A stretch of DNA of 64,000 bases from Armatimonadota bacterium. GTDB lineage: Bacteria; Sysuimicrobiota; Sysuimicrobiia; Sysuimicrobiales; Sysuimicrobiaceae. The stretch's first letter is position 1; the number at the start of each line of letters is the position of its first letter. The notes under the pieces were generated by a model. It made no database searches. It was not told the origin of the DNA and saw only the letters and a list, made by a program, of their open reading frames with translations. The stretch is taken from positions 221,549 to 285,548 of the forward strand of contig JANXCW010000001.1 of NCBI GenBank assembly GCA_025059775.1, given 5' to 3'. Positions 1 to 64,000 of this stretch are shown one piece after another. The translations under genes were made by a program, and so were the position numbers.

Positions 1-678
1 GTGGAACGGGACCTGGGCGGACTTGGTGAAGGCCCCCAGGAAGACCAGACCCAGGATCCAGGGATAAAGGGGGCTTGTGCGGATGCGATCCGCGTGCCGC
101 TCCAGCTCCGAGAGCTGCAGACTCCCGCCCACAGCCCCGAGGAGCACCACCCCGCCCAGCAGCCCCAGCCCTCCCACCACCGTCACCAACAGAGCCCGGA
201 GGGCTGCCTGTCGGGCCTGAGCCTCCTCGTGGTGGAACCCGATGAGGAGGAAGCTGCTGAGGGAGGTGAGCTCCCAGAAGACGTACAGGACCACGAGGTC
301 GTCCGCCAGCACCACGCCCAGCATGGCCCCCATGAAGAGCAGGAGGAAAGCGAAGAAGGCGGGTGTGCGTCGCTCGTGTGCCATGTACGGCATGGCGTAC
401 AGGATGATGAGCACGCCCACCCCCGCCACCAGTAGGCTGAACAGCACGCCCAGTCCATCGGCCCGCAGGGCGTACCACACGCCGATCCCCGGGAACCACG
501 TCAGGGAGACCTCTATCGCACGCCCCTCCGCCACCGGGGGCACAAGACTCCCCACGGAGGCCAGGGTCGCCATGGAGACCAGCAGGCTCACCCAGCCCGC
601 ACTTCTGGGCGTTGTGGCGGAGGCCATTAGTCCCCCCAGGACGGGGAGGAGCGGAATCCAGGCCAGCGCACTCTCCAT
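1..678 (-). CDS. NuoL/MrpA-family proton-translocating membrane subunit, N-terminal ~225 aa; gene continues beyond the left edge of the window
   Basis: Manual translation of the minus strand starting at the ATG whose reverse complement lies at 676-678. It reads MESALAWIPLLPVLGGLMAS...FFAFLLLFMGAMLGVVLADDLVVLYVFWELTSLSSFLLIGFHHE...PWILGLVFLGAFTKSAQVPFH. These are hallmark NuoL/MrpA(MnhA) motifs. The gene is missing from the ORF track only because it runs off the edge; there is an in-frame stop at 721-723 upstream. Confidence 0.7.
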   Translation of the reverse strand, partial: MESALAWIPLLPVLGGLMASATTPRSAGWVSLLVSMATLASVGSLVPPVAEGRAIEVSLTWFPGIGVWYALRADGLGVLFSLLVAGVGVLIILYAMPYMAHERRTPAFFAFLLLFMGAMLGVVLADDLVVLYVFWELTSLSSFLLIGFHHEEAQARQAALRALLVTVVGGLGLLGGVVLLGAVGGSLQLSELERHADRIRTSPLYPWILGLVFLGAFTKSAQVPFH

Positions 679-767
679 GGTGGGATGCTGGAAAACCACC
701 CAGCCAAAACCGCTCCCAGGCTACCCGACAGACCTCCGGGCGTCAAACCGCATGCCAAGATAGAGGT

Positions 768-2714
768 GTGAGCACCCTCTTTGTGGACCTGGGACTGCTC
801 CTGGGCGCGGCGGTGGCGGGAGGATTGGTCGCCCACCTCCTGCACGCACCGCCCGTGGTAGGGTACATCCTCGCGGGCGTCCTGGTGGGACCCGCCACTC
901 CCGGACCCACCCTCCGCGCCCCTCAGACCTTCGAGCTCTTTGCCCAGATCGGATTGATCCTGTTGCTCTTCTGTGCGGGACTGGAGTTCTCCCTTCAGGA
1001 TCTGTGGCGGGTCCGGCGGGTGGCCCTGTACGGCACGCCCCTCGGCATGGCCGCCATCGTGCTGATGGCCACGGGATTCGGCGCCCTCGTGGGTTGGCCG
1101 CTCCCTTCCCGTCTCGCGGTGGGCGTAGCCCTCAGCGTGGCGAGTTCCACGGTCCTCCTCAAGTTCCTGCAGGATCGCCACGAGCTGGGATCCTTGCACG
1201 GCCGGATCCTGATGGGCATCAGCCTCGCCCAGGATCTCATCGTGGTGCTGGTGCCCGCGATCCTCCCCGCCCTCGCCCCTGCGGGCCAGACAGGAGCGGA
1301 TCTCCTGCTCCGGGGATTCCTGCAGGCCGCGGTGGTCCTGCTGCCGCTTCTGTGGCTGGCCCGGCGCGCGGTGCCCCACCTTCTCGCCCGGATCGCCCGC
1401 ACCCGCAGCGCGGAGCTCTTCCTGCTGGCGGTGGTTGCCCTGGCGGTGGGGACCGCGGCCTTCACCGCCCATATGGGGCTCTCCCTGGCCCTGGGGGCGT
1501 TTCTGGCTGGGCTGGTGGTGAGCGAATCGGAGTTCGCATACGAGACCCTGAGCCGGGTGCTGCCGCTTCGGGACGTGTTCGTGGCCGTGTTCTTTGTCTC
1601 CATGGGGATGTTGCTGGACCCCGCGACCCTGGTGGAGCAGGCTGGGGTGATCCTGGGACTGGTGCTCCTGGTGGCCGTGGGGAACGCCCTGGTGTGGGCC
1701 GTGGTGGTGCGGGCCGCGGGCTACCCCCGCGGGATCGCGGCGGTGTGCGGGGTGGGCCTCGCGCAGATGGGGGAGTTCTCGTACCTGGTGGCGGGCACAG
1801 CCCGCGCGCAGGGCCTTCTCCCCGAGTCCCTGTACGAGGCTGTGCTCGCCGCTTCCCTCCTCACCATCCTCCTCAACGCCGCGGCCTTCCGCCACCGCCC
1901 CGGCTGGATGGAGCGGATGGTGGGGATGCACGGTGTGACCCCGAGGGTGGTGGGCCGGGGAACGGACCGCCTGACCGAACACGTGGTTCTGTGCGGATTC
2001 GGCCGGGTGGGCCGGGAGGTGGCAGACGCTTTGGACGCCTTCGGAATCCCGTACGCGGTGGTGGACCTGGACCTCGAGGCCCTCCAGGCTGCCAGGGCCC
2101 GTGGGGCACGGGCGGTGTTCGGCGAAGTCGGCAACCCTCTTGCGCTCCGGCGGGCGGGGGCGGAGCGGGCGCGGATGGCGGTGGTGGCCGTCCCCGATTT
2201 CGGGGCCGCGTACCGGTGCGTGCGGGCCCTGCGGGAGCTCAACCCGAACCTGCCCATCCTCGCCCGGGTCCACGCATCCCGCCACCGGGCCCTCCTCCTC
2301 GAAGCCGGTGCCACGGAGGTGATCCAGCCGGAGGTGGAGGCGGCCCTCACCATGGTTCGGCACAGCCTGGATCGGCTCGGCATAGATCACGAGGCGGGGA
2401 GGGCGTACCTCAAGCGGGCCAGAGCCCACTGGCCGGAGGCCCTGCGGATGGAGGGGCTCCCGGAGGGTTTGCAGGTCCGGGAGGTGGTGGTGCGCAACCC
2501 GGACTTGATCCACCGATCCCTGCGCGGGGCGCGGCTCGCGGAGCGGACGGGCGCCCTGGTTGCCGCCCTCACCCATCCGGACGGCCAGGAGATCCGCAAT
2601 CCGGGACCGGAGGAGATCCTCCAGCAAGGCGACCGACTCCTGGCCATCGGGGAACCCGCGCAACTGGACGCCCTGGAGCGGATGTGCGACGAGAATCCGC
2701 GGGAGGATTCTTAA
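768..2714 (+). CDS. Kef-type K+/H+ antiporter (CPA2 family) with C-terminal TrkA-N (NAD-binding) and TrkA-C domains
   Basis: ORF 612..2714. The N-terminus LGLLLGAAVAGGLVAHLLHAPPVVGYILAGVLVGP and a polytopic TM core match CPA2. VVLCGFGRVGREVADALDAFGIPYAVVDLD is a Rossmann TrkA-N fold. REVVVRNPDLIHRSLRGARL...GDRLLAIGEPAQLDALE is TrkA-C. Likely start is GTG 768 or 783 (the protein then begins STLFVDLGLLL). The TTG at 612 would overlap the divergent mrpA-like start. Confidence 0.8.
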   Translation: MSTLFVDLGLLLGAAVAGGLVAHLLHAPPVVGYILAGVLVGPATPGPTLRAPQTFELFAQIGLILLLFCAGLEFSLQDLWRVRRVALYGTPLGMAAIVLMATGFGALVGWPLPSRLAVGVALSVASSTVLLKFLQDRHELGSLHGRILMGISLAQDLIVVLVPAILPALAPAGQTGADLLLRGFLQAAVVLLPLLWLARRAVPHLLARIARTRSAELFLLAVVALAVGTAAFTAHMGLSLALGAFLAGLVVSESEFAYETLSRVLPLRDVFVAVFFVSMGMLLDPATLVEQAGVILGLVLLVAVGNALVWAVVVRAAGYPRGIAAVCGVGLAQMGEFSYLVAGTARAQGLLPESLYEAVLAASLLTILLNAAAFRHRPGWMERMVGMHGVTPRVVGRGTDRLTEHVVLCGFGRVGREVADALDAFGIPYAVVDLDLEALQAARARGARAVFGEVGNPLALRRAGAERARMAVVAVPDFGAAYRCVRALRELNPNLPILARVHASRHRALLLEAGATEVIQPEVEAALTMVRHSLDRLGIDHEAGRAYLKRARAHWPEALRMEGLPEGLQVREVVVRNPDLIHRSLRGARLAERTGALVAALTHPDGQEIRNPGPEEILQQGDRLLAIGEPAQLDALERMCDENPREDS

Positions 2715-2788
2715 GCACGGGTGGCGTGCGGGCCCGATCCTGTGCCAACCTGGAGGTGCCCGGAGGCGGGCCGAAAGGAGGGGGAAGG

Positions 2789-3259
2789 ATGCTGTGCCGG
2801 GAGCGGCTCCAGCGGATGCTGGAGGAGGCAGGGATTTCCTACCAGGTGATGATACACCCTGTGGCGTACACCGCGCAGGAGGTGGCGGCCCAGCTGCACG
2901 TGAGCGGCTACCAGGTGGCCAAGGTGGTGATGGCGAAGGTGGACGACCGGCTCGTGATGCTGGTCCTGCCCGCTCCGTACCGGGTGGATCTGGAGCGGCT
3001 CCGCAGGGAGATGGGAGCCGCCTCCGCCCGGCTCGCGCACGAGGAGGAGTTCGCGGAGGTGTTCCCCGACTGCGAGGTGGGGGCCATGCCGCCGTTCGGG
3101 TACCTCTACGGGATCCCCGTGTATGTGGACCGCTCCCTTACCCGGGATCCGGAGATCGTGTTCAACGCGGGCACCCACCGGGAGACCATCCGCATGCGCT
3201 ACGCAGACTACGAGCGTCTGGTGCAGCCGCAGGTGCTGGACTTCGCGGTGGGCCCGTAG
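2789..3259 (+). CDS. YbaK/ProX-family aminoacyl-tRNA deacylase domain protein
   Basis: C-terminal 156 aa of ORF 1004..3259, beginning at ATG 2789 behind AAAGGAGGGGGAAGG. The sequence MLCRERLQRMLEEAGISYQVMIHPVAYTAQEVAAQLHVSGYQVAKVVMAKVDDRLVMLVLPA...EVGAMPPFGYLYGIPVYVDRSL is typical of the YbaK/EbsC fold. The 600-aa upstream extension of the ORF is G/P/R-rich junk. Confidence 0.75.
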   Translation: MLCRERLQRMLEEAGISYQVMIHPVAYTAQEVAAQLHVSGYQVAKVVMAKVDDRLVMLVLPAPYRVDLERLRREMGAASARLAHEEEFAEVFPDCEVGAMPPFGYLYGIPVYVDRSLTRDPEIVFNAGTHRETIRMRYADYERLVQPQVLDFAVGP

Positions 3260-3442
3260 ACGTCGTCATCCCCAGACCCGTTGCGCCGCAGGCTCCAGGC
3301 TGAAAAGCGTGGATCGTCTACCGGATCGAGCAGAGAGAACAGGCGGTGGAGGTGTTCACCGGGCCACCGGCCGTGGGCGTGCGCTCACGGAGCAGGCAGA
3401 ATGGGCGCTGCCTTCTGCGCTCGCTGCTTGACCGGTGGCGCG

Positions 3443-3471
3443 TTGACGGGTCGGCTCCGCCACCCTACACT
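3443..3471 (+). promoter_or_regulatory. putative sigmaA-type promoter TTGACG-N17-TACACT upstream of the S1-domain gene
   Basis: TTGACG (3443-3448), a 17-nt spacer, then TACACT (3466-3471). The -35 lies inside the inverted repeat GGTGGCG...CGCCACC. Pattern match only. Confidence 0.35.
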
Positions 3472-3510
3472 GGTGGCACGAAGCCCTTCGATGGGGGGGC
3501 GTTTGGGGCC

Positions 3511-3903
3511 ATGGACCCTGAGCTGCGGGTTGCGGCGGAGCCCGGGCAGATCCTGGAGGGTACTGTCGCCCGGATTGCAACCTACGGTGCGTTCGTGACC
3601 CTGCCCGACGGCCGCACGGGGCTTGTGCACATCTCCGAGATCGCGGATACCTTTGTCCGGGACGTCCGGGAGTACCTGAGGGAGGGCCAGCGCGTGCGGG
3701 TGAAGGTTCTCGGCACCGATGCACGGGGCCGGCTGGATCTTTCCCTCCGACAGGCCCTCCCGCCGGAGGAACGGACGAGAGCGCAGTACCACCGCACCAC
3801 TTTCGAGGAAAAGCTGCGGGCGTTCCTGCGCGAGAGCCAGGAGCGCCTCGCGGATCTCAAGCGGAACACCAGGGCCAAGAGGGGCGGCCGGCGTCGCCGC
3901 TAG
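3511..3903 (+). CDS. S1 RNA-binding domain protein (YabR/GSP13-like)
   Basis: In-frame ATG at 3511 inside ORF 3346..3903. EGTVARIATYGAFVTLPDGRTGLVHISEIADTFVRDVREYLREGQRVRVKVLGTDARGRLDLSLRQ is a canonical S1 OB-fold, followed by a basic tail. Confidence 0.7.
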   Translation: MDPELRVAAEPGQILEGTVARIATYGAFVTLPDGRTGLVHISEIADTFVRDVREYLREGQRVRVKVLGTDARGRLDLSLRQALPPEERTRAQYHRTTFEEKLRAFLRESQERLADLKRNTRAKRGGRRRR

Positions 3904-4250
3904 ACCTCCCCGTACCCCAGCAGGGTCAGGACGCGCTCGAAGGTCTGCCAGACTACCTCGTCGCGGGCGAGGCGGCGGGAGCTCTCGCGGATGTCCGTCC
4001 GGGCCTCGAGGTCCGCGAGGGCGGCCTGCATCTCCGCGAGGGCATCCCGGATTTGCACCAGCTCCGGGCGAAAGGCCGCTTCCGGCAGGAGCGCCGCCAC
4101 CCGCTCCAGGGCTTCCCGCTCCGTCTGGCGGGCCAGCTGGTCCATCTCCGCGGCTCCCAGCTGGGTGTACGCCACCAGGCCGCGCCGTTCCGCCACCGCC
4201 TCCCCGATGATGGCTCGGATTCGGGTCAGGATCTCCTGCTCGCTGTGCAT
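3900..4250 (-). CDS. hypothetical protein, 116 aa, predicted all-helical
   Basis: ORF 3900..4403 trimmed to the Met (MHSEQEILTRIRAIIGEAVAERRGL...) that follows an AGGAGGGAGG ribosome-binding site. It is the last gene of the fad/ABC operon. No family recognised by eye. Confidence 0.4.
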   Translation of the reverse strand: MHSEQEILTRIRAIIGEAVAERRGLVAYTQLGAAEMDQLARQTEREALERVAALLPEAAFRPELVQIRDALAEMQAALADLEARTDIRESSRRLARDEVVWQTFERVLTLLGYGEV

Positions 4251-4266
4251 CCTCCCTCCTCCCCCC

Positions 4267-6096
4267 CTATCGGATCCCCCCCGGGACCGGATGGGCCTGC
4301 AACCGGTACAGCTTGGCATAGATGCCGTCCCGGGCCAGGAGCCGCGCATGGGTCCCCTCCTCCACCACGCGGCCCCTGTGCAGCACCAGGATCCGGTCCA
4401 CATGCTGGACGGTGCTTAACCGGTGCGCGATGAGGAGCACGGTGCGGTTCCGGAGAGCTCCCCGCAGGGCCTCCCGGACGAGTCCCTCGGCCTCCGTGTC
4501 CACGTTGCTCGTAGCCTCGTCCAGGACCACCAGCACCTCCGGGTTGTAGGCGAGGGCGCGGGCCAGGGCCACCAGCTGCCGCTGCCCCGCGCTGAGCCGC
4601 ACCCCTCGCTCGCCCACCTCCGTCTGATAGCCGTTCGGGAGCTGGTCGATGAACCGATCTGCGCCCACCAACCGTGCCGCGGCCTCCACCTGGGTATCCG
4701 GGATGTCCGGATTGAACAACCGGATGTTGTCCGCGATGGTGCCGCTGAAGAGGAAAGTGTCCTGCAGGACCAGCCCCACGTGCCGCCGCAGGTCCCGCTG
4801 CCGCATCCGCCGGACGTCCACCCCGTCGAGGAGCACCTGCCCCCGCTGGGGATCATAGAACCGCAGCAGGAGGTTGACGAGGGAGGTCTTGCCCGCTCCC
4901 GTATAGCCTACTACGGCCACGTGCTCCCCCGGCGCGATGCGGAAGGACACCCCGCGCAGGGCCCATCCCGCACCGTCCCCGTCCACCGGAGCCTCCCCGT
5001 ATGCGAACCACACGTCCCGGAACTCGATCTCCCCCCGCACCCGCTCGAGCAGTACAGGGCTTGGGGGGTCCTGCACCGCCACGGGCTCGTCCAGCAGCCG
5101 GAAGATGCGCTCGCTGCTGGCCATGGCCTGCTGAAGGAGGTTGAATTTGTCCGCGAGCTCCCGCACGGGCTCGAAGAAACGCTCCGCGTACTGGATCATG
5201 GCCACCAGTACTCCCAGGGTCGTCACGCCCCGGATCACCTGCCCGCCCCCGTACCAGATCAGCAGGGCCACGGCCAGGACGCCCAGGAAGTGTACCGCGG
5301 GGTAGAATCGGGCCAGGGCCGCGAGGGAGCGCAGGCTTGCGTCCAGGTAATCCCGGCTCAGGGCATCGAAGCGCCTCAAGGCCCGGTCCTCCTGGGTGAA
5401 CAGCTGGACCACGGGCATCCCGCTGATGTGCTCGTTGAGGAAGGCATTGATCCGGCCCAGCTGTGTTCGCACCGCCCGGTACGCCTCCCGAGCCTGCCCG
5501 CGGAACCGACCCGTGACCCCGTACACCAAGGGGAGCACGCAGAAGGCGACCACGGCGAGGCGGACGTCCAGCCAGAGCATGGCGGCCATGATGCCCACCA
5601 GGGTCAGCACGTCCCCGAAGGCGGCCACCAGACCTGAGGTGAGCAGCTCGTTGAGGGTCTCCACGTCGCTCGTCACCCGGGTGACGAGCCGCCCCACGGG
5701 GTTTCCCTCGTAGAAGCGCAGGGGCAGCCGCTGGAGGTGGGAGAAGAGCTCCGAACGCAATTCCGCCATGGCCCGTTGGGCCACCGTCTGCATCAGGTAG
5801 TGCTGCAGCCACCGGGCGCCGAAGCCTGCGGCCAGGGCGAGGAGGTAGAGGAGGGCGAGGGCGGAGAGGGTCCCCCGATCCACGGTACCGCGCTCCAGGG
5901 AAGGAACGATGGCCCGGTCGATGGCAATCCGGTACAGCTGCGGGCCCGCCAGCTCCAGCAGGGAGGCGAGGAGGAGGAGCACGAGCGCTGCGGCCACGGT
6001 GGTCCGGTAGGGAAGCATGTAGGCCAGCAGCCTCCGCAGGAGCCGGTGGTCGTAGGGCCGATCCAGGAGCTCCTCCTCAGCCAGCCGTCCGCTCAC
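4267..6096 (-). CDS. ABC exporter, fused permease/ATPase half-transporter (second subunit of a heterodimeric MsbA/LmrCD-like pair)
   Basis: ORF 4267..6564, trimmed to GTG (VSGRLAEEELLDRPYDHRLLRRLLAYMLPY...). This start overlaps the upstream stop as GTGA. It has a six-TM exporter domain and an NBD with Walker A GYTGAGKTS, signature LSAGQRQ and Walker B VLVVLDEATS. The 156-aa G/P-rich N-terminal extension of the ORF is spurious. Confidence 0.85.
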   Translation of the reverse strand: MSGRLAEEELLDRPYDHRLLRRLLAYMLPYRTTVAAALVLLLLASLLELAGPQLYRIAIDRAIVPSLERGTVDRGTLSALALLYLLALAAGFGARWLQHYLMQTVAQRAMAELRSELFSHLQRLPLRFYEGNPVGRLVTRVTSDVETLNELLTSGLVAAFGDVLTLVGIMAAMLWLDVRLAVVAFCVLPLVYGVTGRFRGQAREAYRAVRTQLGRINAFLNEHISGMPVVQLFTQEDRALRRFDALSRDYLDASLRSLAALARFYPAVHFLGVLAVALLIWYGGGQVIRGVTTLGVLVAMIQYAERFFEPVRELADKFNLLQQAMASSERIFRLLDEPVAVQDPPSPVLLERVRGEIEFRDVWFAYGEAPVDGDGAGWALRGVSFRIAPGEHVAVVGYTGAGKTSLVNLLLRFYDPQRGQVLLDGVDVRRMRQRDLRRHVGLVLQDTFLFSGTIADNIRLFNPDIPDTQVEAAARLVGADRFIDQLPNGYQTEVGERGVRLSAGQRQLVALARALAYNPEVLVVLDEATSNVDTEAEGLVREALRGALRNRTVLLIAHRLSTVQHVDRILVLHRGRVVEEGTHARLLARDGIYAKLYRLQAHPVPGGIR

Positions 6097-7826
6097 GGTT
6101 CCTCCGCCTCCAGAACCTGCCGCAACCGCTGCTTCTCGTAGAGCTCCACAAACATCCCCCCGCGCCGCAGCAGTTCCTCCGGAGTGCCCTGCTCCACGAT
6201 CCGGCCGCCGTCCAGGACTACGATCCGATCCGCGTCCCGAAGGGTGGAGACCCGGTGGGAGACGAGCAGGACCGTCCGCGACCGCAGCACCGGCCGCAGG
6301 GCCTGCAGGATCTCCTCCTCTGTCTGGGCGTCCACGCTGCTCAGGGCGTCGTCCAGGATCAGAATCCGGGGATCCCGGGCCAGGGCCCGGGCCAGAGCCG
6401 CCCGCTGCCTCTGGCCGCCGGAAAGGGTGACCCCTCGTTCCCCCACCGCCGTCTCGAATCCGTGGGGGAACGCGGCCACATCCTGTACCAGGCGGGCGAT
6501 CCGGGCGGCCTCCTGCACCCGTTTTCCGTCCCCGGAGTCCGCCCCGTAGGCGATGTTCTCCCACAGGGTGTCGCTGAAGAGAAACGGGTCCTGGGACACG
6601 AGTCCCACGGCTTCCCGCACGGTCCGGAGCGGCAGCCGCCGGAGGTCCACCCCGTCCAGCAGGACCTGTCCGGAGGTGGGATCCAGCAGACGCGGGATCA
6701 GGAGGAGAAGCGTAGACTTGCCCGAACCTGTGGGACCCACGATGGCCACCGTGCTCCCTGCAGGGATCCTCAGACTGATCCCCTGCAGCACGGGCCTTCC
6801 CTCATACGAGACCCACACGTCCCGGAACTCGATCTCCCCCCGCACGGTCTCCAGCCGCACGGGATCCTCCGGGTCCGCGATGGCGGGCCGGATCCGGAAG
6901 ATCTCTTCCAGGCGCTCCATGGACGCCCGACCCTGTTGCCACAGGCTCAGCACCCACCCCGTGGCGATCACGGGGAAGCTCAGGCGGGCGAGGTAGTAGG
7001 AGAACTGCACCAGCTGGCCCAGGGTGATGCGTCCCCGGATCACCTCCCCTCCCCCAATCCACAACAGGAGGACCGCGGACCCGCCCAGGAGGAAGCCTAC
7101 TGCGGGCCACAAAAGACCCTGGATGCGACTGAGCCGCACGTTCGCGTGGGCGAGCGCCTCGCTCTCCCTCCGGAAGCGCGCCACCTCCGCCTCCTCCTGG
7201 GCAAAGGCCTTCACCACCCGGATGCCGCTGAAGTTCTCCTGTGCCCGGGAGGAGAGGCGGCCATAGAGCGCCTGGACCTCCTCGAACCGCCGGCGGATCT
7301 CCCGGCCCAGGATTCCAAACAGCCCGGGGATGAGGAGGAGGACGGGGAGGGTGGAGAGGGTGAGGAAGGTGCTCATGCGCAGCATGAAGGCCACGGAGAG
7401 GGCCACCATCACCGCAGTGTGCACGGCCCGCATGAGGCCCATTCCCACAAACCGCTGCACCGCCCGGAGGTCGTTCACCGCCCGGGCCATGAGGTCTCCC
7501 GTCTGCCACCGGTGGAAGAAAGCCGGATCCATGCGCTCCAGGTGCTGGAAGAGCTCCCGGCGGAGCTCGGTCTCAATGCAGAGCGCTGCTCCGAGGATCT
7601 GCATGCGCATGGCGTAGCTGAGGGCCGCCTCCAGGAGGGCAACCGTCGCCAGGCCCACCGCGGCTTCCAGCAGGCGGCCTTCCCCCCTCTGGATCCCATC
7701 CACCGCGGCCTTGAGGATCCAGGGGGCGAGCTGCGCCATGCCGATGGAGCCCAGGGCGGCCGCGTATCCGAGGAGGTACCGGCGGCGGTGGCGGTGGAGG
7801 GCAGCCCAGAACCGGGAGCGGAACAT
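6093..7826 (-). CDS. ABC exporter, fused permease/ATPase half-transporter (first subunit)
   Basis: ORF 6093..7982 trimmed to MFRSRFWAALHRHRRRYLLGYAAALG.... Walker A GPTGSGKST, signature LSGGQRQR, Walker B ILILDDALS. Confidence 0.85.
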   Translation of the reverse strand: MFRSRFWAALHRHRRRYLLGYAAALGSIGMAQLAPWILKAAVDGIQRGEGRLLEAAVGLATVALLEAALSYAMRMQILGAALCIETELRRELFQHLERMDPAFFHRWQTGDLMARAVNDLRAVQRFVGMGLMRAVHTAVMVALSVAFMLRMSTFLTLSTLPVLLLIPGLFGILGREIRRRFEEVQALYGRLSSRAQENFSGIRVVKAFAQEEAEVARFRRESEALAHANVRLSRIQGLLWPAVGFLLGGSAVLLLWIGGGEVIRGRITLGQLVQFSYYLARLSFPVIATGWVLSLWQQGRASMERLEEIFRIRPAIADPEDPVRLETVRGEIEFRDVWVSYEGRPVLQGISLRIPAGSTVAIVGPTGSGKSTLLLLIPRLLDPTSGQVLLDGVDLRRLPLRTVREAVGLVSQDPFLFSDTLWENIAYGADSGDGKRVQEAARIARLVQDVAAFPHGFETAVGERGVTLSGGQRQRAALARALARDPRILILDDALSSVDAQTEEEILQALRPVLRSRTVLLVSHRVSTLRDADRIVVLDGGRIVEQGTPEELLRRGGMFVELYEKQRLRQVLEAEEP

Positions 7827-7839
7827 CCCCGCGGGCGCC

Positions 7840-9531
7840 TCAAGCCCCCGCGGCCCGGGCCCGCTCCTCCTCCGCGAGGACCCGGCGCAGAACCTTTCCG
7901 ATAAGGCTCTTCGGGAGCTGGTCCCGGAACTCCACCATCCGGGGGACCTTGTAGGGCGCGAGTTCCCGTCGGCAGTGAGCAATCAGCTCCTCCGGGCTCA
8001 CCTGCATCCCCGGCCGGAGGACCAAGAAGGCCTTCACCACTTCTCCCCGTTCCGGGTCCGGTACGGGGATCGCGGCAGCCTCCTGCACCGCGGGGTGGCG
8101 ATACAGGACCTCTTCCACCTCCCGCGGGTACACCTTGAGCCCGCCCACGTTGATCATCTCCTTCTTGCGGTCCACGATATAGAAGAAGCCATCCGCATCC
8201 CGCCACGCCATATCGCCCGTAAACAACCACCCTTCCCGCAGGGCCGCCGCGGTCTCCTCCGGTCGGTTGAGGTAGCCCCGCATCACCTGCGGCCCCCGCA
8301 CCACGAGCTCCCCCACCTCCCCCGGCGGCACTTCCTCCCCGGTCTCCGGGTCCACGACCCGGGCATCCGTGTCCGGCAGCGGCACCCCGATGCTGCCGGG
8401 CCTGCGATGGCCGAGGATGGGATTGCAGTGGGTGACGGGCGAGGCTTCCGTGAGCCCGTAGCCCTCCACCAGCCTGCCGCCCGTGGCCTCCTCCCACCGC
8501 CGCTGCACCTCCTGGGGCAAGGCCATGGCCCCGCTGATGCACACCCGGATGCTGCGCAGGTCGTACCTCGCAAGCTCGGGGTTGCCGAGCAGGGCCATGT
8601 ACATGGTGGGGACTCCGTGGAACATGGTGGGCCGGTATCTGCGGATGGCCTCCAGCACCATCCGGGGCTCCCACCGAGGGAGTAGGATCACCGTCACCCC
8701 GCTCCAGATCCCATAGTTCATCACCGCGGTCATCCCGTAGCTGTGAAAGAAGGGAATCACCGCCAGGGCCCGCTCCTCCCCGGGACGGAAGTCGCTGTTC
8801 CACGCCGCGGTCTGGAGGCAGTTACAGACGAGGTTCCGGTGGGTCAGCACCGCGGCTTTAGGCGTTCCCGTGGTCCCGCCGGTGTACAGGTACACCGCGG
8901 GGTCGTCGGGAGCCACCTCCACAGGCCGCGGGGCTCCATCCCGCACCAGTTCCCCAAACGGCCGGACCCCTGCCTTCCGCGGGACCTCCACCCACTGCCC
9001 CTCCCGTCGGGCCTTGAGGGGATACAGCAGGCGAAGCAGCGGGGGCATGTACTCGTGAATCCCCGTGTACACGATCTCCCGCACGCGGCTTGTGCGGGAT
9101 GCGGCCGCCACCCTGGGGTACATCAGGGAGAGGGTGATGGCCACCTCCGCCCCGCTATCCTGAAGCTGATGGGCGATCTCCCGCTCTGTGTAGAGGGGGT
9201 TGTGGGGAACCACCACCCCGCCCGCCTTGAGGATCCCGTAGTAGGCGATCACGAATTGGGGGCAGTTGGGAAGATGCAAGGAGACGGGGGTTCCCTTGTG
9301 CACTCCAAGCCGCTGGAGGCCCGCGGCGAACCGATCCGTGAGGACATCGAGCTCCCGAAAGGAGATGCGCCGGCCGAAGAACACCAAAGCGGTGCGGTCC
9401 CCGTACTTCCGCGCCGCCTCCCGCAGCAGCGCCCCGAGCGGGAGATCCGGATACCCTAGGGTGGCCGGAACCCCGGGATCGTAGAACCGGATCCAAGGCC
9501 GTTCAAACCCCGCCTCCGCCTGAACCGCCAT
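7840..9531 (-). CDS. fadD: long-chain fatty acid--CoA ligase
   Basis: ORF 7840..9531. AMP-binding motif YLYTGGTTGTPKAAVLTHRN, plus GYGLTE and the C-terminal GWLFTGDMAWRDADGFFYIVDRKKEMINVGG. Confidence 0.9.
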   Translation of the reverse strand: MAVQAEAGFERPWIRFYDPGVPATLGYPDLPLGALLREAARKYGDRTALVFFGRRISFRELDVLTDRFAAGLQRLGVHKGTPVSLHLPNCPQFVIAYYGILKAGGVVVPHNPLYTEREIAHQLQDSGAEVAITLSLMYPRVAAASRTSRVREIVYTGIHEYMPPLLRLLYPLKARREGQWVEVPRKAGVRPFGELVRDGAPRPVEVAPDDPAVYLYTGGTTGTPKAAVLTHRNLVCNCLQTAAWNSDFRPGEERALAVIPFFHSYGMTAVMNYGIWSGVTVILLPRWEPRMVLEAIRRYRPTMFHGVPTMYMALLGNPELARYDLRSIRVCISGAMALPQEVQRRWEEATGGRLVEGYGLTEASPVTHCNPILGHRRPGSIGVPLPDTDARVVDPETGEEVPPGEVGELVVRGPQVMRGYLNRPEETAAALREGWLFTGDMAWRDADGFFYIVDRKKEMINVGGLKVYPREVEEVLYRHPAVQEAAAIPVPDPERGEVVKAFLVLRPGMQVSPEELIAHCRRELAPYKVPRMVEFRDQLPKSLIGKVLRRVLAEEERARAAGA

Positions 9532-9543
9532 CCCCTCACCCCC

Positions 9544-11313
9544 TCACAGCGGATACCCCTCCGCCGCCACCACGGCCTGTGCCACCTCCCGCCCCAGCCG
9601 CACGAGGTTCACGGGCGTGTACCGCAGCAGCCGGCGTAGCCCCGCGAGCGCGGTGCGCAGCTCGTCCCCTTCCTGCGACGCGGCGAGGATGCTCCGTGCG
9701 GTGGCCTCCACCCGAGGCAGGCTCAGGTGGAGGTAGGCGCGGGCCAGGGTGGCATGGATCGACGAGCGCGGGTGCTGCCGCAGCATAGCCTTCTGGGCCC
9801 GCAGCACCGCGCTCTCCGCGGCGAAGACCTCCATGGCGAGATCCGCCAGCCACCCCACGATCTCCTGCTGCTCCTCCAGTTCCATCAGGTACCTCCGCAC
9901 CGCCACCCCGGTGCTCAGCAGGGCCACCTGTTTGATCCCCTCCACAAGGGCCGCCTCCTCCGCGAGCGGTCCCTCCCCGGGGGCCTCCAACCCCTCCGGG
10001 GACGTGAGCCCCTCTGCCACCCGCTGGACTGCTGCCAGGAGGTCCAAACGTCCCCGCTGGGCACGCTTGCTGAGCATGTCCACGATGAGGAGCCGGTTGA
10101 TCTCGTTGGTCCCCTCCCAGATGCGGTTGATGCGGGCATCCCGGTAGGCCCGGGCCGCGGGGTAGTCCTCGATGTACCCGTAGCCGCCGTAGATCTGCAC
10201 CAGCTCGTCCACCGCCCGGCCCAGCATCTCCGAGGCGAAGACCTTGTTGATGGAGGACTCGATGGCGTACTCCTCCAGGGCCCGTACCACCTCCGCTCCG
10301 TCCCGGATGCCGCCGATGGAGCCCTCCACGAGCCCTCCGGTGCGGTACACCATGCTCTCCGTGGCGTAGATCTCCACCGCCATGCGGGCCAGTTTCTGGC
10401 GGATGAGTCCGAACTCCGCGATGGGCCGACCGAACTGAACACGCTGCAGGGCGTACTTGGTGGCCAGCTGCAGGGCGTACTTCGCCGCGCCCGCACAGGA
10501 GGCTCCGATCTTGAACCGGCCCAGATTGAGGATGTTGAAGGCGACGCGGTGTCCCTTGCCGATCTCTCCCAGGAGGTTCTCCACGGGCACCCGAGCGTTC
10601 TCGAAGAACACGCTGCGGGTGCTGGACCCCTTCATTCCCATCTTGTGCTCTTCCTCTCCCAGGCTCAGGCCCTCCGTGTCCCGATCCACGATGAAGGCGG
10701 TGAAGTGCTCACCGTTCACCTTCGCGTAGGTGATGAACACGTCCGCGATGGCCGCGTTGGTGATGAACTGCTTCTGGCCCACCAGGAGGTAGTGGCGGCC
10801 ATCGGGGCTGAGCACCGCCCGGGTCTGAATGGCCATGGCGTCCGATCCCGCCGTGGGCTCCGTGAGGGCATAGGCTCCGATCTTCTCGCCCCGGACCATG
10901 GCCGGGAGGTAGCGACGCTTCTGCTCCTCCGTGCCGAAGAAGGCGATGGGCAGCATTCCGATGCCCACGTGCCCCCCGAAGGTCACGGGGAAGGAGCCCA
11001 CGCAGATCTCCTCCGCGATCACCAGGGAGGTGAGGTGATCGAGGCCACTGCCGCCGTAGACCTCCGGGATCCCCACGCCCAGAAATCCCAGCTCCCCCAG
11101 CCGGCGCAGCAGCTGCCGGGTGACCTCCCAGTTCTGGTGCTCGATCTCCTCCACGCGGGGCAGGACCTCCCGCTGGAAGAACTCTGATGCGGTCCGTCGG
11201 ACCAGGTGGTGCTCCTCCCCCAGGTCCTCCGGGGTGAACACCGCCTCCGGGGGTGTGCGCGCGAGGAGAAACCCCCCTCCGGGAAGCGCCGCCTTGGCCT
11301 CCATCTCCCTCAC
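9544..11313 (-). CDS. long (FadE-like, 589 aa) acyl-CoA dehydrogenase
   Basis: ORF 9544..11313. ACAD N/M/C domains (GAYALTEPTAGSDA, GMKGSSTRSVFFENARVP, QIYGGYGYIEDYPAARAYRDARINRIWEGTNEI) with an extended C-terminus. Confidence 0.9.
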   Translation of the reverse strand: MREMEAKAALPGGGFLLARTPPEAVFTPEDLGEEHHLVRRTASEFFQREVLPRVEEIEHQNWEVTRQLLRRLGELGFLGVGIPEVYGGSGLDHLTSLVIAEEICVGSFPVTFGGHVGIGMLPIAFFGTEEQKRRYLPAMVRGEKIGAYALTEPTAGSDAMAIQTRAVLSPDGRHYLLVGQKQFITNAAIADVFITYAKVNGEHFTAFIVDRDTEGLSLGEEEHKMGMKGSSTRSVFFENARVPVENLLGEIGKGHRVAFNILNLGRFKIGASCAGAAKYALQLATKYALQRVQFGRPIAEFGLIRQKLARMAVEIYATESMVYRTGGLVEGSIGGIRDGAEVVRALEEYAIESSINKVFASEMLGRAVDELVQIYGGYGYIEDYPAARAYRDARINRIWEGTNEINRLLIVDMLSKRAQRGRLDLLAAVQRVAEGLTSPEGLEAPGEGPLAEEAALVEGIKQVALLSTGVAVRRYLMELEEQQEIVGWLADLAMEVFAAESAVLRAQKAMLRQHPRSSIHATLARAYLHLSLPRVEATARSILAASQEGDELRTALAGLRRLLRYTPVNLVRLGREVAQAVVAAEGYPL

Positions 11314-11316
11314 CTC

Positions 11317-12492
11317 CTAAGGCCGTAGGAACACGCCTGCGGCTCCCATACCTCCGCCCACGCACATGGTGACGATTCCGTAGCGGACGCCGCGCCGGCG
11401 CATCTCATGCAGCAGGGTGGCGGTAAGCCGGGCGCCCGTGGCGCCGAGCGGGTGCCCCAGGGCGATGGCCCCGCCGTTGGGATTGGTGCGGGCAGGGTCC
11501 AGTTCCAGCAGGCGCATCACCACCAGCGTCTGGGCCGCGAACGCCTCATTGAGCTCCACGAGGTCCACCTCCGAGGGGTCGATCCCCGCGAGCCGGCATG
11601 CCCTGGGCACGGCCTCCACCGGACCGATCCCCATCAGCTCGGGAGCCACCCCAGACAGCGCGAAGGACCGGAACACCCCCAGGGGCTGCAGCCCCAGGCT
11701 CTGCGCCTTCCGGTCGCTCATCACCACGCACGCGGCGGCCCCGTCGCTCATCTGGGAGGAGTTGCCCGCGGTCACGGTCCCTTCCTTCGCGAAGACGGGG
11801 GGGAGCTTCGCCAGAGCCTCCAGGGAGGTGTCGGGGCGCACGCCCTCATCCACCTCGAAGGTCACCTCCTCGGCCCGCGGCCGTCCGTCTGCCTCCGTCC
11901 ACCGCCGCACCCGCACGGGCACGATTTCCTCCCGGAACCGGCCCTCCCGGATCGCCCCCGCAGCCCGGCGGTGGCTTTCGAGGCTGTAGCGGTCCTGCTC
12001 CTCCCGCGAAACTCCGAACCTGCGGGCCAGCACTTCTGCGGTGTTGCCCATGGAGAGGTACACCTCCGGCCAGCTCTCCACAAGCCCTGGGTGCGGGGCG
12101 AAACGCCACCCCGTCATGGGAATGAGGCTCATGCTCTCCACCCCACCCGCCACCACCACCTCCGCCCAGCCTGCGCGGATCCGCGCGGCAGCTTCTGCGA
12201 TGGCCTGCAGTCCGGAAGCGCAGAACCGGTTCACGGTAACCCCGGGGACGGACTCCGGCAGCCCCGCCCGCAGCGCGGCAACCCGGGCCACGTTGAACCC
12301 CTGCTCGCCCTCGGGGAACGCGCACCCCAGGATGACGTCGTCCACCTCCCGCGGATCCAGCCCCGGGGTGCGCTCCAGAGCGGAGCGGATCACCTGGGCG
12401 GCGAGCTCGTCCGGCCGCGCGTCCTTCAGCGTGCCCCGGCGAGCCTTACCCACCGCGGATCGCACCGCGGTCACGATCACCGCTTCCCGCAT
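11317..12492 (-). CDS. fadA: acetyl-CoA C-acyltransferase (3-ketoacyl-CoA thiolase)
   Basis: ORF 11317..12891 trimmed to [20 protein letters not shown]. Active-site [12 protein letters not shown]-terminal NEAFAAQ...[17 protein letters not shown]...MCVGGGMG. Confidence 0.9.
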
Positions 12493-12503
12493 GGTCTCCC
12501 CTC

Positions 12504-14879
12504 CTAGTTGCGCAGGGGCCTTCCGGTGTTCAGCATGTGCCGAATCCGATCCTGGGTCTTCCGCTCCCCCAACAGGCTCAAAAACGCCTCCCGCTCCAGA
12601 TCCAGCAGGTACTCCTCCTCCACCCACGTGCCCTCCGGAGCATCTCCCCCCGTGATCACGTACGCCAGCTTGCGTCCGATGTGCTCGTCGTAGTCCGTGA
12701 TCTGTCCGCCTACCCGCAGGTTGTACAACCCCGCGCACAGGGCAGCCCGCACCCGCTCCCCGCCCACCCGGATCTTCCGGCGCAGGGTCGGCCGGTACCC
12801 CGTCTCCAGCAGGGTCAGGGCTACCCGCTTGGCGTCTGCCAGGAGCCGGTCGGGGTTCGCGGTGATCCCGTGCCCCTCCCGCAGGTACCACAGCCTCCGG
12901 GCCTCCTCCGCGGAGGTGGCCACCCGCGCAAGGGCGATGGTCTCGAAGGCGTACCGCACCAGGGGGAACAGGTCCACCTCCATCCCTTCCGGGAGGCGCT
13001 CGGAGGCCCGCAGGGCCATCTCCTTCGTCCCGCCGCCCGCGGGGATGAGGCCTACTCCGACCTCCACCAGCCCCAGATACGTCTCCTGCGCCGCCTGCAC
13101 CGCAGGAGCGTGCAGCACCAGCTCACACCCTCCCCCCAGCACGCGACCGTGCGGAGCCACCACCACGGGTCCGGGGGCGTACTTGATGGCCAAGTTGAGC
13201 TGCTGGAAGGTGCGCACCGCCCGCTCCAGCTCGTCCCAGTTCCCCTCCTGGGCCTCCAGCAGGAGCAACGCCAGGTTGGCGCCCGCGGAGAAGTCCGGGC
13301 CCTGGTTGCCGATCACCAAGGCCTCAAACCGGTTCCCGAGCTCCCGCAGGCCCCGGTGCAGCATCACCAGAGTATCCTCTCCGATGACGTTGCGCTTGCT
13401 GTGGAACTCCACGCAGCCTACGCCATCCCCCAGGTCCACCAGGCTCGCGCCCGCGTTGCTGGCCACCACGGCACCCTGCGCTTTTCGTTCCGAGAGCACG
13501 ATCACCCCCGGAGGCCAGAGAACCGGACGGTACGCCTTCTGCAGGGGATCGAAGACCTCGAGCATACCGTCCCGCCGCCGGTAAAACGTCCCCTCTCCGT
13601 GCTCCAGCACGTCCCGCGCGAGGGGGGGAACGGGGATGCCATGGCGTTCCAGGCGGCCGACGAGCTCCCGCCCCCCTAGGGCGTCCCACAGCTCGAACGG
13701 TCCCAGCTCCCACCCGAACCCCCACCGAATGGCCCGGTCCACGTCCACCACCTGATCCGCGATCTCCGGAATCCGGCGGGCGGTGTACGCCAGCACGCCC
13801 AGGAGAATCCGTTCCACAAACCGCGCCGCGCGATCGCCGGAGGCAAGCAGGGCCCGCAGCCGGCGGGGAAGGTCGTCCATGCCCCGCACCAGCTCCACGC
13901 TCCCGAGGTGCGGCCGCTTCCGCGGCCGGTAGGTCAGGGTGGTGTAGTCGAGGACGAGCATTTCCCCGTCCTCCCGACGATAGAACCCCTTTCCGGTCTT
14001 CTCCCCAAGCCATCCCCGCCGGATCATCTCCTCGAGGAACTCCGGCAGACGGAACACCTCTCGGGCCTCGTCTCCCCCTAGTCGCTCGTAGGCGTGGCGG
14101 GCCACGTGAGCCAGGACGTCCAGGCCCACGAGGTCCGCGGTGCGGAAGGTGGCGCTGCGGGGCCGTCCCAGCACGGGGCCGGTGAGCTCGTCCACTTCCT
14201 CTATGGAGAGTCCTTCTTCCACCATCACCCGCACCGTGTGTAGGAATGCGAAGGTGCCGATGCGGTTCGCGATGAAGTTGGGCGTGTCCTTCGCCCGCAC
14301 CACCCCCTTGCCAAGACGGCGGTGGGCCACCTCCTCGACCCACCGCAGCACTTCCGGATCGGTGTCCTCGGTTGGGATGACTTCGAGCAGCCTCAGGTAG
14401 CGGGGTGGGTTGAAGAAGTGGGTGCCGAGGAAGTGCGCCCGAAAGGCGGGCGAGCGCCCCTGCACCATCTCCCGGACGGGGAGGCCGCTGGTGTTGGTGC
14501 TCACCACGATCCCGGGCTTCCAGTACCGCTCCACGCGCTCCAGCACCGCCCGCTTTACCGCCAGATCCTCCACCACCGCCTCCACCACCCAGCCGCACTC
14601 CTGGATGCGGGGGAGGCCGTCCTCCAGATTGCCCACCTCCACCAGCCGCGCCCGCTCCGGGACCGTGAAGGCCGCGGGCCGCATGCGGAGGGCACGCTCG
14701 AGCCCTTCCCGGGCCAGCCGGTCGCGGGCCTCCGGGTCGCTGCTCTCCTCCTCGGAGAGCTCCGGGGGCAGGATGTCCAGCAGCAGCACCGGGACCCCCG
14801 CGTTCGCGAAGAGGGCCGCGAGCTGCGACCCCATGGTCCCGGCCCCCAACACCGCGGCGCGCTGGATGGCGACCCTCAT
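12504..14879 (-). CDS. bifunctional 3-hydroxyacyl-CoA dehydrogenase / enoyl-CoA hydratase (FadN/FadB-like; dehydrogenase N-terminal, crotonase C-terminal)
   Basis: ORF 12504..14969 trimmed to [35 protein letters not shown] (Rossmann fold). 3HCDH_N/C follow, and the C-terminal half is a crotonase fold ([19 protein letters not shown]...[13 protein letters not shown]). Confidence 0.9.
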
Positions 14880-15466
14880 GCCTCCCTCCTTTCCAGCCCC
14901 CGCAGGAAGAGGTCCGAAAACCACCGGGCGAAGTGGGCGTGCCCCTGTGGGCCGTCCGGCCGGAACCACTGGGTGAACCAGTTGCAGGCCCCGAGGAGGG
15001 CGAAACTGGCGGCCTTGACGTCCACCTCCCGGAACTCCCCGCGGGCAACACCCTCCTCCAGGACCTCCCGGAACAGGGCTTCGTACCGATCCCGGCGTGC
15101 CACCATCTCCCGGCGGCGTGCCGGAGAGAGGGACTTCAGCTCCACGTGGAGGATGGTGAGCTCATCCCGGAGGCTGGCGGCCACCGCCAGGTGGGCGGCG
15201 ATGGCGTCCTGGAGGCGACGGGCGGCGGAGGAGGGAGCTCTGGCGATGGGCTCTACCGCGCTCATCAGACGCGACATGGCCCGGTCCATGATCTCCCACA
15301 GCAGATCCTCCTTGGCCGCGATGTAGTGGTAGAGGCTTCCCCGCTGGATCCCGAGGGCCTCCGCGAGGTTCTGCATGGAGGTGGCGTGGTACCCGCGCTC
15401 CCGGAACAGCCGCACCGCCGCGGCCAGAAGCTCCTCGTGGCGGGGACGGACCAAGCTTTGGACCAC
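14876..15466 (-). CDS. TetR-family transcriptional repressor, probable fatty-acid-degradation regulator (FadR/YsiA-like)
   Basis: ORF 14876..15934 trimmed to GTG (VVQSLVRPRHEELLAAAVRLFRERGYHATSMQNLAEALGIQRGSLYHY is the TetR HTH). It is the first gene of the beta-oxidation operon. A palindromic operator abuts the start codon, and a TTG four codons downstream is an alternative start. Confidence 0.75.
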   Translation of the reverse strand: MVQSLVRPRHEELLAAAVRLFRERGYHATSMQNLAEALGIQRGSLYHYIAAKEDLLWEIMDRAMSRLMSAVEPIARAPSSAARRLQDAIAAHLAVAASLRDELTILHVELKSLSPARRREMVARRDRYEALFREVLEEGVARGEFREVDVKAASFALLGACNWFTQWFRPDGPQGHAHFARWFSDLFLRGLERREA

Positions 15467-15471
15467 GGTGT

Positions 15472-15504
15472 CTACCGAACGTTTGGTAGGACCATGGTAG
15501 GACC
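15472..15504. promoter_or_regulatory. putative TetR/FadR operator: imperfect 18-bp palindrome CTACCGAACGTTTGGTAG followed by tandem TGGTAGGACC direct repeats
   Basis: Read directly from the sequence. The palindrome lies at 15472-15489. The 10-bp repeats TGGTAGGACC lie at 15484-15493 and 15495-15504, giving GGTAG-type half-sites at one-helical-turn spacing. This is 6 bp upstream of the repressor start and in the divergent promoter region shared with the oxidase gene. Confidence 0.4.
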
Positions 15505-15596
15505 ACCCGGGGGTCGTGTCAAACACTGCAGACCTTTCCTGAGGCGCGGCTCCAGCCGGGCCCGCGCTACAATGGGCCGGAAGGCGGAGGGAAGAG

Positions 15597-16958
15597 ATGG
15601 AGTGCGGGGTGGTGGGAGCTCTCCGGGAGGCCCTGGGGCCCGAGAAGGTCAGCACCACGGACTCCGTGCTGGACGCCCACGGCCGGGACGAGGGGTACCC
15701 GGAGGCGCGGCCGCCCGTGGCCGTGGCGTTCGCGGAGCGGCTGGCGGATGTGCAGGCGGTGCTGCGGGTGGCGCGGGCGTTCCGGGTGCCCGTGATTCCC
15801 TTTGGGGCCGGCACGAGCCTGGAAGGCGCCCTGGTCCCATTGGGAGCCGCCATCAGCCTGGACCTCTCCCGCATGAACCGGATCCTGGAGGTGCGGCCCG
15901 AGGATTTCCTCGCGGTGGTAGAGCCCGGCGTCACCTACGTGGCTCTCAACCGGGCCGTGCGGCGGGCTGGGCTCTTCTTCCCCGTGGACCCCGGGGCCGA
16001 GGCAACGCTTGGGGGGATGGCGGCCACCAACGCCAGCGGCACCATGACGGTGCGATACGGCGGGATGCGGCAGAACGTCCTGAGCCTCCAGGTGGTGCTG
16101 GCCTCCGGGGAGGTGCTGGAGCTGGGACGGGGCGTGCGCAAGACAAGTTCCGGATACGACCTGAAGGACCTGTTCATCGGCTCGGAGGGGACCCTGGGGG
16201 TGATCACGCGCCTGGTGGTGCGCCTCCACCCCCTACCTGTCCATGTGCACACCGTGCGCGCATTTTTCCCCTCCGTGCTGGAAGCCGCTCAGGCTGCGTA
16301 CGCCCTCATGGCTTCGGGCCTGCCCGTGGCCCGGCTGGAGCTCCTGGATGCGGCGGCCATGGCGGCCATCAACGCCTTCCTCCACCGCAACTACCTGGAG
16401 CAGCCGGCCCTGTTCGTGGAGTTCCACGCCAGCAGCGAAGCGGCCATGCGCCAGGAAGCACAGACCGCGCTGGAGCTGGTGCGCAGCTGCGGGGCGACGT
16501 CTTTGGACGTGGCCCGCACACCGGAGGAGCGGTCGGCCCAGTGGGAGGCCCGGCACCGGGCGTATTGGGCATTTACGCACCAGTTCCCCGGCCACCGGTT
16601 CCTCACCACGGATGTGGCGGTGCCGCTCTCCCGACTGCCCGAGATGGTGGCCTTCGCCCAGGCCCTACTCCGGGAGTTCCGGCTGCCGGGCAGGATCGTG
16701 GGGCACGTGGGGGATGGCAACTTCCACGTGCTGGTGGCGGTGCGACCGGAGGAGTACGATCGGGCGGAGGCCTACAGCGAACGGCTCGTGCGCAGGGCTC
16801 TGGAGGTGGGCGGGACGGCCAGCGGGGAGCATGGGGTGGGGCTGCGCAAGCGGAAGTACCTGGAGGTGGAGCATGGGCCGGCGCGCGAGTGGATGCGGCG
16901 GATCAAAGCCCTCCTGGATCCTGATGGAATTCTGAATCCAGGCAAGGGTGCGGGGTAA
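15597..16958 (+). CDS. FAD-binding oxidoreductase of the GlcD / D-lactate dehydrogenase family
   Basis: ORF 15597..16958. A GGAGGGAAGAG ribosome-binding site precedes it. The FAD_binding_4 N-domain (VIPFGAGTSLEGALVP) and the FAD-oxidase C-domain (GHVGDGNFHVLV, EHGVGLRKRKYL) are both present. Confidence 0.85.
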   Translation: MECGVVGALREALGPEKVSTTDSVLDAHGRDEGYPEARPPVAVAFAERLADVQAVLRVARAFRVPVIPFGAGTSLEGALVPLGAAISLDLSRMNRILEVRPEDFLAVVEPGVTYVALNRAVRRAGLFFPVDPGAEATLGGMAATNASGTMTVRYGGMRQNVLSLQVVLASGEVLELGRGVRKTSSGYDLKDLFIGSEGTLGVITRLVVRLHPLPVHVHTVRAFFPSVLEAAQAAYALMASGLPVARLELLDAAAMAAINAFLHRNYLEQPALFVEFHASSEAAMRQEAQTALELVRSCGATSLDVARTPEERSAQWEARHRAYWAFTHQFPGHRFLTTDVAVPLSRLPEMVAFAQALLREFRLPGRIVGHVGDGNFHVLVAVRPEEYDRAEAYSERLVRRALEVGGTASGEHGVGLRKRKYLEVEHGPAREWMRRIKALLDPDGILNPGKGAG

Positions 16959-16999
16959 CTTGTGCCCTCCGGATTCCCAAGACCGGTCTCCCCAGCCTT

Positions 17000-18053
17000 C
17001 TAGGCTCCTTCCACCACCCGCAATCGGTCCGGGGGCACGTCTACGTACACCTCCTGCGCGGTCTGTAGCCGCAGGTCCCGCGGCACGTCCACCAACCACC
17101 GCGACCCGTCGGTCTCCACCGTGCATCGGCGGACCGAGCCCAAAAAGGTGATGGACCGGATGTGGCCGCGCAGGAGGTTGGGGCTTCCCTCGGGCGCGTC
17201 CACGTGGACACGGACCTCTTCGGGCCGGACCGCCAGCACCGCCCGTGCCCCCGGGGCTCCCACGTCGGCCACCTGCAGCACCACACCGCCGGTTTCAAAC
17301 CGTCCCGGCCCTACCCACCGCCCCTCGAGGAAGTTGGCGAGTCCGACGAACTCTGCCACGAACCGGTTGCGGGGTCGGAGGTACACGTCTTCCGGTGTCC
17401 CCACCTGCAGGATTCTCCCGTCGTTCATCACCGCGATACGGTCCGACAGGGCCAGTGCCTCCTCCTGATCGTGCGTGACGTAAATGGTGGTTTGCCCCAG
17501 TCGGCGCTGGAGCTCCCGTAACTCCTCCCGGACCCGGAGACGCAGCTTCGCGTCCAGGTTGCTCAGAGGCTCGTCCAGCAGCAGCACCTCGGGTTCCACC
17601 ACCAATGCGCGGGCGAGGGCCACCCGCTGCTGCTGGCCTCCGCTTAGCTGGTGGGGGTACTTGCGCTCCTGCCCGGTAAGGCCCACCAGATCGAGGATCT
17701 GGTGCACCCGTTCCCGCGCCTCCGTCCGGGGCACGCGGCGCATCCGCAGGCCGTAGCCCACGTTCTCCTCCACCGTCATGTGGGGAAACAGGGCATACTC
17801 CTGGAAGACCATAGCCGTCCCGCGTGTGTGGGGGGGGCAGCTGGGTGATGCGGCGGTCCCGCAAATATACGTCGCCCCCGTCCGGCAGGTGGAACCCGGC
17901 CACGATCCGCAACAGGGTCGTCTTCCCGCAGCCCGAGGGGCCGAGGAGGGTGAAAAAACACCCTTCCTCGATGTCCAGGGAGACCCCGTCCACCACGGTA
18001 GTCGCGCCGAACCGCTTGACCACGTCCACCAAGCTCAGGTGCGCGGCCACCAC
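17000..18053 (-). pseudogene. ABC importer ATPase (FbpC/PotA-like with C-terminal TOBE domain), interrupted by a frameshift at about 17813-17817
   Basis: N-terminal 79 aa in the frame of ORF 17295..18053 (Walker A GPSGCGKTT ... QLPPPHTRD). The remainder (MVFQEYALFPHMTV..., LSGGQQQRVALARAL, Walker B LLLDEPLSNLD, TOBE tail) is in the frame of ORF 17000..17812. The switch falls a few nt beside, not within, a G8 run at about 17829-17836. Confidence 0.6.
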
Positions 18054-19392
18054 TACCCCATCCCCACGGGTCGCAGCGCCCGCCCCGCAGCCAGGCGGGC
18101 CAAAGCCAGCCCGGTGAAGGTCACTACCAGCAGCATGGTGGTGAGTGCTGCAGCCCCACCCCAGATCCCGTTGCCGATCATGTTCAGGATCGCGAAGGTG
18201 GCTACCACATTCCCGGGAGAGACCAGGAACACCGCGATGCTTACGTTCGTCACCGCCCGCACGAAGGACAGCGTGAAGCCCTCTGCGAACGCTCGGGCCA
18301 GCAGAGGCACGTACACCTCCCGCGGCAGGTGCAGGCCTCGGGCCCCAAGATTGCTGGCAGCTTCCTCGATAGAACGGTCAACCTGCTGTAGTTGAGCCAT
18401 GGCCGCCTGGTAGCCCAACGGCAAATGCTAGAAGCTCACACTGCTGTGAACGCTCCCGCCAGCACTCCCAGGTAGACCAGTAATACAAGAAGGCTTACCC
18501 CGCTGCAGATCGCGAACGCAGCCCACTTCAACGGGGGGGGGAGGTGGGGGGTCTTTCGAGTCCGCCGCCACGGCCGGTGACGGTGGTATACCGCCTTTGC
18601 CCGACCCCGTAGCGCTCCAGCAGGAACAGCACGATGGTGGGGACGACGAGCATTGCCACTACCAGGGAGGCGCCTCTCAGATCGGCCATCCCCTCCATTC
18701 GAAACCACGCCTCGGTGGCCAGCAGAGGCCACCCGCCCGCGATGACGACGGCGTTCCCGAAATCCGCGAGCGCCGAGATGGCCACCACCAGAGCCGCTCC
18801 CGCGACACCCGGCCGAGCTAGAGCCAGGGTGATGGAGCGTGCTACCTGCCACTCGTCGGCGCCCAGGCTGCGGGCCGCATGCTCCAAGCTGGGGGGGATA
18901 CTCTCCAGCACGCCCGCGATGACGAGCATCGCCAGGGGGGAAGAACGCCACTGTCTGGACGAGCCAAAGCCCGTGGAGACCGAAGATGTTCGCCTCCAGC
19001 CCCAACAGATGACGCGTGACCAAGCCCTGGCGACCGAACAACAGGACGTACGAAAAGGCCACCATGAACGGCGGCGCAAACAGCGGCAACAGGGCTACGG
19101 CTCGGAAGAACCGCCGGCCGGGCATGTCCGTCCGCGTAGTGGCGAAGGCGAAGACCAAGCCCACCATTACCGCAGTGGGGGTGGACAGGACGGTGCTCAC
19201 AAGGGTGTTGCGGGCCGCCTGTATCCAGCGGGCGCCCTGGGGGAGGCTGAGGTAATCCGGAATGCTCGGGTAGACCAGCACCCGCACGGTGGGGTACAGC
19301 ACGAACAGGCCTAGGGCGGTCACCCCCACGAAAAAGGCCAGAGCCAGTCCCGGGTCTGCCAGCTGCCTCCTGGCCTCAGCTCCGGCTCCCAC
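18053..19392 (-). pseudogene. fused two-domain ABC permease (FbpB-like), degraded: two homopolymer-associated frameshifts plus an internal deletion of ~130 codons
   Basis: Domain 1 starts in the frame of ORF 18436..19392 (…LPLFAPPFMVAFSYVLLFGRQGLV…VAFFP). It then switches inside a 7-nt G/C run (~18934-18940) to the frame of ORF 18528..19079 (LAMLVIAGVLESIPPSLEHAARSLGADEW… = EAA loop, …RYTTVTGRGG). It switches back inside a G9 run (~18532-18542) for domain-2 TM1 (KWAAFAICSGVSLLVLLVYLGVLAGAFTAV, stop 18436). Only the last ~105 aa of domain 2 remain (ORF 18053..18424: second EAA loop DRSIEEAASNLGA + 2 TM). Confidence 0.55.
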
Positions 19393-19484
19393 GCAGCCCT
19401 CCCGCCCTGACCCGGGGTGACCGGCGCCGCCTCCTGGGGATCAGCGCTTGTGCTTGGCTGTCCTGAGACGCGGGCACCCTCTGT

Positions 19485-20498
19485 TCAGCGGCCAATCTCG
19501 CGAGACCACCGCTCCCGGACCCTCTCTATGTTCGCGATCGCCCACTCCCGGTCATACCGGACGAACTTCACCGAGTCAAAGGGCGGAGCTCCCGCGGGGG
19601 GTTCTACATCAGCCCGCACGGGGTAGCGGAACCCGTACTGGGCATTAATGTCCTGGGGCGTTCGGGTCATGAGGAAGTCTACATACGCCTGCGCGCCTTC
19701 GGGGTTCGGTCCACCGCGGAGGATGGAGACCGCACCGATCTCGAACGCGGTGTCCGGGGGCACGATCAACTCCAGGGGCTGGGAGCGCATCCGTCGGGCC
19801 CCGATGCCCTCGTGCGCCCACATCACAGCCACGATGGCCTCGCCGCGCTCCAGCAGGGTGACGGTGCCGGGCGCGGTGGGCGTGTACTGGACAGCATTCC
19901 GGTTCAGCTCCCGGAGATATGCCCACGCGCGGTCCTCCCCCAGCCGGAAGATCTGCCCAGCCACGAAGATGTACTCCGCTCCGGTCGTAACGGGACTCGG
20001 CATGATGAACTGACCGCCGAAGTCCGGCCGCAGCAGGTCATCCCATGTGGCCGGTTCGGGGACCCGGCGCGGCGTCATCTCCCGATCCCACCGCTCGGTG
20101 TTGATCAAGATGGAAAGGATGCCCAAGTACCAGCCATGCCAATAGCTATCCCGATCCAGGAACGCCGGGCTGATCCGCGCCTCGCGGGCTACGGGGGACC
20201 GGTAAGAGACCACCAGGCCCTCCCGAGCCAGAGGAGCATGGAAGTCCGCGGAACCTCCCACGAAGACGTCCGCCCGGGGCCGGTCCCGCTCCGCGCGAAT
20301 CCGGGCTGCCAGAGTCCCCGCAGCCGCGACACTGACGGCTTCCACGGCGATCCCGGTTCTGCGAGTAAACTCCCGGTTGATCAATGACGTCTCCAAGTCC
20401 GGCAGCGCGGAGCACACCACGATCCGTCTTGCCTGCCCGCTCGCAGGAACCGCGGACGCCACCAGAAGGAGCCACACGAGCGTCCACCACCGCCGCAC
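19485..20498 (-). CDS. Fe(3+)-type ABC transporter periplasmic/extracytoplasmic substrate-binding protein (FbpA/AfuA/FutA family), apparently intact
   Basis: ORF 19485..20498. Signal peptide MRRWWTLVWLLLVASAVPASG. Family pattern IVVCSALPDLE...TGIAVEAVSVAAAGTLAARIRAE...ADVFVGGSADFHA. An AAGAGGGAGGTGAG ribosome-binding site precedes it. Confidence 0.8.
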   Translation of the reverse strand: MRRWWTLVWLLLVASAVPASGQARRIVVCSALPDLETSLINREFTRRTGIAVEAVSVAAAGTLAARIRAERDRPRADVFVGGSADFHAPLAREGLVVSYRSPVAREARISPAFLDRDSYWHGWYLGILSILINTERWDREMTPRRVPEPATWDDLLRPDFGGQFIMPSPVTTGAEYIFVAGQIFRLGEDRAWAYLRELNRNAVQYTPTAPGTVTLLERGEAIVAVMWAHEGIGARRMRSQPLELIVPPDTAFEIGAVSILRGGPNPEGAQAYVDFLMTRTPQDINAQYGFRYPVRADVEPPAGAPPFDSVKFVRYDREWAIANIERVRERWSREIGR

Positions 20499-20856
20499 CC
20501 TCTCACCTCCCTCTTAGGTCGTTTCGCCTGACGGTCCAACGGGATTCGATGGGTCTCCCGCCCCTCTCCGGAGTGGACAATTTGGGCCATCCTGGAGCAA
20601 GACTCTCAGTCTGCTTCGCTGGCGAATTGTTCGTTGGAGAGGACCGTCACGGCCCTGCACGTACTCCGGCTGAGTGCTCGCAGGGGATCAACCCTCCACG
20701 GCTGTTCTGGCTATCTAGGCTCCCGGCGGGCCCGTCGGCCGGTACGAGGGAGTGACGAGAGGCCCACACCCGGCCCGCTGGCTTCCCGAATCGGCGAGCC
20801 GGGAAAAGCGAGGCCCGCGTCCCCTCCCCCACGGTCATCAGAGTCGCCCTCAGAGC

Positions 20857-20882
20857 GTCGGGAGGCCTAAGGCCTCCCCGTC
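20857..20882. repeat. perfect GC-rich hairpin GGGAGGCC-TAA-GGCCTCCC in the 600-nt gap between phr and the Fe-transporter operon
   Basis: Seen directly in the sequence. 8-bp stem, 3-nt loop, no U-tract. Candidate terminator or structured-RNA element. Confidence 0.3.
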
Positions 20883-21105
20883 CGCCGCGGCGCCACTCCA
20901 GGCATGGTCAAAGAGCAGGGGCCAGCTCGAGGAATGCGGCGCGCTGATCGGGAGTTGGGAGGGCCCTGCCCTTTCGCTCCGGAGGAATCCCGCAGGCCTA
21001 GCCCGCTGGGGTCGCGGCGATCCAAGACCGACCCCACTGTGCTGAGTCTCGCATGCGGTCCTCGACCGGCAGATGCCCCCGGGAGGGACCTGTGCCTCGG
21101 TGAAT

Positions 21106-22497
21106 CTACCGTGAGGGACGGCGCTGAGCCGCCCGGATAGCCCTGTAACGATCCAGGGCCCGTTGGCGGGAAGCGGCGAGGTCGACCACCGGCCTTGGAT
21201 AGTCGCGTCCGACGCGGCAGCGGTAGGCAATCTGGTCGTCCCGCGGAAGCGTCCAGGGAGCGTGGACGTACGGTGCGGGCACCCGTGCGAGCTCGGGGAT
21301 CCACCTTCGAACGTAGGCACCGGCAGGGTCGAACCTCAGCCCCTGGAGCACGGGGTTAAAGATTCGGAGGTAGGGCCTCCTATCGGTTCCAATCCCAGTC
21401 ACCCACTGCCAGTTGCCGCTGTTAGACGCAGGATCGCCGTCCAACAGGTGCTCGAAAAAGTACTGTTCCCCCCACCGCCAATCCAGGAGCAGGTTCTTCA
21501 CCAGGAAGGAGGCAACCACCATGCGGGCCCGGTTGTGCATCCATCCGGTTTCACGCAGCTCCCGCATGGCGGCATCGATCAGGGGATAGCCTGTCTGGCC
21601 CTCGCACCATGTCCGGAAGATCTGCTCGTCGTTGTCCCATTCGGGCTCCTGCAGGTCCTGCCGGAGGGGCTCTCGGCGACTGTGCGGATAGTGAAACAAC
21701 AGGTGTGCGAAGAACTCCCGCCACAGGAGCTCGTCCAGCCAGCGGGCAGCACCCTTCCGGGACTCGGAGTTGTGCGCGGCGTCCATCGCCTGACGGGCGA
21801 GATGGAAGGCCACGCGGGGGGAGAGCACTCCGAAGCGCAGATAGGGAGATAGACGGGAGGTGACCTCCAGATCGATCCGGTCACGTTCCCGGTGGTATTG
21901 AAAAATGGGACCTGCGATGAAGTCCTTGAGCCTCCGGAAGCCTGCCTCCTCACCGGGCGGCCATGGGGGCGGGACCTCCGGCAGGGGCTCCGAGACGACC
22001 CCGTGGGGCGGCAGCCGGGCAGGAGGGGGGAGGGGCTCAGGGAGGGTGAGGGAGCTCAGTCGCTGATAGAACTGTCTGTACACGGTATAGCCCCGCCCCC
22101 TCCCGGTCCGAATCGCAGGTGGCGGAACCATGCTCGGCCAGCCCACCAGCTGAAGACGCACGTGGCGAGCGACTTCGGACTCCTGTCGCCGAGCGAAGGG
22201 GGAAACGTCCGCGTGAGCATACACTGCCTGGGCCCCGGTCTGCTCGACGAGTCGGGGGAGGATCTGGGAGGGATCGCCGTGGCGGACAACCAGGGAGGAT
22301 CCGAGAGTGCGCAGAGCGCGATCCAGGGTGCGGAGGTTAGCGATCAGGAAGCTTGTTCTGCGCCGGCTGAGGGTGAGCAGGCGGGGATCTAAGATGAATA
22401 CGGGGATCACTCCGCCGCTCTGCAAGGCTGCATGGAGTGCGGGGTTGTCATGTAGCCGCAGATCCCTGCGGATCCACCAGAGGTTCACGGTTTCCAC
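21106..22497 (-). CDS. phr: deoxyribodipyrimidine (CPD) photolyase
   Basis: ORF 21106..22620. NLWWIRRDLRLHDNPALHAAL...VIPVFILDP is the photolyase N-domain. The FAD-binding domain carries WREFFAHLLFHYP, GYPLIDAAMRELRETGWMHNRARMVVASFLVKNL, GNWQWVTGIGTD and PYLRIFNPVLQG. Start trimmed to GTG/TTG near 22497 (the ORF-track start at 22620 is possible). Confidence 0.9.
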   Translation of the reverse strand: METVNLWWIRRDLRLHDNPALHAALQSGGVIPVFILDPRLLTLSRRRTSFLIANLRTLDRALRTLGSSLVVRHGDPSQILPRLVEQTGAQAVYAHADVSPFARRQESEVARHVRLQLVGWPSMVPPPAIRTGRGRGYTVYRQFYQRLSSLTLPEPLPPPARLPPHGVVSEPLPEVPPPWPPGEEAGFRRLKDFIAGPIFQYHRERDRIDLEVTSRLSPYLRFGVLSPRVAFHLARQAMDAAHNSESRKGAARWLDELLWREFFAHLLFHYPHSRREPLRQDLQEPEWDNDEQIFRTWCEGQTGYPLIDAAMRELRETGWMHNRARMVVASFLVKNLLLDWRWGEQYFFEHLLDGDPASNSGNWQWVTGIGTDRRPYLRIFNPVLQGLRFDPAGAYVRRWIPELARVPAPYVHAPWTLPRDDQIAYRCRVGRDYPRPVVDLAASRQRALDRYRAIRAAQRRPSR

Positions 22498-22663
22498 CAA
22501 CTCGTCCCCGTCCGCTCCTTCCGGTTCGTCCACAGGGTACCGTATCTGGAGCCTCCTTGCGGCGGCCGGCACCGGGACCCTTCGTCGGTGTTTCCGCCCG
22601 GGAGGATCCGCCGCGGACAATGCACATCCCGCAGCCGATCCCCCGACGTCTGGAGAGAGACAC

Positions 22664-23077
22664 CTAGGGGACCCTTAGGCCCCAACGGGGAAACAGCCAC
22701 AGGCAGGCGAGGGCGGGGGGGATGTGGAGCAGCGCCAGTCCCATGGCTAGTGGCCACGTGGCCTGGGGGAATCGTGGAGAGCCGGGGAGGAGGATATTAG
22801 GTACCCACGAGACGAGCAACGCTGCCAATGCCAGCCATCGGTAGGTCCGGACGGGTTCTCTGGCCCACCGGACCACCAGGACGAAGGTCAACGCGCCCGC
22901 TGTTACCCCGACCGCTGTCAAAAACAGCACCGCCGGCCGCGTGAAGGGCTCGAACGTGGGTGGAATGTCCAGCAGTCCTTCCAGGATCGACCGGAGCAGC
23001 TCGTTCACCGATGCGGAGGCGACCAAAGCCACTCCCCAAGCCCGCACGATTCCTCCTGGTACGAGCACCCTTCGCAT
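22664..23077 (-). CDS. small hydrophobic membrane protein (4 predicted TM), hypothetical
   Basis: ORF 22664..23077. GGAAGGGAG precedes the ATG. Co-directional and contiguous with phr. No family recognised. Confidence 0.45.
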   Translation of the reverse strand: MRRVLVPGGIVRAWGVALVASASVNELLRSILEGLLDIPPTFEPFTRPAVLFLTAVGVTAGALTFVLVVRWAREPVRTYRWLALAALLVSWVPNILLPGSPRFPQATWPLAMGLALLHIPPALACLWLFPRWGLRVP

Positions 23078-23238
23078 GGCTCCCTTCCACGCCCAGCCCC
23101 TGTGCCTCGAGTACTCTTACGCGAGATTCTTCACAAAGTCTTCCGCTTCCTCCTGCGGCCTTCCCGTGTCCTTTCAGCGCCGTCCCCTCCGGCCAGATTG
23201 GACTCTCACCCCCTGGATACCTCGTAGACTCCCGGGAG

Positions 23239-23254
23239 TGGCACGGAGTGTGCA
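23239..23254 (+). promoter_or_regulatory. sigma-54 (-24/-12) promoter-like element TGGCAC-N5-GTGCA
   Basis: TGGCACGGAGTGTGCA at 23239-23254. The GG and GC dinucleotides are 12 nt apart. It lies 24 nt upstream of an ATG with a strong ribosome-binding site (GGAGGTGATTCC-ATG). Confidence 0.45.
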
Positions 23255-23278
23255 GGGCGAGGGAGCGGAGGTGATTCC

Positions 23279-23575
23279 ATGCAGGTCCGTCCTGTGGATT
23301 ATGAGCCGCAGCCACCCGGCCCTGCTTCCGGCCCCGGATTCCTCTACGCCCTGCAGCGGGTGCGGGCTGTGGGAACCGTCGGTCTTGTCCCGTCCTCCAG
23401 CACCCCTCGCACCGGGCCTGGAGCCCCCCAGTTCACCACCCCTCCCACCCCACAGTCCCCCGCACCCCCCGTATTTTTGGATCGGCTGCTGAGCTGGCTC
23501 TACCAGACGGTTCGGGGCGCCCTGGGCCTGGTGTGGTCCGGACTCGGGGAACTGGCTCGCTGGCTCCGGAAGTAG
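23279..23575 (+). CDS. small Pro-rich protein (98 aa) with C-terminal amphipathic/hydrophobic helix; hypothetical
   Basis: ORF 23279..23575. GGAGGTGA sits 5 nt before the ATG and the sigma-54-like promoter is just upstream. The gene is convergent with fliA. The low-complexity composition lowers confidence. Confidence 0.35.
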   Translation: MQVRPVDYEPQPPGPASGPGFLYALQRVRAVGTVGLVPSSSTPRTGPGAPQFTTPPTPQSPAPPVFLDRLLSWLYQTVRGALGLVWSGLGELARWLRK

Positions 23576-23603
23576 GCCGTGTGGCGTTCCCCCTCTGTCT
23601 CAC

Positions 23604-24314
23604 CTATCGGCCGAACCCACGCTGCACGAGGTAGGTTCGCAGCCGGAGCAGGGCCTGTGCGTGGATCTGGCAGACCCGGGACTCCGTGAGGTCCAGAATC
23701 TCTCCGATCTCCGCCAGGGTCAGGTCCTCGTAGTAGTACAGGCCCACCACCAGCCGCTCGCGCTCGGAGAGCGCTCCCAGGCCCTGACGCAGGGCCTCCA
23801 GCAGCTCCCGCTGCTCTGTTGCCTCCTCCGGTCCAGCGTCCGACGCCGCAGGCTCCCCCCGCTCCGTGGCCCGCCGGACCAGGTCCTCGAAGGAGGCCAC
23901 CACGTATCCGTGCAGCCGCTCCAAGTCTGCGAGGATCTCCTGCGGGGAGCAGCCCACCTCCGCTGCGAGCTCTTCCCGGGTGGGTTCTCGGCCCAGGGAG
24001 GTCACGAGCCGTTCGTGCGCCCGCTCCAACTCCCGGGCCCGCTGCCGGTCCGCTCGGCTGGCGGGGTCCAGGCTGCGGAGGTAATCCAGGATGGCACCGC
24101 GGATGCGATACCAGGCGAAGGTCTCGAACCGTACCCCGTGGGAGGGATCGTAGCGGTCCAGGGCCTCCAGCAACCCCAGCATCCCACAGCTCTCCAGATC
24201 CTCCCGGGGCACGTGGGAGGGAAGCCCCGGAGCGAGTTGCTGTACGACCGCGCGCACGAGCCCCGCATACCGCAGAACCTGCGCCTCTCGCTCCGGGGAA
24301 GCCGGCCGCGGCAT
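23604..24314 (-). CDS. fliA: flagellar sigma factor sigma-28 (FliA/SigD/WhiG family)
   Basis: ORF 23604..24710 trimmed to MPRPASPEREAQVLRYAGLVRAVV. Region 2 is YRIRGAILDYLRS. The region 4 HTH is LSERERLVVGLYYYEDLTLAEIGEILDLTESRVCQIHAQAL. It is the last gene of the fla/che operon, as in Bacillus. Confidence 0.9.
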   Translation of the reverse strand: MPRPASPEREAQVLRYAGLVRAVVQQLAPGLPSHVPREDLESCGMLGLLEALDRYDPSHGVRFETFAWYRIRGAILDYLRSLDPASRADRQRARELERAHERLVTSLGREPTREELAAEVGCSPQEILADLERLHGYVVASFEDLVRRATERGEPAASDAGPEEATEQRELLEALRQGLGALSERERLVVGLYYYEDLTLAEIGEILDLTESRVCQIHAQALLRLRTYLVQRGFGR

Positions 24315-24316
24315 GT

Positions 24317-24802
24317 CTACAGCTCCCGCTCCGGCCCGCCCGCGGTGCGCACCACCAGCCGGCCCGTGCCCACGTGCAGGGCCACCGTCCGGCTCACGCT
24401 TCCGCCCACGTCCTCCGCATGGGGCCGCAGGCCTTGCTTTCGCAGGGCTTCCCGGACCGCCTCCACGTTTCGGGCGCCCAGGTTCAGGACGCTGCTGGCT
24501 GCCATCCCGAACATCCCAGCGCCCCCTACAACCCAAACCACCGCGGAGGCCGGGTCTCCGCCGGCCCGCCGGAAGGACTCCAGCAGGGCGGGGATCGCGG
24601 TGTCCGCGAACTTGAAGGGCGCCGTGTCCCATCCGAAGGATTGAGGGAGCATCACGTGGGCCATGGCGCCCACGCGGGGGCATGGAGTGTGCAGCACCAC
24701 GGCCACACACGAACCCAACCCGCCCGCTAGGAGCACCGCCCCCGCATCCCGCTCCACCACCCCTTCCCCCATGCCGACCCGGATCACCCGCCCCTCACGC
24801 AC
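24317..24802 (-). CDS. cheD: chemoreceptor glutamine deamidase CheD
   Basis: ORF 24317..24853 trimmed to GTG (GGAGGAG ribosome-binding site). IRVGMGEGVV...LLAGGLGSCVAVVLH matches CheD. Confidence 0.85.
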   Translation of the reverse strand: MREGRVIRVGMGEGVVERDAGAVLLAGGLGSCVAVVLHTPCPRVGAMAHVMLPQSFGWDTAPFKFADTAIPALLESFRRAGGDPASAVVWVVGGAGMFGMAASSVLNLGARNVEAVREALRKQGLRPHAEDVGGSVSRTVALHVGTGRLVVRTAGGPEREL

Positions 24803-25586
24803 CGCTTCTCCTCCCCTGGGCCTTTCGGTAGAAGAAGGGGTACAGCGGCTCAAATCCCATCTCCCGCGCGGCGAAGATCTGCTCCGCGGCGCCCACGAAG
24901 AGGTACCCGCCGGGCGCCAGGGCCTGGTGGAACCGGCGGTACAGGTCCTGTTTGGCCTCCTCCGTGAAGTAGATGACCACGTTCCGGCAGAGGATGAGGT
25001 GCCAGGGGCCGTTGAAGGGGTCGGAGAGGAGATCGTGGCGCCGGAACCGCACCCTTTGCCGGAGCTCCGGGCTTACCCGCCACCGATTCTGCTCCCGTAC
25101 GAAAAACCGTGCCCGCCGCGGTGGCGACACGTTCCGGATGTCCGACTCCTCGTAGAACCCCTCTTCGGCCTGCCGCAGGACGCGGCCATCGATGTCCGTG
25201 CCCAGCACGGACCATCCTCCCGAGGGGTTCAGCTCCAGGAGGAGGATCCCCACACTGTAGGCCTCCGCGCCGTGGGAGCAGCCCGCGCTCCACACCCGCA
25301 GCTCCCGGAAACGGGCCAGCAGCTCCGGGAGGACCCGACGCTGGAGCACCGCAAAGAGTTCCGGATTCCGGAAGAACTCGGAGACGTGGACGGTGAGGCG
25401 ATCCACCAGGTCCGCGAGCAGAGCAGGGTCCTGCCGGGCCCGGGACACGAACTCCTCCGCGGAGCGCAGGCCCATGCGGTGCAGGGCACCCACCAGCCGC
25501 CGCTCAATCTGGTCGGGTCGGTATCGAGCGAGGTCCAGGCCCGTGCGCTGCTTCAGGAGATGCATCAGGGTCGCGTACTCACGCAT
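24795..25586 (-). CDS. cheR: chemotaxis protein methyltransferase CheR
   Basis: ORF 24795..25586. CheR_N (LLKQRTGLDLARYRPDQIERRL) and the SAM-dependent MTase fold (VSEFFRNPELF...LRVWSAGCSHGAEAYS...ILCRNVVIYF). Confidence 0.9.
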   Translation of the reverse strand: MREYATLMHLLKQRTGLDLARYRPDQIERRLVGALHRMGLRSAEEFVSRARQDPALLADLVDRLTVHVSEFFRNPELFAVLQRRVLPELLARFRELRVWSAGCSHGAEAYSVGILLLELNPSGGWSVLGTDIDGRVLRQAEEGFYEESDIRNVSPPRRARFFVREQNRWRVSPELRQRVRFRRHDLLSDPFNGPWHLILCRNVVIYFTEEAKQDLYRRFHQALAPGGYLFVGAAEQIFAAREMGFEPLYPFFYRKAQGRRSGA

Positions 25587-25986
25587 GGGGAGCTCCCAGG
25601 GCGCGCGCCAGCTCCTCCGCCGCGGCCCGCACTGCCCGTTCCTCCGCCTCCGTGAAGACCCCTCCCACCCGTCCCAGCACCACCACCGCCACCCGCTGCC
25701 CGGCGTGCTCCGCGGGGACCGCGAGGAACCCCCGGAGGGAACCGGCGCGAAGGCCTCGGCCCCGGGAGGGGACGCGGATGGTCTGCCCGGTCTCGAGGAT
25801 CCACGCCCGGAGGCCCATCCCGGCCTGGAAGGGGATCTGCTCCAGGAGGTCCAGGGGACGCCCTATGGAGACCGCGGGGATGGTGCCCGCGTGCGTGCGG
25901 AGCCAGACGGTCCCCAGGTCGAAGGGCACCTCCGCCCGCAGGCGCCGTAGGGCTTCCCGACACGCGCGGACCGCGCGCTCCCTCAT
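25579..25986 (-). CDS. small stand-alone GAF-domain protein (135 aa)
   Basis: ORF 25579..26286 trimmed to the ATG overlapping the cheB stop. GAF-like pattern (...GLRAWILETGQTIRVPS...FLAVPAEHAGQRVAVVVLGRVGGVFTEAEERAV). It sits between cheB and cheR, a slot normally occupied by cheA/cheW/cheC in Bacillus-type operons. Confidence 0.55.
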   Translation of the reverse strand: MRERAVRACREALRRLRAEVPFDLGTVWLRTHAGTIPAVSIGRPLDLLEQIPFQAGMGLRAWILETGQTIRVPSRGRGLRAGSLRGFLAVPAEHAGQRVAVVVLGRVGGVFTEAEERAVRAAAEELARALGAPHA

Positions 25987-26960
25987 ACCCCCTCTCCCAC
26001 GATCCGGGCCACCTCCTCCCCGATGCGCTCCAGGGGCAGCACGAAGTCCGCGAGCCCCGCTTCCACCACGGCCCGCGGCATCCCGTACACCACGCTGGTC
26101 TCCTCGTTCTGGGCGATTACGAGCCCGCCCGTCCGCTTGATGCGCCGGCAGCCCTCCAGCCCGTCCCGCCCCATGCCTGTGAGCACCACCCCCAGGACCG
26201 GGGAGTAGGTCTCCGCGAGGGAGGAGAAGGTGATGTCCGCGGATGGTCGGAGGATCTCCGAAGGTTCTGGCTCCACCACGGCCCACCGACCGTCCCGCAC
26301 CACCAGCTGCCGTCCGCCGGGTGCCACGTAAGCCACTCCGGGCTGCGGTGCGACCCCGTCCTCCGCCTCCTCTACCCGGATCCGGCCCACCTCGTGGAGC
26401 CGCCGCGCCAGGCTCGCGGTGAACCCGGGGGGCATATGCTGCACCACCACCAAGGGGAGCGGGAGGGGCGGGAGGTGGGAGAAGAATACGGTGAGGGCCG
26501 CGGGACCCCCCGTGGAGGCGGCCACGGCCACCACCCGCACCCGGGCCTTCTTCTGCCGCCGGGGAAGGCGGGCCTGGGCCGCGGCCTTCACCTTCTGCAC
26601 CAGCGGGTGGAGATCCCGCACCGACAGGGGGCCCGAAGGTTTCGCCTCCACCTCCACTGCCCCCGCTTCCAGGGCCTTGAGGGCGAGATCCGCCCCCCGG
26701 ACGGTGTGGGCGCTCAGCACCACCACGGGAGTCCAGAGCTCGCGGGCAAGGGTTCGCAGGGCCACCAACCCGTCCATTACCGGCATCTCCAGATCCAGGG
26801 TTACCACGTCCGGTCGCAGCCTCCGGACCAGCTCCACGGCCTGGGCACCGTGGGCGGCTAAGCCCACTACCTCCACCTCTGGATCCTGCTCCAGGGCGGA
26901 GCAGAGCAGTCCTCGAAAGGTAGGGGAGTCGTCGACCACCACCACCCGGACCCGCCTCAT
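25983..26960 (-). CDS. cheB: protein-glutamate methylesterase/deamidase CheB (REC + methylesterase)
   Basis: ORF 25983..27749 trimmed to MRRVRVVVVDDSPTFRGLL (REC with DD, D-phosphosite, T, K). The methylesterase domain carries AVAASTGGP, VVQHMPPGFT and GMGRDG. Confidence 0.9.
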   Translation of the reverse strand: MRRVRVVVVDDSPTFRGLLCSALEQDPEVEVVGLAAHGAQAVELVRRLRPDVVTLDLEMPVMDGLVALRTLARELWTPVVVLSAHTVRGADLALKALEAGAVEVEAKPSGPLSVRDLHPLVQKVKAAAQARLPRRQKKARVRVVAVAASTGGPAALTVFFSHLPPLPLPLVVVQHMPPGFTASLARRLHEVGRIRVEEAEDGVAPQPGVAYVAPGGRQLVVRDGRWAVVEPEPSEILRPSADITFSSLAETYSPVLGVVLTGMGRDGLEGCRRIKRTGGLVIAQNEETSVVYGMPRAVVEAGLADFVLPLERIGEEVARIVGEGV

Positions 26961-27568
26961 CTCCTGGACCGCCACATCTCCTCCCGCGTCGTGAGAACCC
27001 TCCGGGCCGCGGCCGCGCTTAAGGGATCCCACTGGATGCCCACCGCGAAGGACCGAGCCCGATCGAACTGCGGCCGGCTCCACACCACCCGGCCTACGAG
27101 GGAAGCCCCCGCCCGTCCCGGAACCGTGACGAGCACCTGCTCGCCGGGTCTGGGCTCCGGCCAGGGGTTCACGAGCTCCAGGCGACACCCTCCCGCGGAG
27201 AGATCCACCAGCCACGCCTCTACGAGTCGCGTGGGGTGCTGATCCAGGCGGGCCATGTACACACGGGCGGACAGAGGCCGACGGGGCAGAGCCCGCCGAT
27301 CCACGGGGCGCAGCGGTCCCGCCAGTCGCACGCACACCGCCTCCACGGGCAGCCGCACGCACTCCGTTACGGTCCCCTCGAACTCCCAGGCCCCACCCTC
27401 CCCGTACAGCCGACCCCGCACCCGGGTTCCGGCGGGCAGCAGGAAGGGCTGTCCTCGCTCCATGGGGGCGCTGAGGAGAACCTGGCCCGCGCCCACTTCC
27501 TCCACCCGCACGGGGTAGGCTCTCCCGCCCACCCACAGCTCCACCCGCTGGTTCTCCCGCAGCTCCAT
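26957..27568 (-). CDS. YcgR/MotI-like PilZ-domain protein (PilZN + PilZ), predicted c-di-GMP-binding flagellar brake
   Basis: ORF 26957..27568. The RxxxR motif (RRALPRRPLSAR) and DxSxGG motif (DLSAGGCRL) of PilZ are both present. It occupies the flhF/flhG position between flhA and cheB. Confidence 0.75.
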   Translation of the reverse strand: MELRENQRVELWVGGRAYPVRVEEVGAGQVLLSAPMERGQPFLLPAGTRVRGRLYGEGGAWEFEGTVTECVRLPVEAVCVRLAGPLRPVDRRALPRRPLSARVYMARLDQHPTRLVEAWLVDLSAGGCRLELVNPWPEPRPGEQVLVTVPGRAGASLVGRVVWSRPQFDRARSFAVGIQWDPLSAAAARRVLTTREEMWRSRR

Positions 27569-27571
27569 GGC

Positions 27572-29584
27572 TTATCCGTCTATGCTGACCATCCCCAGCT
27601 TGTGGAGGTTCAGGTCCGGCTCCAGCTCCTCGAAGGCAATCACCGGGATCTGCGGGACCACGTGCTCCACGAGCCGCCGCACCGCGCTGCGCACGACCCC
27701 GGAGCACAGGAGCACGGGGTGGGGGCTTCCTCGAGAGGCGGCCTCCCACGCGGTTCGGATGGCTTGTTGCAGCCGATGCAGGACCTCCGCATCCACCCGC
27801 TTGCCCTGGGCGCCATCCACGAGCGCGGCCTCCGCACTGGGGTCCAAGACCAGCACGTGCAGGCGGCGTGCTTCATCCAGCAGGTGCTGGTAGAGGCCCC
27901 GACCCAGGGCCCGCCGCACGAGCTCCACAAGTCGTTCAGGCTCCTTCACGGATCGTCCATGATCCGCCAGGGTCTCCAGGATGGTGACGAGGTCCCGGAT
28001 GGGCACACCTTCCTGCAGGAGCAGCTGCAGCACCCGCTGCACCTCGCCCACGCTCAGGACTTGAGGCACCAGCTCCTCCACCAGGGCCTTCTGCCGCTCC
28101 CGCAGCCGATCCAGCATCTCCTGGACATCCTGCCGGCTCAGCAGGCGCCACCCGTGGCGCCGCACCACCTCCGCGAGGTGGGTGGCCACCACCACGGAGG
28201 GCTCCACCACGGTGTAGCCGCTCGCCTCCGCCACCGCCCGCTCGTGCTCCGAGATCCACACCGCGGGGGTACCGAAGGTAGGATCCGTGGTCTGTACGCC
28301 GGGCAGTTCCGGTGCCTCCGGGGCGGTCCGGATGGCCAGTAACCCCCCGGGCATTACCTCCCCCCGGGCCACCTCTACGCCCCGGAGGAGAATCCGGTAC
28401 TCCCGGGAACCCAGGGTGGGTTCATCCCGCACCCGGACGGGCGGGATCACGAGGCCCATCTGAGCGGCCACCTGCCTGCGCAGGGCCACGATGCGCTGCA
28501 ATAGATCCCCACCCCGGGTGGGCTCCACCAGCTCGATGAGGCCGTAGCCGATCTCCACGCAGAGGGGATCCACCTCTGTGAGGCCGTGCACGGCCTCCTG
28601 GGGGGGCGCGCTCGGCGCCTGCGGCTCGGGCGGGTTCTGCGGGGCCCGCAGTGCCCACCCCACCGCGGCCAGAACCCCTCCCACGAGCAGAAACGCCAGT
28701 TTGGGGAGGCCTGGAAACAGCCCTACTGCGGCCACGATGCCGCCCGCGGCCAGAAGCGGTCGCCACCGGGCCGTGAGCTGGGCCACGAGGTCCGCACCCA
28801 GGTGGTCCCCACCCGCGGTGCGGGTGAGGATGAGGCCGCTTGCGGCGGAGAGCAACAAGGAAGGGATCTGGAGCGCGAGCCCGGCCCCCACCGCCTGGAG
28901 GGCGAAGGCCTGCGCGGCCTCCCCGGGCGAGAGGCCGCGGCCCAGGCCGACTCCGAACCCGCCCAGGAGGTTGATGGCGGTGATCAACAGGCCCGCGATG
29001 GCATCCCCCCGCACAAACTTGCTGGCCCCGTCCATGGAGCCGAAGAAGTCGGACTGTCGCTCCACCTGCCGCCGCCGCTCTCGGGCCGCCTCCTCCGTGA
29101 GGGTACCCGCGTTGAGCTCCGCGTCGATGCTCATCTGCTTGCCGGGCATGGCGTCCAGGGCGAACCGGGCCGCCACCTCCGCCATGCGGCTGGTGCCGTT
29201 GGTGACCACCAGGAACTGCACGAGGAGCAGGATGGTGAAGATCACCAGGCCTACCACGAGGTTTCCGCCCACCACGAGGCCCCCGAAGGCGGCCACCACA
29301 CTCCCCGCGGATCCCTGGGTGAGGATGAGGCGGGCCATGGCCACGTTGAGACCCAGCCGTCCCAGGGCCGCGGCCAACAGCAGGGAGGGAAACACCGATA
29401 GCTGCAGGGGATCCGTGACGTACGCGGTGGCGAGCAGCACCACCACGGAGAGGGCCAGGTTCGCGATGAGCAGGACGTCCACGAGCGGGGTGGGAAGGGG
29501 AACCACCAGGGTGGCGGTGATCAGCAGCAGGCACGCCACCAGTCCCAGGTCGCTGCTCTGCACGAGCCGCCGGCCGAAGGTCAC
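27572..29584 (-). CDS. flhA: flagellar biosynthesis protein FlhA
   Basis: ORF 27572..29701 trimmed to the GTG that overlaps the flhB stop (GTGA). Motifs FPSLLLAAALGRLGLNVA, RFALDAMPGKQMSIDAELNAG and GSMDGASKFVRGDAIAGLLI. Confidence 0.9.
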   Translation of the reverse strand: MTFGRRLVQSSDLGLVACLLLITATLVVPLPTPLVDVLLIANLALSVVVLLATAYVTDPLQLSVFPSLLLAAALGRLGLNVAMARLILTQGSAGSVVAAFGGLVVGGNLVVGLVIFTILLLVQFLVVTNGTSRMAEVAARFALDAMPGKQMSIDAELNAGTLTEEAARERRRQVERQSDFFGSMDGASKFVRGDAIAGLLITAINLLGGFGVGLGRGLSPGEAAQAFALQAVGAGLALQIPSLLLSAASGLILTRTAGGDHLGADLVAQLTARWRPLLAAGGIVAAVGLFPGLPKLAFLLVGGVLAAVGWALRAPQNPPEPQAPSAPPQEAVHGLTEVDPLCVEIGYGLIELVEPTRGGDLLQRIVALRRQVAAQMGLVIPPVRVRDEPTLGSREYRILLRGVEVARGEVMPGGLLAIRTAPEAPELPGVQTTDPTFGTPAVWISEHERAVAEASGYTVVEPSVVVATHLAEVVRRHGWRLLSRQDVQEMLDRLRERQKALVEELVPQVLSVGEVQRVLQLLLQEGVPIRDLVTILETLADHGRSVKEPERLVELVRRALGRGLYQHLLDEARRLHVLVLDPSAEAALVDGAQGKRVDAEVLHRLQQAIRTAWEAASRGSPHPVLLCSGVVRSAVRRLVEHVVPQIPVIAFEELEPDLNLHKLGMVSIDG

Positions 29585-30627
29585 CAGGGCACCTCCCGCA
29601 GCTGGCCCGAGCGGTACAGCGCCGCGAGCAGTTCCGCCACCGCGTGGTACAGGGCGGGTGGGATCATGCGGCCCAGCGCGACACCCCGGTAGAGGGCCCA
29701 CGCGAGGGGCGGATTCTCCACGACCGGCACCCGGTGGCGGACTGCCTCTTCCCGGATGCGGTCCGCCATCTTCCGAGCCCCCTTCGCGACCACCACGGGC
29801 GCGGGCGCTTCCCGCGGAGCGTACCGGAGGGCCACGGCCACGTGCACGGGGTTGGTGACCACTACCGTGGCCCGGGCCACGTCCCGCAGCATCCGGCGTC
29901 GCGCGAGTTCCCGGGCCCGGGCCCGCTGTCGGGACCGCACGAGGGGATCGCCCTCCGTCTCCCGCAGCTCCTCCCGCACCTCCTGCTTGGTCATGCGCAG
30001 GGCGCGCTCGTGTTCAAAGCGCTGGTAGAGATAGTCCAATCCCCCAAGAAAGGCCAGGGCAATAGCCCCCCGCAGGGCCACCGCGTACACCGTCCTTCCT
30101 ATCCAAACGGCAAGTGCCGAGGGAGAGAGGATCGCGGGAGGTGTCTCCAATACAGCCTTCTGGAGCGGCCCCCACACCGCCACGGCCACCGCGGCCACCT
30201 TGAGCAGGGCCTTCAAGCCCTCCACCACGGAGCGCAGGGAGAAAAGCCGCTCCAGGGCTCGCAGGGGGTTGAGGCGGTCCAGGCTCGGCTCCAGGGGCTT
30301 GCCGCTGAACAATCCCCCGGTCTGCGCCACGCCCGCCGCGAGCCCGGCTGCAAGGGCCGCGCCCACCACGGGACCCATAAGCCACACAGCGGCCACCACG
30401 CCCTCGGCCACCAGGGCCGGGAGCTGATGCGGATCCGGGGAGCTCAGCACGCGCCGGGTGTACTCCGCATACGCTCCGAACCCACCCGGAAGGGCAAGAG
30501 CCCCCGTCGCCACCGCAGCCAGGAGGGCCGCGCCCTGTGTGAGGTCGTGGCTCCGGGCCACCTGCCCCCGGCGTCGGGCCTCCTGGCGCCGCCTCGGGGT
30601 CGCGGGTTCCGTGCGCTGGCTCGCCAT
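29581..30627 (-). CDS. flhB: flagellar biosynthesis protein FlhB
   Basis: ORF 29581..30627. MASQRTEPATPRRRQEARRRGQVARS and the NPVH autocleavage site (VVVTNPVHVAVAL). Confidence 0.9.
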   Translation of the reverse strand: MASQRTEPATPRRRQEARRRGQVARSHDLTQGAALLAAVATGALALPGGFGAYAEYTRRVLSSPDPHQLPALVAEGVVAAVWLMGPVVGAALAAGLAAGVAQTGGLFSGKPLEPSLDRLNPLRALERLFSLRSVVEGLKALLKVAAVAVAVWGPLQKAVLETPPAILSPSALAVWIGRTVYAVALRGAIALAFLGGLDYLYQRFEHERALRMTKQEVREELRETEGDPLVRSRQRARARELARRRMLRDVARATVVVTNPVHVAVALRYAPREAPAPVVVAKGARKMADRIREEAVRHRVPVVENPPLAWALYRGVALGRMIPPALYHAVAELLAALYRSGQLREVPW

Positions 30628-30644
30628 GGCACCTTAAAGGGGTA

Positions 30645-30660
30645 TGCAAAGGTCGTGCCG
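30645..30660 (-). promoter_or_regulatory. sigma-54 promoter GGCAC-N5-TTGCA immediately upstream of flhB
   Basis: Minus-strand reading cGGCACgacctTTGCAtacccctttaaggtgccATG. The -12 TTGCA is the reverse complement of 30645-30649 and the -24 GGCAC is the reverse complement of 30655-30659. The ATG of flhB lies 18 nt downstream. Confidence 0.55.
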
Positions 30661-30664
30661 GGAC

Positions 30665-31513
30665 CTAGGCGAGGTCCTCGGTGGCAAAGCTCGAGACCTC
30701 CACGAGCAGGTCCGCGAGCCCCACCAGCAGGAGGGGGATCTCGTCCGCGCTGAGCCCCAGACGCCGGAGGGCTCCCTCGCTGCACCGATGCAGCAGCTGA
30801 TCCGCCCCCACGCCCACTCCCAGCATGAGGCACAGGATGTCCGCCACATGCACCGCATCCGCAAGCCCGGGATCTTCTGACTCATCGGGCCGATGGTGGT
30901 ACGCGATGGCGGTGATGAGGGAATCCGGTAGGTTCCACCGCCGGGCTGCCTCCGCGCCCACCTGGGCATGGTCGCAGCCCAGCACAGCCCGCTCCGCCTC
31001 TACGAAGTCCATGCCGCTTGCCACGGCTTCCAGCACCGCCGGGTATTGCTCCTGGAGGGCGCTGCTGAGGGCCAGCTTGCCGATGTCGTGCAGCAGCCCC
31101 GCTACGAAGGCGGCCTCCCCATCCCGTCCCCGGCTTCCCCCCAGGTGGCGCGCCACGGTGGCCACCGCCAGGGAGTGCTGCCACAGCTGCACCCGGTCCA
31201 GGCCGTAGCCGGGGGCCCCGGATCGGAAAACATCGTAGGCCACTGCACTCGCCAGCAGGCTACGCACCGCGGCGAACCCCACCAGCACCACCGCCTCCCG
31301 CAGGGTCGCCACGCGTCTGGCGCGGAGGTACAGGGCGGAGTTCGCCAATCGGAGCATCCGGGCCGCCAGCACGGGATCCCTCCCGAGCACCGAGGCCACC
31401 TCCTCCGCGGAGGTGTTGAGATCGTCAAGGAGCCGCATCGCCTCCACCACGTGCGCGGGAAAGGGCTTCAGGGTCTCGAACGCCATCAGGATCCGGTCGG
31501 GGATGCGGCTCAC
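30665..31513 (-). CDS. HDOD-domain protein (HD-related output domain, c-di-GMP-network associated)
   Basis: ORF 30665..32140 trimmed to the GTG overlapping the fliR stop. Typical HDOD pattern with HDIGK (FVAGLLHDIGKLAL). It is inserted between fliR and flhB. Confidence 0.7.
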   Translation of the reverse strand: MSRIPDRILMAFETLKPFPAHVVEAMRLLDDLNTSAEEVASVLGRDPVLAARMLRLANSALYLRARRVATLREAVVLVGFAAVRSLLASAVAYDVFRSGAPGYGLDRVQLWQHSLAVATVARHLGGSRGRDGEAAFVAGLLHDIGKLALSSALQEQYPAVLEAVASGMDFVEAERAVLGCDHAQVGAEAARRWNLPDSLITAIAYHHRPDESEDPGLADAVHVADILCLMLGVGVGADQLLHRCSEGALRRLGLSADEIPLLLVGLADLLVEVSSFATEDLA

Positions 31514-32265
31514 GGCCCCCTCCGCAGGAGCTGTGCCGCGGCCCACAGGGTCCGGGTGAACTCCGCTTCCATGCCCCCGAACAGGTACGGCAAAAACAGC
31601 CCCACCAGCACCAGTCCCACTCCCACCTTGAGGGGGAGGCTTGTAAGGAACACATTCACCTGCGGGGCCGCCCTCGCCACCAGGGCAATCCCCACCTCCA
31701 CCGCGAGGGAGGCCACGAGGAACGGCGCGGCGAGCTGCACCCCGCTCAAAAAGCTCGCGGCGGCCACCTCTACGGCCCACCTCCCCACCGGGCCCGCGGG
31801 CAGGAAGGCCGTGGGGGGAAGCCGGTGGAAGCTGGTCCCCACCAGGCGCAGGGCATGGTGGTGGGCGTCCGTGGCGAGGTACAGGGCAGTGGCCAGGACC
31901 GTCCACAGCTGTGCGAGGACCGTGGACTCCGTACCGTGTACCGGATCCACGAGGTGCCCCGTGCCGAGCCCCAGGCTCAACTCCGCCACCTGGGCCGCCA
32001 CCTGGACCGCGGCGAAGGCCAGGGCCACCCCCCATCCCAAGAAGAGGCCTACGCTCACCTCCTTTACCACCAGGGCCCCGAACACCGAAGCGGCCTCCGG
32101 GACCGGTACCCGGGCCGCGGGAACGGTGGCGGCCAAGCATAGGCCGAGCCCTACCCGGGCCGGGACAGGCACCCGGGGTCCCCCAAGGATCGGAAGGGCC
32201 AGGAGAAAGCCAGACACCCGGGCGGCCCCCAGCAGCAGCGGCAGCAACCCTCCCGAATCCGGCAT
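31510..32265 (-). CDS. fliR: flagellar biosynthetic protein FliR
   Basis: ORF 31510..32550 trimmed to MPDSGGLLPLLLGAARVSGFLLALPIL. The start overlaps the fliQ stop. Confidence 0.85.
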   Translation of the reverse strand: MPDSGGLLPLLLGAARVSGFLLALPILGGPRVPVPARVGLGLCLAATVPAARVPVPEAASVFGALVVKEVSVGLFLGWGVALAFAAVQVAAQVAELSLGLGTGHLVDPVHGTESTVLAQLWTVLATALYLATDAHHHALRLVGTSFHRLPPTAFLPAGPVGRWAVEVAAASFLSGVQLAAPFLVASLAVEVGIALVARAAPQVNVFLTSLPLKVGVGLVLVGLFLPYLFGGMEAEFTRTLWAAAQLLRRGP

Positions 32266-32534
32266 CACCGCACCAGCTCCGGAAGCGCCCGAAGGAGCGC
32301 AGCGGTGAACCCCAAGAGCCGCTGAGCCATCCACGGCCCCAAGAGGACTGCCACCACGCCCACCGCCACCATCTTGGGGACGAAGGATAAGGTAGCCTCC
32401 TGCACCTGGGTGAGCACCTGCAGGAGGCTCACCGCCACTCCCACCAGGAGGGCGGTGAGCAGCATGGGCAGGGCCACCAGGGCAGCCACCGTAGCGGCTT
32501 GCTGGGCAAGGGCCATCAGGGTGTCCAGGCTCAT
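32265..32534 (-). CDS. fliQ: flagellar biosynthetic protein FliQ
   Basis: ORF 32265..32534, 89 aa, two TM segments. MSLDTLMALAQQAATVAALVALPMLLTALLVGVAVSLLQVLTQVQEATLSFVPKM. Confidence 0.9.
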   Translation of the reverse strand: MSLDTLMALAQQAATVAALVALPMLLTALLVGVAVSLLQVLTQVQEATLSFVPKMVAVGVVAVLLGPWMAQRLLGFTAALLRALPELVR

Positions 32535-33268
32535 CGGAAGCTCCCCACAAGGGCCCGGGCCACTAGGTGCCAGCCGTCCACGAAGACGAACAGGAGCAGC
32601 TTGAAGGGCAGGGAGATGAGCACGGGGGGTAGCATGAGCATGCCCAGAGAGAGCAGCACGCTGCTGACCACCATGTCCACCACCAGGAAGGGGAGGAACA
32701 GCAGGGAGCCCAGCAGGAAGGCGGTGCGCAGCTCGCTCACCACGAAGGCGGGGATGAGCACGTAGGTGGGCACGTCGTCTGGCCGGCGGGGGCGCGGAAA
32801 GCGCCCCATGGAGAGGAAGAGGGCCAGATCCTCCTCCCGGGTCTGCCGCAGCATGAACTCCCGGAAGGGCCGGAGGGTCCGGTCCAAGGCCGCTTGCTGG
32901 CCCAGTTCCCCCCGGAGGTAGGGCTGCAGGCCCTCTCGGTTCGCGCGGTCCAGGGTAGGCGCCATGGTAAAGAGGGTTAAAAACAGCGCCAGCCCTACCA
33001 CCACCTGGTTGGGCGGGATCGTGGGCACCCCGATGGCGCTGCGCACCAGGGAGAGCACGATCACGATGCGGGTGAAGGAGGTCATGAGGATGAGGAGGGC
33101 GGGGGCTGTGGCGAGCACGGTGAGCAGCAGGAGCACCTGCAGGGTGCCGGAGACCTGTTGCGGGGAGTCCGAAGCTCCCACCCGCAGCTCCACCACAGGG
33201 AGCGGCGCAGCAAAGGCGGGCGCTGAGAGGACCAGTACGCTCAGGAGCACGAGAACCCCTCGTCTCAC
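32531..33268 (-). CDS. fliP: flagellar biosynthetic protein FliP
   Basis: ORF 32531..33268. Signal peptide, then LLILMTSFTRIVIVLSLVRSAIGVPTIPPNQVVVGLALFLT and the FliP signature. Confidence 0.9.
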   Translation of the reverse strand: MRRGVLVLLSVLVLSAPAFAAPLPVVELRVGASDSPQQVSGTLQVLLLLTVLATAPALLILMTSFTRIVIVLSLVRSAIGVPTIPPNQVVVGLALFLTLFTMAPTLDRANREGLQPYLRGELGQQAALDRTLRPFREFMLRQTREEDLALFLSMGRFPRPRRPDDVPTYVLIPAFVVSELRTAFLLGSLLFLPFLVVDMVVSSVLLSLGMLMLPPVLISLPFKLLLFVFVDGWHLVARALVGSFR

Positions 33269-33624
33269 CGTGGCTCTCCTCCCACCCGCCGCAGACGTCG
33301 CGCGGCCGCCCGCAGCTTCTCCCCGAAGCTCTCCGTCTCTTGGGCAGGCGCGGGCCCCAGCTCCGCGAGCACGGAGAGGTGGCTTCCGAGCAGCAGCCGC
33401 CTCTCGCCCACCTCCACCACGTACAGCACGTGGTGAGGGCTCAACCGGGCCACCTCCCGCAGCCGCACCGTGGAGGAATGCCCCCCGGGCCCCATCCGCA
33501 TCAGGAGGTAGCGGGTAAGGAGCACAAGCCCCACCACCAGGACAAGACCCGCCAGGGCCCGGAGGAGCAGGGAGGCCGGGTGGATCTCCGGGGCAGGGGG
33601 TGAGGCCGCAAGCAGCAGGCTCAC
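33265..33624 (-). CDS. fliO: flagellar biosynthesis protein FliO/FliZ (single TM)
   Basis: C-terminal 119 codons of ORF 33265..34419, from the GTG overlapping the fliY stop. LLLRALAGLVLVVGLVLLTRYLLMRMGPG...LREVARLSPHHVLYVVEVGERRLLLG. It keeps the position between fliY and fliP seen in Bacillus. Confidence 0.55.
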   Translation of the reverse strand: MSLLLAASPPAPEIHPASLLLRALAGLVLVVGLVLLTRYLLMRMGPGGHSSTVRLREVARLSPHHVLYVVEVGERRLLLGSHLSVLAELGPAPAQETESFGEKLRAAARRLRRVGGEPR

Positions 33625-34604
33625 GGACGGTCCTCCGGGCCTCGGCTCAGGGTGCGCAGGCGCTGCTCGGGGCTGAGGATCTCCGTAACCCGGACCCCGA
33701 AGTTCTCCTCGATGACCACCACCTCGCCCCGGGCAAAGAGCCGATCGTTCACATACAGGTCCACGGGCTCCCCCGCGGCCCGCTCGAGCTCGATCACCGC
33801 CCCGATCCCCAGGGAGAGCACGTCGCGGATCCGCATCCGGGTGCGGCCCAGCTCCACGGTGACCTGGAGGGGGACGTCCAGCAGCAGGTCCAGGTTTCGG
33901 TCGGGGCTGGTGGTGCGCCGCGGTTCCAGGGGTTCGAACTCCACGGGCCGCACCGCAGGGGTATGAGGTGCCGCAGGGACCTGTGGGGGAGGCGAAGGAG
34001 AGCCCGCCACGCGTCGGGCAGCTTGGGCGCTCCGCTCCACCAGCTGCGGGAGCACGGAGGCCTCGTAGATCTGGTAGAAGGTGGTCTCCAGAAACCCCTC
34101 CATGTCCAGGCGGAAGGTCACCAGGACCACCTGGTCTGCCGGCTGGAGGAGCCGCTCCACCGCTTCCTCGGTTTCCAGCACCACCACTTGAGGCGGTGAG
34201 ATGGTGACGGGGGAACCCAGAAATTCCGCGAGGGCGGTGCTCGCGGAGCCCATCATCTGGTTCATGGCCTCCCCGGCCCCGCTCAGCAGGAGCTCCTGAT
34301 CCAAAGGCCGGGCCACGGATCCATCCCCGCCCATCATGAGATCCACGAGCACCCGGACGTCCTCCTCCCGCAGGAGCAGGTAGCTGCGGCTCGTGACGGC
34401 TCCGGAGGTGTGCACGCATACCCCCACGTGTCCCACCAGGGAGCTCCGATCCACCTCGGACCAGCGGAGGAGCTCCGCCCTGGGCGCGGTGATGCGCACC
34501 CGCCGCCGCACCAGTTGCGAGAGGGTGGTGGCCGCGGAGCCCATGCCGATGTTGGAGAGCTCCGCCAGCAGGTCCAGGGGGTCCACCGGGTACGGATTAG
34601 CCAT
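33621..34604 (-). CDS. fliY: flagellar motor switch phosphatase FliY (CheC-like domains + FliN C-terminus)
   Basis: ORF 33621..34604. CheC-like N-terminus LLAELSNIGMGSAATTLSQL. The C-terminal FliN/SpoA domain is VPLQVTVELGRTRMRIRDVLSLGIGAVIELERAAGEPVDLYVNDRLFARGEVVVIEENFGVRV. Confidence 0.85.
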   Translation of the reverse strand: MANPYPVDPLDLLAELSNIGMGSAATTLSQLVRRRVRITAPRAELLRWSEVDRSSLVGHVGVCVHTSGAVTSRSYLLLREEDVRVLVDLMMGGDGSVARPLDQELLLSGAGEAMNQMMGSASTALAEFLGSPVTISPPQVVVLETEEAVERLLQPADQVVLVTFRLDMEGFLETTFYQIYEASVLPQLVERSAQAARRVAGSPSPPPQVPAAPHTPAVRPVEFEPLEPRRTTSPDRNLDLLLDVPLQVTVELGRTRMRIRDVLSLGIGAVIELERAAGEPVDLYVNDRLFARGEVVVIEENFGVRVTEILSPEQRLRTLSRGPEDRP

Positions 34605-35577
34605 GGCGGGAGCTTGCCTCCTGCGCCAGGATCTGCACCGCGAGCCGGCCTCCCATCCGGCCCGGCCTAGCGGAGAACACCGGGATTCCCTCCACCAGCA
34701 CCTCCAGGGGATCGTGGGCCCGGCGGTCCAAGCGGATCACGTCGTTGGGCCCCAGGCTCAGGAGGTCTCCCAGGGGAACCCACGCCCGGCCCAGCTCCAC
34801 CTGCACGGGGACGTGGGTGTCCTCCACCGCCCGCTGCAGCAGCTCCGTCTGAACAGAGCGGGAAGGCGCCCGGAACAGGGTAGTGGCGCTCAGCAGGCTC
34901 AGGATGGGCTGCAGCAGGAGATACGGGAGGCACAGGTTCATGCGGTAGGACTGATGGGAGGTGTCTACCTGGAAGTACACGAGCAGTACCACATCCGTGG
35001 GGCCCGCGATGTGGGCGAACTGCGGGTTCGTCTCCAGCCCCAAAAGGACGGGCCGCACGTCCGCCACGGACTGCCACGCGTCGTGCAGCAGCGGGAGCAG
35101 CCGCTGCATGAGCCGCTCCACCAAGCCCCGCTCCAGCTCCGTGAGGGGCCGCAGGGGCTGATCCGCCCGACCGGGGCCGCCCAGGAGCCGGTCCACCATG
35201 GCCAGGGCCAGGCTGTTGCTGAACTCCAGCAGCGCCCGCCCCTCCAGGGGCTCCAGCCGGAACAGCACGATGACCGTGGGGGAGGGGATGGAGCGCACGA
35301 ACTCCTCATAGCTGAGCTGCTCCACGGATCGCACGCTGACCGCGATGGGGCTCCGGAGGTGCACGGAGAGGGCCATGCCCGCCATCCGGGCGAAGGCCCC
35401 GTGGAGGACGGACACCGTGCGGAGCTGATCCTTGGAGAACCGGTCCGGACGGCGGAAGTCGTAGGGCCGGATCCGGCGCTCTTCCTGGGGAGTCGTGGAT
35501 TCCGGGGCCACCTGACCCGATCGGAGAGCCGAGATGAGTTGATCGATCTCCGCCTGCGAGAGGAGTTCGTCCGTCAT
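34597..35577 (-). CDS. fliM: flagellar motor switch protein FliM
   Basis: ORF 34597..35745 trimmed to MTDELLSQAEIDQLISAL. The CheY-P binding N-terminus and FliM middle/C domains are present. Confidence 0.9.
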   Translation of the reverse strand: MTDELLSQAEIDQLISALRSGQVAPESTTPQEERRIRPYDFRRPDRFSKDQLRTVSVLHGAFARMAGMALSVHLRSPIAVSVRSVEQLSYEEFVRSIPSPTVIVLFRLEPLEGRALLEFSNSLALAMVDRLLGGPGRADQPLRPLTELERGLVERLMQRLLPLLHDAWQSVADVRPVLLGLETNPQFAHIAGPTDVVLLVYFQVDTSHQSYRMNLCLPYLLLQPILSLLSATTLFRAPSRSVQTELLQRAVEDTHVPVQVELGRAWVPLGDLLSLGPNDVIRLDRRAHDPLEVLVEGIPVFSARPGRMGGRLAVQILAQEASSRHG

Positions 35578-36017
35578 TGGGCCACGAACTCCGAGAAGTA
35601 CACGGCCTTCACGTGGAACCGATCGGCCTGAGCTTCCTCGTTGAGCCGGCGCACCAGCTCCTGCTCCATGCGCTCCTGGCCCTCCGGGGTGCGGAGGGCG
35701 GAGTACCGTTTCCCGGTAAGGGTCCGGACCACCACGTCCGACCACCGGTACCGCGCTTCCGCCGCGGCCTCCTTAAGGGCTTCTCCGCCGAGCGGGGTTT
35801 CCACCTCGAGGGCGAGGGTGACCTTAAGGTAGCGGAACCCGTCACCGGGATCCAGGTTCACCACGAAGCTTCCAAGGGGGACCGTGGCGTGGTTCAGTTT
35901 GGGCTTGGTCTCCCCCCGGGGTCGTGCGAGCAGAGCCCCTGCGGCCACGGCCCCTGCCAGGAGCACCACCATGCCCGCCACGAGCCCCAGCTTCGCGGCA
36001 CCGCGCTCGGACCGCAT
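35574..36017 (-). CDS. fliL: flagellar basal-body-associated protein FliL
   Basis: ORF 35574..36017. N-terminal TM, then VPLGSFVVNLDPGDGFRYLKVTLALEV. Confidence 0.8.
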   Translation of the reverse strand: MRSERGAAKLGLVAGMVVLLAGAVAAGALLARPRGETKPKLNHATVPLGSFVVNLDPGDGFRYLKVTLALEVETPLGGEALKEAAAEARYRWSDVVVRTLTGKRYSALRTPEGQERMEQELVRRLNEEAQADRFHVKAVYFSEFVAQ

Positions 36018-36040
36018 CCCTTCCCTCCGGCCCGAGACTA

Positions 36041-36056
36041 TGCAACTTCCGTGCCG
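36041..36056 (-). promoter_or_regulatory. sigma-54 promoter GGCAC-N5-TTGCA upstream of fliL
   Basis: Minus-strand reading cGGCACggaagTTGCAtagtctcgggccggagggaagggATG. The TTGCA is the reverse complement of 36041-36045 and the GGCAC is the reverse complement of 36051-36055. A GGAGGGAAGGG ribosome-binding site lies between the predicted start and the ATG. Confidence 0.6.
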
Positions 36057-36095
36057 GACCTAGTCCATGCTCTCCCCTGTCAGTCCGGTCCCCCC

Positions 36096-37097
36096 TTACC
36101 GTACCCGGTAGAGGAGCCAGACACCTAGCCCGTAGGCTGCGAGCATAAGCAGGCTACCCCATTCGAGGAGAAGAAAGCGCCTCTCCGCGCGGTAGACGAC
36201 GGCGACGAGACCGAGGCTCATGAGCGTGATCCCCACAAGCCCCGAGAGAACGTGGTCGGGATCCGCAGCCGCAAAGAGGCTTGCCGGCTGAACCAGGTCC
36301 AGCGGCAGGAAGAGGGCCATGTTGAACGCGTTGGAGCCGAAGAGGTTGCCGATCGCGAGGTCGACCGCACCCATCCGAACTGCCACGATAGAGGTGACCA
36401 GCTCTGGCATCGATGTGGTCAGACCCACAAGCCATGTCCCTATGAACGTGTCCCCTAGACCGGTGATCTCGGCGATCCCATGGGCGGACCAGACGAAGAC
36501 CGGGGCCACCCCCAGCAGCCCGATCGCGGCGAGAGTCCACCCGACCACAGCACGCCGCAATACTAGCTGCGTTTCTACTTGCCAGCCGGGCGCATACAGC
36601 TCTGTCCTCGCGCTCTGGTACCTGACGTGGTGATGGATGGCCCGGGCCCCGGCCAGGTAGACAAGGAACAGCAACAGCGAAGCAAGGTCGATCCAGAAAA
36701 CCAAGAGCTCAGGGCGTGCGAGCACGAACACCGTAGCTAGTGCGGTGAGGAGTATCGCGAGACTCACCGTCAGCACGTGATCAAGGGTCGCTCGCCTCAG
36801 CACCTCTTTTCGCGGAAAGAGCAGATCGAGCACCGCGAGGATCAGCATGTTGGCCATGCTGGAACCAAAGAGGTCGCCCACGGCAAGGTCAACCGCGTCC
36901 AGCCTGACCGCAAAGATATCCGTAGTGAGTTCCGGGAGTGATGTTGCCCCAGCCAGGAGCACTGCTCCCACCCACATCCGGCCAAGCCCGGTCGTCTCTG
37001 CGATGGTCTCTGAATACCAGGCGATAGCCACTCCGGCTAGGACGATGAGGCCACCGCTGGCCACGAACGCAAGCACGGAAGTCAATGGGATCTCCAT
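36096..37097 (-). CDS. Ca2+/cation antiporter (CaCA family, YrbG-like, two alpha-repeats)
   Basis: ORF 36096..37097. Alpha-repeat motifs GATSLPELTTDIFAV and GLTTSMPELVTSIVAV. It has visibly lower GC and lower third-position G/C than the flanking flagellar genes. It sits between motB and fliL. Confidence 0.8.
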   Translation of the reverse strand: MEIPLTSVLAFVASGGLIVLAGVAIAWYSETIAETTGLGRMWVGAVLLAGATSLPELTTDIFAVRLDAVDLAVGDLFGSSMANMLILAVLDLLFPRKEVLRRATLDHVLTVSLAILLTALATVFVLARPELLVFWIDLASLLLFLVYLAGARAIHHHVRYQSARTELYAPGWQVETQLVLRRAVVGWTLAAIGLLGVAPVFVWSAHGIAEITGLGDTFIGTWLVGLTTSMPELVTSIVAVRMGAVDLAIGNLFGSNAFNMALFLPLDLVQPASLFAAADPDHVLSGLVGITLMSLGLVAVVYRAERRFLLLEWGSLLMLAAYGLGVWLLYRVR

Positions 37098-37191
37098 AAC
37101 GCTTTTGTCGCAACCCTCTGGCTCGATCCCTCCTGCATCCCCCTGCCTGTCTAAGTATATCCCGCTCGGACACGGTGCCTGCGTTCTGCGG

Positions 37192-37214
37192 GGACCTGGT
37201 CATAGACCAGGTCC
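37192..37214. promoter_or_regulatory. perfect 23-bp palindrome GGACCTGGTC-ATA-GACCAGGTCC between motB and the CaCA gene
   Basis: Read directly: a 10-bp perfect inverted repeat with a 3-nt spacer, with no flanking T-tract. Candidate operator or intrinsic hairpin. Confidence 0.4.
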
Positions 37215-37321
37215 AAGGAGTCTCCCTGTACTAAGTCCCTGCTCCAATTTTGGCCGACGAGTGAACCGGGGAAAGCCCGGTGGGAGCGCCACGGGTGACC
37301 CTCAGGCCCGGGGCGGAGCGG

Positions 37322-38071
37322 CTAGGGGCGCAGGAGGAGGATCTCCACCCGGCGGTTGCGGGCCAAGTCCTCTGAGGAGGTGCCGCGGCGGACGGGGCGG
37401 CTGTCCCCGTAGCCCACGATGGTGAACCGGGTGCCGTCCGCGCCGGAGAGCTGCATCAGCCGCCGCACCACGGCTCCGGCCCGGGCGCTGCTGAGCTCCC
37501 AGTTGGAGGGGTATCGAAAGGTACGGATGGGGCGGACGTCTGCGTGTCCTTCCACCCGCACGAGGAGCTCGGGTCGGGTCCGGATGGCCCGGGCCACCGC
37601 CCGCAGTACGGGCTCTGCCTCGGGCCGCAGCTCCGCACTCGCGGTGTCGAAGAGCAGCGGTCCTGCCATGGAAACCCGCACCCCTTCCGGCGTCACCCGC
37701 ACCTCCACCTGCGCGCCTAGGCCCGCGGCGGTAACCTGCTGAAGGATTCCGCTCGCCAGGGCCCGGAAGCTCTCGGAGACCGGATCGGCTGCAGGGGCGG
37801 GACTGGGAACATCGAGTTCCAGAACCCCGCTTCCTCCCGGCAGCACGCCCTGACTCCCGTCCAGCATGCCCAGGGAGGCGGTAGCTGCCCGGAACCCCGC
37901 CACCACCTTCCGGAACTTTGCGAGGTCCAGCTGGGAGAGGGAGTACACCATAATGAAGTAGGCCATGAGCAGGGTGATGAGATCCGCGTAGGTGATGAGC
38001 CATCGTTCATGGCCACCCCCCCCGTGGCCGTGCCCCCCTCCCGCCGGCGCGCTGCTCCGTCTGCGCCTCAC
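37322..38071 (-). CDS. motB: flagellar motor stator protein MotB (OmpA-like C-terminus)
   Basis: ORF 37322..38071. WLITYADLITLLMAYFIM carries the plug/TM and the conserved Asp. The OmpA domain is VEGHADVRPIRTFRYPSNWELSSARA. Confidence 0.9.
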   Translation of the reverse strand: MRRRRSSAPAGGGHGHGGGGHERWLITYADLITLLMAYFIMVYSLSQLDLAKFRKVVAGFRAATASLGMLDGSQGVLPGGSGVLELDVPSPAPAADPVSESFRALASGILQQVTAAGLGAQVEVRVTPEGVRVSMAGPLLFDTASAELRPEAEPVLRAVARAIRTRPELLVRVEGHADVRPIRTFRYPSNWELSSARAGAVVRRLMQLSGADGTRFTIVGYGDSRPVRRGTSSEDLARNRRVEILLLRP

Positions 38072-38895
38072 CGTGCGCCCACCGTCGCCGCTCCCGGGCT
38101 TCGGGCGGTTCCTTCCTGCATCGCCGCCTCCCGGCCCACCTTGGCGCGGAGAGCAGGTGGCAGGAAGGCCCGCAGCTTCTCCTCCACCAGGCGCGGGTTC
38201 TCCCCCGCCTGGATGGCGAGAACCCCTTCTGTGACGATCTGCCGCAGTAGGGCCTCTTCCTGGGAGCGGGCCCGGAGTTTGTTGGAGAGGGGAAGAAACA
38301 CAAGGTTCGCGAGGGCCACACCGTAGAGAGTGGCGATGAAGGCTGCCGCCAGCATGTGGCCGAGCTTAGACGGGTCATCGAGCTTCTGCATCATGTTGAT
38401 GAGACTGATCACGGTGCCAATGATGCCCAGGGTGGGCGCGAATCCTGCCATGGTGCTGTAGATCCCCTCGCCCACCCGGTGCCGTTCCTCCATGAGCTCG
38501 ATCTCCGTCTCGAGGATCTCCCGCACCACCGCAGAGTCCGTGCCGTCCACCACCAGCCGCACGCCCTTGGTGAGGAACGGATCATCGCCCTCCCGCAGCT
38601 CACCCTCCAGGCTCAGCAGTCCCTCCCGGCGAGCCCGGTCCGCGAACCGGATGAGGCGGTTCATAGTGCCCAGCACATCCGGAGGCCGGTGGAAGAAGGC
38701 CCGCAGGGTCACCCGGGGCAGATCCAGGATCTGCTTGAGGGAGTAGGAGACCATGGTGGCGCCCAGAGTACCCCCGAACACGAGGAGGAAGGCGGGGATG
38801 CTGATGTAGTACTCGGGCTTGCCCCCCTTCAGGATGGCTCCTGCGCCCACGCTGGCCCACCCCACCACCAGGCCCAGCAACGTTGCGAGATCCAC
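38068..38895 (-). CDS. motA: flagellar motor stator protein MotA
   Basis: ORF 38068..38895. MotA/TolQ/ExbB channel, TLGIIGTVISLINMM. Confidence 0.9.
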   Translation of the reverse strand: MDLATLLGLVVGWASVGAGAILKGGKPEYYISIPAFLLVFGGTLGATMVSYSLKQILDLPRVTLRAFFHRPPDVLGTMNRLIRFADRARREGLLSLEGELREGDDPFLTKGVRLVVDGTDSAVVREILETEIELMEERHRVGEGIYSTMAGFAPTLGIIGTVISLINMMQKLDDPSKLGHMLAAAFIATLYGVALANLVFLPLSNKLRARSQEEALLRQIVTEGVLAIQAGENPRLVEEKLRAFLPPALRAKVGREAAMQEGTARSPGAATVGAR

Positions 38896-38901
38896 GGCCC
38901 A

Positions 38902-39135
38902 TCACCCCATGGGATCCGGTACGCATTCCGCCGAATCGCTGGAACGACAGCAGGCCTTCCGGTACGCGAGGACCCGGGCCACCACCTCGTCCACGGACTC
39001 CTGGACCACGTACCGGTGTCCCGTGGTGAGGGAGATGACGGTATCCGGGGTCCCCTCCACGGACTCGATGAGCTCCGCGTTGATGACGGTCTCCGTGCCG
39101 TTGAGCCGTGTGACCTTGATCATGGCCTCCGCCAC
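38902..39135 (-). CDS. flbD: flagellar protein FlbD
   Basis: ORF 38902..39135. MIKVTRLNGTETVINAELIESVEGTPDTVISLTTGHRYVVQESVDEVV matches FlbD. A Cys-rich tail is unusual. Confidence 0.7.
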   Translation of the reverse strand: MAEAMIKVTRLNGTETVINAELIESVEGTPDTVISLTTGHRYVVQESVDEVVARVLAYRKACCRSSDSAECVPDPMG

Positions 39136-39140
39136 TCCGG

Positions 39141-40364
39141 TTATCGGCGCAGGGAGATCAACTCTTGAAGGAGCTCGTCCGAGGCGGTGATCACCCGGGC
39201 GTTGGCCTGGAAGCCCCGCTGGGCCGTGATCATGTTCGTGAACTCCTGCGCGAGATCCACGTTGGACATCTCCAGGGCCCCCGCCACGAGCGTCCCCCGG
39301 CCCCCCGTGCCCGCGGCCCCGATGGAAGGGGCTCCGGAGTTGGCGGACTCCGCGTACAGGTTGTTCCCCGCCTTGAGCAATCCCCCGGGGTTGGTGAACA
39401 GGGCCAGGGCCACCTGTCCGATGACTTGGGTGCGGCCGTTGGAGTACAGGCCCGTGATGACCCCGTTGCCATCGATGGCGAAGGACTCCAGGCTGCCGCT
39501 GGGGTACCCGTCCTGACTACGGAGGGTGGCGGTGGACGGCGCGGCGTACTGGGTGAGCTGGGAGAAGTCCAGCTTCAGCTCCAGATCCGCGGAGCCCAGC
39601 TCATCCGGGAGGTCCACGGTGACCTCCTCGGGCTCCGTGGGCGAGGTGAGCTTCCCGGTTTCGTCGAACTCCAGGCTCCCGCTGGCCACCTCATCGTCCC
39701 CGTAGAAGAGCTGCCAGTCCCACTGGTTCGCATCCGTCTTGGTGAACACCAGCCGGAGCTGGACGGCGTTCCCGAGGGAGTCGTACACGGTAATGGTGGT
39801 GGTCCAGGTGCCGTCCACCTCCATGGCAGCGTCCAGGTTCCCGCCGAACACCACGTTCTCCGTGGCCTTGGGCGGGATCTCGACCCCCACGGGGATCTGG
39901 ATGGGCACCAGCTCCCCACTCGTATCCACCTCCCCCGCCTCGTTCGCCCGCCAGCCCATCAGCCGCAGGCCCGTGCTGGCGTGCACGAGGTTGCCGGTGC
40001 TGTCCAGCACGAGGGCTCCGTCCCGGGTGTAGAACCGCCGCAGCCCATCCCCCACCACGAAGAACCCGTCGCCCTGGATGGCGAGGTCCGTAAGGACTCC
40101 CGTGTACTGGAGGTTGCCCTGGGTGAAGAGGGTGTCCACGCTCGCCACCTGGACCCCGAGCCCTACCTGCATGGGGTTCATCCCACCCCGGGCCTCCGAG
40201 GGTGCCTGGGCGCCCCGGATGGTCTGCGCCAGCATCTCCGCGAAGTTCACCCGGCTGGCCTTAAACCCTACGGTGTTCACGTTCGCGATGTTGTTGCCGA
40301 TCACGTCCATGCGGACCTGATGGCTCCGCAATCCCGACACACCCGCAAACAGACTCCGCAGCAT
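39141..40364 (-). CDS. flgE: flagellar hook protein FlgE
   Basis: ORF 39141..40364. N-terminal rod/hook motif SLFAGVSGLRSHQVRMDVIGNNIANVNTVGFK. C-terminal EMSNVDLAQEFTNMITAQRGFQANARVITASDELLQELI. Confidence 0.9.
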   Translation of the reverse strand: MLRSLFAGVSGLRSHQVRMDVIGNNIANVNTVGFKASRVNFAEMLAQTIRGAQAPSEARGGMNPMQVGLGVQVASVDTLFTQGNLQYTGVLTDLAIQGDGFFVVGDGLRRFYTRDGALVLDSTGNLVHASTGLRLMGWRANEAGEVDTSGELVPIQIPVGVEIPPKATENVVFGGNLDAAMEVDGTWTTTITVYDSLGNAVQLRLVFTKTDANQWDWQLFYGDDEVASGSLEFDETGKLTSPTEPEEVTVDLPDELGSADLELKLDFSQLTQYAAPSTATLRSQDGYPSGSLESFAIDGNGVITGLYSNGRTQVIGQVALALFTNPGGLLKAGNNLYAESANSGAPSIGAAGTGGRGTLVAGALEMSNVDLAQEFTNMITAQRGFQANARVITASDELLQELISLRR

Positions 40365-40391
40365 GCGCTCTCCCTCCTTTCGGTTCTCTCC

Positions 40392-40784
40392 TTACCCAGC
40401 GACTTCCACCAGCTGGTCCAGGGTGTACTCCTCCCCTCCCACCAGCAGCACGAACCGGCCCTCCCGGTGGCGGACGCCCGCCACCACGTCCTCCGTCGTG
40501 GTGCCGTCCGCGTTCTGCACCACCACCCGCCGACCCACGAGCTGCACCGCGGTGGCGGCCTCCTGCCGCCACCGGAGCTCCTGTACCGCCTGGCTCACGT
40601 TGTACATCTGCTCCAGGGCGCTGAACTGGGCGAGCTGGGCGATGAACTCCCGGTCGTTCATGGGCTCGAGGGGATCCTGGTTGCGCAGTTGGGTCACCAG
40701 GAGCCGCAGGAAGTCGTCCTTCCCGAGGACGCTGGACCCCACCCGCACCCCCGTGTCCTGCTGTACTGCCCGGATCTCCATCAC
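40392..40784 (-). CDS. flgD: flagellar hook capping/assembly protein FlgD
   Basis: ORF 40392..40784. LGKDDFLRLLVTQLRNQDPLEPMNDREFIAQLAQFSALEQ. Confidence 0.85.
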   Translation of the reverse strand: MMEIRAVQQDTGVRVGSSVLGKDDFLRLLVTQLRNQDPLEPMNDREFIAQLAQFSALEQMYNVSQAVQELRWRQEAATAVQLVGRRVVVQNADGTTTEDVVAGVRHREGRFVLLVGGEEYTLDQLVEVAG

Positions 40785-40793
40785 CGCACCTCC

Positions 40794-42308
40794 TCACACC
40801 ACGTAGTCCACGGCTCCCGCCATCCCCCGCCCCGGCCGGCCCGGGCGCGGGGTGCGGGCCGGCCGGATCCGCCAGCCTTCGGGGGGTTCTGGCACGCCCG
40901 GGGGCCGGCCGTCTTCCCGGGCCAGCACGCCCACCTCCAGCCCCACCAGAGCAACGCCCCGCTCGCTCAAGGCTTGGTGGAGGGCGGATTCGTGCACGCG
41001 CACCGCCCGGGCCACCTCCGGGCCTCCCTCCACTCTCGCCCACACCGCGTCCGACCGGCCCCGCACCTCCACCCGCACCGGCTCTCCCCACCGGTCCGAG
41101 AACTCCAGCCGAAGGCGGTTGGGAAGTGGCGCGTACTCCGGTCGCTCTCCGGGAATCTGGACCCCCTCCGTCCGGCCCTGCACCTCCACCCGATCGCCTC
41201 CCCGGGCCTGCCTCTCAGGGGCGCTGGCCGGAGGGACCTCGTGGGGCCTAGCTCCGACGTCTTCCCGGAATCCAGCCTTGCCACTAGGGGGGTCTGACCG
41301 CGGCTCCTTCCGCATTCCGCTCGGACGCTCAAACCCGCGCTCGCCTTCCCCCTTTTCCCCCCCAAAAACCGCCGGCACGCCCTCAGACGGTGGAGGCGGT
41401 TGCGTGCGGCCTCCCTCGGTCCCTTCTACCCTCGGGACTGCGGACACCCCCCGGGGCACTACCTCCGGCTTCTCACCCTCCCACTCCCCCCCAGGCTCTC
41501 GCGCGGCCTCTCCTGGGCGCACCGGGGGAAATCCCCCGGAGATGGGTGTCGGGGAGTTCTGCCTCCCGGGGATTGAGGAGTCCGGCACCCTGGCTTCGGC
41601 CGGACGCCTGCTCGCAGGTGACACCGGTTCCCTGTGGGGCGCATGAGGAGCATCTTTCCCGGATCCCGCAGGAAACTGAGGGGGGAGTGCTGTTCCGGGA
41701 ACTAAAGGCTGGGCCGGCAGTTTCCCAGAGGCTCCATCCGGCTCCTCGGCTTTCGGCCTCCCGGAGGGCCGCCCGGACTTCTCCGTCTCCCGGACCTCGA
41801 AGAAGGGCTGGACCGCCGCTGGGGCTCCGGTGGGGGCTGTGGTCTCCGGGGCAGGAAGCGGGTCTTTGCCCACCACCGTGGGCGGACCTGTGAGGGCCTC
41901 CGGAGGCGGTTCCGGAGCTCCCCTGCCAGACGGAATAGCCCGCGGAACTGAGGTATCCCCGGTTTGCGGCTGCGGGGTTTCCGATCCATCCGAAGCCTGC
42001 AGGTCTGGCGGTCCCCCGGTGAGCTCCTTCCTTTCGGTTCCCCCCAGTGCCCGCCGGACCTCCTCAGCTTCCTCTGCCTCCGGCGCCTGGAGGCGCTCCT
42101 CCCTGCTCGACGCGGGAAGGACCCACGCGAGCGGCTCCTCCGACCCTGGGAGGACGGCCGGGGGCAGTTCGTGGCCGGGATGGACCCGTGGATCCCCCAG
42201 GAGGACCACCCGGGCCAGCACCGAGGGGAAGGCCGCGGCGTACATCTCCGCCACGAGTCCCGTCAGGGTCGTCTCCGGGGGGAGAGCGTCCTTGGGCAGC
42301 AACCTCAC
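40794..42308 (-). CDS. fliK: flagellar hook-length control protein FliK (Pro-rich, C-terminal Flg_hook domain)
   Basis: ORF 40794..42308. A long Pro/Glu-rich linker, then the C-terminal domain ...RLEFSDRWGEPVRVEVRGRSDAVWARVEGGPEVARAV. Position between fliJ/SLT and flgD as in Bacillus. Confidence 0.7.
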   Translation of the reverse strand: MRLLPKDALPPETTLTGLVAEMYAAAFPSVLARVVLLGDPRVHPGHELPPAVLPGSEEPLAWVLPASSREERLQAPEAEEAEEVRRALGGTERKELTGGPPDLQASDGSETPQPQTGDTSVPRAIPSGRGAPEPPPEALTGPPTVVGKDPLPAPETTAPTGAPAAVQPFFEVRETEKSGRPSGRPKAEEPDGASGKLPAQPLVPGTALPPQFPAGSGKDAPHAPHREPVSPASRRPAEARVPDSSIPGRQNSPTPISGGFPPVRPGEAAREPGGEWEGEKPEVVPRGVSAVPRVEGTEGGRTQPPPPSEGVPAVFGGEKGEGERGFERPSGMRKEPRSDPPSGKAGFREDVGARPHEVPPASAPERQARGGDRVEVQGRTEGVQIPGERPEYAPLPNRLRLEFSDRWGEPVRVEVRGRSDAVWARVEGGPEVARAVRVHESALHQALSERGVALVGLEVGVLAREDGRPPGVPEPPEGWRIRPARTPRPGRPGRGMAGAVDYVV

Positions 42309-42826
42309 GGGTTCCCTCCGGATTCCACGGAGCGCATCCGCTGCCAGGTACCAAGCACCCGCTCCACGTAGTTCCGGGTCTCCGGGTAGGGCGGCACCCC
42401 GCGGTAGCGCTCCACGGCTCCAGGGCCCGCGTTGTACGCGGCGAGGGCCAGCCGCACGTCCCCGAACCGATCGAGCAGTCCCCGGAGGTACCGGGTGCCC
42501 GCCTCCACGTTCTGGGCGGGGTCGTAGGGATCCCGGACGCCCAGGGCCCGGGCGGTGGCGGGCATGAGCTGCATGAGGCCCTGGGCTCCCGCCGGGGAGG
42601 TGGCGGAGAGGTTGTAGCCCGACTCCGCGTGAATCACCGCGTGCACCAGGGCGGGATCCAGCCCGTAGCGGCGGGCCGCCTCCTCCACCAGCTCCCGGAA
42701 GGGCTGCTGGTTTCTCCGCGCTTGCGGCCGGGGGGGAGAGAAGCCCGAGCCAATCCCCTCGGGTCCGCCCAACCGCCGCTCGATGGCGCGGATACGGCTC
42801 AGGGTAAGCAGCAGGTTCGGGCTCAT
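42305..42826 (-). CDS. lytic transglycosylase (SLT domain), flagellum-associated
   Basis: ORF 42305..43267 trimmed to MSPNLLLTLSRIRAIERR; the ATG overlaps the fliJ stop as ATGA. SLT catalytic motif ESGYNLSATSPAGAQGLMQLMP...AYNAGPGAV. It occupies the ylxF slot between fliJ and fliK. Confidence 0.75.
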   Translation of the reverse strand: MSPNLLLTLSRIRAIERRLGGPEGIGSGFSPPRPQARRNQQPFRELVEEAARRYGLDPALVHAVIHAESGYNLSATSPAGAQGLMQLMPATARALGVRDPYDPAQNVEAGTRYLRGLLDRFGDVRLALAAYNAGPGAVERYRGVPPYPETRNYVERVLGTWQRMRSVESGGNP

Positions 42827-43254
42827 GGTCTGCGCATCGAGCGCAGCAGGGCGGCTTCGTCCGCCTGTACCTGCTCGCGCCGCTCCTCCTCCCGGCGGTG
42901 CTGCAGCAGCCGCCGCTCCCGCAGCCGCTCCACCACCTGCCGCTCCGTCCTGACCTGCAAAAACCGTGCCCAAGCCGCCTCCACCTGGGTCCTCCATTCC
43001 ACCATCCTCTGCTCCGCGGTTACGGCCCCCAGCCGGGCTCGCTCGAGAACCGCGGCGGCCACGCGCAGGGCCCGGGCATCCTGGGCCTCCCGCACGCGCG
43101 CCTCCGCCTCCCGAACCTCGCTGCGGGCCCGCTCCAGCCGCACCTCTGCCTCCCGGAGGGCCCGGAGGAGGTCGCTGAGTTCCCGGCGGGCCTGCCGCTC
43201 CCGGATCATCCGCAGCCGCCGCAGGCCCTCCAGCCGGAACCGGAACCGCCGCAT
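42823..43254 (-). CDS. fliJ: flagellar export chaperone FliJ (coiled coil)
   Basis: ORF 42823..43464 trimmed to MRRFRFRLEGLRRLRMIRERQARRELSDLLRAL. Size (143 aa) and position after fliI fit FliJ. Confidence 0.65.
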   Translation of the reverse strand: MRRFRFRLEGLRRLRMIRERQARRELSDLLRALREAEVRLERARSEVREAEARVREAQDARALRVAAAVLERARLGAVTAEQRMVEWRTQVEAAWARFLQVRTERQVVERLRERRLLQHRREEERREQVQADEAALLRSMRRP

Positions 43255-43256
43255 GC

Positions 43257-44570
43257 CTACTCCGCAAGGCCCCGGAGCTGTTCGAGGGTCTGCTCGAAGG
43301 GCGTGCGCTCGTGGGGGAGCTGACGGAGGAACGCGCGGATGGCCTCGATGCGGTCCAGAGCCGCGTCCACCCTGGGATTCGTACCCCGGGTGTACGCCCC
43401 CAGGTTCACCAGATCCTCCACCTCCCGGTAGGCGGCCAGGTACGCCCGCACCGTCTGAGCCCACCGAAGGTGCTCGGGACGGACCACGGAGGGCATCACG
43501 CGGCTTGTGGACTCCAGCACGTCGATGGGCGGGTAGTGCCCCTGGGCCGCGAGGGCCCGGGAGAGGACGATGTGGCCGTCGAGGATGCTGCGGGCGTGGT
43601 CCGCCACGGGCTCCATGAGGTCGTCCCCCTCCACCAGCACCGTGTACAGGGCGGTGATGGAGCCTCGTTCAGAGGTCCCTGCCCGCTCCATGAGCTGCGG
43701 CAGGAGGGCGAAGACGCTGGGGGTATAGCCCCGGCTGGTGGGAGGTTCACCGACCGCGAGCCCGATTTCCCGCTGGGCCATGCAGAACCGGGTGACGGAA
43801 TCCATCATGAGCATCACGTCCATCCCCTGGTCCCGGAAGGCCTCCGCCATCGCCGTGGCCACGAAGGGCGCCCTCGCCCGCACGAGGGGCGGCTGGTCCG
43901 AGGTGGCCACCACCACGACGGAGCGCACAATGCCCTCCCCCAGGTCGTTCTCGATGAAATCCAGCACCTCCCGGCCCCGCTCGCCCACCAGGGCGATGAC
44001 GTTCACGTCCGCGCTGCTGTGCCGGGCGATCATCCCCAGCAGCGTGCTCTTCCCGACCCCGCTTCCCGCGAAGATCCCGATCCGCTGGCCCCGGCCGAGG
44101 GTCAGCAATCCGTCGATGGCCCGCACGCCTGTGGCAAGGGGGGTGGTGATGCGGGGCCGGTGGAGGGGATTGGGGGGATCCGCATGCAGCGGCCGAAAGC
44201 CCTCCGGGGAAAGGGGCCGGCCATCGAGTGGTCTTCCCAGCCCGTCCGTCACCCGACCCAGCAGGGACCGGCCCACGGGCACCCGCATGGCCCGGCCGGA
44301 GGGGATCACCGCGCTCCCGGGGCTTAGACCGCTGAGAGGCCCCAGGACCATCATGAGGAAGCGGTCGTCCCGGAACCCTACCACCTCCGCGGGCACCTCC
44401 CCCTGGGGGGTTTGGACCGTGCACCACTCGCCTACGTGCACCCGGGGTCCTCTGGCCTCAGCCACCAAGCCCACCACCTGCACCACCCGGCCCACGACCC
44501 GCACGGGATCCGTCTGGTGCACCGCGCGGATCAGGTCCTCCAGGGGGAGCTCAAGGAAGCGGTTACCCAC
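43257..44570 (-). CDS. fliI: flagellum-specific ATP synthase FliI
   Basis: ORF 43257..44717 trimmed to the GTG behind GGAGGAGG, which overlaps the fliH stop. Walker [18 protein letters not shown]. Walker [12 protein letters not shown]. Confidence 0.9.
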
Positions 44571-45219
44571 CGAGCACCTCCTCCAGCCGCTCCCGCAAGC
44601 TGGTGAGCTGGGTCGGCAGGCTCGCGTCCACGGTCCCCGCGTCGGACTCCACCACGCACCCTCCTTCCACCTGGGGATCCGGCACCCACCGCACCCGCAG
44701 CCCGGGTCGTTCCACACCCCCGGCCCGATCGCCCAGCAGCGCCAGATCCCGGGGGTTCAGCCGCACCACGAGCTCCACGAACCCGTGGAGACGCCCCGCG
44801 GCCTCCTGAACCCACTGCAGGAGGATCTCCGGTTCCAGCTCCACCGCCCGACGCACGATGCGGCGAGCCACCTCCAGGCTCAACCGCACCACCGCGGGCG
44901 CGGCGAAGGAAGCGAGGGCCGCGGGCCCCTGGCTGGCCAAGTCGTCCACCACCCGATCCAGCCGCCTGAGCCGTTCCTGCCAGGCGGCTTCCCCCTCCGC
45001 GCGGGCTTCCTCCCGGGCCTGCACCACGGCCCGGGCCACCTCCACCCGGGCCTCCTCCCGGATCCGCCGGGCCGCTTCATAGGCGCTGCGCAGGACCTCC
45101 GCGGCCCGCACCTCCGCTTCCTCCGCTCCCGACTCCGGACGACCGACGGCGGTGGTGATGCGCACCAGGGCCTCTTCCCGGGGCGCCTGCTTGATCACCG
45201 CGCGCACCGTCTCCCGCAC
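44563..45219 (-). CDS. fliH: flagellar assembly protein FliH
   Basis: ORF 44563..45219. Glu/Ala/Arg-rich coiled coil, then a FliH C-domain. Position between fliG and fliI. Confidence 0.75.
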
Positions 45220-45228
45220 CGCCGCCTC

Positions 45229-46239
45229 CTAGACCAGGATCTCCTCCGATCCACCCCGCACCAGCACGATCTGCCCGCTCTCCTCCAGCTGCCGCACCAC
45301 GGTAACGATGCGGCCCTGGGCCTCCTCCACATCCCGCCGCCGCACCGGCCCCATGAGCTGCAGATCCTCCCGCAGGGCCTCCGCGGCCCGCTGGCTCATG
45401 TTGCGGAAGATCTTCTCCCGCAGCTCCTCGCTGGCCCCCTTGAGCGCGAGCGCGAGGTCCTTGCTGTCCACGTTGCGCAGAACGAGTTGGATGGAGCGGT
45501 CGTCAAGGCTCAGGAGGTCCTCGAACACGAACATGAGCTTCTTCACCTGGGACGCCAGCTCCGGATCCCGCTCCTCCAGGGCCTCCAGGATGGCACGCTC
45601 CGTGGCCCGGTCGGACTGGTTGATGATGGAGACCAGGGCCTGCACTCCGCCTACTGCGGTGAACTCCTGCGTGGGCAGGCTCACCAGCTTGCTCTCCAGG
45701 GCCATCTCCACCTCCCGGATGGTCTCCGGGGTGGTGCGGTCCATCACCGCCACCCGCTGCGCCACCTCCACCTGCAGCTCCCGGGGGAGGGAGGCGAGAA
45801 CCGCGGCTGCCTGTGCGGGCCTCAGGTAGGCCACCACGAGCGCGATGGTCTGCGGGTGCTCCTGCTGCAGGAGGCTACTGAGCTGTGCAGGATCCATGCG
45901 GCGGAAGGCATCGAAGGGCGTGATCTGGAGGGAGGAGGTGAGGCGCTCCAGGATCTCCGCGGCGCGCTGCGGCCCGAGAGAACGTTCCAGCAGCTCCCGT
46001 GCGTACTGCAGCCCGCCCAGGGAGACGTACCCCCGGGCAAGGGCCAGTTGATAGCACTCCTGGATAACCTCCTCCCGCTCCTCCGGGGTGACCTGCTGGA
46101 GGCTGGCGATCTCGAAGGTGAGGGCCTCGATCTCCTCGTCGCCTAGGTGCCGCAACACGTTCGCGGCCGCCTCCGGGCCCAGGGACACCAGGAGCATGGC
46201 CGCCTTCTGACGTCCGGACAGGGTGTTCCGGCCGGGCAT
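45229..46239 (-). CDS. fliG: flagellar motor switch protein FliG
   Basis: ORF 45229..46239. LSGRQKAAMLLVSLGPEAAANVLRHLGDEEIEALTFEIA. C-terminal torque helix region. Confidence 0.9.
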   Translation of the reverse strand: MPGRNTLSGRQKAAMLLVSLGPEAAANVLRHLGDEEIEALTFEIASLQQVTPEEREEVIQECYQLALARGYVSLGGLQYARELLERSLGPQRAAEILERLTSSLQITPFDAFRRMDPAQLSSLLQQEHPQTIALVVAYLRPAQAAAVLASLPRELQVEVAQRVAVMDRTTPETIREVEMALESKLVSLPTQEFTAVGGVQALVSIINQSDRATERAILEALEERDPELASQVKKLMFVFEDLLSLDDRSIQLVLRNVDSKDLALALKGASEELREKIFRNMSQRAAEALREDLQLMGPVRRRDVEEAQGRIVTVVRQLEESGQIVLVRGGSEEILV

Positions 46240-46242
46240 GGC

Positions 46243-47769
46243 CTACTTCTCCGCAAGCCAGCTCTTGATCACCGCGGCCACCTCCGCGGGCCGCTCCTGC
46301 GCCAACCGTTGCAGCTCCTGCCGGGCCGCGCTCTCCTCCTCCTCCTGCCGCTCCCGCAGCACCTGGAGCACCCGTTCCTCCTCGTCCTCCTGGGGCTCGG
46401 GCAAAGCCGGCGGGAGGGGATGTTGCACCGCCTCCACGGTGACCGACCACCGCCTGCGCCGCAGGAGTAACAGGGCCAGCAACAGGAGCAGGAGCAAGGC
46501 CCCGCCCGCGGCCGCCAGCAGGAGGGTCAGGGAGAGTTTTCTGCGCGCCTCGGCCGGAGCAGCAGAAGCCTGGGTTTCGGAAGGAGCCCGGGCAACGGGG
46601 AACTCCACCGCCTGCACCACCAGCACATCTCCCCGACGCCGGTCCAAGCCCACCGCGGCCGCGATGGAGGGCTCTAGTGCCCGAACCGCCTCCAGGGGAA
46701 CGCGGCTGTCGACCAGCACCGCAACCGAAAGCCGGCGGATCCCGCCCGTGCTCACCGCCCGTTCCAAGCGCCGGGTCACCTGGTAGGTGGCGCGGGATTC
46801 CCGCCTTCGGTACTCAGCCCCGCCCTGTGCCGCGGGGTTCGTGGCGTAGGAGGGGATCGAGCTGGTGGCGGGCCCGCCAGGCGGAAGCCCTCCACGGCCC
46901 GTGTAGGACTCCTCCACGGACACCTCGGAGGTCGGGGCCCGCTGCTCCGGACTGAAGCTCTCCTGCTCCACCTGCCGGCGGCTCAGGTCCACCTCCGCGC
47001 TTACCCGGGCGATGGCCCGGCCCGGACCGAGGAGCTGGTCCAGCATGGTCTGCAGCCGCCCCTGCAGGGCGGCCTCCACCTGCGCCCGCTCGTCCAGCTG
47101 GGTGGCGATGGCCCCCGTGGGATCCTCCTGCCCCGGGGAGAGCAGGCGGCCCTCCGTATCCACCACCGTCACCCGATCGGGAGAGAGCCCCGCCACCGCG
47201 CTTGCCACCAGGTGTCGGATGGCGCGCACCTGCGCCCCGGCCAGGTGCGCGCCAGGGCGCAGCCGCAGCACCACGGAGGCGCTGGGCTGGATGCTCTCCT
47301 CCTGGAACAGCCGATCCTCAGGCAGGGTAAGGTGCACCCGGGCGGATTCCACGACCTCCAGGGTCTCGATGCTGCGCACGAGTTCCCCGGCCAGGGCCCG
47401 CTGCAGGTTCACCCGTTGCACGAGCTCCGTGGCGGCGAAGGAGCTCCGATCAAACAGCTCCCACCCCGCGCCCCCGCTTCGGGGGAGCCCCTGGGATGCG
47501 AGCTGCAACCGCGCGGAATACAAGCGTTCCCGCGGGACCTCCACCGTGGTGCCTGCCCCCGACAACCGGTATGGGATTCCCAACTTCTGGAGGGCCTCCA
47601 CCACCCGGGCGGCCTCCTCCACCTCCAGCCGGCCGTACAGCGGCACGTACTCCGGCCGGCGCAGGAAACTCCAGGCGCTTATGAGGGCCACCACCCCCAG
47701 GCCCACCGCCACCAGAATCCGCCGGTGGCTTTGGAGCTCGGTGGACCACAACCGCCGCAACGCCTCCAT
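46243..47769 (-). CDS. fliF: flagellar M-ring protein FliF
   Basis: ORF 46243..47769. Two TM helices flanking YscJ/FliF ring-building motifs (LYGRLEVEEAARVVEALQKLGIPYRL). Confidence 0.9.
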   Translation of the reverse strand: MEALRRLWSTELQSHRRILVAVGLGVVALISAWSFLRRPEYVPLYGRLEVEEAARVVEALQKLGIPYRLSGAGTTVEVPRERLYSARLQLASQGLPRSGGAGWELFDRSSFAATELVQRVNLQRALAGELVRSIETLEVVESARVHLTLPEDRLFQEESIQPSASVVLRLRPGAHLAGAQVRAIRHLVASAVAGLSPDRVTVVDTEGRLLSPGQEDPTGAIATQLDERAQVEAALQGRLQTMLDQLLGPGRAIARVSAEVDLSRRQVEQESFSPEQRAPTSEVSVEESYTGRGGLPPGGPATSSIPSYATNPAAQGGAEYRRRESRATYQVTRRLERAVSTGGIRRLSVAVLVDSRVPLEAVRALEPSIAAAVGLDRRRGDVLVVQAVEFPVARAPSETQASAAPAEARRKLSLTLLLAAAGGALLLLLLLALLLLRRRRWSVTVEAVQHPLPPALPEPQEDEEERVLQVLRERQEEEESAARQELQRLAQERPAEVAAVIKSWLAEK

Positions 47770-47785
47770 CGGGCAGGTGCCTCCC

Positions 47786-48067
47786 TCACACCTGCATCCG
47801 GATCAGCTCCTGGTAGGCCTCCAGCAAGCGGTTGCGCACCTGGATGGCGAGTTGCAACGCCAGGTTCGCCTCCTCCATGGCCACCATCACCGCGTGTACA
47901 TCGTCCGTGCGGCCGTCCGCGAGGGCCGCGGCCGCGGCATCCGCGCGGCGCTGCAGCTCGTCCGCGCTGCGTACTGCCCGCTCCAAGGCCTCCGCGAACG
48001 CGGAGAGGGCCTCCCGGAGCGGAGAGAAGGAAGCCGGGGAGAGGGGGCCGACCCCTTGAAGCTCCAT
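47786..48067 (-). CDS. fliE: flagellar hook-basal body protein FliE
   Basis: ORF 47786..48067, 93 aa. C-terminal VMVAMEEANLALQLAIQVRNRLLEAYQELIRMQV. Confidence 0.85.
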   Translation of the reverse strand: MELQGVGPLSPASFSPLREALSAFAEALERAVRSADELQRRADAAAAALADGRTDDVHAVMVAMEEANLALQLAIQVRNRLLEAYQELIRMQV

Positions 48068-48069
48068 TT

Positions 48070-48501
48070 CTACCTCCTGCCGATCTCCAGGGCCTTCAGG
48101 ATGGCCTGCTTAGTGGTGTTGAGCGCGACCACGTTGGCCTCGTAGGCCCGGGCAGAGGCGATGAGGTCGACCATCTCCACCGCGGGGTTCACGTTGGGCA
48201 GGGTCACGAATCCCTCCGGGTCCGCATCGGGATGCCCGGGATCGTACACCCGGCGGGGCGGGCTGAGGTCCTCCACGATCCCCGCCACCACCACGCCCCG
48301 GGCCTCTCCTACGGCCACGGGGCCCAGGGAGGCCAGGAACCGGTTCACGAGAGGCGCGAAGAGCACCACCTTCCGCCGGTACGGGCCTTCAGGACCGCGG
48401 GTGGTGTTCGCGTTGGCGAGGTTACCGGCGATCACCTCCATGCGCACCCGCTCCGCGGTGAGGGCGCTGGCGCTTGTCTCCATGGCCCGGAAGAGGGACA
48501 C
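48070..48501 (-). CDS. flgC: flagellar basal-body rod protein FlgC
   Basis: ORF 48070..48876 trimmed to the GTG behind GGAGGTG. SLFRAMETSASALTAERVRMEVIAGNLANANTTRG. C-terminal VNPAVEMVDLIASARAYEANVVALNTTKQ. Confidence 0.9.
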   Translation of the reverse strand: MSLFRAMETSASALTAERVRMEVIAGNLANANTTRGPEGPYRRKVVLFAPLVNRFLASLGPVAVGEARGVVVAGIVEDLSPPRRVYDPGHPDADPEGFVTLPNVNPAVEMVDLIASARAYEANVVALNTTKQAILKALEIGRR

Positions 48502-48515
48502 GGCACACCTCCGTC

Positions 48516-48860
48516 CTACCGCCGGCCCTCCAGGATGGCCGACCGCAGCATCTCCAACTTCGCGGAGAGCAGGGTGGTGAGGGCCATCATCAGGAGGCCC
48601 GTGCGTGCGATCTCCACGCTCTCCAGTTCCGGGTCCACCTCCGTCCCGTCCTGGCGGACGAAGGCCACCCCCTCCGACGGCGCCCCGTCCGCAGGCACCT
48701 CCTCCCACAGGGCCCGGAGGGTGGCCCCGAAGTCCACGTCCGCCCGCACGTAGCCCGGGGTGTGGGCATTGGCCAGGTTCGAGGCGAGAAGGGCCTGCCT
48801 GCGGCCCAGAGTCCGCAGGGAGGCCAGCAGGTACCGGCCCGTGGGATCCAACATAGCCAC
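48516..48860 (-). CDS. flgB: flagellar basal-body rod protein FlgB
   Basis: ORF 48516..48860. RQALLASNLANAHTPGYVRAD rod motif. First gene of the operon. Confidence 0.9.
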   Translation of the reverse strand: MAMLDPTGRYLLASLRTLGRRQALLASNLANAHTPGYVRADVDFGATLRALWEEVPADGAPSEGVAFVRQDGTEVDPELESVEIARTGLLMMALTTLLSAKLEMLRSAILEGRR

Positions 48861-48871
48861 CTTCGAAGCCT

Positions 48872-48887
48872 TGCAAGATCGGTGCCG
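48872..48887 (-). promoter_or_regulatory. sigma-54 promoter GGCAC-N5-TTGCA upstream of flgB
   Basis: Minus-strand reading tccGGCACcgatcTTGCAaggcttcgaagGTGgctATG. The -12 element ends only 11 nt before the first start codon, which implies a leaderless or very short-leader mRNA. Confidence 0.6.
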
Positions 48888-48917
48888 GAAATCCTAGAGT
48901 CTACGCAGGCGCGGGCG

Positions 48918-48946
48918 GGAAATTGCGGCAGGGATCTTGCAATTCC
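48918..48946. promoter_or_regulatory. AT-richer inverted repeat GGAAATTGC-N12-GCAATTCC upstream of the flgB sigma-54 promoter, overlapping the first possible start of the divergent GGDEF gene
   Basis: Seen directly. The centre is about 70 nt upstream of the predicted flgB start. Candidate enhancer/regulator site or the promoter of the cyclase gene. Confidence 0.3.
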
Positions 48947-48972
48947 GCGGCCACAAAGCGCTGGAGGCGAGG

Positions 48973-50913
48973 GTGAAACGCGCAGCTTCTTCCCAGGACC
49001 GTCTACGGATCCTCCTTGCGGTGGCGGAGCACCTGAACCGGCACACGGAGCTCCAGCCCATGCTGGATTCCGTCCTTCCCTTGATCCTGGGTCTCGTGGG
49101 GGTACCCGCGGGGTGGATCTCCCTGCGAACCGAGGAGGGGTTTCAGCTCGCGGCCGCGGCAGGCCTCCCGTCTGGACTGGAGGCAGAGGACCGCGCCGCC
49201 CTGCGCTGGTCCCCTTGCGCATGTCAGCGGATGGCCCTGGAGGGGCGGCTCGTGGAGCCCGTGAATCTCCTGGAGTGCGAGCGGCTCCTGGGCCTGGCTG
49301 AGAAGGCGGAGGGGCTGCGCCTGCACGTCTCGGTCCCTCTTCGAGCCAGGGACCGCATCCTCGGCATCCTCAACCTCGCGAAGGCCGATCCAAAACCCCT
49401 CCACCAGGCGGAGCGAGACCTGCTGTGGATGATCGGGGAGCAGCTCGGGGTGGCGGTGGATCGGGCCCGGCTCCTCGCGCGGATGCAGGAGATGCGGGAG
49501 CGGGAGGAGGAGCGGATCTCCCGCTTAGCCCAGGAGCTCGTGGACGCGAACACCCTGGAAGAAGTGGCCCAGGCGGTGTTCGAGGTGTTGCGGGAGGTCC
49601 TCGCGCCCGACCGCTTGGCCCTCCTGGTGGTGGATCCCTCGCAGACCTACCTGGAGCCGGTAGCGGGGTGGGGTTGGCCGGGGGAGCGGTTGGAGTTCGT
49701 CCGGCTCCCCATGCGGCCGCCGGACGCCAACGGTCCGGCGTGGGCCTTGCACACGGGCAAACCCCTCCTCGTGGATCTGGACAGCGCCCCCTATCGGGTC
49801 CCGGAGCGGTTGCGCCAGGCCGGGGTGCAGGCCGTTCTGCTCCTCCCCATGCTCTCCGGGAAGGAGCCCATCGGGGTTCTGACGGCCCACTACTTCTCCC
49901 GCCGGGAGGTTCCGGATTCGGTTCTGCAGTTCTGCATGCTCATCGGTCGCATCGCCGCGGGGGCCGTGGCTCGCGTACGGGAGCATCTCCGCTACCGCCT
50001 GCTCTTCGAACGGGTCCCGGTGGGGCTGTACCGGTCCACGCCCGCAGGAGAGATCCTGGACGCCAACGAAGCGCTCGTGCACCTTCTCCGATACCCAGAC
50101 CGGGAGACCCTCCTGCAGACGAACGCCGTCCAGCTCTACGTGGACCCCACGGATCGAAAGCGGTGGCGGCAACTCGTGGACGAGCATGGGGTGATCTCAG
50201 GGTTCGAGACGCGGTGGCGCCGCTACGACGGGTCAGAGATCTGGATCCGGGAGAGCGCCCGCGCCATCCGCGACGCCTCCGGGACCCCGGTGTACTACGA
50301 AGGGAGCGTGGAGGACATCACGGAGCAGAAGCGCTACGAGCTGGAGGTCACCTACCTCGCGAGCCACGACCCCCTCACGGGTGCTCTCAACCGTCGGAGC
50401 TTCCAGGAGGCCCTGGAGCGCAGGATCTCCCTGGGCCGGAACACAGCTCAGAAGGTTGCCCTGCTGTTCCTGGACCTGGACGGATTCAAACACGTGAACG
50501 ACCGGCTCGGACACCAGACCGGGGATACGGTACTCCGGGTGGTGGTCCACTGCATCCGCACCCGGCTGCGGGAGGCGGATCTCCTGGGGCGGCTGGGTGG
50601 GGATGAGTTCGGGGTTCTCCTCTACCCCGCGGATGAGGCAAGGGCCTGGACCGTCGCAGAGCGGATCGTGCGGGCGGTGCGGGAGTGGGCGCAGGCGGAG
50701 CTCGATGCCCGCCTACGGATCACCTGCAGCTGCGGCATCGCCCTTTTCCCGGACCACGCCCCCACCGCGGACGGCCTCCTCACCGCCGCGGACGCCGCCA
50801 TGTACGCGGTGAAGGTCCGGGGCGGGGATGGGGTGGCGGTGTTCGCCCAGGAGAACCCGGTTTTCACCGGCCCCCTCTGGAAGGACTCTGAGCCACAAAG
50901 CCCCCCTCCCTGA
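48973..50913 (+). CDS. GAF-GAF-PAS-GGDEF diguanylate cyclase (active GGDEF motif and RxxD inhibitory site present)
   Basis: ORF 48937..50913. Preferred start is GTG 48973 behind GGAGGCGAGG (TTG 48937 is possible). Two GAF domains, a PAS domain, then LTGALNRRSF...RLGGDEFGVLL, with READ five residues upstream of GGDEF. Confidence 0.85.
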   Translation: MKRAASSQDRLRILLAVAEHLNRHTELQPMLDSVLPLILGLVGVPAGWISLRTEEGFQLAAAAGLPSGLEAEDRAALRWSPCACQRMALEGRLVEPVNLLECERLLGLAEKAEGLRLHVSVPLRARDRILGILNLAKADPKPLHQAERDLLWMIGEQLGVAVDRARLLARMQEMREREEERISRLAQELVDANTLEEVAQAVFEVLREVLAPDRLALLVVDPSQTYLEPVAGWGWPGERLEFVRLPMRPPDANGPAWALHTGKPLLVDLDSAPYRVPERLRQAGVQAVLLLPMLSGKEPIGVLTAHYFSRREVPDSVLQFCMLIGRIAAGAVARVREHLRYRLLFERVPVGLYRSTPAGEILDANEALVHLLRYPDRETLLQTNAVQLYVDPTDRKRWRQLVDEHGVISGFETRWRRYDGSEIWIRESARAIRDASGTPVYYEGSVEDITEQKRYELEVTYLASHDPLTGALNRRSFQEALERRISLGRNTAQKVALLFLDLDGFKHVNDRLGHQTGDTVLRVVVHCIRTRLREADLLGRLGGDEFGVLLYPADEARAWTVAERIVRAVREWAQAELDARLRITCSCGIALFPDHAPTADGLLTAADAAMYAVKVRGGDGVAVFAQENPVFTGPLWKDSEPQSPPP

Positions 50914-51895
50914 GCCCGCTCCCCTCGATGAACTGAGGCTCACCCCCTCGGAGAGTCGGGTCGGACTCTTTAGCGCGCGGTGGGCGCGGTCTACTTCCGG
51001 ACGAGGAAGGGGGCGTGAGGGGCAGGTGCTTCACGGCCTGCGGGAGGGGAGGAGGAGGCGGAAGGGACGTGGGGGTGGTACGGTTCAGGATTGCAGACGG
51101 CTTTGGGGTGGCATGAGGAGCCTGCGACCCCCGGAGGATGTCCGGAAGGCCCGCCATGGGTCCTCCTTCCTTCGTCTCCACCTGCGGCTCCCGTGAGGAT
51201 CGGGCCACCAGGGTGACCTTCCCGGAGTGCTGGGCCAGCACGACCCGGGGGACCGAGGAAGCCGGCACCTCCAGGGTCACCGCCACGGTGCCCGGCACAC
51301 TCGGTTCCTGTCCTGTGGACCGGTCCACCCGGATCACCCTGGCTCCCCGGACAAGAACCCGGGTGACCGGGGAGGGCCGCGTGAAGGTGCCGAGCACGTC
51401 CACCCGATCCCCCGGGAGAAGCCGGCCCATGACCGCGTCCGTGGCGGGCACCACCACGGTGACTGCCTGCATCCCCTCCTCCACGGAGCCTGCCACGTCC
51501 ACCACTCCTCCGGGTCGCTGGAGGGCGTCCGTGGTGAGGATCTCTCCGGGCGCGATGGGGCGCCTCGCTGCCATGCCCGCGACCTCCTCGAACCCCGAGA
51601 CCGCGTTCGGAGGCACCCGGTCGCGCGGCAACCGCTCCTGCCGCACGGCTTGAGGAAGGATTGCTTCACCCGGGGAGATCCCGGATGCTGCCACGAGCAC
51701 CTGAGCCTCTGTGGGCGGTTCGTGGGCCGGCGAGGCCAGCATCCACACCCCGGCTGCCGAGAGGGCCAACACGAGGCCCGAGAGGGCCATCCCTGCGGGC
51801 ACCAGCACCTTGTCCAGCAGGGGGCCGAGTCCGTCGGTCCGCCTGGGCACCGGCTTCACCTTTCCGCCTTCCCGCTTCGCCCCATCCAAACCCAT
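50864..51895 (-). CDS. CpaB/RcpC-like (SAF-domain) protein with N-terminal TM anchor; FlgA-like alternative
   Basis: ORF 50864..52324 trimmed to MGLDGAKREGG... with TM MALSGLVLALSAAGVWML. SAF domain (VLVAASGISPGEAILPQAV...VAGMAARRPIAPGEILTTDAL) followed by the RcpC-like domain (GDRVDVLGTF...VLVRGARVIRVD). The 3' end overlaps the convergent cyclase gene by about 50 nt. Confidence 0.6.
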   Translation of the reverse strand: MGLDGAKREGGKVKPVPRRTDGLGPLLDKVLVPAGMALSGLVLALSAAGVWMLASPAHEPPTEAQVLVAASGISPGEAILPQAVRQERLPRDRVPPNAVSGFEEVAGMAARRPIAPGEILTTDALQRPGGVVDVAGSVEEGMQAVTVVVPATDAVMGRLLPGDRVDVLGTFTRPSPVTRVLVRGARVIRVDRSTGQEPSVPGTVAVTLEVPASSVPRVVLAQHSGKVTLVARSSREPQVETKEGGPMAGLPDILRGSQAPHATPKPSAILNRTTPTSLPPPPPLPQAVKHLPLTPPSSSGSRPRPPRAKESDPTLRGGEPQFIEGSGLREGGFVAQSPSRGGR

Positions 51896-51897
51896 CC

Positions 51898-53364
51898 TCA
51901 CTGCCCTCCGGGTTGGGAGTCCTTCCAGGGCCGGATCTGGGCGATCACCCTCCCGTCCACGTACACGAGGATCACGCACGGCCCCGGGCAGGAGACGGGT
52001 ACCCGCACAGAGGTCGCGCCCCGGTGCTCTGCCTCGTACAGCACCCGGGAGCCTTCTCCCTCTGCCACCACCACCCGAACCCGGGCCGTCCGGCCTACCT
52101 CGAGTTCTATCTCCCCGGTTCCCGCACGGCCCCCGGGCCTCCAGGCCACCCTTTCCCCCAAGCCCTCCCCGGGCCTGCCCGCCGAATCGGAGGGGGGACG
52201 AGGTTGGCCCAGGGGGAGAGCAGGTGCCTGCTCTACGGCCCGGGCCGCGGCATCCGCGAGCCTCACTCCCGAGCCCTCCAGGGCCGCCCGGAGCTTCGAG
52301 AGGGCTTCTGACCGGCTCTGCCACCCGAACACCACCACGCCCTCATATATCCCAACACCTCCCTCCTGCCCGACCCGATACAGCTCCCCCCTGCCGTAGA
52401 CGCCCTCGAAGGCTCCAGCCCCGGCCGCGGGATCCATCTCCATCTGCAGCCGCTCTCCCTCCCCCCACACCCGCAGGAGGATCCTCCCCGCGGGCAACCG
52501 GACCTCCAGGGTCCCTTCCGGAGGGCCCTGCTTTGTCATCATCACGTACCGCTGCCGCATGGCTAACCGCCCCGACGCCTGCATTCCCAGGAGTTCCACC
52601 GTGGCCTCGTGCTCATAGATCAGGGTGGCCGGCAGCACCGGGAGCCCGATCAGCAAAATCGAGACCGCGGAGGGCGCCCAGGCCTCCGACCAGTTGGTCC
52701 CCGTATACCGGAGGCGGAGCCGTACCAACAGGCCAAGCCCTTGCCCAGGGGGCACCACGTCCTCTTGGGCCCGGGCCTCCGGTTGGGGAGAGGGTTGCAC
52801 AACCGGTGCCGCAGGCGGGGAGGCCGTGGGTTGAGGGAGCGGGACCGGCGTGGGAGTGGGGGGTGGAGGTTGCGGGCTTGGAGGAGGGGCGAGAGGCCTC
52901 TGGGCCCGCGGCCGATGGGTAGCCGCAGCGCTCGGGGTCTTCTGGGGCGGGGAGGTCCGGGGGGCAGCAGGCCGGGGCGGAGCGATCTCTACCACGTCCG
53001 CGGTGCGGCGGCGGCCCACCTTCACCCAGAACACCAGGAGTTGTCCCCCCACCCGCACATGGAGGTTCGTGGCGCCGGCCCGTCCCACCGCGTACAGGGC
53101 CACGGTTCCCTCCCGGGCCCGCACCCACGCCCGCACCACCCGCTGGTTTCCCACCGCGATGTACTCCACGGGGCGTGGGAAAAGCAAAAACAGCGTGTAG
53201 CCGGGCTGGACCGTAAGAGGGACGCGCTGGCCGGGCGAAATGGCGAGCCTGAGCCGGGCCGGAGGCTCCGGGGGCGGGGCGGCCAGCACGGGAATGGCCA
53301 GCAAGAACGCGGCAACCACGGCCGCGGCCCGGAGGCCGGTGCGCCGGTTTCTCAGCCCTCCCAT
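51898..53364 (-). CDS. secreted protein with two CpaC/secretin-N-type beta domains flanking a Pro-rich linker, but no secretin domain
   Basis: ORF 51898..53364. Signal peptide. N-terminal domain RLRLAISPGQRVPLTVQPGYTLFLLFPRPVEYIAVGNQRVVRAWVRAREGTVALYAVGRAGATNLHVRVGGQLLVFWVKV resembles the pilus-formation N-terminal region of CpaC. A similar C-terminal domain follows (GEIELEVGRTARVRVVVAEGEGSRVLYEAEHRGATSVRVPV...ILVYVDGRVIAQI). Confidence 0.5.
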   Translation of the reverse strand: MGGLRNRRTGLRAAAVVAAFLLAIPVLAAPPPEPPARLRLAISPGQRVPLTVQPGYTLFLLFPRPVEYIAVGNQRVVRAWVRAREGTVALYAVGRAGATNLHVRVGGQLLVFWVKVGRRRTADVVEIAPPRPAAPRTSPPQKTPSAAATHRPRAQRPLAPPPSPQPPPPTPTPVPLPQPTASPPAAPVVQPSPQPEARAQEDVVPPGQGLGLLVRLRLRYTGTNWSEAWAPSAVSILLIGLPVLPATLIYEHEATVELLGMQASGRLAMRQRYVMMTKQGPPEGTLEVRLPAGRILLRVWGEGERLQMEMDPAAGAGAFEGVYGRGELYRVGQEGGVGIYEGVVVFGWQSRSEALSKLRAALEGSGVRLADAAARAVEQAPALPLGQPRPPSDSAGRPGEGLGERVAWRPGGRAGTGEIELEVGRTARVRVVVAEGEGSRVLYEAEHRGATSVRVPVSCPGPCVILVYVDGRVIAQIRPWKDSQPGGQ

Positions 53365-53374
53365 GGCGGTCCCC

Positions 53375-54385
53375 TCACGGGGTGGTGTACGTCACCTGCA
53401 GGGAGGGGGCGAAGAACTGCTCAAGGTCGTCAGCACCGCCGGGGGTCGGGATCACCGCGAAACGGAAACGAATCCCGATGTGGCTCCGGGAGAGCTGAGC
53501 CCGCACGAGGCTCGTGGCGTCGAAGGAGAAGGAAACCGGTGCAAGCGCCTGCACTCCCCCGAAGACCGCGATCGCGGAGGCAAGGGGAGAAGCGAGGTAG
53601 TCGTCCGGAGCCAGGATCCCGGGGGAGGAATCATCGAGCCAGGCCACCCCATCGGCCCAGAGGTTGTTTCCGGCACCCCATGGATTGCCAGTGACCGTCT
53701 GCCGCTGGCCGGTATAGACCGCGCTCACCACGTTCGCCCCGGGAACCTGGAGCTCCGGAGGGACCCGGAAGGCAACAAAGGCCGCGGCAAGGGCGTTCGC
53801 CCCCCCGCACGGGTTCTGCCCCGCAGCGTCAAAATCCTCTCCCGCCATCATCACAGGGGAGACCGCTCCGTTGCTGCACACTGTTCCCGCCACCACGGGC
53901 CCAAGCACCACGGTGACAGGGGCAGAGGGAGCCCGGGTGGTGAACCGCCACGTGTACGGCTGCAGCAGGACCCGGCCGTCTACGGCTTCCACCCCCGGCT
54001 CCACGGTCACCGTGTAGGAGGTGCTGTTCGCGAGCCGCAGCCCACTCAGCCGCACGCCCTGCCCGCCGGAGGTGAGGGTGCAGGAAGTTGGGCCCGCGAG
54101 GGGAGGGGGGTCGATGCTGATGGACAGGCACGCGGTGGTGCGTCGGATGATGTCGCTGAAGAGCACCACGATCTCCGTGAGCGGAGAAACTCCCGTCTCC
54201 CCGTCCCGAGGTACCGTGGAAACCACCTGAAGGAAGGGTGGGGGAGCCGGGGTGATGGGAGAGGCGGTGGGGGTTGGGGTGGGTGCGGGGGGCGGATTCG
54301 TCGCCGCCAGAAGCGGCAGGAGCCCACACCCAGACGTCAGGAGAACCGCAAGCAGGGCCAGGGAAAGCCTTCCGGTGCGGTGCAC
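53375..54385 (-). CDS. lipoprotein with Ig-like (SbsA/Big-type) domain
   Basis: ORF 53375..54535 trimmed to the GTG behind AAGGGGGCGAG. Lipobox LLTSGC. A Pro/Thr-rich linker, then Ig-like beta domains. Confidence 0.55.
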   Translation of the reverse strand: MHRTGRLSLALLAVLLTSGCGLLPLLAATNPPPAPTPTPTASPITPAPPPFLQVVSTVPRDGETGVSPLTEIVVLFSDIIRRTTACLSISIDPPPLAGPTSCTLTSGGQGVRLSGLRLANSTSYTVTVEPGVEAVDGRVLLQPYTWRFTTRAPSAPVTVVLGPVVAGTVCSNGAVSPVMMAGEDFDAAGQNPCGGANALAAAFVAFRVPPELQVPGANVVSAVYTGQRQTVTGNPWGAGNNLWADGVAWLDDSSPGILAPDDYLASPLASAIAVFGGVQALAPVSFSFDATSLVRAQLSRSHIGIRFRFAVIPTPGGADDLEQFFAPSLQVTYTTP

Positions 54386-54422
54386 CTCGCCCCCTTGAAC
54401 CTTTTTACGGTTATCGTCCGAA

Positions 54423-54451
54423 ATCTTACGAGTGACCCCGGCGTGCGTCAA
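54423..54451 (-). promoter_or_regulatory. putative sigmaA promoter TTGACG-N17-TAAGAT for the lipoprotein gene
   Basis: Minus strand cgcTTGACGcacgccggggtcactcgTAAGATttcgg. The -35 overlaps the rpoN stop codon. Confidence 0.35.
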
Positions 54452-55839
54452 GCGGACCGCATCCGACGCCGCACCCGTGCGGAGGGGATCCCCGCCAGTT
54501 CCCGGTACTTGGTCACCGTCCGCCGCGCCAGGCAATACCCTTCCGCCCGCAGCCGCGCCACCAGATCCTCGTCCGTGAGGGGCCGGTCCAGGGGCTCTGC
54601 GGCCACCAGTTCCCGGATCCGCTCCCGCACGGGGAGGCTTGCGTCGAAGAACACCTCGAAGGAGACCACGCGACCATCGGGCATCTGCACGAACTTGCCC
54701 GTAACCGCCCGGCTCACCGTGGATTCACAAACTCCCAGTTCCCGAGCCACCTGCGTGAGGGTGAGGGGGCGGAGGTACCGGGGGCCGTGGTCGAGGAATG
54801 CCCGCTGGTAGCGGGCGAGGAACTCCGCACACCGGTAGAGCATGGTGTTGCGCCGGCGCACCGCCTCGATAAAGAGCCGGCCCCGGCGCAGGTGAGCCCG
54901 CAGCCGATCCCGCTCTTCAGGCGTGAGGTTCGCGGCCAGGAGCGCCCGCCGCACGAGGGGGTTAATGCGGAGGGTGAGGGCACCGCTGGCCACGAGTTCC
55001 ACCCGGTAGCCCTCCTCCGTGCGGGTGATCACCACGTCCGGAACCGCCAGTTCCTCAGGCCGTACCTCGCGCCCCTCATGCTCCGCGTGGAAGGCCTCCG
55101 CGGGCGCGGGAACCGTGTGGGTCCGCAGGTAGCGAAGGATCTCGTGCACGGTCTCCGGCCGCACCCCCAATCGCGCGGCCACCGCCTCGTGCCGCCCCCG
55201 GGCCAGATCCTCCAGGTGGTGAGCCACCAGGGCCTCGGCCAGCCCGCGGAGCGGGTGGTCCGGAAGCCGCTCCAGTTGCAGCAGCAGGCACTCCCGCAGG
55301 TCCCGGGCCCCGACGCCCGCGGGCTCCAGGGCCTGCACGGCCCGCAGGGCCTGCTCCGCGAGCGCCTCGGGGATCCCGAGCTCCGCGGCCACGTACCGGA
55401 GCTCCCCGTCGAGGTAGCCCCGGGGATCCAGGTAGCCCAGCAGGTGCAGGGCCACCCGTTGGATCTTCGGGTCCCGCACGCTCACCCGCAGCTGTGCCTC
55501 CAGGTGGTCCAGGAGGTTCGTGGGCGCCCGGGCAAACTCCAGGGGGGATGGACGTTCCTCCCGGGCGCCCGGATCCCTCCGCTCCCACCCGAACCGGGCC
55601 GAGCCGCCCAGGAGGCTGTAGCCGCACCGGCCGCACGAGATGCCCTCCGCTTCCATGCCACACTGGGGGCAGATCCACGGCACCCGCTCCAGCACCGGGT
55701 TCTCCGAGAGCTCCTGCTCCACCCGACTCACCAGCTCCTGAAGGGAGAGGGGCAGGATGGCGTTCGCCGCGAGCACCACTTGCAGGGCTCGGGCCTCAGG
55801 CTGAACCACCGCTACGGGTGCGAGCTCCAGGCTGACCAT
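54448..55839 (-). CDS. rpoN: RNA polymerase sigma-54 factor RpoN
   Basis: ORF 54448..55839. Region I (Q/L-rich). Core-binding region. HTH and RpoN box ARRTVTKYRE near the C-terminus. Confidence 0.9.
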   Translation of the reverse strand: MVSLELAPVAVVQPEARALQVVLAANAILPLSLQELVSRVEQELSENPVLERVPWICPQCGMEAEGISCGRCGYSLLGGSARFGWERRDPGAREERPSPLEFARAPTNLLDHLEAQLRVSVRDPKIQRVALHLLGYLDPRGYLDGELRYVAAELGIPEALAEQALRAVQALEPAGVGARDLRECLLLQLERLPDHPLRGLAEALVAHHLEDLARGRHEAVAARLGVRPETVHEILRYLRTHTVPAPAEAFHAEHEGREVRPEELAVPDVVITRTEEGYRVELVASGALTLRINPLVRRALLAANLTPEERDRLRAHLRRGRLFIEAVRRRNTMLYRCAEFLARYQRAFLDHGPRYLRPLTLTQVARELGVCESTVSRAVTGKFVQMPDGRVVSFEVFFDASLPVRERIRELVAAEPLDRPLTDEDLVARLRAEGYCLARRTVTKYRELAGIPSARVRRRMRSA

Positions 55840-55850
55840 ACCTTCCTCCG

Positions 55851-56213
55851 CTACCGAAGGGCCCTCCGGATGGCCTCCACCAGGCGTGCCTGATCGAAGG
55901 GCTTTACTACGAAGTCCCGGGCACCCGCCTGGATGGCCTCCACCACCAGGGCCTGCTGTCCCATGGCGCTCACCATGACGATGCGGGCCGCGGGATCCCG
56001 GCGCAGGATCTCCCGCACCGCCCGCACTCCATCCATCTCCGGCATGGTGATGTCCATGGTGACCACGTCGGGTTTGGTCTCCTCGTACCGCTCGATGGCT
56101 TCCAAGCCGTTGCTGGCCTCCCCCACCACCTGGAAACCACTGTTGGTGAGGACCTCGCGGAGCATGGCCCGCATGAAGGCCGCGTCGTCCACTACCAGGA
56201 CCCTAGCCGACAT
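55851..56213 (-). CDS. cheY: chemotaxis response regulator CheY
   Basis: ORF 55851..56213, 120 aa. Canonical receiver (VLVVDDAAFMR, MDITMPEMDG, MVSAMGQ, FVVKPF). Confidence 0.9.
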   Translation of the reverse strand: MSARVLVVDDAAFMRAMLREVLTNSGFQVVGEASNGLEAIERYEETKPDVVTMDITMPEMDGVRAVREILRRDPAARIVMVSAMGQQALVVEAIQAGARDFVVKPFDQARLVEAIRRALR

Positions 56214-58131
56214 GCGCCAGTTCCTCCTCTCGTACCGCGAGGCGCACCAACCGCGCGGGGTCCAGGATGAGGGCCACCCGCCCGTCCCCTAGGATGGTGG
56301 CCCCCAGCACCCCGGGCACCTCGCCGAGGTAGTTCCCCAAGGGTTTCACCACGACCTCCCCCTCGCCCACCACCCCGTCCACCCACAGCCCCACCCGCCG
56401 CCGGCCGAAGCTCACCACCACGCACAGGAGCCGGTCTGGGTCCGGAGGTACGGGAAGATCCAGGATCTCGTGCACGGACACCAGGGGGAGCACCGAACCC
56501 CGCAGCACCGTGGTGCGGCACGCACCCACCCGGTGTACCCGGGAGGCCGGGATCTCCACGATCTCGTGCACCGACGAGATGGGGACCACATAGCGCTCCC
56601 CCCCGCAGGTCACCGTCACAGCCCGCACGATGGCCAGGGTGAGGGGAAGCCGCAGGAGGAATCGGGTGCCCCGGCTCCGCTCCGTCTCCACCTCCAGGCT
56701 TCCGCCCACCGCCTGCACGCCAGCCCGCACCGCATCCATGCCCACGCCCCGGCCGGAGACGTCCGTGACCACCGCGGCGGTGCTGAGCCCCGGGTGGAAG
56801 ATGAGTTCCACCGCCTCCCGCTCCGTCAGGCGCGCGGCGGCCTCTGGGCTGAGGATGCGCAGCTCCACGGCCCGGCGGCGCACCCGATCCGTGTCGATCC
56901 CCCGACCATCGTCCTCCACCACCACCACGATCCCGTCCTCCTGGTAGGCCGCCAGGCGCAGCCGGCCCGTCCGCGGCTTTCCGAGCCGCTCCCGCTCCTC
57001 CGGGGACTCGATGCCGTGGTCCACCGCGTTGCGCACGAGGTGCATGAGCGGGCCGCCGATCTGCTCCAGGATGGACCGGTCCAGCTCTACGTCCTGCCCC
57101 TCCAGCACCACCTCCACCTCCTTGCCGGACCGTCGTGCCAGGTCCCGCACGTACCGGGGGAAGCGGCTGAAGAGGTGCTCCATGGGCAGCATGCGGGTCT
57201 TGAGCACCTGGGCCTGCAGGTCCGTGGCCACGCGGCCCAGGTGAGCCGTGGCGTCCAGGATCTCCTCTAGGAGGCCGTGGGCCCTCTCGCCCGCGCGCAG
57301 TCGGTGGGCGATCTGCTGGAACCGGATGCGATCCACCACCAGTTCCCCCACCAGGTTCATGATCCGGTCCAACCGCTCCACATCCACCCGCACGGTGCGC
57401 AGGGCGGCCCGCCGGCTCACCTCCGGATCCTGCAGGAGCTTGCCCCGAGCCTGCGGGCCCAGATCCAGCCACCGTTCGTCCCGCGGGGCCTCCGAAGCGG
57501 GCAGGACCCGTACGGATTCCACGTCTGCGCCCGAGAGGAGCTCCAGGAGGACCTCTGGCTCCCGCACCCGGGCCCGGCAGCTCAGCTCCAGATCCAAGGC
57601 CCCCCCACGGATCTCCTCCTCGGAGGGCACCACCTGTTCGACCTCGCCTTCCCGGCGAAGTATCTGCAGCAGGGCGAGTGCCCGGGCTGCCCGCATGGGG
57701 CAGTCCTCCCGCAGCCGGATCCGCACCTCCACGGGGTGGAGCGTCTCCGCGGAGGCTCCCTCCTGCCAGGCCTCCAACTGCCGCACCAGCTCCCCCACCT
57801 CCGTGCGCTCCTCGCCTGTCTCCGCCACCTCCTGCCGCAGGGATCGGAGCGCATCCACGCACGCGAGCAGGAGGTCCGCCAAGCCCTCCGCGCTCCGGCG
57901 TCCCCCTCGCAGCGCGTCCAGCACCTCCTCCATGCGGTGCGTGAGTTCCGCCATGCGTCGGAACCCGAGCGCCGCCGCACTTCCCTTGAGGGTGTGGGCG
58001 CTGCGAAAGAGGCTCTGCACGAGCCCTGCATCCGCGCCCTCGCGCTCCAGCTGCAGCACCCCCTCCTCCAGGATCTGCAGGTGCTCCTCTGCCTCCGCGA
58101 GGAAGGTGGGGAGGAGCTTAGCGAGGTGCAC
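56203..58131 (-). CDS. cheA: chemotaxis histidine kinase CheA
   Basis: ORF 56203..58131. The HPt domain carries the SAHTLKGSAAALG motif. Dimerisation and HATPase_c domains (HLVRNAVDHGIE, DDGRGID, GRGVGMD) and a C-terminal CheW-like domain follow. Confidence 0.9.
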   Translation of the reverse strand: MHLAKLLPTFLAEAEEHLQILEEGVLQLEREGADAGLVQSLFRSAHTLKGSAAALGFRRMAELTHRMEEVLDALRGGRRSAEGLADLLLACVDALRSLRQEVAETGEERTEVGELVRQLEAWQEGASAETLHPVEVRIRLREDCPMRAARALALLQILRREGEVEQVVPSEEEIRGGALDLELSCRARVREPEVLLELLSGADVESVRVLPASEAPRDERWLDLGPQARGKLLQDPEVSRRAALRTVRVDVERLDRIMNLVGELVVDRIRFQQIAHRLRAGERAHGLLEEILDATAHLGRVATDLQAQVLKTRMLPMEHLFSRFPRYVRDLARRSGKEVEVVLEGQDVELDRSILEQIGGPLMHLVRNAVDHGIESPEERERLGKPRTGRLRLAAYQEDGIVVVVEDDGRGIDTDRVRRRAVELRILSPEAAARLTEREAVELIFHPGLSTAAVVTDVSGRGVGMDAVRAGVQAVGGSLEVETERSRGTRFLLRLPLTLAIVRAVTVTCGGERYVVPISSVHEIVEIPASRVHRVGACRTTVLRGSVLPLVSVHEILDLPVPPDPDRLLCVVVSFGRRRVGLWVDGVVGEGEVVVKPLGNYLGEVPGVLGATILGDGRVALILDPARLVRLAVREEELAHVG

Positions 58132-58630
58132 CGTCCCCCTCCGGGTGCGTAAGGGCGGGCTCGAGGTCCCGCAGGGCCTGCTGCTCAGCGATCTCCAGTA
58201 CCCGGTGCAGGTCCAGCAGGAGGATGAGCCCCTCCCCGTGCTTGGCGACGCCCCGAAGGAACGCCACCTGGCCTGTGGCCAGCAGCTCCTCCGGGGGCAC
58301 CACGCTGCGAGCGGGAATCCGCAACACCTCCAGCACCGCGTCCACCACCACGCCCACCCGGCTTCCGTTCATCTCCACCACCACGATGCGGGTCGCGCCG
58401 TCCCGCTCCCCCGCGGGGAGCCCGAACCGCCGCCGCAGGTCCAGCACGGGGATCACCTGCCCCCGGAGGTTGATGACCCCCTCTACGAACTCGGGTGCCC
58501 GGGGGATGCGGGTCACCTCCTGCATCCGGATGATCTCGTGCACGTGCTCGATGGCGAAGCCGTACCGCTCCCGGTCGAGCCGCACCACCACCAGGTGCTG
58601 CTCCAGCTCACCCGTGGCTTTCCGGTCCAC
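58118..58630 (-). CDS. cheW: chemotaxis coupling protein CheW
   Basis: ORF 58118..59137 trimmed to the GTG behind GGGAGGTGA. QHLVVVRLDRERYGFAIEHVHEIIRMQEVTRIPRAPEFVEGVINLRGQVIPVLDLRRRFGL. Confidence 0.85.
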   Translation of the reverse strand: MDRKATGELEQHLVVVRLDRERYGFAIEHVHEIIRMQEVTRIPRAPEFVEGVINLRGQVIPVLDLRRRFGLPAGERDGATRIVVVEMNGSRVGVVVDAVLEVLRIPARSVVPPEELLATGQVAFLRGVAKHGEGLILLLDLHRVLEIAEQQALRDLEPALTHPEGDGAPR

Positions 58631-58635
58631 CGCAC

Positions 58636-60063
58636 TCACCTCCCTGACTCCAGCTCCACGCGGACCTCGCCGCTTTGGAGGGCCTCCACGAAGACATCCA
58701 CCACCTCCGGATCGAACTGCCGTTCCCGCTGGGCCCGCAGCTCCTCCATCGCGGCCTCCACGGGAACCGGGGGGCGGTAGATGCGGCCCGCGGTCATCAC
58801 CTCGAAGGCGTCCACCACGGCCAGGATGCGGGCCCCCACCGGGATCTCCTTTCCCGCAAGCCCCATGGGGTATCCGCGGCCGTCCCACCGTTCGTGGTGG
58901 TGCAGGACCCAGCGCACCACGTCCTCCCCGAATCCCGCCGCGGAGAGGATCTCCGCGCCCATCACCGTGTGCCGCTTGACGACCTCGTACTCCTCCGGGG
59001 TGAGGGGTCCGGGCTTGAGCAGGATGGCGTCGCGGATGCCGATCTTGCCCACATCGTGCAGCATCCCCGCCACCCGCAACTCCTGCAGGCTGAGCTCCGA
59101 AAACCCCAACCGCCGGCCCACGGCCACCGCGTAGCACGCGAGCCGTTCACTGTGCCCCCGCAGGGTGGCCTCATGGAGCTCACAGGCATAGGCCAGGGCG
59201 TTCACGAGGCTCTGGTTCGCCTGCTGGACCCGGCGCACGAGATCCACCTGGAGGAGCGGAAGAGCCCCCAGCACACCCAGCAGGTTCAACAGCTCCCGGT
59301 GCACGGGGCCGAAGGGTTCGCGGGACCGGGTTCGGAAGACGGTGAGGGCTCCCAGGGTACGGCCCGCGGTGGCCAGCGTCGCGGTAAGCACCTCCCCCGA
59401 GTCCTCTGCGGGTAGGCGCGCATGGGTCAGGCGGTCGGGCAGGAGCGTCCACAGGTGTTCCGCCAGCGAGCCGCCCGCCTGCTGCACCGTGGCCACCACC
59501 AGGTCCTGGGCCTGCGGGTTCAGGGTCACCACCGCGGCCCGATCCGCGCCCAGGCTGTGCCGGGCGATCTCCACCAGCCGCCGCAGCACCTCCTCCGGGC
59601 TGCCGTCTGCGGGCACCAGCTCCCGCAACCGCTGGAGCGGCCGCAGCACCGCAAGCTGCAGCTCTTCCCGGAAGATCCGGTGAGCGCGCACCGCGGAGTG
59701 TACCTCCTCCGCGAGAGCCTCGCCCGTAACAGGCGGTGCCAGCAGGGCCCGCGCGCCCTGTCGCACCGCCTCTGGCATCCGCGCGGGCGGGGCCACGGCC
59801 ACCACGGGGAGGTGCGGGTACGTCCGGGCGAGCACGGCCACGGCCTCCAGGCCCTCCTCGCCCATGGCCGCCACGTCCACCGCGAGGGCGTCTGCCTCCC
59901 CGCTCAGAAGCGCGGCCCGCGCCGCGTCCAGGGTGGGGACCCAGCGGAAGGCCACCGCGTTTCCGCCCCCCTCCAGGGGATCCGGCCTCAGCACCACGCA
60001 CCGCAGCGGCTCCACGCGGCTGCCTCCTACCCGTGGGATTGCAACTCCCGTGCCGTGCACCAC
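58636..60063 (-). CDS. HD-GYP c-di-GMP phosphodiesterase with N-terminal degenerate receiver and GAF domains
   Basis: ORF 58636..60063. HD-GYP motifs MLHDVGKIGI and HHERWDGRGYP. The N-terminal REC-like domain keeps the Asp (ALAVDV) but lacks the conserved Thr and Lys (VVAVAPP, ALLAPPV). Confidence 0.8.
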   Translation of the reverse strand: MVHGTGVAIPRVGGSRVEPLRCVVLRPDPLEGGGNAVAFRWVPTLDAARAALLSGEADALAVDVAAMGEEGLEAVAVLARTYPHLPVVAVAPPARMPEAVRQGARALLAPPVTGEALAEEVHSAVRAHRIFREELQLAVLRPLQRLRELVPADGSPEEVLRRLVEIARHSLGADRAAVVTLNPQAQDLVVATVQQAGGSLAEHLWTLLPDRLTHARLPAEDSGEVLTATLATAGRTLGALTVFRTRSREPFGPVHRELLNLLGVLGALPLLQVDLVRRVQQANQSLVNALAYACELHEATLRGHSERLACYAVAVGRRLGFSELSLQELRVAGMLHDVGKIGIRDAILLKPGPLTPEEYEVVKRHTVMGAEILSAAGFGEDVVRWVLHHHERWDGRGYPMGLAGKEIPVGARILAVVDAFEVMTAGRIYRPPVPVEAAMEELRAQRERQFDPEVVDVFVEALQSGEVRVELESGR

Positions 60064-61242
60064 TCAGGAAGCCCCGTCCAGCCGGATGTCCGCGGCGCCG
60101 ATCCACTCGTCCTGGGTCAGGATGACGGCCCGGTGGATCACCGCCTCCAGTTCCCGCACGTTCCCGGGCCACGAGTACTCCAGGAGCTTGCGCAGGGCCG
60201 CTTCCCGCAGGCCCCGCACGGGCTTGCCCATCTGTTTCCGGTACTTCTGCACGAAGAACTCCGCGAGCAGGGGCACGTCCTCCACCCGCTCCCGGAGGGG
60301 CGGAAGCCGCAGGGTCACCACGTTGAGCCGGTAGTACAGGTCCTCCCGGAAGGTCCCCTCCTGCACCATCCGCACAAGGTCCCGGTTGGTGGCCGCCACC
60401 ACCCGGCAATCCACCTTGATGGGTCGGGTGCCGCCCACCCGTTCCACCACCCGTTCCTGCAGCACCCGCAGCAGCTTCACCTGCATCCGGGGTGACATCT
60501 CACCCACCTCGTCCAGGAAAATGGTGCCCCCATGGGCCTGCTCGAACTTCCCCGGTCGGGAGGTGAGCGCATGGGTGTAGGCACCTTTCTCGTGGCCGAA
60601 GATCTCCGTCTCCAGCAGGGTTTCGGGGATGGCGCCGCAGTGCATCACCACCAGCGGCCCGCTGGCTCTGCGGCTCTGCAGGTGGATGGACCGGGCCACC
60701 AGCTCCTTGCCTGTGCCGCTCTCACCCACCAGCAGCACCGTGGCGTCCGTGGGAGCCACGATGGAGGCCACCCGCAGGACCTCCAGCATGGCAGGGCTCG
60801 TCCCCACCACCCCGTCGAACCGGTACGCCCGAGCTAGATCCGCCTGCAGGCGGGCCCGTTCCTCCCGCAGCCGCCGCTCCTGGGCCAGCTCCAGTACCCG
60901 GACGAAGAGCCGCTCCTCCCACCCGGGCCCGGCAAGGAAGTCCAGGGCGCCGTTGCGCACCGCGACCACCGCCTCCTCCACGGTGCCTTCGGGACGCACC
61001 ACGAGCACCGGGCAACCCGGGAAGGCGGCCACCAGTTCCGGCACCGCCCTCGGATCCACGGTGACCACCACGTGGGCCGAGCCCGGATCCTTCCCCCGGC
61101 TCATCAGAACATCCGCCCCCTCCTGCTCCAACCGCACCCCCACGGCCTCCAACAGGCCCTGCCCGTCCACCAGGAGGACGGTGAGGCCCCGCAAGGGGCT
61201 CGCGAAGGATTCCGCGGTGCTCGTGATGGCGGCAGCCGGCAT
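60064..61242 (-). CDS. sigma-54-dependent AAA+ activator (bEBP) with degenerate receiver domain and no C-terminal HTH DNA-binding domain
   Basis: ORF 60064..61317. The start is uncertain: ATG at 61242 is preferred, and TTG 61317 or ATG 61296 are alternatives. Walker A GESGTGKELVARSIH. GAFTGA-equivalent EIFGHEKGAYTHA. R-finger/sensor II ...LPPLRERVEDVPLLAEFF...NVRELE. The protein stops about 25 aa after sensor II with no Fis-type HTH. The REC-like N-domain lacks the DD pair and the conserved Lys (VLLVDGQG..., FLAGP). Confidence 0.8.
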   Translation of the reverse strand: MPAAAITSTAESFASPLRGLTVLLVDGQGLLEAVGVRLEQEGADVLMSRGKDPGSAHVVVTVDPRAVPELVAAFPGCPVLVVRPEGTVEEAVVAVRNGALDFLAGPGWEERLFVRVLELAQERRLREERARLQADLARAYRFDGVVGTSPAMLEVLRVASIVAPTDATVLLVGESGTGKELVARSIHLQSRRASGPLVVMHCGAIPETLLETEIFGHEKGAYTHALTSRPGKFEQAHGGTIFLDEVGEMSPRMQVKLLRVLQERVVERVGGTRPIKVDCRVVAATNRDLVRMVQEGTFREDLYYRLNVVTLRLPPLRERVEDVPLLAEFFVQKYRKQMGKPVRGLREAALRKLLEYSWPGNVRELEAVIHRAVILTQDEWIGAADIRLDGAS

Positions 61243-61326
61243 CGCGCCCGATCCGTTCCGGTTGCGAGGATCCCAAGGGGACTCGCGTCCGAACATTATG
61301 CAAAAACCGTGCCGCAAGTCCGGACG

Positions 61327-63096
61327 CTACACGGTGAACCGGGCCACGAGCCGCTCCAGCTCCCCGGCCGCCTGCGCCAGGCGTTGAGCGCTTTGGGAGA
61401 CCTCCCGGGTGCTGCTGGCGATCTGCTCCGTGGCGGCACTCCCCTCCTCCGCGGAGGCGCTGTTCTGCTGCGCCAGTTGCAGCAGCTGCGCCACGATCCC
61501 CTCAATCTGCTGGGCGCTCGCCGCCAGCTGCTGGGTGGCCGCGGAGATCCCCTCCACCCGGGCGGTGACATCGTGGACGCTGGCGCGGATCCGCTGGAAG
61601 GCCTCCCCGGCCTCGTCCACGAGTTTCACCCCACTCGCCACCTCCCGCGCGCCCTGCTCCATGGTTCGCACAGCCCGCTCCGTCTCCCCCTGGATCTCCT
61701 CCAGGATCCCCGCGATCTGCTCTGCTGCCTGCGCGCTCTCCTGCGCCAACTTCCGCACCTCCTCCGCCACCACCGCAAACCCCCGCCCCTGCTCCCCAGC
61801 CCGCGCCGCCTCAATGGCCGCGTTCAGCGCCAAAAGATTCGTCTGCGACGCAATCTCCGTGATCAACTTCACGATCCGCCCGATGTTCCGCCCTCGCTCC
61901 CCCAGCGCCCCGATCACCCGACCCATCTCCTCCGCGGCCCGTCGGATCTCGCCCATGGCCTGCACGACCCGTTCCACCCGCAGGGCTCCCTCCACCGCGG
62001 CCTCCCGGGCCTGCTGGGCCAGGGAGGCCGTACGTCCCGTGTTCTGGGCCACCTCCTCCAAGCTCTGGCTGATCTGTCGCACGGTCTCCGTGGTCTCCGT
62101 CACGCTCCGGACCTGCTGCTCCGCCCCACCCGCCACCTGCTGTACCACCCGGCTGATCTCCTCCGCGCTCCGGCTCACCTGCTCGCTGCCTGCGGCCACC
62201 TGCTGAGCAGCGCTCGCCACCTCCCCCGCGGTGGCGGCGATCCGGTGGACGAGGGTGAGTAGCTGCTCCGCGGTCTGGTTGAAGCAGTGAGCCACCCGAC
62301 CGAGCTCGTCCTCCCCCCGCACGGGGATCCGCACCCGAAGGTCTCCGTCCGCCAGGGCCATGAGGGCGGAGCGAACCGCGGCCACCTGGCTCCCTATCCC
62401 CCGCGCGGAGAACACCGCCAGTCCCCCGCCCACCACGAACCCGAGCAGCAGCACAGTCCACAGGGCCCTGCGCATCCCCGCGGCGCGGGCCCCGGCGGCG
62501 CTCAATTGGGCCCGGGTGGCACTTTCAAAGGCATCCTGCACCTGGCCGATGTACTGTCGGGTCGGCTCCAAGGTGCTGAGCACCGTGGTCCGCGCCCGCT
62601 GGAGGGCGGTGTATGTAGGAAGCTCTCCCCGCTCGTACAGCTTCCACACCGCGGTGATCTCCTGCCGCCACCGGTGCACCCCGTCCGCAAATCCGTCCAG
62701 CAGCACGACGATCCCCTGTTCGGGTACGAGCTGCTTGGCCTGGGTTGCCCGCGCCACCGCGCGGTTCAGGTTCTCATCCACCGCCTGGGCCAGCTCCCGA
62801 TAGCTGGCCTGCCAGGTCGGCGTGGCCAGCAGGAGGTAGAAAGCCGAAAGGGCCCGGTACAGGTCCCGGTCCGCCTGGAGCACCAAGGCCAGGGCCGCGG
62901 CCCTCCGGTTCCCCAGGGTCTCCAGGTCCCGGTGCACCGTGCCCACGCTCCGCAGCCCTACTAGACCCACCGCAAGCCCCAGGAGCGTGGGAACAACCGC
63001 CAGGGCCAGCAGCTTCGTGCGCATGGACCAGTTGGAGACGCGCAGCCGGTGCTTCCATCCGTGCTCCATGCCCGCTCCCTCCTGCCCGTACCTCAC
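61327..63096 (-). CDS. methyl-accepting chemotaxis protein (TM - periplasmic 4-helix-bundle sensor - TM - HAMP - MCP signalling domain)
   Basis: ORF 61327..63096. Conserved signalling hairpin [51 protein letters not shown]. Confidence 0.85.
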
Positions 63097-64000
63097 ACCT
63101 GGAAGGCCGCCACGAGCCGCTGGAGATCCGTGGCGAGCTGGGCCAAGGACTGCCCGTGTCGGGCGAGCTCGTGGCTACTGGCGGAGATCTGCTCCGTGGC
63201 CGCGCTCACCTGCTGGGCAGACGCGCTGTTCTCCTCGCTCAGGCCCGCAAGATCCCCCGCGGCCGCGTCCACCTGCCGGGCCGCGCCCGCCAGCTCCTCC
63301 AGGAATCCCCGCACGTGCTCCACCCGCCGCACCAGCCCCTCCACGCTGCGCAGGATCTCGCTGAAGGCCTCGTCCGCCCGGCCGATGACCTCCGCGCCCC
63401 GGGCCACCTCCCTGCTCGTGTGCTCCATGGTTCGCACGGCCCGCTCCGTCTCCCCCTGGATCTCCTCCAGGATCCCCGCGATCTGCTCTGCTGCCTGCGC
63501 GCTCTCCTGCGCCAACTTCCGCACCTCCTCCGCCACCACCGCAAACCCCCGCCCCTGCTCCCCAGCCCGGGCTGCCTCAATGGCCGCGTTCAGCGCCAGC
63601 AGGTTCGTCTGCGACGCAATCTCCGTGATCAACTTCACGATCCGCCCGATGTTCCGCCCCCGCTCCCCCAGCGCCCCGATCACCCGACCCATCTCCTCCG
63701 CGGCCTCCTGGATCCCCGCCATGGCAGCCCGGGCTTCCTCCACCTGCTCCCGGCCGCGCACCGCGGCTCGCGAGGCCTGGTCCGCGGCCTGGGCAGCGTC
63801 CGTGGCCTCCCGGGCCGCCTCGCCCAGGGATTGGGTCATGTGCTGGATGGCCTGCACCACCTCTCCTACCCTCCGGGCCTGCACTTCCGCCCCCTGGGAG
63901 ACACCTTGGACCGCGGTGGCGATCTCAGACACGCTGCGGTTAGTTTGCTCGCTGGTGGCCGCCATCTCCTCGGCGGAGGCAGTGAGGGTGCTCGAGACCC
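63093..64000 (-). CDS. second methyl-accepting chemotaxis protein, C-terminal signalling part only; the 5' end lies beyond the right edge
   Basis: ORF 63093..63965 continues upstream without a stop. It has the same MCP signalling hairpin. Its stop overlaps the downstream MCP start. Confidence 0.8.

Follow-up and report, generated by a model that had tools for sequence, protein, structure and literature searches.

Sigma-54 polymerase can be activated by proteins that lack a DNA-binding domain, as documented for FlgR of Helicobacter pylori (PMC3930126) and CtcC of Chlamydia (PMC7482065). The DNA analyzed here (a stretch of 64,000 nucleotides, hereafter the window) contains the early and middle portion of a flagellar and chemotaxis supercluster of about 40 kb from a member of the Sysuimicrobiota (CSP1-3), for which we propose an activator that, like H. 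pylori FlgR, acts from solution. The host, an uncultivated hot-spring bacterium of a candidate phylum, is represented by metagenome bins alone. The first-pass annotation spoke of a Firmicutes-like genome, which does not hold in the strict sense: the FlgE protein shares 94% identity with its counterpart in Candidatus Sysuimicrobium calidum, and the phylum belongs to the Terrabacteria, adjoining Armatimonadota (PMC11604079). We consider it likely that this supercluster is run by sigma-54 promoters served by RpoN and an HTH-less activator, followed by a FliA-dependent tier. The promoter-like sites were computed directly, as were their statistics, their conservation and the domain architecture of the encoded proteins.

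At least seven co-directional units apparently make up the supercluster, each headed by a putative sigma-54 promoter (-24 GG / -12 GC). Six exact matches to GGCAC-N5-TTGCA were found in the window, all on the gene strand, versus 0.09 expected from dinucleotide shuffles (close to the earlier estimate of about 0.1), and none of the shuffles contained six or more. The three exact sites that had been noted upstream of flgB, fliL and flhB are thus real and non-random, but they were an undercount. With three slightly relaxed sites the total rises to nine. Eight of these precede units: the gene of the enhancer-binding protein (EBP), HD-GYP/che/rpoN, flgB, transglycosylase/fliK/flgDE, fliL, flhB, the GGDEF gene, which is divergent, and a small conserved ORF. 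Seven occupy the narrow gaps ahead of units, where the leader has about the length that a ribosome-binding site requires. A matrix scan had been proposed as a check; using a position weight matrix built from 27 sister-genus sites, with the window and its closest relative left out, we obtained scores of 16.8-27.4 bits for the nine sites, far above the shuffled background (mean maximum of 12.1 bits and overall maximum of 19.4 in 30 block shuffles). Altogether there were 10 matrix matches of at least 12 bits in the window against 0.73 expected, and neither the motif nor the matrix scan found a high-scoring sigma-54 site across the 23 kb of non-flagellar sequence.

The predicted leaders, counted from the -12 GC, span 7-46 nt at six of the sites, and all five short ones (21 nt or less; flhB, fliL, HD-GYP, small ORF, and GGDEF) include a Shine-Dalgarno sequence. 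The sigma-54-type promoters begin 2-10 nt past the upstream stop codons, which would leave too little intergenic space for enhancers. Comparison with related genomes, another check proposed earlier, showed that the -24/-12 elements are kept in place: 36 orthologous sites occur at matching positions across eight genomes (upstream of MCP, EBP, HD-GYP, flgB, fliL and flhB genes, and inside fliJ). Their flanks carry almost no information, that is, the sites are conserved and the surroundings have diverged.

The regulatory block begins with the EBP gene (60064-61242, minus strand), whose predicted promoter GGCACGGTTTTTGCA (61299-61313, minus; exact match, 24.9 bits) has a leader of about 46 nt to the ATG at 61242 and orthologues upstream of the EBP gene in three related loci (L082, L084, L085). 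The 392-aa product combines a degenerate receiver-like N-terminus with an AAA+ sigma-54 activator domain (Sigma54_activat, E = 6.7e-70; AAA_lid_14 also matched), which agrees with its initial annotation as a bEBP, and it stops directly past the AAA lid. Neither HTH_8 nor Response_reg was detected in it by Pfam, and it falls below every NCBIfam equivalog cut-off. The N-terminal domain is modeled as an alternating beta/alpha fold (pLDDT 73-90), and the alignment shows that its phospho-acceptor region is lost. The Walker A and B motifs are retained, and the GAFTGA loop reads GAYTHA, with the Thr kept and the second Gly replaced by His. HTH_8 and Response_reg are absent throughout the orthologue group (P0001-P0022), whereas the paralogues have both.

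The next putative promoter, GGCACGGGAGTTGCA (60040-60054, minus; exact match, 19.9 bits), lies 9 nt past the EBP stop codon, with a 14-nt leader containing AGGAGG before the GTG at 60016 and with orthologues in the same three loci (L082, L084, L085). It precedes the HD-GYP-cheW-cheA-cheY-rpoN unit (54448-60016, minus), in which Pfam identified a GAF-HD_5 HD-GYP gene (58636-60016), cheW (about 58118-58597), cheA (56203-58131) and cheY (55851-56213). The earlier assignment of rpoN (54448-55839) was supported by TIGR02395 (287.7 bits, cut-off 277.35). This gene order is common to the relatives, where rpoN abuts flgB. In the window a specific insertion of pilus-like genes intervenes, including a proline-rich ORF (51898-53364) that contains a sigma-54-like site of uncertain function (GGCACCGGTTGTGCA, 52796-52810, minus; GTGCA, 20.5 bits) at a position with no orthologue in the relatives. 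A weaker site of the form GGCAG-N5-TTGCA (GGCAGGGATCTTGCA, 48927-48941, plus; 20.9 bits) faces a divergent GAF-PAS-GGDEF gene (48973-50913, plus; GGDEF by Pfam), with a 21-nt leader containing GGAGG before its GTG at 48973; this gene is missing at this position in the relatives.

The order flgB to fliA given in the first-pass annotation was borne out by Pfam domains, and several genes are to be added to it: fliJ is followed by a lytic transglycosylase gene, fliR by an HDOD gene and flhA by a PilZ/YcgR-like gene, a Na/Ca exchanger gene precedes fliL, and a small GAF gene lies between cheB and cheR. The cluster genes include neither flhF nor flhG. The flgB promoter candidate GGCACCGATCTTGCA (48872-48886, minus; exact match, 25.3 bits) precedes flgB, flgC, fliE, fliF, fliG, fliH, fliI and fliJ (42823-48860, minus; Pfam), of which FliJ, at 49.5 bits, fell below the TIGR02473 cut-off of 50.45. 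The flgB GTG at 48860 is 12 nt past the -12 GC, which places it at the predicted transcription start and would make the mRNA essentially leaderless. The near-leaderless arrangement pointed out earlier is real and conserved, with a leader of 1 nt in the window and 4 nt in the relatives, where the orthologous site GGCACCGATTGTGCA directly follows the rpoN stop codon (L003, L004, L005, L007, L085). In model bacteria a leaderless GTG start would be inefficient, which counts against this reading of flgB.

The highest score of all belongs to a site within the 3' portion of fliJ (GGCACGGTTTTTGCA, 42956-42970, minus; exact match, 27.4 bits), which precedes the ATG of the lytic transglycosylase gene (42826) by about 130 nt and is kept in all five relatives that cover the region. 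It encodes W-A-R-F-L-Q using the rare codons GCA (8%), TTT (15%) and TTG (6.5%), a trio with a joint probability of 8e-4, which points to selection acting on the DNA itself. The unit downstream (37322-42826, minus; Pfam, NCBIfam) comprises the flagellar lytic transglycosylase (42305-42826; start codon from sequence), an ORF at the fliK position (40794-42308) assigned by position with no family match, flgD, flgE, flbD, motA and motB.

The fliL promoter candidate GGCACGGAAGTTGCA (36041-36055, minus; exact match, 24.2 bits), conserved in L002-L007 including the spacer, has a 13-nt leader with GGAGGG before the ATG at 36017. It is followed by fliL, fliM, fliY (CheC and FliN domains), an ORF at the fliO position, fliP, fliQ, fliR and the HDOD gene (30665-36017, minus; Pfam). 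The flhB site GGCACGACCTTTGCA (30645-30659, minus; exact match, 16.8 bits) has a 7-nt leader to the ATG at 30627; at this position TTGCA is found in L002 and GGCACGG(G/C)CTGTGCA in L003, L004, L005 and L007. Its unit (23604-30627, minus; Pfam and relatives' gene calls) contains flhB, flhA, the PilZ/YcgR-like gene, cheB, the small GAF gene, cheR, cheD and fliA. Convergent with fliA is a small conserved ORF of 98 aa (23279-23575, plus), with no Pfam or NCBIfam match, whose N- and C-terminal thirds are conserved and whose proline-rich middle is variable; its orthologues of 95-98 aa occupy the same place in two further loci (L087, L088). The TGGCAC-N5-GTGCA match previously seen at 23239-23254 on the plus strand was confirmed (GGCACGGAGTGTGCA, 23240-23254; 22.8 bits); it has a 14-nt leader with GGAGGTG before the ATG at 23279 and recurs in L087 (TTGCA) and L088 (GTGCA).

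A second regulatory tier is indicated by the last gene of the flhB unit, the final sigma-54 unit. Its product is a FliA/WhiG-type sigma-28 factor (TIGR02479, FliA_WhiG; 237.1 bits, cut-off 189.6), and sigma-28-type elements of the form TCAAG-N15/16-GCCGATAA are found before flbD-motAB in the window and before flgM-like and flagellin genes in relatives (L082, L085). The window element (TCAAGAGTTGATCTCCCTGCGCCGATAA, 39141-39168, minus) overlaps the last flgE codons and stop just upstream of flbD-motAB, and is conserved in L002-L007. Together these features point to a two-tier hierarchy, and the class-II-like logic suggested in the first-pass annotation fits as sigma-54 followed by sigma-28.

We infer from these sequences that the sites fire, and that polymerase carrying the cluster-encoded RpoN would sit on them as closed complexes. 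The cluster-encoded AAA+ protein, having neither a DNA-binding domain nor a phospho-acceptor, would most likely engage the holoenzyme from solution and open these complexes independently of upstream enhancers. Both rpoN and the EBP gene lie within the cluster downstream of sigma-54-type sites, so they could form a self-reinforcing switch, although a terminator-like hairpin between the EBP promoter and start codon in relatives complicates a simple feedback model. FliA would then drive flbD-motAB and, as seen in relatives, flgM and flagellin. The presence of HD-GYP, GGDEF, HDOD and PilZ/YcgR-like genes in the same units suggests that cyclic-di-GMP is linked to the switch as an input or an output. 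It counts against the model that it does not account for the first expression of rpoN and of the EBP gene.

The sites could instead bind sigma-54 holoenzyme as accessories (conditional boosters, roadblocks or poised complexes) to long sigma-70-type and sigma-28-type operons such as those of Bacillus. Two of the sites lie within genes, one in fliJ and the other in a different ORF, which fits this reading, and conserved intragenic sigma-54 binding is documented as widespread in E. coli (PMC4591121). The hairpin in relatives also fits, as does the need for some sigma-54-independent expression of rpoN and EBP to start the system. We nevertheless regard it as unlikely, given the seven sites in short unit-head gaps with leaders of ribosome-binding-site size, the conservation of sites at every unit head across genera, and the EBP and rpoN genes carried by the cluster itself. 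Furthermore, no convincing or above-chance sigma-70-type promoter was detected in the 47.5-64 kb region, a scan that is weak at 70% G+C. A non-promoter reading, in which the motif is a repeat or an operator for some unrelated DNA-binding protein and resembles TGGCAC-N5-TTGCA by chance, seems very improbable. Nothing specific speaks for it. The first base of most sites is C or G versus the consensus T; against this stand the exact GG/GC spacing, the single orientation relative to genes, the fixed start-codon distance, the lack of dyad symmetry, and the co-occurrence with rpoN and EBP genes, with no such sites in the non-flagellar part of the window.

The identity of the activator is a separate matter, since related bins contain canonical REC-AAA-HTH paralogues (about 60% identity), which raise a specificity problem for an activator that does not bind DNA. 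The true activator could be a different, DNA-binding EBP encoded elsewhere, or a hetero-oligomer that includes one, comparable to FleQ/FleT of Cereibacter sphaeroides, with the HTH-less protein as a modulator or anti-activator. A receiver-like domain that cannot be phosphorylated and the GAYTHA loop are compatible with this, and in a related lineage the corresponding EBP/HD-GYP/rpoN module still has a complete REC-AAA-HTH EBP. We judge it distinctly improbable, however, as the HTH-less form is uniform among orthologues and keeps the Walker motifs and loop Thr, its gene heads the regulatory block and is preceded in every genome checked by a sigma-54 promoter of its own, and enhancers would have no intergenic room.

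The proposed control by sigma-54, the HTH-less activator and FliA can be compared with known systems in both layout and logic. The Bacillus-type gene order, treated in the first-pass annotation as a Firmicutes trait, also occurs in Atribacterota, Gemmatimonadota, Actinomycetota and Chloroflexota loci. Its pairing with sigma-54 is less anomalous than was assumed: Gemmatimonadota clusters with the same order have a sigma-54-type promoter before flgB and an adjoining EBP gene, so the combination is under-described and not unique. The layout of the present cluster is like that of Bacillus, whereas its proposed control scheme resembles that of Campylobacter and Vibrio; with nine sigma-54-type sites, its own sigma-54 and its own activator, such a scheme is probably at work in a very different lineage.

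Gene assignments in the window, which has a G+C content of 70%, were made with Pfam and NCBIfam. The minus strand carries two MCP genes, the gene for an AAA+ sigma-54 activator (EBP; 392 aa, 60064-61242), a GAF/HD-GYP gene, cheW, cheA, cheY, and rpoN (54448-55839), followed by three pilus-like genes and a divergent, plus-strand GAF-PAS-GGDEF gene. The minus strand continues with flgB, flgC, fliE, fliF, fliG, fliH, fliI, and fliJ; with a flagellar lytic transglycosylase gene, an ORF at the position of fliK, flgD, and flgE; with flbD, motA, motB, and a Na/Ca exchanger gene; with fliL, fliM, fliY, fliP, fliQ, fliR, and an HDOD protein gene; and finally with flhB, flhA, a PilZ/YcgR-like gene, cheB, a small GAF protein gene, cheR, cheD, and fliA. 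The colinear order from flgB to fliA, together with the presence of FlbD and FliY, corresponds to the Bacillus-type layout. The fliK-position ORF and a small plus-strand ORF (23279-23575), which is convergent to fliA, have no match in Pfam or NCBIfam.

The first-pass annotation had proposed that this Bacillus-type cluster is driven by sigma-54 in a Firmicutes-like genome. The sigma-54 part of the proposal is very likely correct, as the sites described below are conserved and far above background, whereas the Firmicutes framing was mistaken. The FlgE protein shows 94% identity to its counterpart in a bin with the name Candidatus Sysuimicrobium calidum (phylum Sysuimicrobiota); its identity to FlgE from Candidatus Tepidifontimicrobium and from several Armatimonadota-labelled bins is 72-77%. 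NCBI proteins labelled ‘Armatimonadetes bacterium’ match the EBP and RpoN with 100% identity. Since the closest genomes are thus Candidatus Sysuimicrobium and Tepidifontimicrobium, we rejected a Firmicutes (Bacillota) origin. The NCBI taxonomy assigns Sysuimicrobium to the phylum Sysuimicrobiota in the kingdom Bacillati, and Sysuimicrobiota (formerly CSP1-3) have been placed in Terrabacteria beside Armatimonadota (PMC11604079). Therefore, the host lies on the Firmicutes' side of the bacterial tree but is not a Firmicute. Flagellar and chemotaxis genes were reported in two Sysuimicrobiota families in the same paper, which is silent on their regulation (PMC11604079).

Six exact copies of the sigma-54-type site GGCAC-N5-TTGCA were found, each of them on the minus strand of the window, at positions 61299, 60040, 48872 (flgB), 42956, 36041 (fliL), and 30645 (flhB). 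The flgB, fliL, and flhB copies had been recognized previously, as had a plus-strand variant, TGGCAC-N5-GTGCA, at 23239 ahead of the small ORF; all four were recovered. A relaxed scan added GGCACCGGTTGTGCA (52796-52810, minus strand) and GGCAGGGATCTTGCA (48927-48941, plus strand), bringing the total to nine sites (six exact and three one-mismatch variants) that agree with the TGGCAC-N5-TTGCW consensus at 10-11 of 12 positions. In the window sites the GG and GC dinucleotides are exactly 10 nt apart, as in the sigma-54 promoter class, and eight of the nine precede transcription units in the same orientation as the genes. We also constructed a position weight matrix from 27 sites of the sister genera; neither the window nor its closest relative contributed to it. 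In a scan of the 64-kb window with this matrix, the nine sites scored 16.8-27.4 bits, compared with a mean maximum of 12.1 bits and an absolute maximum of 19.4 bits in 30 block shuffles; this comparison with the background had been set beforehand as a test of the sigma-54 proposal, which it bears out at the scale of the window. Matches of at least 12 bits number ten in the window against 0.73 expected, and the 23 kb of non-flagellar sequence at its low-coordinate end contain no strong matrix site.

The same positions are occupied in related genomes, a comparison that had been suggested as a check of the proposal. Across eight related genomes (L002-L007, L082/L084/L085, and L086-L088, with FlgE 72-94% and FliA 67-91% identical to those of the window) we found 36 sites at matching positions, namely ahead of the last MCP gene, the EBP gene, the HD-GYP gene, flgB, fliL, and flhB, as well as inside fliJ. 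The flgB site of the relatives, GGCACCGATTGTGCA, lies immediately 3' of the rpoN stop codon; the spacer of the fliL site (GGAAG or GGAAC) is also conserved, and the flhB site ends with TTGCA or GTGCA. The 30 nt on each side of the conserved sites carry almost no information. The sites at 52796 and 48927 fall within segments absent from the relatives and are thus putative. Two insertions distinguish the window from these genomes: one at 48973-54535 between rpoN and flgB, genes that abut each other in the relatives, with genes for a Big_5 protein, a pilus-N-like ORF, a CpaB/RcpC-like protein, and the divergent GAF-PAS-GGDEF protein, and another at 36096-37097, with the Na/Ca exchanger gene between motB and fliL. 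Both have retained sigma-54 promoters on their downstream side.

Two trivial origins of the sites were weighed. Chance is ruled out by the six exact copies, as only 0.09 are expected from dinucleotide-preserving shuffles and none of 100 such shuffles reached this number, in agreement with the rarity of the motif claimed in the first-pass annotation. Coding constraint could be considered for the site inside fliJ, which encodes the peptide W-A-R-F-L-Q. However, this peptide is written with the codons GCA, TTT, and TTG, which account for 8%, 15%, and 6.5% of their own synonymous families in the window. On the basis of the resulting joint probability of 8e-4 we rejected coding constraint alone as the cause. 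Moreover, the rare codons are kept in every genome covering the region, which argues for selection on the DNA and not on the protein only.

The promoters are tightly packed between the genes, with gaps of 2-10 nt from the preceding stop codon to the start of the promoter. In the Escherichia coli promoter glnAp2, transcription starts 12 nt downstream of the C in the -12 GC element. Counted by this spacing, the predicted leaders are 7 nt for flhB, 13 nt for fliL, 14 nt each for the HD-GYP gene and the small ORF, and 21 nt for the GGDEF gene, all with a Shine-Dalgarno sequence. The EBP gene has a predicted leader of about 46 nt with no clear Shine-Dalgarno sequence. For flgB, a leader of only 1 nt is predicted, so that the start codon lies at the start site, and there is no Shine-Dalgarno sequence. 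The nearly leaderless flgB suspected in the first-pass annotation is thus real, and since the predicted leader in the relatives is 4 nt, it is a conserved feature and not an accident of this genome. A scan of the 47.5-64 kb region for sigma-70 promoters and terminators was uninformative (one promoter-like match against 0.5 expected), and no Rfam family matched the window at gathering thresholds.

The downstream tier of the hierarchy is represented by fliA, the product of which matches the FliA_WhiG model (237.1 bits against a cut-off of 189.6). We defined the sigma-28 late-promoter class by a TAAA-N15-GCCGATAA-like element ahead of late genes together with a FliA gene. In seven genomes, the sequence TCAAG-N15/16-GCCGATAA is found ahead of flbD-motAB, the -35 part of these sigma-28-type elements being TCAA and thus differing from TAAA. 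The window copy, TCAAGAGTTGATCTCCCTGCGCCGATAA (39141-39168, minus strand), overlaps the last nine codons and the stop codon of flgE and is conserved in L002-L007 (for example, at L002 1732, L003 11188, and L006 9448). The rare codons CAA, TTG, and CGA are used in this stretch of flgE. In the relatives, a G+C-rich hairpin is located between flgE and flbD; it is absent from the window. The sigma-28-type motif also precedes flgM-like and flagellin genes in two relatives (L082 and L085). In the relatives these genes are located upstream of the MCP and EBP genes, and the equivalent region lies past the end of the window.

The presence of rpoN and an EBP gene in the cluster, noted previously, is confirmed by domain searches. 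The RpoN protein contains the Sigma54_CBD (2.6e-41) and Sigma54_DBD (1.5e-35) Pfam domains and passes the equivalog cut-off of TIGR02395 (287.7 bits against 277.35). Its region I, the activator-interacting domain, matches weakly (1.2e-5), and most RpoN orthologues have no region I match in the precomputed Pfam list. A group of RpoN proteins with 40% identity was considered as a possible housekeeping paralogue; its members come from other assemblies, where they have their own module, so that the group is uninformative on paralogy in the genome of the window. In this distant lineage (L089 2622-9218 and L092 1564-7996) we observed a compact regulatory module with genes for an EBP of REC-AAA-HTH architecture, a REC-GAF-HD-GYP protein, RpoN, a GAF-GGDEF protein, and a FliA-like sigma factor. 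The EBP, HD-GYP, rpoN, and GGDEF genes therefore became linked before the family of the window arose.

The EBP has an unusual architecture, with the sigma-54 interaction domain (PF00158, 6.7e-70) followed by the AAA lid and the end of the protein. Its orthologue group (P0001-P0022) consists of proteins of 380-414 aa, except one of 303 aa; all of them end 5-12 residues past the AAA lid, and none has HTH_8 or a recognisable receiver. The Walker A (GESGTGKE) and Walker B (FLDEVGE) motifs are invariant in the alignment. The GAFTGA loop, by which such activators contact sigma-54, reads GAYTHA throughout the group: the Thr is kept, but Tyr stands in for the Phe and His for the second Gly. In contrast, HTH_8 and a receiver are both present in the homologues that rank next, which are about 450 aa long and about 60% identical. 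Relative to these, the EBP has a 7-residue deletion exactly at the loop of the phospho-acceptor Asp (LLD-x-x-x-P), and the acidic DD pair and the conserved Thr and Lys of the receiver are replaced. Response_reg does not match the EBP in Pfam or in precomputed domain lists, and no kinase gene is paired with it. In an AlphaFold model built from a 15-sequence alignment, residues 20-130 adopt an alternating beta/alpha, receiver-like topology (pLDDT 73-90); only this N-terminal topology is usable, as the mean pLDDT of the model is 58.5 and the AAA+ part is below 50. The best full-length fold matches are receiver and AAA+ activators such as NtrC1, with ranks that rest largely on sequence, and the AAA+ domains of FleQ are among the best sequence matches in the structural database (E about 1e-79). 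The EBP reaches no NCBIfam equivalog cut-off, including those of the named flagellar models FlgR (272.5 against 750) and FlbD (340.9 against 750).

These features can be combined into a regulatory scheme. The sigma-54 holoenzyme would sit on the -24/-12 sites, and the HTH-less EBP would open the complexes from solution, for which H. pylori FlgR (PMC3930126) and Chlamydia CtcC (PMC7482065) provide precedents of activation without DNA binding. In this way the EBP would switch on its own gene and rpoN, creating a positive feedback, as well as the rod, MS-ring, C-ring, export, hook, and che genes and the enzymes and effectors of cyclic di-GMP; fliA would be switched on last, and its product would turn on the motor and filament genes. 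All support is computational and comes from metagenome bins. It makes sigma-54 drive of the cluster very likely, while the firing of individual sites, their dependence on this particular EBP, the feedback loop, and any role of cyclic di-GMP are predictions of the scheme. A DNA-binding EBP paralogue could act as the real activator or as a co-activator. A further caveat for the scheme is a terminator-like hairpin found in the relatives between the EBP promoter and the EBP start codon, where 95-120 nt hold GGGGGGAGC...GCTCCCC followed by a T-run (L082 9908-10000, L084 4403-4520, and L085 9898-10000; compare 61243-61298 in the window). The hairpin may serve as an attenuator, or a short RNA that depends on sigma-54 may end there. 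The 46-nt EBP leader of the window is without it.

Additional genes deserve mention. Orthologues of the small ORF (95-98 aa), likewise convergent to fliA, stand behind the same promoter in two relatives (L087 6735-7022 and L088 6730-7026, both on the minus strand), despite a different upstream neighbour. The N- and C-terminal thirds of the protein are conserved and enclose a variable proline-rich middle. It may be an undescribed flagellum-associated protein. An FlhF-like gene of the SRP54 family is located 3' of flhA in one related genus (L086 1958-2761). It is absent from the window (27568-27572), L087, and L088, where the PilZ/YcgR-like gene directly follows flhA. No FlhG/FleN gene was seen in the window, L086, L087, or L088.

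The colinear flagellar gene order is common to loci from many phyla. A strict search pattern found almost nothing outside Sysuimicrobiota, which first suggested that the sigma-54 sites were a phylum-specific feature. This reading was dropped after the regions upstream of flgB had been inspected, as those of Gemmatimonadota contain sigma-54 sites that are relaxed yet conserved, and those of Atribacterota a motif of another kind. In Gemmatimonadota, TGG[A/C][A/C]C-N5-TTGC is present just upstream of flgB in all 12 loci covering the region (333-376 nt upstream of FlgC; among L025-L079), and an HTH-bearing EBP gene is located immediately upstream where the sequence reaches (L042, L043, L044, and L079). 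In Atribacterota-like loci (L009-L021), rpoN abuts flgB, and the starts of flgB and flhB are preceded, at a distance of 24-54 nt, by a conserved TGGCA-N7-TYATC (L009 265-281 and 17816-17832; L013 425 and 17818). This motif has a sigma-54-like -24 element and no GC at -12, and may represent a non-canonical class of sigma-54 promoters; it is also present within fliH, where this third copy may be due to coding constraint. Nothing comparable was found in Bacillota and Chloroflexota loci. The pairing of this layout with sigma-54-type sites is therefore found beyond this genome, although virtually no description of it exists. That sigma-54 is linked to flagella has been known for a long time (PMC3162934), and Pseudomonadota and Campylobacterota are nearly the only phyla in which hierarchies based on it have been dissected. 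The mechanisms in the main review of such hierarchies are proteobacterial, with no other phylum covered (PMC3930126). A 2025 survey of 33 classes found enrichment of motility genes only in Gracilicutes-type lineages (Proteobacteria, Thermodesulfobacteriota, Opitutia, Planctomycetia, and Deferribacteres) and only isolated predicted sigma-54 sites in Bacillota (PMC12316311). For Armatimonadota, Atribacterota, Chloroflexota, and Gemmatimonadota, our full-text literature searches returned no paper that connects flagella with RpoN.

Taken jointly, these observations permit a broader reading, which we offer as a speculation that is rather unlikely to hold as a whole. The flagellar regulon of Sysuimicrobiota would be run by a dedicated, self-amplifying sigma-54 module with an activator that has neither a phosphorylation site nor a DNA-binding domain. 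Instead of a kinase or an enhancer, the state of the switch would depend on how much activator is present, or on cyclic di-GMP or a partner protein that acts through the degenerate receiver. Region I of RpoN, which is divergent, and the GAYTHA loop may have adapted to each other, which would provide promoter-independent specificity beside canonical EBPs. Sigma-54 control of the colinear supercluster would be old and widespread, as rpoN abutting flgB in Atribacterota and the putative sigma-54 promoters at flgB in Gemmatimonadota would also suggest, and the sigma-A/sigma-D control of Bacillus would be derived.

The cluster provides a clean and conserved example of sigma-54 flagellar promoters in a candidate phylum on the Terrabacteria side, and is relevant to the question of an ancestral role of sigma-54 in flagellar control. 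Since Bacillus has the same layout under sigma-A and sigma-D, gene order and regulatory logic appear to be uncoupled. The predicted minimal set of rpoN, one small EBP, and short enhancer-less promoters could be rebuilt in E. coli, where it would address the specificity of an activator that does not bind DNA. With uncultivated organisms and a scheme predicted throughout, practical use is limited at present.

Close parallels are found in Campylobacter jejuni and Helicobacter pylori, where, as proposed for the window, sigma-54 serves the basal-body, rod, and hook operons with a single dedicated EBP, and sigma-28 acts late. Their FlgR acts as a genuine response regulator, with FlgS as its kinase, whereas the window EBP has no phospho-acceptor region and no paired kinase gene. 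The export-apparatus genes of Campylobacterota are sigma-70-dependent and scattered; in contrast, fliPQR and flhBA of the window stand behind sigma-54 sites, with all genes in one supercluster. The EBP does share the absence of a DNA-binding domain with H. pylori FlgR, which activates from solution (PMC3930126). It resembles Pseudomonas FleQ and Vibrio FlrA in its proposed place atop the hierarchy, in a receiver-like domain that would not be phosphorylated, and in a link to cyclic di-GMP, suggested here by the gene content. FleQ and FlrA have a C-terminal HTH, bind enhancers, are followed by a second, two-component EBP tier (FleSR or FlrBC), and are countered by FleN. The window EBP, on the other hand, has no HTH, and neither a second EBP nor FleN/FlhG is encoded in the window.

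With the fla/che cluster of Bacillus subtilis the window shares the order flgB...fliJ...flgD-flgE-flbD...fliL-fliM-fliY-fliPQR-flhBA...che...sigD/fliA and the FlbD and FliY (CheC-FliN) proteins typical of this layout. The B. subtilis operon has sigma-A and sigma-D promoters, and to our knowledge sigma-54 (SigL) has no part in its transcription. The window layout differs in being broken by at least seven putative -24/-12 promoters, in the inclusion of rpoN, the EBP gene, and motAB, and in the lack of flhF/flhG. In the fla1 system of Cereibacter (Rhodobacter) sphaeroides (RpoN2, FleQ, and HTH-less FleT), FleT acts together with the DNA-binding FleQ. This system offers a likeness in its dedicated flagellar sigma-54 and an EBP without DNA-binding domain, and specialisation of RpoN paralogues is documented (PMC12316311). 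Chlamydia CtcC likewise combines a regulatory and an AAA+ domain, without a DNA-binding domain, and works on sigma-54 promoters (PMC7482065), but differs from the window EBP in that it keeps the phosphorylation site and a cognate kinase and controls developmental, not flagellar, genes. The system of the window is thus a variant of the known sigma-54/sigma-28 flagellar hierarchy, distinguished, as predicted from its genes, by a single activator that lacks both a DNA-binding domain and a phosphorylation site, by the placement of rpoN and this activator inside their own regulon, and by a Bacillus-like colinear layout.

Follow-up and report, generated by a model that had tools for sequence, protein, structure and literature searches.

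The window analysed here, a stretch of DNA of 64 kb taken as a whole, carries the motility supercluster of an uncultured, deeply branching lineage labelled Armatimonadota by NCBI. The cluster probably combines an ordinary PilZ brake in an ancestral slot beside which flhF was lost, HDOD and GAF genes as lineage-specific accessories, a conserved HD-GYP gene and a recent GGDEF insertion. The HDOD and GAF genes are the only unusual placements, because the PilZ gene has this slot in many bacteria and replaces nothing. Genes and domains were called by Pfam scans; the genes and motifs present, their synteny, the selection acting on them and the promoter motifs were shown directly. The gene order is Firmicute-style, running flgB...fliR, flhB, flhA and then che genes and fliA, with cheD and fliA/sigD lying downstream of cheR.

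31510..32247, minus strand: fliR (Pfam Bac_export_1, 185 bits)
30665..31513, minus strand: stand-alone HDOD protein, 282 aa (Pfam HDOD 196 bits and HD 57 bits)
29581..30627, minus strand: flhB (Pfam Bac_export_2, 364 bits)
27572..29584, minus strand: flhA (Pfam FHIPEP, 764 bits)
26957..27568, minus strand: PilZNR-PilZ protein, a MotI/YcgR-type predicted c-di-GMP receptor, 203 aa (Pfam hits above threshold to PF12945 and PF07238)
25983..26945, minus strand: cheB (Pfam Response_reg and CheB_methylest)
25579..25986, minus strand: stand-alone GAF protein, 135 aa (Pfam GAF and GAF_2)
24795..25586, minus strand: cheR (Pfam CheR_N and CheR)
24317..24772, minus strand: cheD (CheD, 91.6 bits)
23604..24314, minus strand: fliA/sigD of the sigma-28 type, which closes the cluster (Pfam Sigma70 r2/r3/r4; NCBIfam FliA_WhiG 239 bits against a cut-off of 189.6)

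The initial annotation had placed the PilZ gene with intact motifs between flhA and cheB, the HDOD gene between fliR and flhB and the GAF gene between cheB and cheR, and the Pfam scans and motif check agree on all three. The PilZNR and PilZ domains score 36.9 and 45.2 bits, and the motifs R92xxxR96 and D122xSxGG127 are invariant in nine orthologues. Ten survey proteins were taken for the Pfam check, of which nine are PilZ proteins and the tenth query is the FlhF of L082. The best PDB match of the AF2 model is B. subtilis MotI (5VX6, E 2e-10), followed by PlzD, MrkH and YcgR. MotI (DgrA/YpfA) and YcgR are likewise two-domain PilZNR-PilZ proteins with RxxxR and DxSxGG at the domain junction. Identity to the solved brakes is only ~12-16% and the global TM-score is ~0.4, partly due to domain orientation, and both c-di-GMP binding and motor contact are predicted for the window protein. 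The gene has a dN/dS of 0.15. The protein would act as a MotI/YcgR-type brake or clutch of the usual kind under the control of c-di-GMP: at high levels the nucleotide would load the protein, which would in turn stall the motor. The motI gene of B. subtilis is not part of the fla/che operon, whereas the window gene, a cistron between flhA and cheB, is translationally packed with its neighbours.

The flhA stop codon lies 3 nt from the PilZ ATG, which leaves no room for flhF. Neither FlhF nor FlhG was found in the 64-kb window by tblastn and purpose-built HMMs, in line with the absence first reported. We surveyed 80 loci, a biased sample consisting of the best FlhA matches among GTDB species representatives, and counted a PilZ gene if it fell within 4.5 kb downstream of flhA (72 loci). 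PilZ genes occupy this region in 21 of the 72 loci, across many phyla, and 19 of these 21 also carry flhF. The sister genomes L082, L083 and L101 have the order flhA-flhF-PilZ-cheB. The 93% relative L084 lacks flhF as the window does, and comparison of the junctions with those of flhF-bearing relatives shows an unchanged 3-nt spacer ahead of PilZ. The coexistence of PilZ with flhF in the three sister genomes, and with flhF or flhF-flhG in 19 other loci, indicates that the slot just after flhA(-flhF-flhG) is likely ancestral and widely conserved, and that flhF was lost beside PilZ. The loss appears recent and confined to the sub-lineage of the window, leaving PilZ unchanged; PilZ would abut flhA because flhF was deleted there. 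In all four relatives for which the region downstream of flhA was read, the cluster carries no flhG. Both flhF and flhG are missing beside flhA in 17 of the 72 loci, most of them also without PilZ.

Firmicute-type operons of the order flhA-flhF-flhG-PilZ-cheB (Clostridia, Desulfovirgula, Selenomonadaceae and others; for example loci L008, L011, L017, L033, L051 and L068) have the same PilZNR-PilZ gene at the equivalent point, before cheB/cheA/fliA. Unlike the window, they keep flhF and flhG, and these loci have no HDOD gene between fliR and flhB, no GAF gene between cheB and cheR and no sigma-54 motif. The Atribacterota locus L003 (flhA-PilZ-cheB-cheR-cheC-cheD-fliA) shares the junction without flhF/flhG and the downstream che order, but its FlhA is 48% identical, it lacks HDOD and GAF, and it has cheC. 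The arrangement had been described as not the textbook one, which holds against Bacillus subtilis but not more widely, as fla/che operons with an internal PilZ gene are common in Clostridia and other phyla. By comparative synteny, proposed in the initial annotation as a check, the PilZ slot is old and the HDOD and GAF placements appear specific to this lineage.

A cheC gene and an operon-internal cheY had been reported missing, which the following features correct.

55851..56213, minus strand: cheY, adjoining cheA (Response_reg 118 bits, 120 aa)
33621..34604, minus strand: fliY, a CheC-domain phosphatase fused to a FliN C-terminal domain (Pfam CheC and FliMN_C)

The cheY gene is 86-99% identical in relatives, and the che cluster runs directly into flgB in most of them. 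FliY scores 292.7 with the NCBIfam FliY phosphatase equivalog, above the cut-off of 218. Both CheY and CheC functions are thus predicted to be present, the CheC-type phosphatase in the form of FliY.

Turnover of c-di-GMP would depend on two further genes.

48937..50913, plus strand: GAF-GAF-PAS-GGDEF predicted diguanylate cyclase, divergent from flgB (Pfam; GGDEF A-site and READ (RxxD) I-site)
58636..60063, minus strand: GAF-HD-GYP predicted phosphodiesterase in the che cluster (Pfam HD_5 139 bits; HD and HHERWDGRGYP motifs)

The cyclase was rightly noted as divergent from flgB and predicted active, with GGDEF and RxxD intact. Its gene occurs only in the window and the 90% relative L090, which suggests that the adjacency to flgB is a recent insertion and not a lineage trait. 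The phosphodiesterase gene, also placed correctly in the che operon, lies between the sigma-54 activator gene and cheW, has intact HD and HHExxDGxGYP motifs, and is conserved in relatives L092-L098. The likely true start is a GTG near 60015 that follows a sigma-54 motif. The conserved GAF-HD-GYP enzyme of the che unit would lower c-di-GMP, and the recently inserted cyclase would raise it in this genome. For all proteins treated here we infer enzyme activity as well as the binding of ligands and contacts with partners. The predicted PilZ receptor and HD-GYP phosphodiesterase are conserved members of the supercluster. The proposal of a flagellar core hard-wired to second-messenger control is supported in part, by these two and by the predicted active cyclase beside flgB in the window; the reading of HDOD and GAF as c-di-GMP modules is not supported. 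In C. difficile, a Cd1 c-di-GMP riboswitch lies upstream of flgB. Control by c-di-GMP is thereby built into the flagellar operon, as proposed for the window, where control would however be post-translational; no riboswitch or any other Rfam family reached threshold in the 64 kb.

The HDOD gene begins with a GTG in a 4-nt overlap with the fliR stop. The gene occupies the same slot in L082-L086, down to 56% identity, and in none of 73 other surveyed loci. The nearest homologues outside the lineage share 40-46% identity and have housekeeping contexts, and HDOD genes adjoin fliA or cheA in five unrelated surveyed loci. With a dN/dS of 0.10 (0.17 for core FliR and 0.14 for FlhB), the gene is under strong purifying selection. 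The closest relative in the PDB is the di-iron HDOD protein 3HC1, whose metal site is described in PMC12075610, and there is a sequence match to 1VQR as well. Residues H113, H142, D143, H182, H206 and H207 are conserved and the ligand positions align with 3HC1; all di-metal ligand residues are kept. The gene would be the last cistron of a sigma-54-driven fliL-fliR unit, translationally coupled to fliR, and its product is most likely a regulator or hydrolase that depends on metal and acts on the assembly or rotation of the flagellum. HDOD proteins have been linked to motility elsewhere (PMC11813219, PMC11004494), recurrently by the genetics of swimming and with no known mechanism (PMC11004494, PMC11813219, PMC6543031). 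C. jejuni Cj0248 (PDB 1VQR), X. campestris GsmR and Pseudomonas SadB, PSPTO_4229, PFL_0554 and PFL_5871 have the HDOD domain in common with the window protein. In the literature covered, none of their genes is reported inside an export-gate operon, where the window gene lies.

The GAF gene overlaps the cheB stop by 4 nt and the cheR start by 8 nt. Its orthologues are restricted to this lineage, with the slot kept down to ~47% identity, and its dN/dS is 0.28. The structural model is a generic GAF fold. The nearest homologue, P0141 of an outer relative, sits in the same slot and joins GAF to a catalytically dead GGDEF that keeps the RxxD I-site; P0141 and the other near homologue, P0140, both lie in flagellar clusters, the only setting in which homologues were found. 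The window protein lacks the GGDEF half, and hence the I-site, and cannot bind c-di-GMP by that route. Co-translated with CheB and CheR, it would most likely modulate receptor methylation. P0141 shares the architecture of PelD-type receptors (GAF plus degenerate GGDEF, c-di-GMP at the I-site), whereas the window protein is a GAF alone with no membrane part. PelD (4ETZ) and MapZ-CheR1 (5XLY) are among the fold matches of the window proteins.

The initial annotation counted both proteins as c-di-GMP modules, but neither is an established binder. The HDOD protein might still bind c-di-GMP, pGpG or a related nucleotide as a receptor beside the export gate, or hydrolyse it with the help of a metal, and the GAF protein might be a remnant partner of an I-site receptor, which would make four or five c-di-GMP nodes. 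The HDOD protein does belong to the HD superfamily, with all five histidines and the aspartate kept, and passes the HDIG metalloprotein model; P0141 retains RxxD in the same slot, and 5XLY contains a c-di-GMP receptor able to act on CheR. However, the HDOD protein has no GYP motif, the HDOD domain is described as without phosphodiesterase activity (PMC6543031), and the window GAF has no I-site. The literature on SadB is contradictory, with c-di-GMP binding reported for the YbaK-HDOD protein of P. fluorescens (PMC6543031) and no binding by Biacore in P. aeruginosa (PMC12075610). SadB lacks three metal-binding histidines (PMC12075610), unlike the window protein, which keeps all of them. For the GAF protein, gene order alone suggests the link to CheB and CheR, in contrast to methylation control by MapZ-CheR1. 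We consider such a circuit unlikely. Somewhat less likely still, the HDOD and GAF genes could be neutral passengers that inserted into a tightly packed operon, persisted by chance and contribute nothing to motility. The cluster does contain other clearly foreign insertions, namely a gene for a Na/Ca exchanger that separates motB from fliL and, before flgB, a Big5-unknown-GGDEF block, and the closest outside homologues of the HDOD protein are non-flagellar. Against this stand slots kept in distant relatives, overlaps with neighbouring start and stop codons, HDOD constraint as strong as or stronger than that of core genes, recurrence of HDOD beside fliA or cheA, and the purely flagellar context of GAF homologues. 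The claim that PilZ, HDOD and GAF, as c-di-GMP modules, have functionally supplanted FlhF/FlhG, in the control of placement and number, as well as CheY/CheC, rewiring the core to a second messenger, is highly improbable: PilZ directly follows flhA, flhF/flhG are absent from the window and five signalling genes (GGDEF, HD-GYP, PilZ, HDOD or GAF) lie in or beside the cluster, but synteny already contradicts it, with PilZ and FlhF encoded side by side elsewhere, a recent flhF loss that left PilZ unchanged, cheY and FliY in place, and most loci lacking flhF/flhG also lacking PilZ.

Further features of the cluster concern sigma-54.

30645..30659, minus strand: sigma-54 motif, GGCAC-N5-TTGCA, within the 37 nt that separate HDOD and flhB (same site in L083, L084, L085, L100)
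36041..36055, minus strand: sigma-54 motif upstream of fliL (conserved in relatives)
42956..42970, minus strand: sigma-54 motif inside fliJ, ~130 nt before the SLT gene (conserved in L090-L097)
48872..48886, minus strand: sigma-54 motif upstream of flgB (present in L090, L091)
60040..60054, minus strand: sigma-54 motif before the HD-GYP gene (conserved in L092-L098)
61299..61313, minus strand: sigma-54 motif before the activator gene (conserved in L092-L098)
54448..55839, minus strand: rpoN (sigma-54; CBD, DBD and AID domains)
60064..61317, minus strand: sigma-54 activator (AAA+) with no HTH (Sigma54_activat and AAA_lid_14; ends after the lid domain, residue 417)

In no NCBIfam model does the match of the activator extend to the DNA-binding part. 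The Campylobacter/Helicobacter FlgR-RpoN regulon likewise has an activator without a DNA-binding domain and sigma-54 promoters before flagellar genes. The window differs in phylum and gene order, in having rpoN and the activator inside the cluster, in a receiver domain that looks degenerate, and in that no FlgS-like kinase was seen. The window has six exact matches to the sigma-54 promoter motif where 0.09 are expected; judged by these motif matches, the cluster would divide into units. Both rpoN and the activator lacking a DNA-binding domain are encoded within the cluster itself.

The genes for the PilZ, HDOD and GAF proteins belong to a single motility cluster in a window with ~70% G+C, where genes were called by codon-position G+C first and by Pfam second. 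The main features are:

48860 down to 23604, minus strand: one densely packed motility cluster
Minus strand, first stretch: flgB, flgC, fliE, fliF, fliG, fliH, fliI, fliJ
Minus strand, after fliJ: an SLT lytic transglycosylase gene, then a proline-rich FliK-like ORF
Minus strand, after the FliK-like ORF: flgD, flgE, flbD, motA, motB, a Na/Ca-exchanger gene
Minus strand, after the exchanger gene: fliL, fliM, fliY, fliO, fliP, fliQ, fliR, the HDOD gene
Minus strand, after the HDOD gene: flhB, flhA, the PilZNR-PilZ gene, cheB, the GAF gene, cheR, cheD, fliA/sigD
Minus strand, upstream of flgB: two MCP genes, a sigma-54 activator gene, a GAF-HD-GYP gene, cheW, cheA, cheY, rpoN
Past rpoN: a Big_5-domain gene and a gene with a weak Pfam match below cut-off
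48937-50913, plus strand: a GAF-GAF-PAS-GGDEF gene, divergent from flgB

Neighboring genes overlap by 4 or 8 nt at many junctions, including fliR/HDOD, flhB/flhA, cheB/GAF and GAF/cheR, and 3 nt separate the flhA stop from the PilZ ATG. The ORF at the FliK position (40794-42308, minus strand) encodes 504 aa rich in proline and glycine, has no Pfam match and is conserved in relatives only in its C-terminal part (about 42-59% identity). A scan of the operon for sigma-70 promoters and terminators yielded none above shuffled background, and no Rfam family reached its gathering score across the whole window.

The gene order described in the initial annotation is real; its reading of the three genes as c-di-GMP modules replacing flhF, flhG, cheY and cheC is not supported. 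Because cheY adjoins cheA inside the window, and FliY contains CheC domains and passes the NCBI model 'flagellar motor switch phosphatase FliY', neither CheY nor a CheC-type phosphatase is missing. The proposed lack of flhF and flhG holds for the 64-kb window, where tblastn and HMM searches returned only P-loop noise (E at least 0.03). The tblastn queries were the FlhF of two relatives and the FlhF and FlhG of one Bacillus locus, and the FlhF and FlhG HMMs were built from 60 and 46 loci.

Comparative synteny contradicts the idea that PilZ stands in for flhF and flhG. FlhA matches listed among GTDB species representatives were fetched with 10-kb flanks, and HMMs from the window proteins and from Bacillus FlhF, FlhG, CheC and CheY were mapped onto all ORFs of these loci. 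The matches listed are a biased sample, covering distant phyla only at no more than 48% identity; close relatives were found separately, by looking up proteins and by scanning metagenomes with FliF. Among the matches listed, 72 loci cover 3 kb or more downstream of flhA, and 21 of them carry a PilZ gene on the same strand within 4.5 kb downstream of flhA. In 19 of these 21 listed PilZ loci, as well as in relatives of the window, flhF is present together with PilZ, and 17 of the 72 listed loci have neither flhF nor flhG beside flhA. The usual order in the listed PilZ loci is flhA-flhF-flhG-PilZ-cheB/cheA, seen among others in Lachnospiraceae, Oscillospiraceae, Clostridium, Selenomonadaceae and Desulfovirgula. 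PilZ directly follows flhA in two of the listed loci, one of which, from Atribacterota, has the same order as the window (flhA-PilZ-cheB-cheR...fliA). Of ten ORFs checked by Pfam, nine encode PilZ proteins, and PilZNR accompanies PilZ in six of the nine; the tenth query was the FlhF of a relative (L082). Both c-di-GMP motifs occur in nearly all surveyed PilZ ORFs. By this survey, a PilZ gene inside a flagellar and chemotaxis operon is common and ordinary. A literature search turned up no direct statement that clostridial operons carry PilZ genes behind flhG, and the clostridial claim rests on our own survey.

Flagellar control by c-di-GMP through PilZ brakes is well established. The window protein is a predicted brake of the YcgR/MotI type, as both domains, the motifs and the modeled fold agree. 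The C-terminal PilZ domain scores 45.2 bits against PF07238 (cut-off 22.5) and the N-terminal PilZNR domain 36.9 bits against PF12945 (cut-off 23). The two motifs named in the initial annotation, RxxxR and DxSxGG, were recovered as R92ALPR96 and D122LSAGG127 and are invariant across 10 sequences. The AF2 model (pLDDT 82.6) has two beta-barrels and a C-terminal helix. A Foldseek search against the PDB placed B. subtilis MotI (5VX6, E 2e-10) first, with further matches to PlzD (2RDE), MrkH and YcgR (5Y6F). The TM score to solved brakes is about 0.4 and the rmsd is high, which suggests that the domains may be oriented differently in the model. A phmmer search against PDB sequences gave no matches, and orthologues of the protein are named 'flagellar brake protein' by NCBI.

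The PilZ, HDOD and GAF proteins have homologues with 56-93% identity in MAGs labelled Armatimonadota, a lineage label taken from NCBI names only. The contigs of these relatives retain several states of the cluster:

L086 and L101, two contigs of run ERR14788556: outer relative, FlhA 64-75%, order fliR-HDOD-flhB-flhA-flhF-PilZ-cheB-[GAF-GGDEF]-cheR-cheC-cheD-fliA
L082 and L083: middle relatives with the outer relative's order, in which cheC is missing, the GAF gene encodes GAF alone and FlhF is short (263-267 aa, SRP54 domain)
Window and L084, its 93% relative: flhF absent

An SRP54-type FlhF is present in L082, L083, L100 (a further outer relative) and L101, and the cluster has no flhG in any of these four relatives, in which the region downstream of flhA was read. 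With flhF gone from the window and L084, and no flhG in the cluster of the four relatives, the cluster was trimmed and nothing was swapped in. The 3-nt spacer ahead of PilZ is kept. FlhA ends in 'DG*' in the window; in the relatives, FlhA has 'VDAG...' at this point and FlhF ends in 'G*'. The flhA-PilZ junction fits a clean deletion of flhF. The FlhF of the clade is short (263-285 aa; L082 13975-14778, L083 13925-14716, L101 1464-2321), essentially an SRP54-type G domain with no flhG beside it, and scores far under the NCBIfam FlhF cut-offs.

The cluster also contains predicted sigma-54 promoters. Exact matches to GGCAC-N5-TTGCA number six in the window against 0.09 expected, all on the coding strand:

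61299-61313, minus strand: sigma-54 motif before the activator gene
60040-60054, minus strand: sigma-54 motif before the HD-GYP gene
48872-48886, minus strand: sigma-54 motif before flgB
42956-42970, minus strand: sigma-54 motif before the SLT gene, inside fliJ
36041-36055, minus strand: sigma-54 motif before fliL
30645-30659, minus strand: sigma-54 motif before flhB

For most motifs, a Shine-Dalgarno-like sequence and a start codon follow within a short distance. The sites recur at matching positions in relatives, and the motif is absent from 80 outside loci of other phyla among the matches listed. With six motifs along the cluster, the 'operon' consists of several predicted sigma-54 units. 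The HDOD gene would close the fliL-fliR unit, and the PilZ and GAF genes would fall into the flhB-fliA unit. In the sigma-54 activator (60064-61317, minus strand), an N-terminal receiver-like region matches poorly, and the protein stops directly behind the AAA+ lid; like the sigma-54 activator FlgR, it lacks an HTH DNA-binding domain. Its gene adjoins the HD-GYP gene, and rpoN (54448-55839, minus strand) also lies inside the motility cluster. The arrangement implies a Firmicute-style flagellar cluster that is probably driven by sigma-54, a further lineage trait worth recording. In the flgB leader, ~10 nt downstream of its sigma-54 motif, Rfam found no GEMM-I or GEMM-II (Cd1-type) c-di-GMP riboswitch.

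Calling the placement of the three genes unusual was appropriate in part. The PilZ arrangement is known and common; for HDOD and GAF the placement is a lineage-specific variant, of mild to moderate interest, chiefly for HDOD function. The HDOD protein matches PF08668 with 196.3 bits over profile positions 2-196 of 196. Its PDB relatives are 3HC1, 3M1T, 3P3Q and 1VQR, the best being the Geobacter HDOD protein 3HC1, in which five His and one Asp hold two irons (PMC12075610). Residues H113, H142, D143, H182, H206 and H207 align with the metal ligands of 3HC1, these six positions are kept in 117-128 of 128 homologues, and the protein passes the HDIG metalloprotein model. An HD-GYP enzyme was ruled out, the HHExxDGxGYP site reading YHHRPDESEDPGL with no GYP. 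The gene lies between fliR and flhB in every close relative, and none of the 73 outside loci with both genes among the matches listed has a fliR-flhB spacing above 400 nt. In the outer relative L100, fliR and flhB are 494 nt apart, and the space between them contains a sigma-54 motif in place of the HDOD gene. Beyond the clade, the closest homologues (40-46% identity; Synergistetes and Moorellales) sit amid housekeeping genes. Measured against L084, dN/dS is lower for HDOD (0.10) than for FlhB (0.14) and FliR (0.17). These data support a conserved, flagellum-linked predicted metalloprotein; its description as a c-di-GMP module is a guess. Stand-alone HDOD genes directly behind fliA, or beside or near cheA, were seen in five surveyed loci (L004, L009, L014, L025 and L034, from KSB1, Fibrobacterota, Ignavibacteriota and other MAGs), so that HDOD recurs with flagellar and chemotaxis genes, though at another position.

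Genetics has repeatedly tied HDOD proteins such as Cj0248, GsmR, SadB and PSPTO_4229 to motility, and we know of no mechanism behind the link. Effects on swimming are documented for the HDOD genes PSPTO_4229 (PMC11813219) and PFL_0554, PFL_5871, GsmR and Cj0248 (PMC11004494). SadB of P. fluorescens is reported to bind c-di-GMP (PMC6543031); no binding was seen for SadB of P. aeruginosa, in which three of the His are missing (PMC12075610). The gene studied here, strongly conserved, translationally coupled to export-gate genes and with its metal site intact, is a clean candidate for action at the flagellum itself.

The GAF protein scores 36.1 bits against PF01590 and 34.0 bits against PF13185. 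Its model (pTM 0.78) is a generic GAF fold with low-confidence pocket loops; the best fold matches, 3EEA and the DosS and DosT GAF domains (TM about 0.7), distinguish no ligand class. A sequence search against the PDB gave no useful match. C9 is the sole invariant Cys, and the protein has no invariant His. The idea of a cNMP or haem sensor was rejected, as the supporting residues were not found. Word-based and full HMM searches recovered the family only from the clade, and dN/dS of the gene is 0.28. Among the nearest homologues, P0141 occupies the same cheB-cheR slot and adds a GGDEF domain (42.6 bits) in which the active site reads DARTL, the metal-binding loop is deleted and the RxxD I-site (RSTD) is kept. 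This GAF plus dead GGDEF with I-site is a PelD-like receptor architecture, whereas the window protein is GAF alone. P0140, also GAF-only, follows flhA-flhF and two PilZ genes that flank a short 89-aa ORF. In L100 (GCA_016210785.1, 5613-7722), two PilZNR-PilZ genes with an 89-aa ORF between them precede the GAF gene. Gene order suggests that the GAF protein acts on CheB or CheR. In this unstudied phylum, the series of GAF and GAF-dead-GGDEF proteins at cheB-cheR suggests that a second messenger feeds into receptor methylation. Such methylation control exists elsewhere, as in CheR1 with c-di-GMP-bound MapZ (5XLY, among the PilZ fold matches).

A bolder proposal, which we consider improbable, is that HDOD is a flagellum-dedicated di-metal enzyme or sensor, co-translated with FliR, that works directly on the motor or the type III export gate, and that the cluster pairs it with a sigma-54 cascade and with a GAF/I-site module by which CheB and CheR are tuned. 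HDOD might, for example, sense or hydrolyse c-di-GMP or pGpG, or respond to a redox or gas signal. If true, the lineage would offer a first genomic and biochemical handle on HDOD domain function.

The c-di-GMP enzymes differ in age. The GGDEF gene (PF00990, 138 bits) contains READLLGRLGGDEF, and both the GGDEF motif and the RxxD I-site are intact; its product is a predicted diguanylate cyclase. The HD-GYP gene (58636-60063, minus strand; PF13487 (HD_5), 139 bits) contains LHDVGK and HHHERWDGRGYP, so that the HD and HHExxDGxGYP motifs are both there. Motifs and profile make its product a predicted c-di-GMP phosphodiesterase. Seven relatives have an uninterrupted series of MCP, activator, HD-GYP, cheW, cheA, cheY, rpoN and flgB, and the Big5/unknown/GGDEF block between rpoN and flgB is confined to the window and its 90% relative L090. 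The cyclase is recent and the phosphodiesterase old in the lineage. The block spans 51898-54535 (minus strand) and 48937-50913 (plus strand). Its unknown gene, with the weak Pfam match under cut-off, encodes a 488-aa proline-rich protein, and 50913-51898 (about 1 kb) holds no convincing ORF.

Beyond fliA, ~6.6 kb up to a FAD-oxidase gene (about 17000-23600) are missing from L084. The genes in this stretch are for DUF6069, a photolyase and an ABC transporter, whose permease is in 123- and 133-aa pieces and whose ATPase is without its N-terminal part; these split or shortened genes may be pseudogenes or assembly errors. Within the cluster, the Na/Ca-exchanger gene (PF01699; 36096-37097, minus strand; local G+C about 0.65) that separates motB from fliL occurs in the window only. 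Its absence from every relative, even L084 and L090 at 90-93% identity, marks it as a very recent insertion, just downstream of which the fliL sigma-54 motif is retained.

Follow-up and report, generated by a model that had tools for sequence, protein, structure and literature searches.

A gene trio behind rpoN in Candidatus Sysuimicrobium that probably encodes a detached envelope module of the Tad type

What machine is served by three exported proteins whose genes stand directly behind the gene for sigma-54 and close to a flagellar cluster? The question is raised by a 64-kb window (the whole stretch of DNA analysed, 64,000 nucleotides) from Candidatus Sysuimicrobium, an uncultivated hot-spring member of the phylum Sysuimicrobiota (alias CSP1-3). 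The minus strand of this window carries a string of genes in the order HD-GYP, cheW, cheA, cheY, rpoN, A, B and C, of which the last three are tightly packed. The rpoN gene (54448-55839, minus strand) scores 287.7 bits against TIGR02395 (cut-off 277.35) and contains the Sigma54_CBD and Sigma54_DBD domains; we treat it as the upstream neighbour, that is, as context and not as a component. Gene A follows after 62 bp. The flagellar gene flgB lies approximately 2 kb from the trio, with a convergent GGDEF gene in between. A preliminary description of this DNA had offered two readings of the trio, namely that it builds an accessory structure of the flagellum or that it was left behind by a Tad system, and overall our analysis supports these in part. 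Because the genes of its relatives are found within or next to clusters for Tad (type IVc) pili, the trio most likely represents part of a pilus envelope scaffold that has become detached, rather than a new flagellar structure.

The claim that three exported proteins follow rpoN on the same strand is borne out by the coordinates of the open reading frames and by signal peptides, a lipobox and a transmembrane anchor. Gene A (53375-54385, minus strand, GTG start) encodes a 336-aa lipoprotein in which a signal peptide with lipobox is followed by a linker rich in Pro and Thr, an Ig-like domain of the Big_5 family and ~185 aa of C-terminal sequence that has no family assignment. The signal peptide ends in LLTSG|C, in agreement with the lipobox rule, and Pfam places Big_5 at residues 103-200 of the long ORF (E 3.3e-13); together these confirm the lipoprotein with an Ig-like domain that had been proposed.

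Gene C (50864-51895, minus strand) encodes a 343-aa protein of the CpaB/RcpC type, with a transmembrane helix at residues ~30-54, SAF and RcpC beta-clip domains at ~65-232 (51200-51703) and a Pro-rich tail of ~110 aa. It passes the curated equivalog model for CpaB, TIGR03177, with 127.9 bits against a cut-off of 71, matches PF16976 RcpC at 61 bits and PF08666 SAF at 38 bits, and is annotated as CpaB by NCBI. Generic CpaB proteins match it at 27-35% identity, while the CpaB proteins of three complete Tad loci (L013, L014 and L016) are its reciprocal best matches at 39-44%; beyond the genus, its nearest relatives are CpaB genes in complete Tad loci. Like the CpaB/RcpC proteins of the Tad alignment subcomplex in Caulobacter and Pseudomonas, it combines a membrane anchor with SAF and RcpC beta-clip domains. 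It differs from them in its surroundings, following rpoN and two unusual exported proteins instead of standing beside cpaC, tadZ or tadA, and in carrying the Pro-rich C-terminal tail as an extra.

Gene B (51898-53364, minus strand), whose ATG start lies 10 bp past the stop codon of A and which is separated from C by 2 bp, encodes a secreted 488-aa protein with a signal peptide. It is a fusion of two modules, a pil_N domain (residues 37-128) and a module of an unnamed family (residues 206-488). The two are joined by a Pro-rich linker (residues 129-205; 52750-52980, minus strand) that is predicted to be disordered (pLDDT <50), varies in length and sequence among orthologues, and has the highest dN of any segment of B except the signal peptide. 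In the AlphaFold2 (AF2) model, the mean pLDDT is 68, with values of 75-93 in the domains. The protein had been described as secreted, with two beta domains resembling the N-terminal region of CpaC and no secretin domain. The first and last of these points stand, as Pfam finds no match to PF00263, but only one domain of B is CpaC-like. A database of 5.8 billion proteins contains only 5 clusters of homologues, and 39 matches were obtained when 1.84 billion representatives were searched with an HMM.

The first domain of B (52981-53256, minus strand) is a beta-sandwich of the pil_N superfamily, which includes the N-terminus of CpaC/RcpA, CpaI and the N-terminal domain of VirB9. Domains of the pil_N type occur at the N-terminus of CpaC secretins and also in VirB9. 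Against PF13629 (T2SS-T3SS_pil_N), B itself scores 19.2 bits, under the cut-off of 23. Since 14 of 19 family members match this model (best E 1e-8), and hhalign places residues 39-118 on the pil_N domain of CpaC secretins with 88% probability (E 3e-6), we regard the likeness as real despite the score. Among the families for which HMM searches had been suggested, SAF, RcpC and Big_5 were matched, pil_N was found below threshold, and Secretin was not found. In the Tad locus L016, this domain also has a match in a pil_N protein encoded separately. Relatives occur in addition in a T4SS-like locus with VirB4 and TrbC and beside a type IVa pilus cluster, so the domain alone is not specific to Tad systems.

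The C-terminal module of B (residues 206-488; 51901-52749, minus strand) is modelled as a beta-barrel of 8 strands, a helical hairpin and an Ig-like domain. No Pfam family matches it, and it shows no similarity to secretins. Over its full length it does align with secreted proteins of 311-319 aa that are encoded on their own; their genes directly precede flp/tadE in four Tad loci (L013, L014, L016 and L022), and such proteins also occur in L012. In the four loci, the stand-alone gene is followed by flp/tadE-cpaB-cpaC-tadZ-tadA-tadBC. Judged by these alignments, the module belongs to an unnamed, Tad-locus-associated family. Inside the barrel lies a hydrophobic segment, SAVSILLIGLPVLPATLIY (residues 232-250; 52615-52671, minus strand), with a Kyte-Doolittle(19) value of 1.96, compared to 2.04 in the homologue from the related contig L004 and less than 1.5 in the stand-alone members of the family. 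This segment may be a membrane-inserting hairpin; the AF2 model has pLDDT <50 at residues 225-245.

Contig L004 gives the only other context in which homologues of gene A are known. There, homologues of A and B (41% and 43% identity) stand together, directly upstream of a true CpaC gene with both pil_N and Secretin domains, and the A homologue is a Big_5 lipoprotein (lipobox LAG|C) that aligns with A over its full length. Furthermore, a sigma-54 activator gene and an HD-domain gene that flank the Tad locus L014 share 61% and 46% identity with their counterparts upstream of the trio, a resemblance that suggests a shared ancestral neighbourhood. The Tad reading of the preliminary description is supported by the reciprocal best matches of C to CpaB, by the B module in four Tad loci and by the A-B pair ahead of the L004 CpaC gene. 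We consider it probable that the three genes encode an envelope-spanning module, now detached, of a machine of the Tad (type IVc pilus) type.

A secretin-less pil_N protein that works with CpaB is already known. CpaI of Caulobacter crescentus is a stand-alone protein of the periplasm that lacks a secretin domain and folds like the N-terminus of RcpA; it is modelled as a bridge from CpaB to CpaC, with CpaB docking on its beta-sandwich, and deletion of cpaI reportedly leaves secretins without an alignment complex (PMC13170226). In architecture, the first domain of B would resemble CpaI, being likewise a secretin-less beta-sandwich of the pil_N type encoded beside CpaB, and the two may share the logic of a separate connector from the alignment protein to the outer layer. 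Unlike CpaI, B is much larger, and its Pro-rich spacer fuses the connector to a module of ~280 residues from another family. B shares with the CpaC/RcpA secretins a homologous N-terminal pil_N domain, and in L004 a true CpaC follows the A and B homologues; it differs from them in lacking the secretin domain and in its C-terminal module. Our verdict is that the trio is a lineage-specific variant of a known Tad envelope module.

How such a module might be built can be sketched from these likenesses. C would act as the CpaB/RcpC alignment protein, anchored in the cytoplasmic membrane by its single transmembrane helix, with its SAF and RcpC domains projecting into the periplasm, where proteins of this type form a cage or ring. 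B would be a CpaI-like connector, with the beta-sandwich that CpaC/RcpA and Caulobacter CpaI position in the periplasm, below the secretin, linked by ~75 Pro-rich residues to the Tad-locus accessory module, which with its hydrophobic hairpin probably lies at, or is inserted into, a membrane or the outer layer. A would be the Big_5 lipoprotein partner of B, the pair being kept in two different gene contexts. Its role may be analogous, and not homologous, to that of the lipoproteins that accompany Tad secretins, CpaD and TadD; CpaD is a lipoprotein partner of the Tad secretin (PMC13170226). We infer that A, B and C form a physical complex that would link an inner-membrane platform to the outer envelope, with the motor, the pilins and any secretin encoded elsewhere, and that the machine they serve is still a Tad pilus.

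An alternative is that the rest of the Tad machine was lost, or was never present, and that the trio now serves in the periplasm as a scaffold that surrounds the flagellar motor or the chemotaxis and motility apparatus. The absence of machine genes nearby is consistent with this. Pfam on the scanned parts of the window and tblastn found no tad ATPase (tadA/cpaF), platform (tadB/C), flp, tadE, prepilin peptidase or secretin gene in the 64 kb, which upholds the earlier statement that tad ATPase and pilin genes are missing from the vicinity; when 46 proteins of Tad-type loci were searched against the whole window by tblastn, they matched only A, B, C, FliG, the EBP and the HD-GYP gene. When the secretin of L004 was used as query in a word-indexed search, no match named from these MAGs was returned, a weak result, as most matches are nameless. 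With neither machine genes in 64 kb nor a MAG-named secretin match, the trio may lack a pilus to serve. There is also precedent, in that a cage of PilM/N/O in the Helicobacter pylori flagellar motor is described (PMC10823254) as pilus alignment proteins kept and reused by the flagellum. By analogy this could support a flagellar scenario for the trio, although the protein families differ, being type IVa PilMNO there and CpaB here.

Co-option would also fit the arrangement of the genes. The trio ends the gene string that begins with HD-GYP, and this string is preceded by a sigma-54-type motif, GGCACG-N4-TTGCA (60040-60054, minus strand), which is a possible upstream promoter with read-through into the trio. 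This motif has 5 exact matches in the window (0.03 expected), all on the gene strand, and its positions are kept in sister loci. The synteny of the trio, which lies ~2 kb from flgB, is the same in every fetched locus of the three orthologue clusters, a co-occurrence of the kind that had been proposed for checking. However, the adjacency to flagellar genes is seen in only one genus-level clade, whose members share 72-80% protein identity, and for this reason it counts for little; in L004, the more distantly related A-B pair adjoins a secretin gene and not flagellar genes. Our motif scan found no sigma-54 motif immediately ahead of the trio, in contrast to the flagellar operons. The trio has instead the promoter of its own that had been noted, the sigma-70-like TTGACG-N17-TAAGAT (54423-54451, minus strand), located in the gap between rpoN and A with its -35 element overlapping the rpoN stop codon. 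This is the sole site of its kind in 50500-56500 (0.2 expected), and three sister-species loci (L001, L003 and L006) keep both hexamers and the 17-nt spacing as TTGAC(T/G)-N17-TATGAT. The convergent GGDEF gene further separates the trio from flgB, and C fails the FlgA model (see below). The flagellar idea thus has positional support only, within a single genus-level clade, and we consider co-option by the flagellum unlikely, even with the purifying selection described next, which would fit it.

If "remnant" is taken to mean a decaying, functionless leftover of a lost Tad locus, we find it improbable. In the tblastn search of the window, no other tad genes accompany the trio, and its dN/dS (0.24-0.27 for A, 0.27-0.34 for B and 0.33-0.34 for C) is somewhat above the 0.02-0.22 of its neighbours cheY, fliF and rpoN, as decay would predict. 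These values are nevertheless well under 1, and the folded domains of B have the lowest (0.22-0.23). Purifying selection acts on all three genes, their reading frames are intact in at least 4 species, with the signal peptide, lipobox and transmembrane anchor kept, and the promoter hexamers are conserved.

It is very unlikely that C is a FlgA-type chaperone of the P-ring and that A and B are further ring-assembly factors. Like FlgA, C contains a SAF domain and is encoded near flagellar genes; its SAF region matches PF13144 ChapFlgA (27.5 bits, cut-off 23.8), and its best sequence match in the PDB is FlgA 3frn, at a weak E of 0.72. The ChapFlgA match is confined to positions 2-63 of 122, the half of the profile that corresponds to the shared SAF domain, and C stays below the cut-off of TIGR03170 flgA_cterm (44 bits against 54.65), whereas it clears that of CpaB. 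The preliminary description had called C a membrane-anchored SAF/RcpC protein, CpaB- or FlgA-like; the anchor, both domains and the CpaB identity hold, while the FlgA identity is not supported. Pfam did not find flgH or flgI in the scanned parts of the window.

We give equally little credence to a conjugation-like type IV secretion complex with B as a VirB9-like ring protein: no VirB4-, VirB6-, VirB10- or relaxase-type family was matched by Pfam among the scanned window genes, B has no CagX/VirB9 match in Pfam, its partner gene encodes CpaB, typical of Tad loci, and the nearest homologues of C and of the larger module of B are in Tad loci. In favour of this proposal, one member of the family of the first domain of B matches CagX in Pfam, and another (P0136) has TrbC, a VirB4-like ATPase and a Spore_III_AA-like ATPase encoded in its locus. 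Foldseek searches of the B model against the PDB matched VirB9, DotH, TrwF, CagX and TraK (E 7e-7 to 1e-4), and these ring proteins, with Bacteroides TraN, are the best structural matches of the model; the matches presumably belong to domain 1, the output being silent on which domain of B aligned. By our reading of the sequences, stand-alone relatives of that domain carry a second domain that appears to resemble that of a TraN-like match (P0141).

The three genes that directly follow rpoN (54448-55839, minus strand) are best explained, with moderate confidence, as a detached envelope-spanning module of a Tad (type IVc pilus) type machine. All three lie on the minus strand: gene A (53375-54385), the first after rpoN, encodes a Big_5 lipoprotein; gene B (51898-53364), whose start lies 10 bp beyond A, a 488-aa secreted protein; and gene C (50864-51895), whose start lies 2 bp beyond B, a membrane-anchored CpaB protein. 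The preliminary description had reported three exported proteins after rpoN on one strand at these positions, and we confirm them with one correction, which concerns the domains of B. A gene for a GAF-GAF-PAS-GGDEF diguanylate cyclase (48937-50913, plus strand) converges on C with a 50-bp overlap and separates the trio from flgB, with which the flagellar cluster opens; this convergent arrangement is kept in sister species.

The window, which belongs to an uncultivated bacterium, has a G+C content of about 70%. A metagenome-assembled genome (MAG) labelled 'Armatimonadetes bacterium' encodes a protein with 100% identity to B, and in a profile search of genome contigs the only species-representative genome with a B orthologue was Candidatus Sysuimicrobium calidum. 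Candidatus Sysuimicrobium belongs to the phylum Sysuimicrobiota, formerly CSP1-3 (PMC11604079). The main text of the published description of Sysuimicrobiota makes no statement about the envelope. In the portion of its supplement available to us, the flagellar table covers core genes only, and there is no entry for flgH, flgI, flgA, cpaC, cpaF, tadA, a pilus, a secretin or LPS.

Five exact copies of GGCACG-N4-TTGCA, a motif of sigma-54 type, are present in the window where 0.03 would be expected, all of them on the gene strand (30645-30659, 36041-36055, 42956-42970, 60040-60054 and 61299-61313, all minus). These sites stand ahead of flhB, fliL, an SLT gene, the HD-GYP/che/rpoN string and a sigma-54 activator gene; a copy with one mismatch (48872-48887) stands ahead of flgB, and the motif positions are conserved in the sister loci. 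The flagellar and chemotaxis regulon of the window looks sigma-54 dependent. Because several of the sites fall within the longest ORFs, the true start codons probably lie further downstream. A search directly upstream of A found no sigma-54 promoter there. The promoter reported earlier for A, TTGACG-N17-TAAGAT (54423-54451), stands up well: it is the sole sigma-70-like site in 6 kb, and its hexamers and spacing are kept in three sister-species loci. Two routes into the trio are available, transcription reading through from the che/rpoN string and the trio's own sigma-70-like promoter. The flagellar cluster ends with a PilZ/YcgR-type gene (26957-27568), and the che string starts with an HD-GYP gene (58636-60063); because these and the GGDEF gene are present there, cyclic-di-GMP control of the region seems likely. 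RpoN itself carries, at about residues 57-74, between the activator-interacting and core-binding regions, a CxxC...CxxC stretch (CPQCGMEAEGISCGRCGY) with weak matches to zinc-ribbon-type NCBIfam models, which would be an unusual insertion for region II of RpoN.

The rest of the window, where scanned, consists of flagellar genes in a Firmicute-style cluster (from flgB to flhA, followed by the PilZ/YcgR gene and cheR) together with chemotaxis, metabolism and transport genes; neither flgH nor flgI turned up among the window genes scanned. In this cluster motB and fliL flank a gene of the Na+/Ca2+ exchanger family (36096-37199, minus strand; Na_Ca_ex, E 9e-38). When 46 proteins from Tad-type loci were compared with the window by tblastn, they matched only A, B, C, FliG, the activator and the HD-GYP gene, which bears out the earlier statement that no tad ATPase or pilin genes lie near the trio.

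That the flagellum has co-opted the trio is a reading we regard as unlikely: Helicobacter offers a genuine precedent (PMC10823254), and the one basis for it here is adjacency. We also consider it improbable that Sysuimicrobium is devoid of any tad motor, pilin and secretin genes, with the trio a Tad-derived scaffold rewired into a sigma-54 motility/chemotaxis string. The trio would then either serve the flagellar motor from the periplasm, much as the PilMNO cage does in Helicobacter, or form a conduit that needs no secretin, in which a ring of B subunits would touch a membrane through a conserved hydrophobic hairpin (residues 232-250). The finding would be notable only if the genome were without the rest of the Tad machine; the trio, a conserved alignment module left as an orphan among motility genes, would then be a second, independent instance of pilus parts reused by another apparatus. 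A word-indexed search with the secretin of contig L004, which carries relatives of A and B, returned no match named as coming from the trio-bearing MAGs, a weak result because most of the matches are nameless.

None of the orthologous loci has a disrupted ORF for A, B or C. Pairwise comparison of the window with two sister species gave dN/dS values of 0.24-0.27 for A, 0.27-0.34 for B and 0.33-0.34 for C, against 0.18-0.22 for rpoN, 0.12-0.16 for fliF and 0.02 for cheY; along B, constraint was strongest in the folded domains (0.22-0.23). The dN/dS values and the intact ORFs therefore indicate that selection maintains the trio, though its grip is looser than on the core motility genes. The suggestion that it is a decaying remnant is contradicted by this selection and by the conserved promoter, and we consider it very improbable.

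C had been described as a membrane-anchored SAF/RcpC protein, CpaB-like or FlgA-like, and of these two assignments the first holds. C reaches 127.9 bits with the curated CpaB model TIGR03177 (cut-off 71), in an alignment over profile positions 13-227 of 262, a hydrophobic peak at residues 30-48 (Kyte-Doolittle (KD) value 2.03) supplies an N-terminal transmembrane anchor, and the Pfam domains SAF (38.2 bits) and RcpC (61.1 bits) each exceed their cut-offs; the model score and the combination of anchor, SAF and RcpC are those of the CpaB/RcpC family. That C is instead a FlgA-type chaperone is scarcely credible, since the flgA_cterm model TIGR03170 reaches only 44 bits, under its cut-off of 54.65, and the match to PF13144 is confined to the SAF half. 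No secretin, TadZ or TadA gene stands beside C anywhere in the 64-kb window, whereas its closest homologues, on the contigs L013, L014, L016 and L022 fetched for relatives of the trio proteins, do adjoin secretin and TadZ/TadA genes. C is 39-43% identical to the CpaB proteins of L013, L014 and L016, which in turn find their best matches, by a wide margin, in the C proteins of Sysuimicrobium. A search of the PDB by sequence with C was uninformative (best E 0.72).

A is a bacterial lipoprotein with a Big_5 domain. Its signal peptide has a hydrophobic segment (KD 2.23) followed by LLTSG|C, with the lipobox cysteine, and Pfam Big_5 (PF13205) matches at 50.7 bits against a cut-off of 23.6 (E 3e-13). 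Neither an AlphaFold2 model made without an alignment (mean pLDDT 35.7, unusable) nor a sequence search of the PDB (best E 0.19) was informative.

B has a cleavable signal peptide and, as first described, no secretin domain: PF00263 gives no match at E up to 1. We modelled it with AlphaFold2 using five homologues (mean pLDDT 68, folded parts 75-93). The model comprises a beta-sandwich (residues 37-128), a disordered proline-rich spacer (129-205), an eight-stranded beta-barrel (206-346) and an Ig-like domain (405-477), and also contains a helical hairpin. Among 1.84 billion representative proteins, an HMM search picked out only 39 relatives of B, in two groups, one of about 320 aa that has only the N-terminal domain in common with B, and one of about 311-319 aa that shares only residues 206-488. 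Because the two groups are separate, B is a fusion of two families, which we call the N-family and the C-family. For B alone the match to T2SS-T3SS_pil_N (PF13629) stays under the cut-off (19.2 bits versus 23); homology is supported at the level of the family, since 14 of the 19 N-family members match this model, with a best E of 1e-8, and hhalign places residues 39-118 of B on the pil_N domain of CpaC secretins with 88% probability (E 3e-6). The C-family, in contrast, matches no Pfam model, and hhalign gives its module in B a probability of 0.7% against CpaC secretins. The correction is thus that, of the two CpaC-N-like beta domains first described, one resembles the CpaC N-terminus and the second does not. 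A sequence search of the PDB with the N-family profile was uninformative (best E 0.35).

We considered whether the long-stranded middle domain of B could be a divergent secretin and rejected this, as it has no homology to secretins; as an outer-membrane barrel it was rejected too, the weaker Foldseek matches of B being small soluble eight-stranded barrels (among them DUF3224, dirigent and pyocyanin demethylase). Within this predicted soluble barrel, residues 232-250 (52615-52671, minus strand) form a transmembrane-like hydrophobic segment (KD 1.96), where AlphaFold2 confidence is low; it is kept in the L004 homologue, is weaker in stand-alone family members, and may insert into a membrane.

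Compared with the PDB by Foldseek, the B model matches best to ring proteins of the VirB9 family from type IV secretion systems, namely DotH, VirB9, TrwF, CagX and TraK (E 7e-7 to 1e-4). In spite of this structural similarity, B differs from VirB9/CagX in having no Pfam CagX match (one of its 19 relatives has one) and in the lack of type IV secretion genes among the window genes scanned. A role in type IV secretion would suit the fold of domain 1 and fits poorly with the CpaB partner and the C-terminal module of B, and we give it hardly any credence.

Orthologues of B with 72-76% identity occur in three further clusters, and every locus fetched from these has the order EBP (the sigma-54 activator gene), HD-GYP, cheW, cheA, cheY, rpoN, A, B, C, convergent GGDEF, flgB, flgC, fliE, fliF. 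The trio co-occurs in all the orthologous loci fetched; these are limited to one genus-level clade, and the synteny therefore says little about function. Profile searches of genome contigs and of metagenome contigs with B yielded one orthologous locus each and no new contexts.

The contexts that are informative belong to more distant relatives. In L004, a protein 43% identical to B (P0005) follows a Big_5 lipoprotein with the lipobox LAG|C, which shares 41% identity with the whole length of A, and directly precedes a genuine CpaC gene, with pil_N and secretin domains, and a DUF192 gene. We rejected L004 as a second locus of the window's own genome, since its tetranucleotide correlation is 0.947 where size-matched pieces of the same or a congeneric genome give 0.973-0.990. 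In the complete Tad loci of L013, L014, L016 and L022, stand-alone C-family members come just before flp, tadE (three copies), cpaB, cpaC, tadZ, tadA, tadB and tadC; the same module is found in L012 too, and stand-alone N-family members occur in the extended Tad loci of L012 and L016. In addition, the Tad locus of L014 neighbours a sigma-54 activator and an HD-domain gene 61% and 46% identical, respectively, to the pair upstream of the trio, which points to a shared ancestral neighbourhood.

In Caulobacter, CpaB is an alignment protein anchored in the inner membrane, CpaI, encoded on its own and periplasmic, folds like the N-terminal domain of RcpA and is modelled as a bridge between CpaB and the secretin, and CpaD is a lipoprotein partner of the secretin (PMC13170226). 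B, with its signal peptide, pil_N homology, lack of a secretin domain and cpaB-type gene 2 bp downstream, may be likened to CpaI in architecture; unlike a CpaC/RcpA secretin, it has no C-terminal secretin domain. What the searches show is the homology of the individual parts; that the proteins form a complex, how it is arranged and which machine it now serves are inferred. By analogy with Caulobacter, C would form an alignment cage on which the pil_N domain of B would dock, the proline-rich spacer of B would cross the wall, and the C-terminal module of B would lie in the outer layer with lipoprotein A.

There is precedent for a pil_N protein that lacks a secretin domain and works with CpaB. 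The novelty lies in the particular fusion in B, in two accessory families without a name, in a Big_5 lipoprotein dedicated to the module, and in the module's detachment, in an uncultivated phylum, from any tad locus. If a detached Tad module is the true explanation, the trio would be a lineage-specific build of the connector from the inner membrane to the outer parts of the Tad pilus machine, in which a CpaI-like pil_N domain is fused to an unnamed Tad-locus accessory family and paired with a dedicated lipoprotein, in a phylum, Sysuimicrobiota (CSP1-3), that has neither a cultured member nor a described envelope. It would add one more example to recent work in which Tad systems join their outer and inner complexes in differing ways. 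The two small uncharacterised protein families identified here could be named and modelled.

The N-family domain is common to several envelope-spanning machines. One member adjoins a type IVa pilus cluster with PilC, PilB, PilM/N and PilQ (L019, 9956-20921), and a more distant one occurs with TrbC, a VirB4-like ATPase and a Spore_III_AA-like ATPase in a locus resembling a type IV secretion system (L021, 5426-12256). The extended Tad locus of related lineages (L014, 1-21602; L016, 1-21608; also L012 and L022) has as extra genes a KaiC-like AAA_25 protein, a pil_N/VirB9-like protein of 318 aa, a Spore_III_AA-like ATPase, a second T2SSE ATPase, Lnt and an HDOD/HD_5 protein. Inside the L014 Tad locus there are also a sigma-54 activator and a full-length paralogue of FliG with 57% identity to the window's own FliG; L016 has neither.
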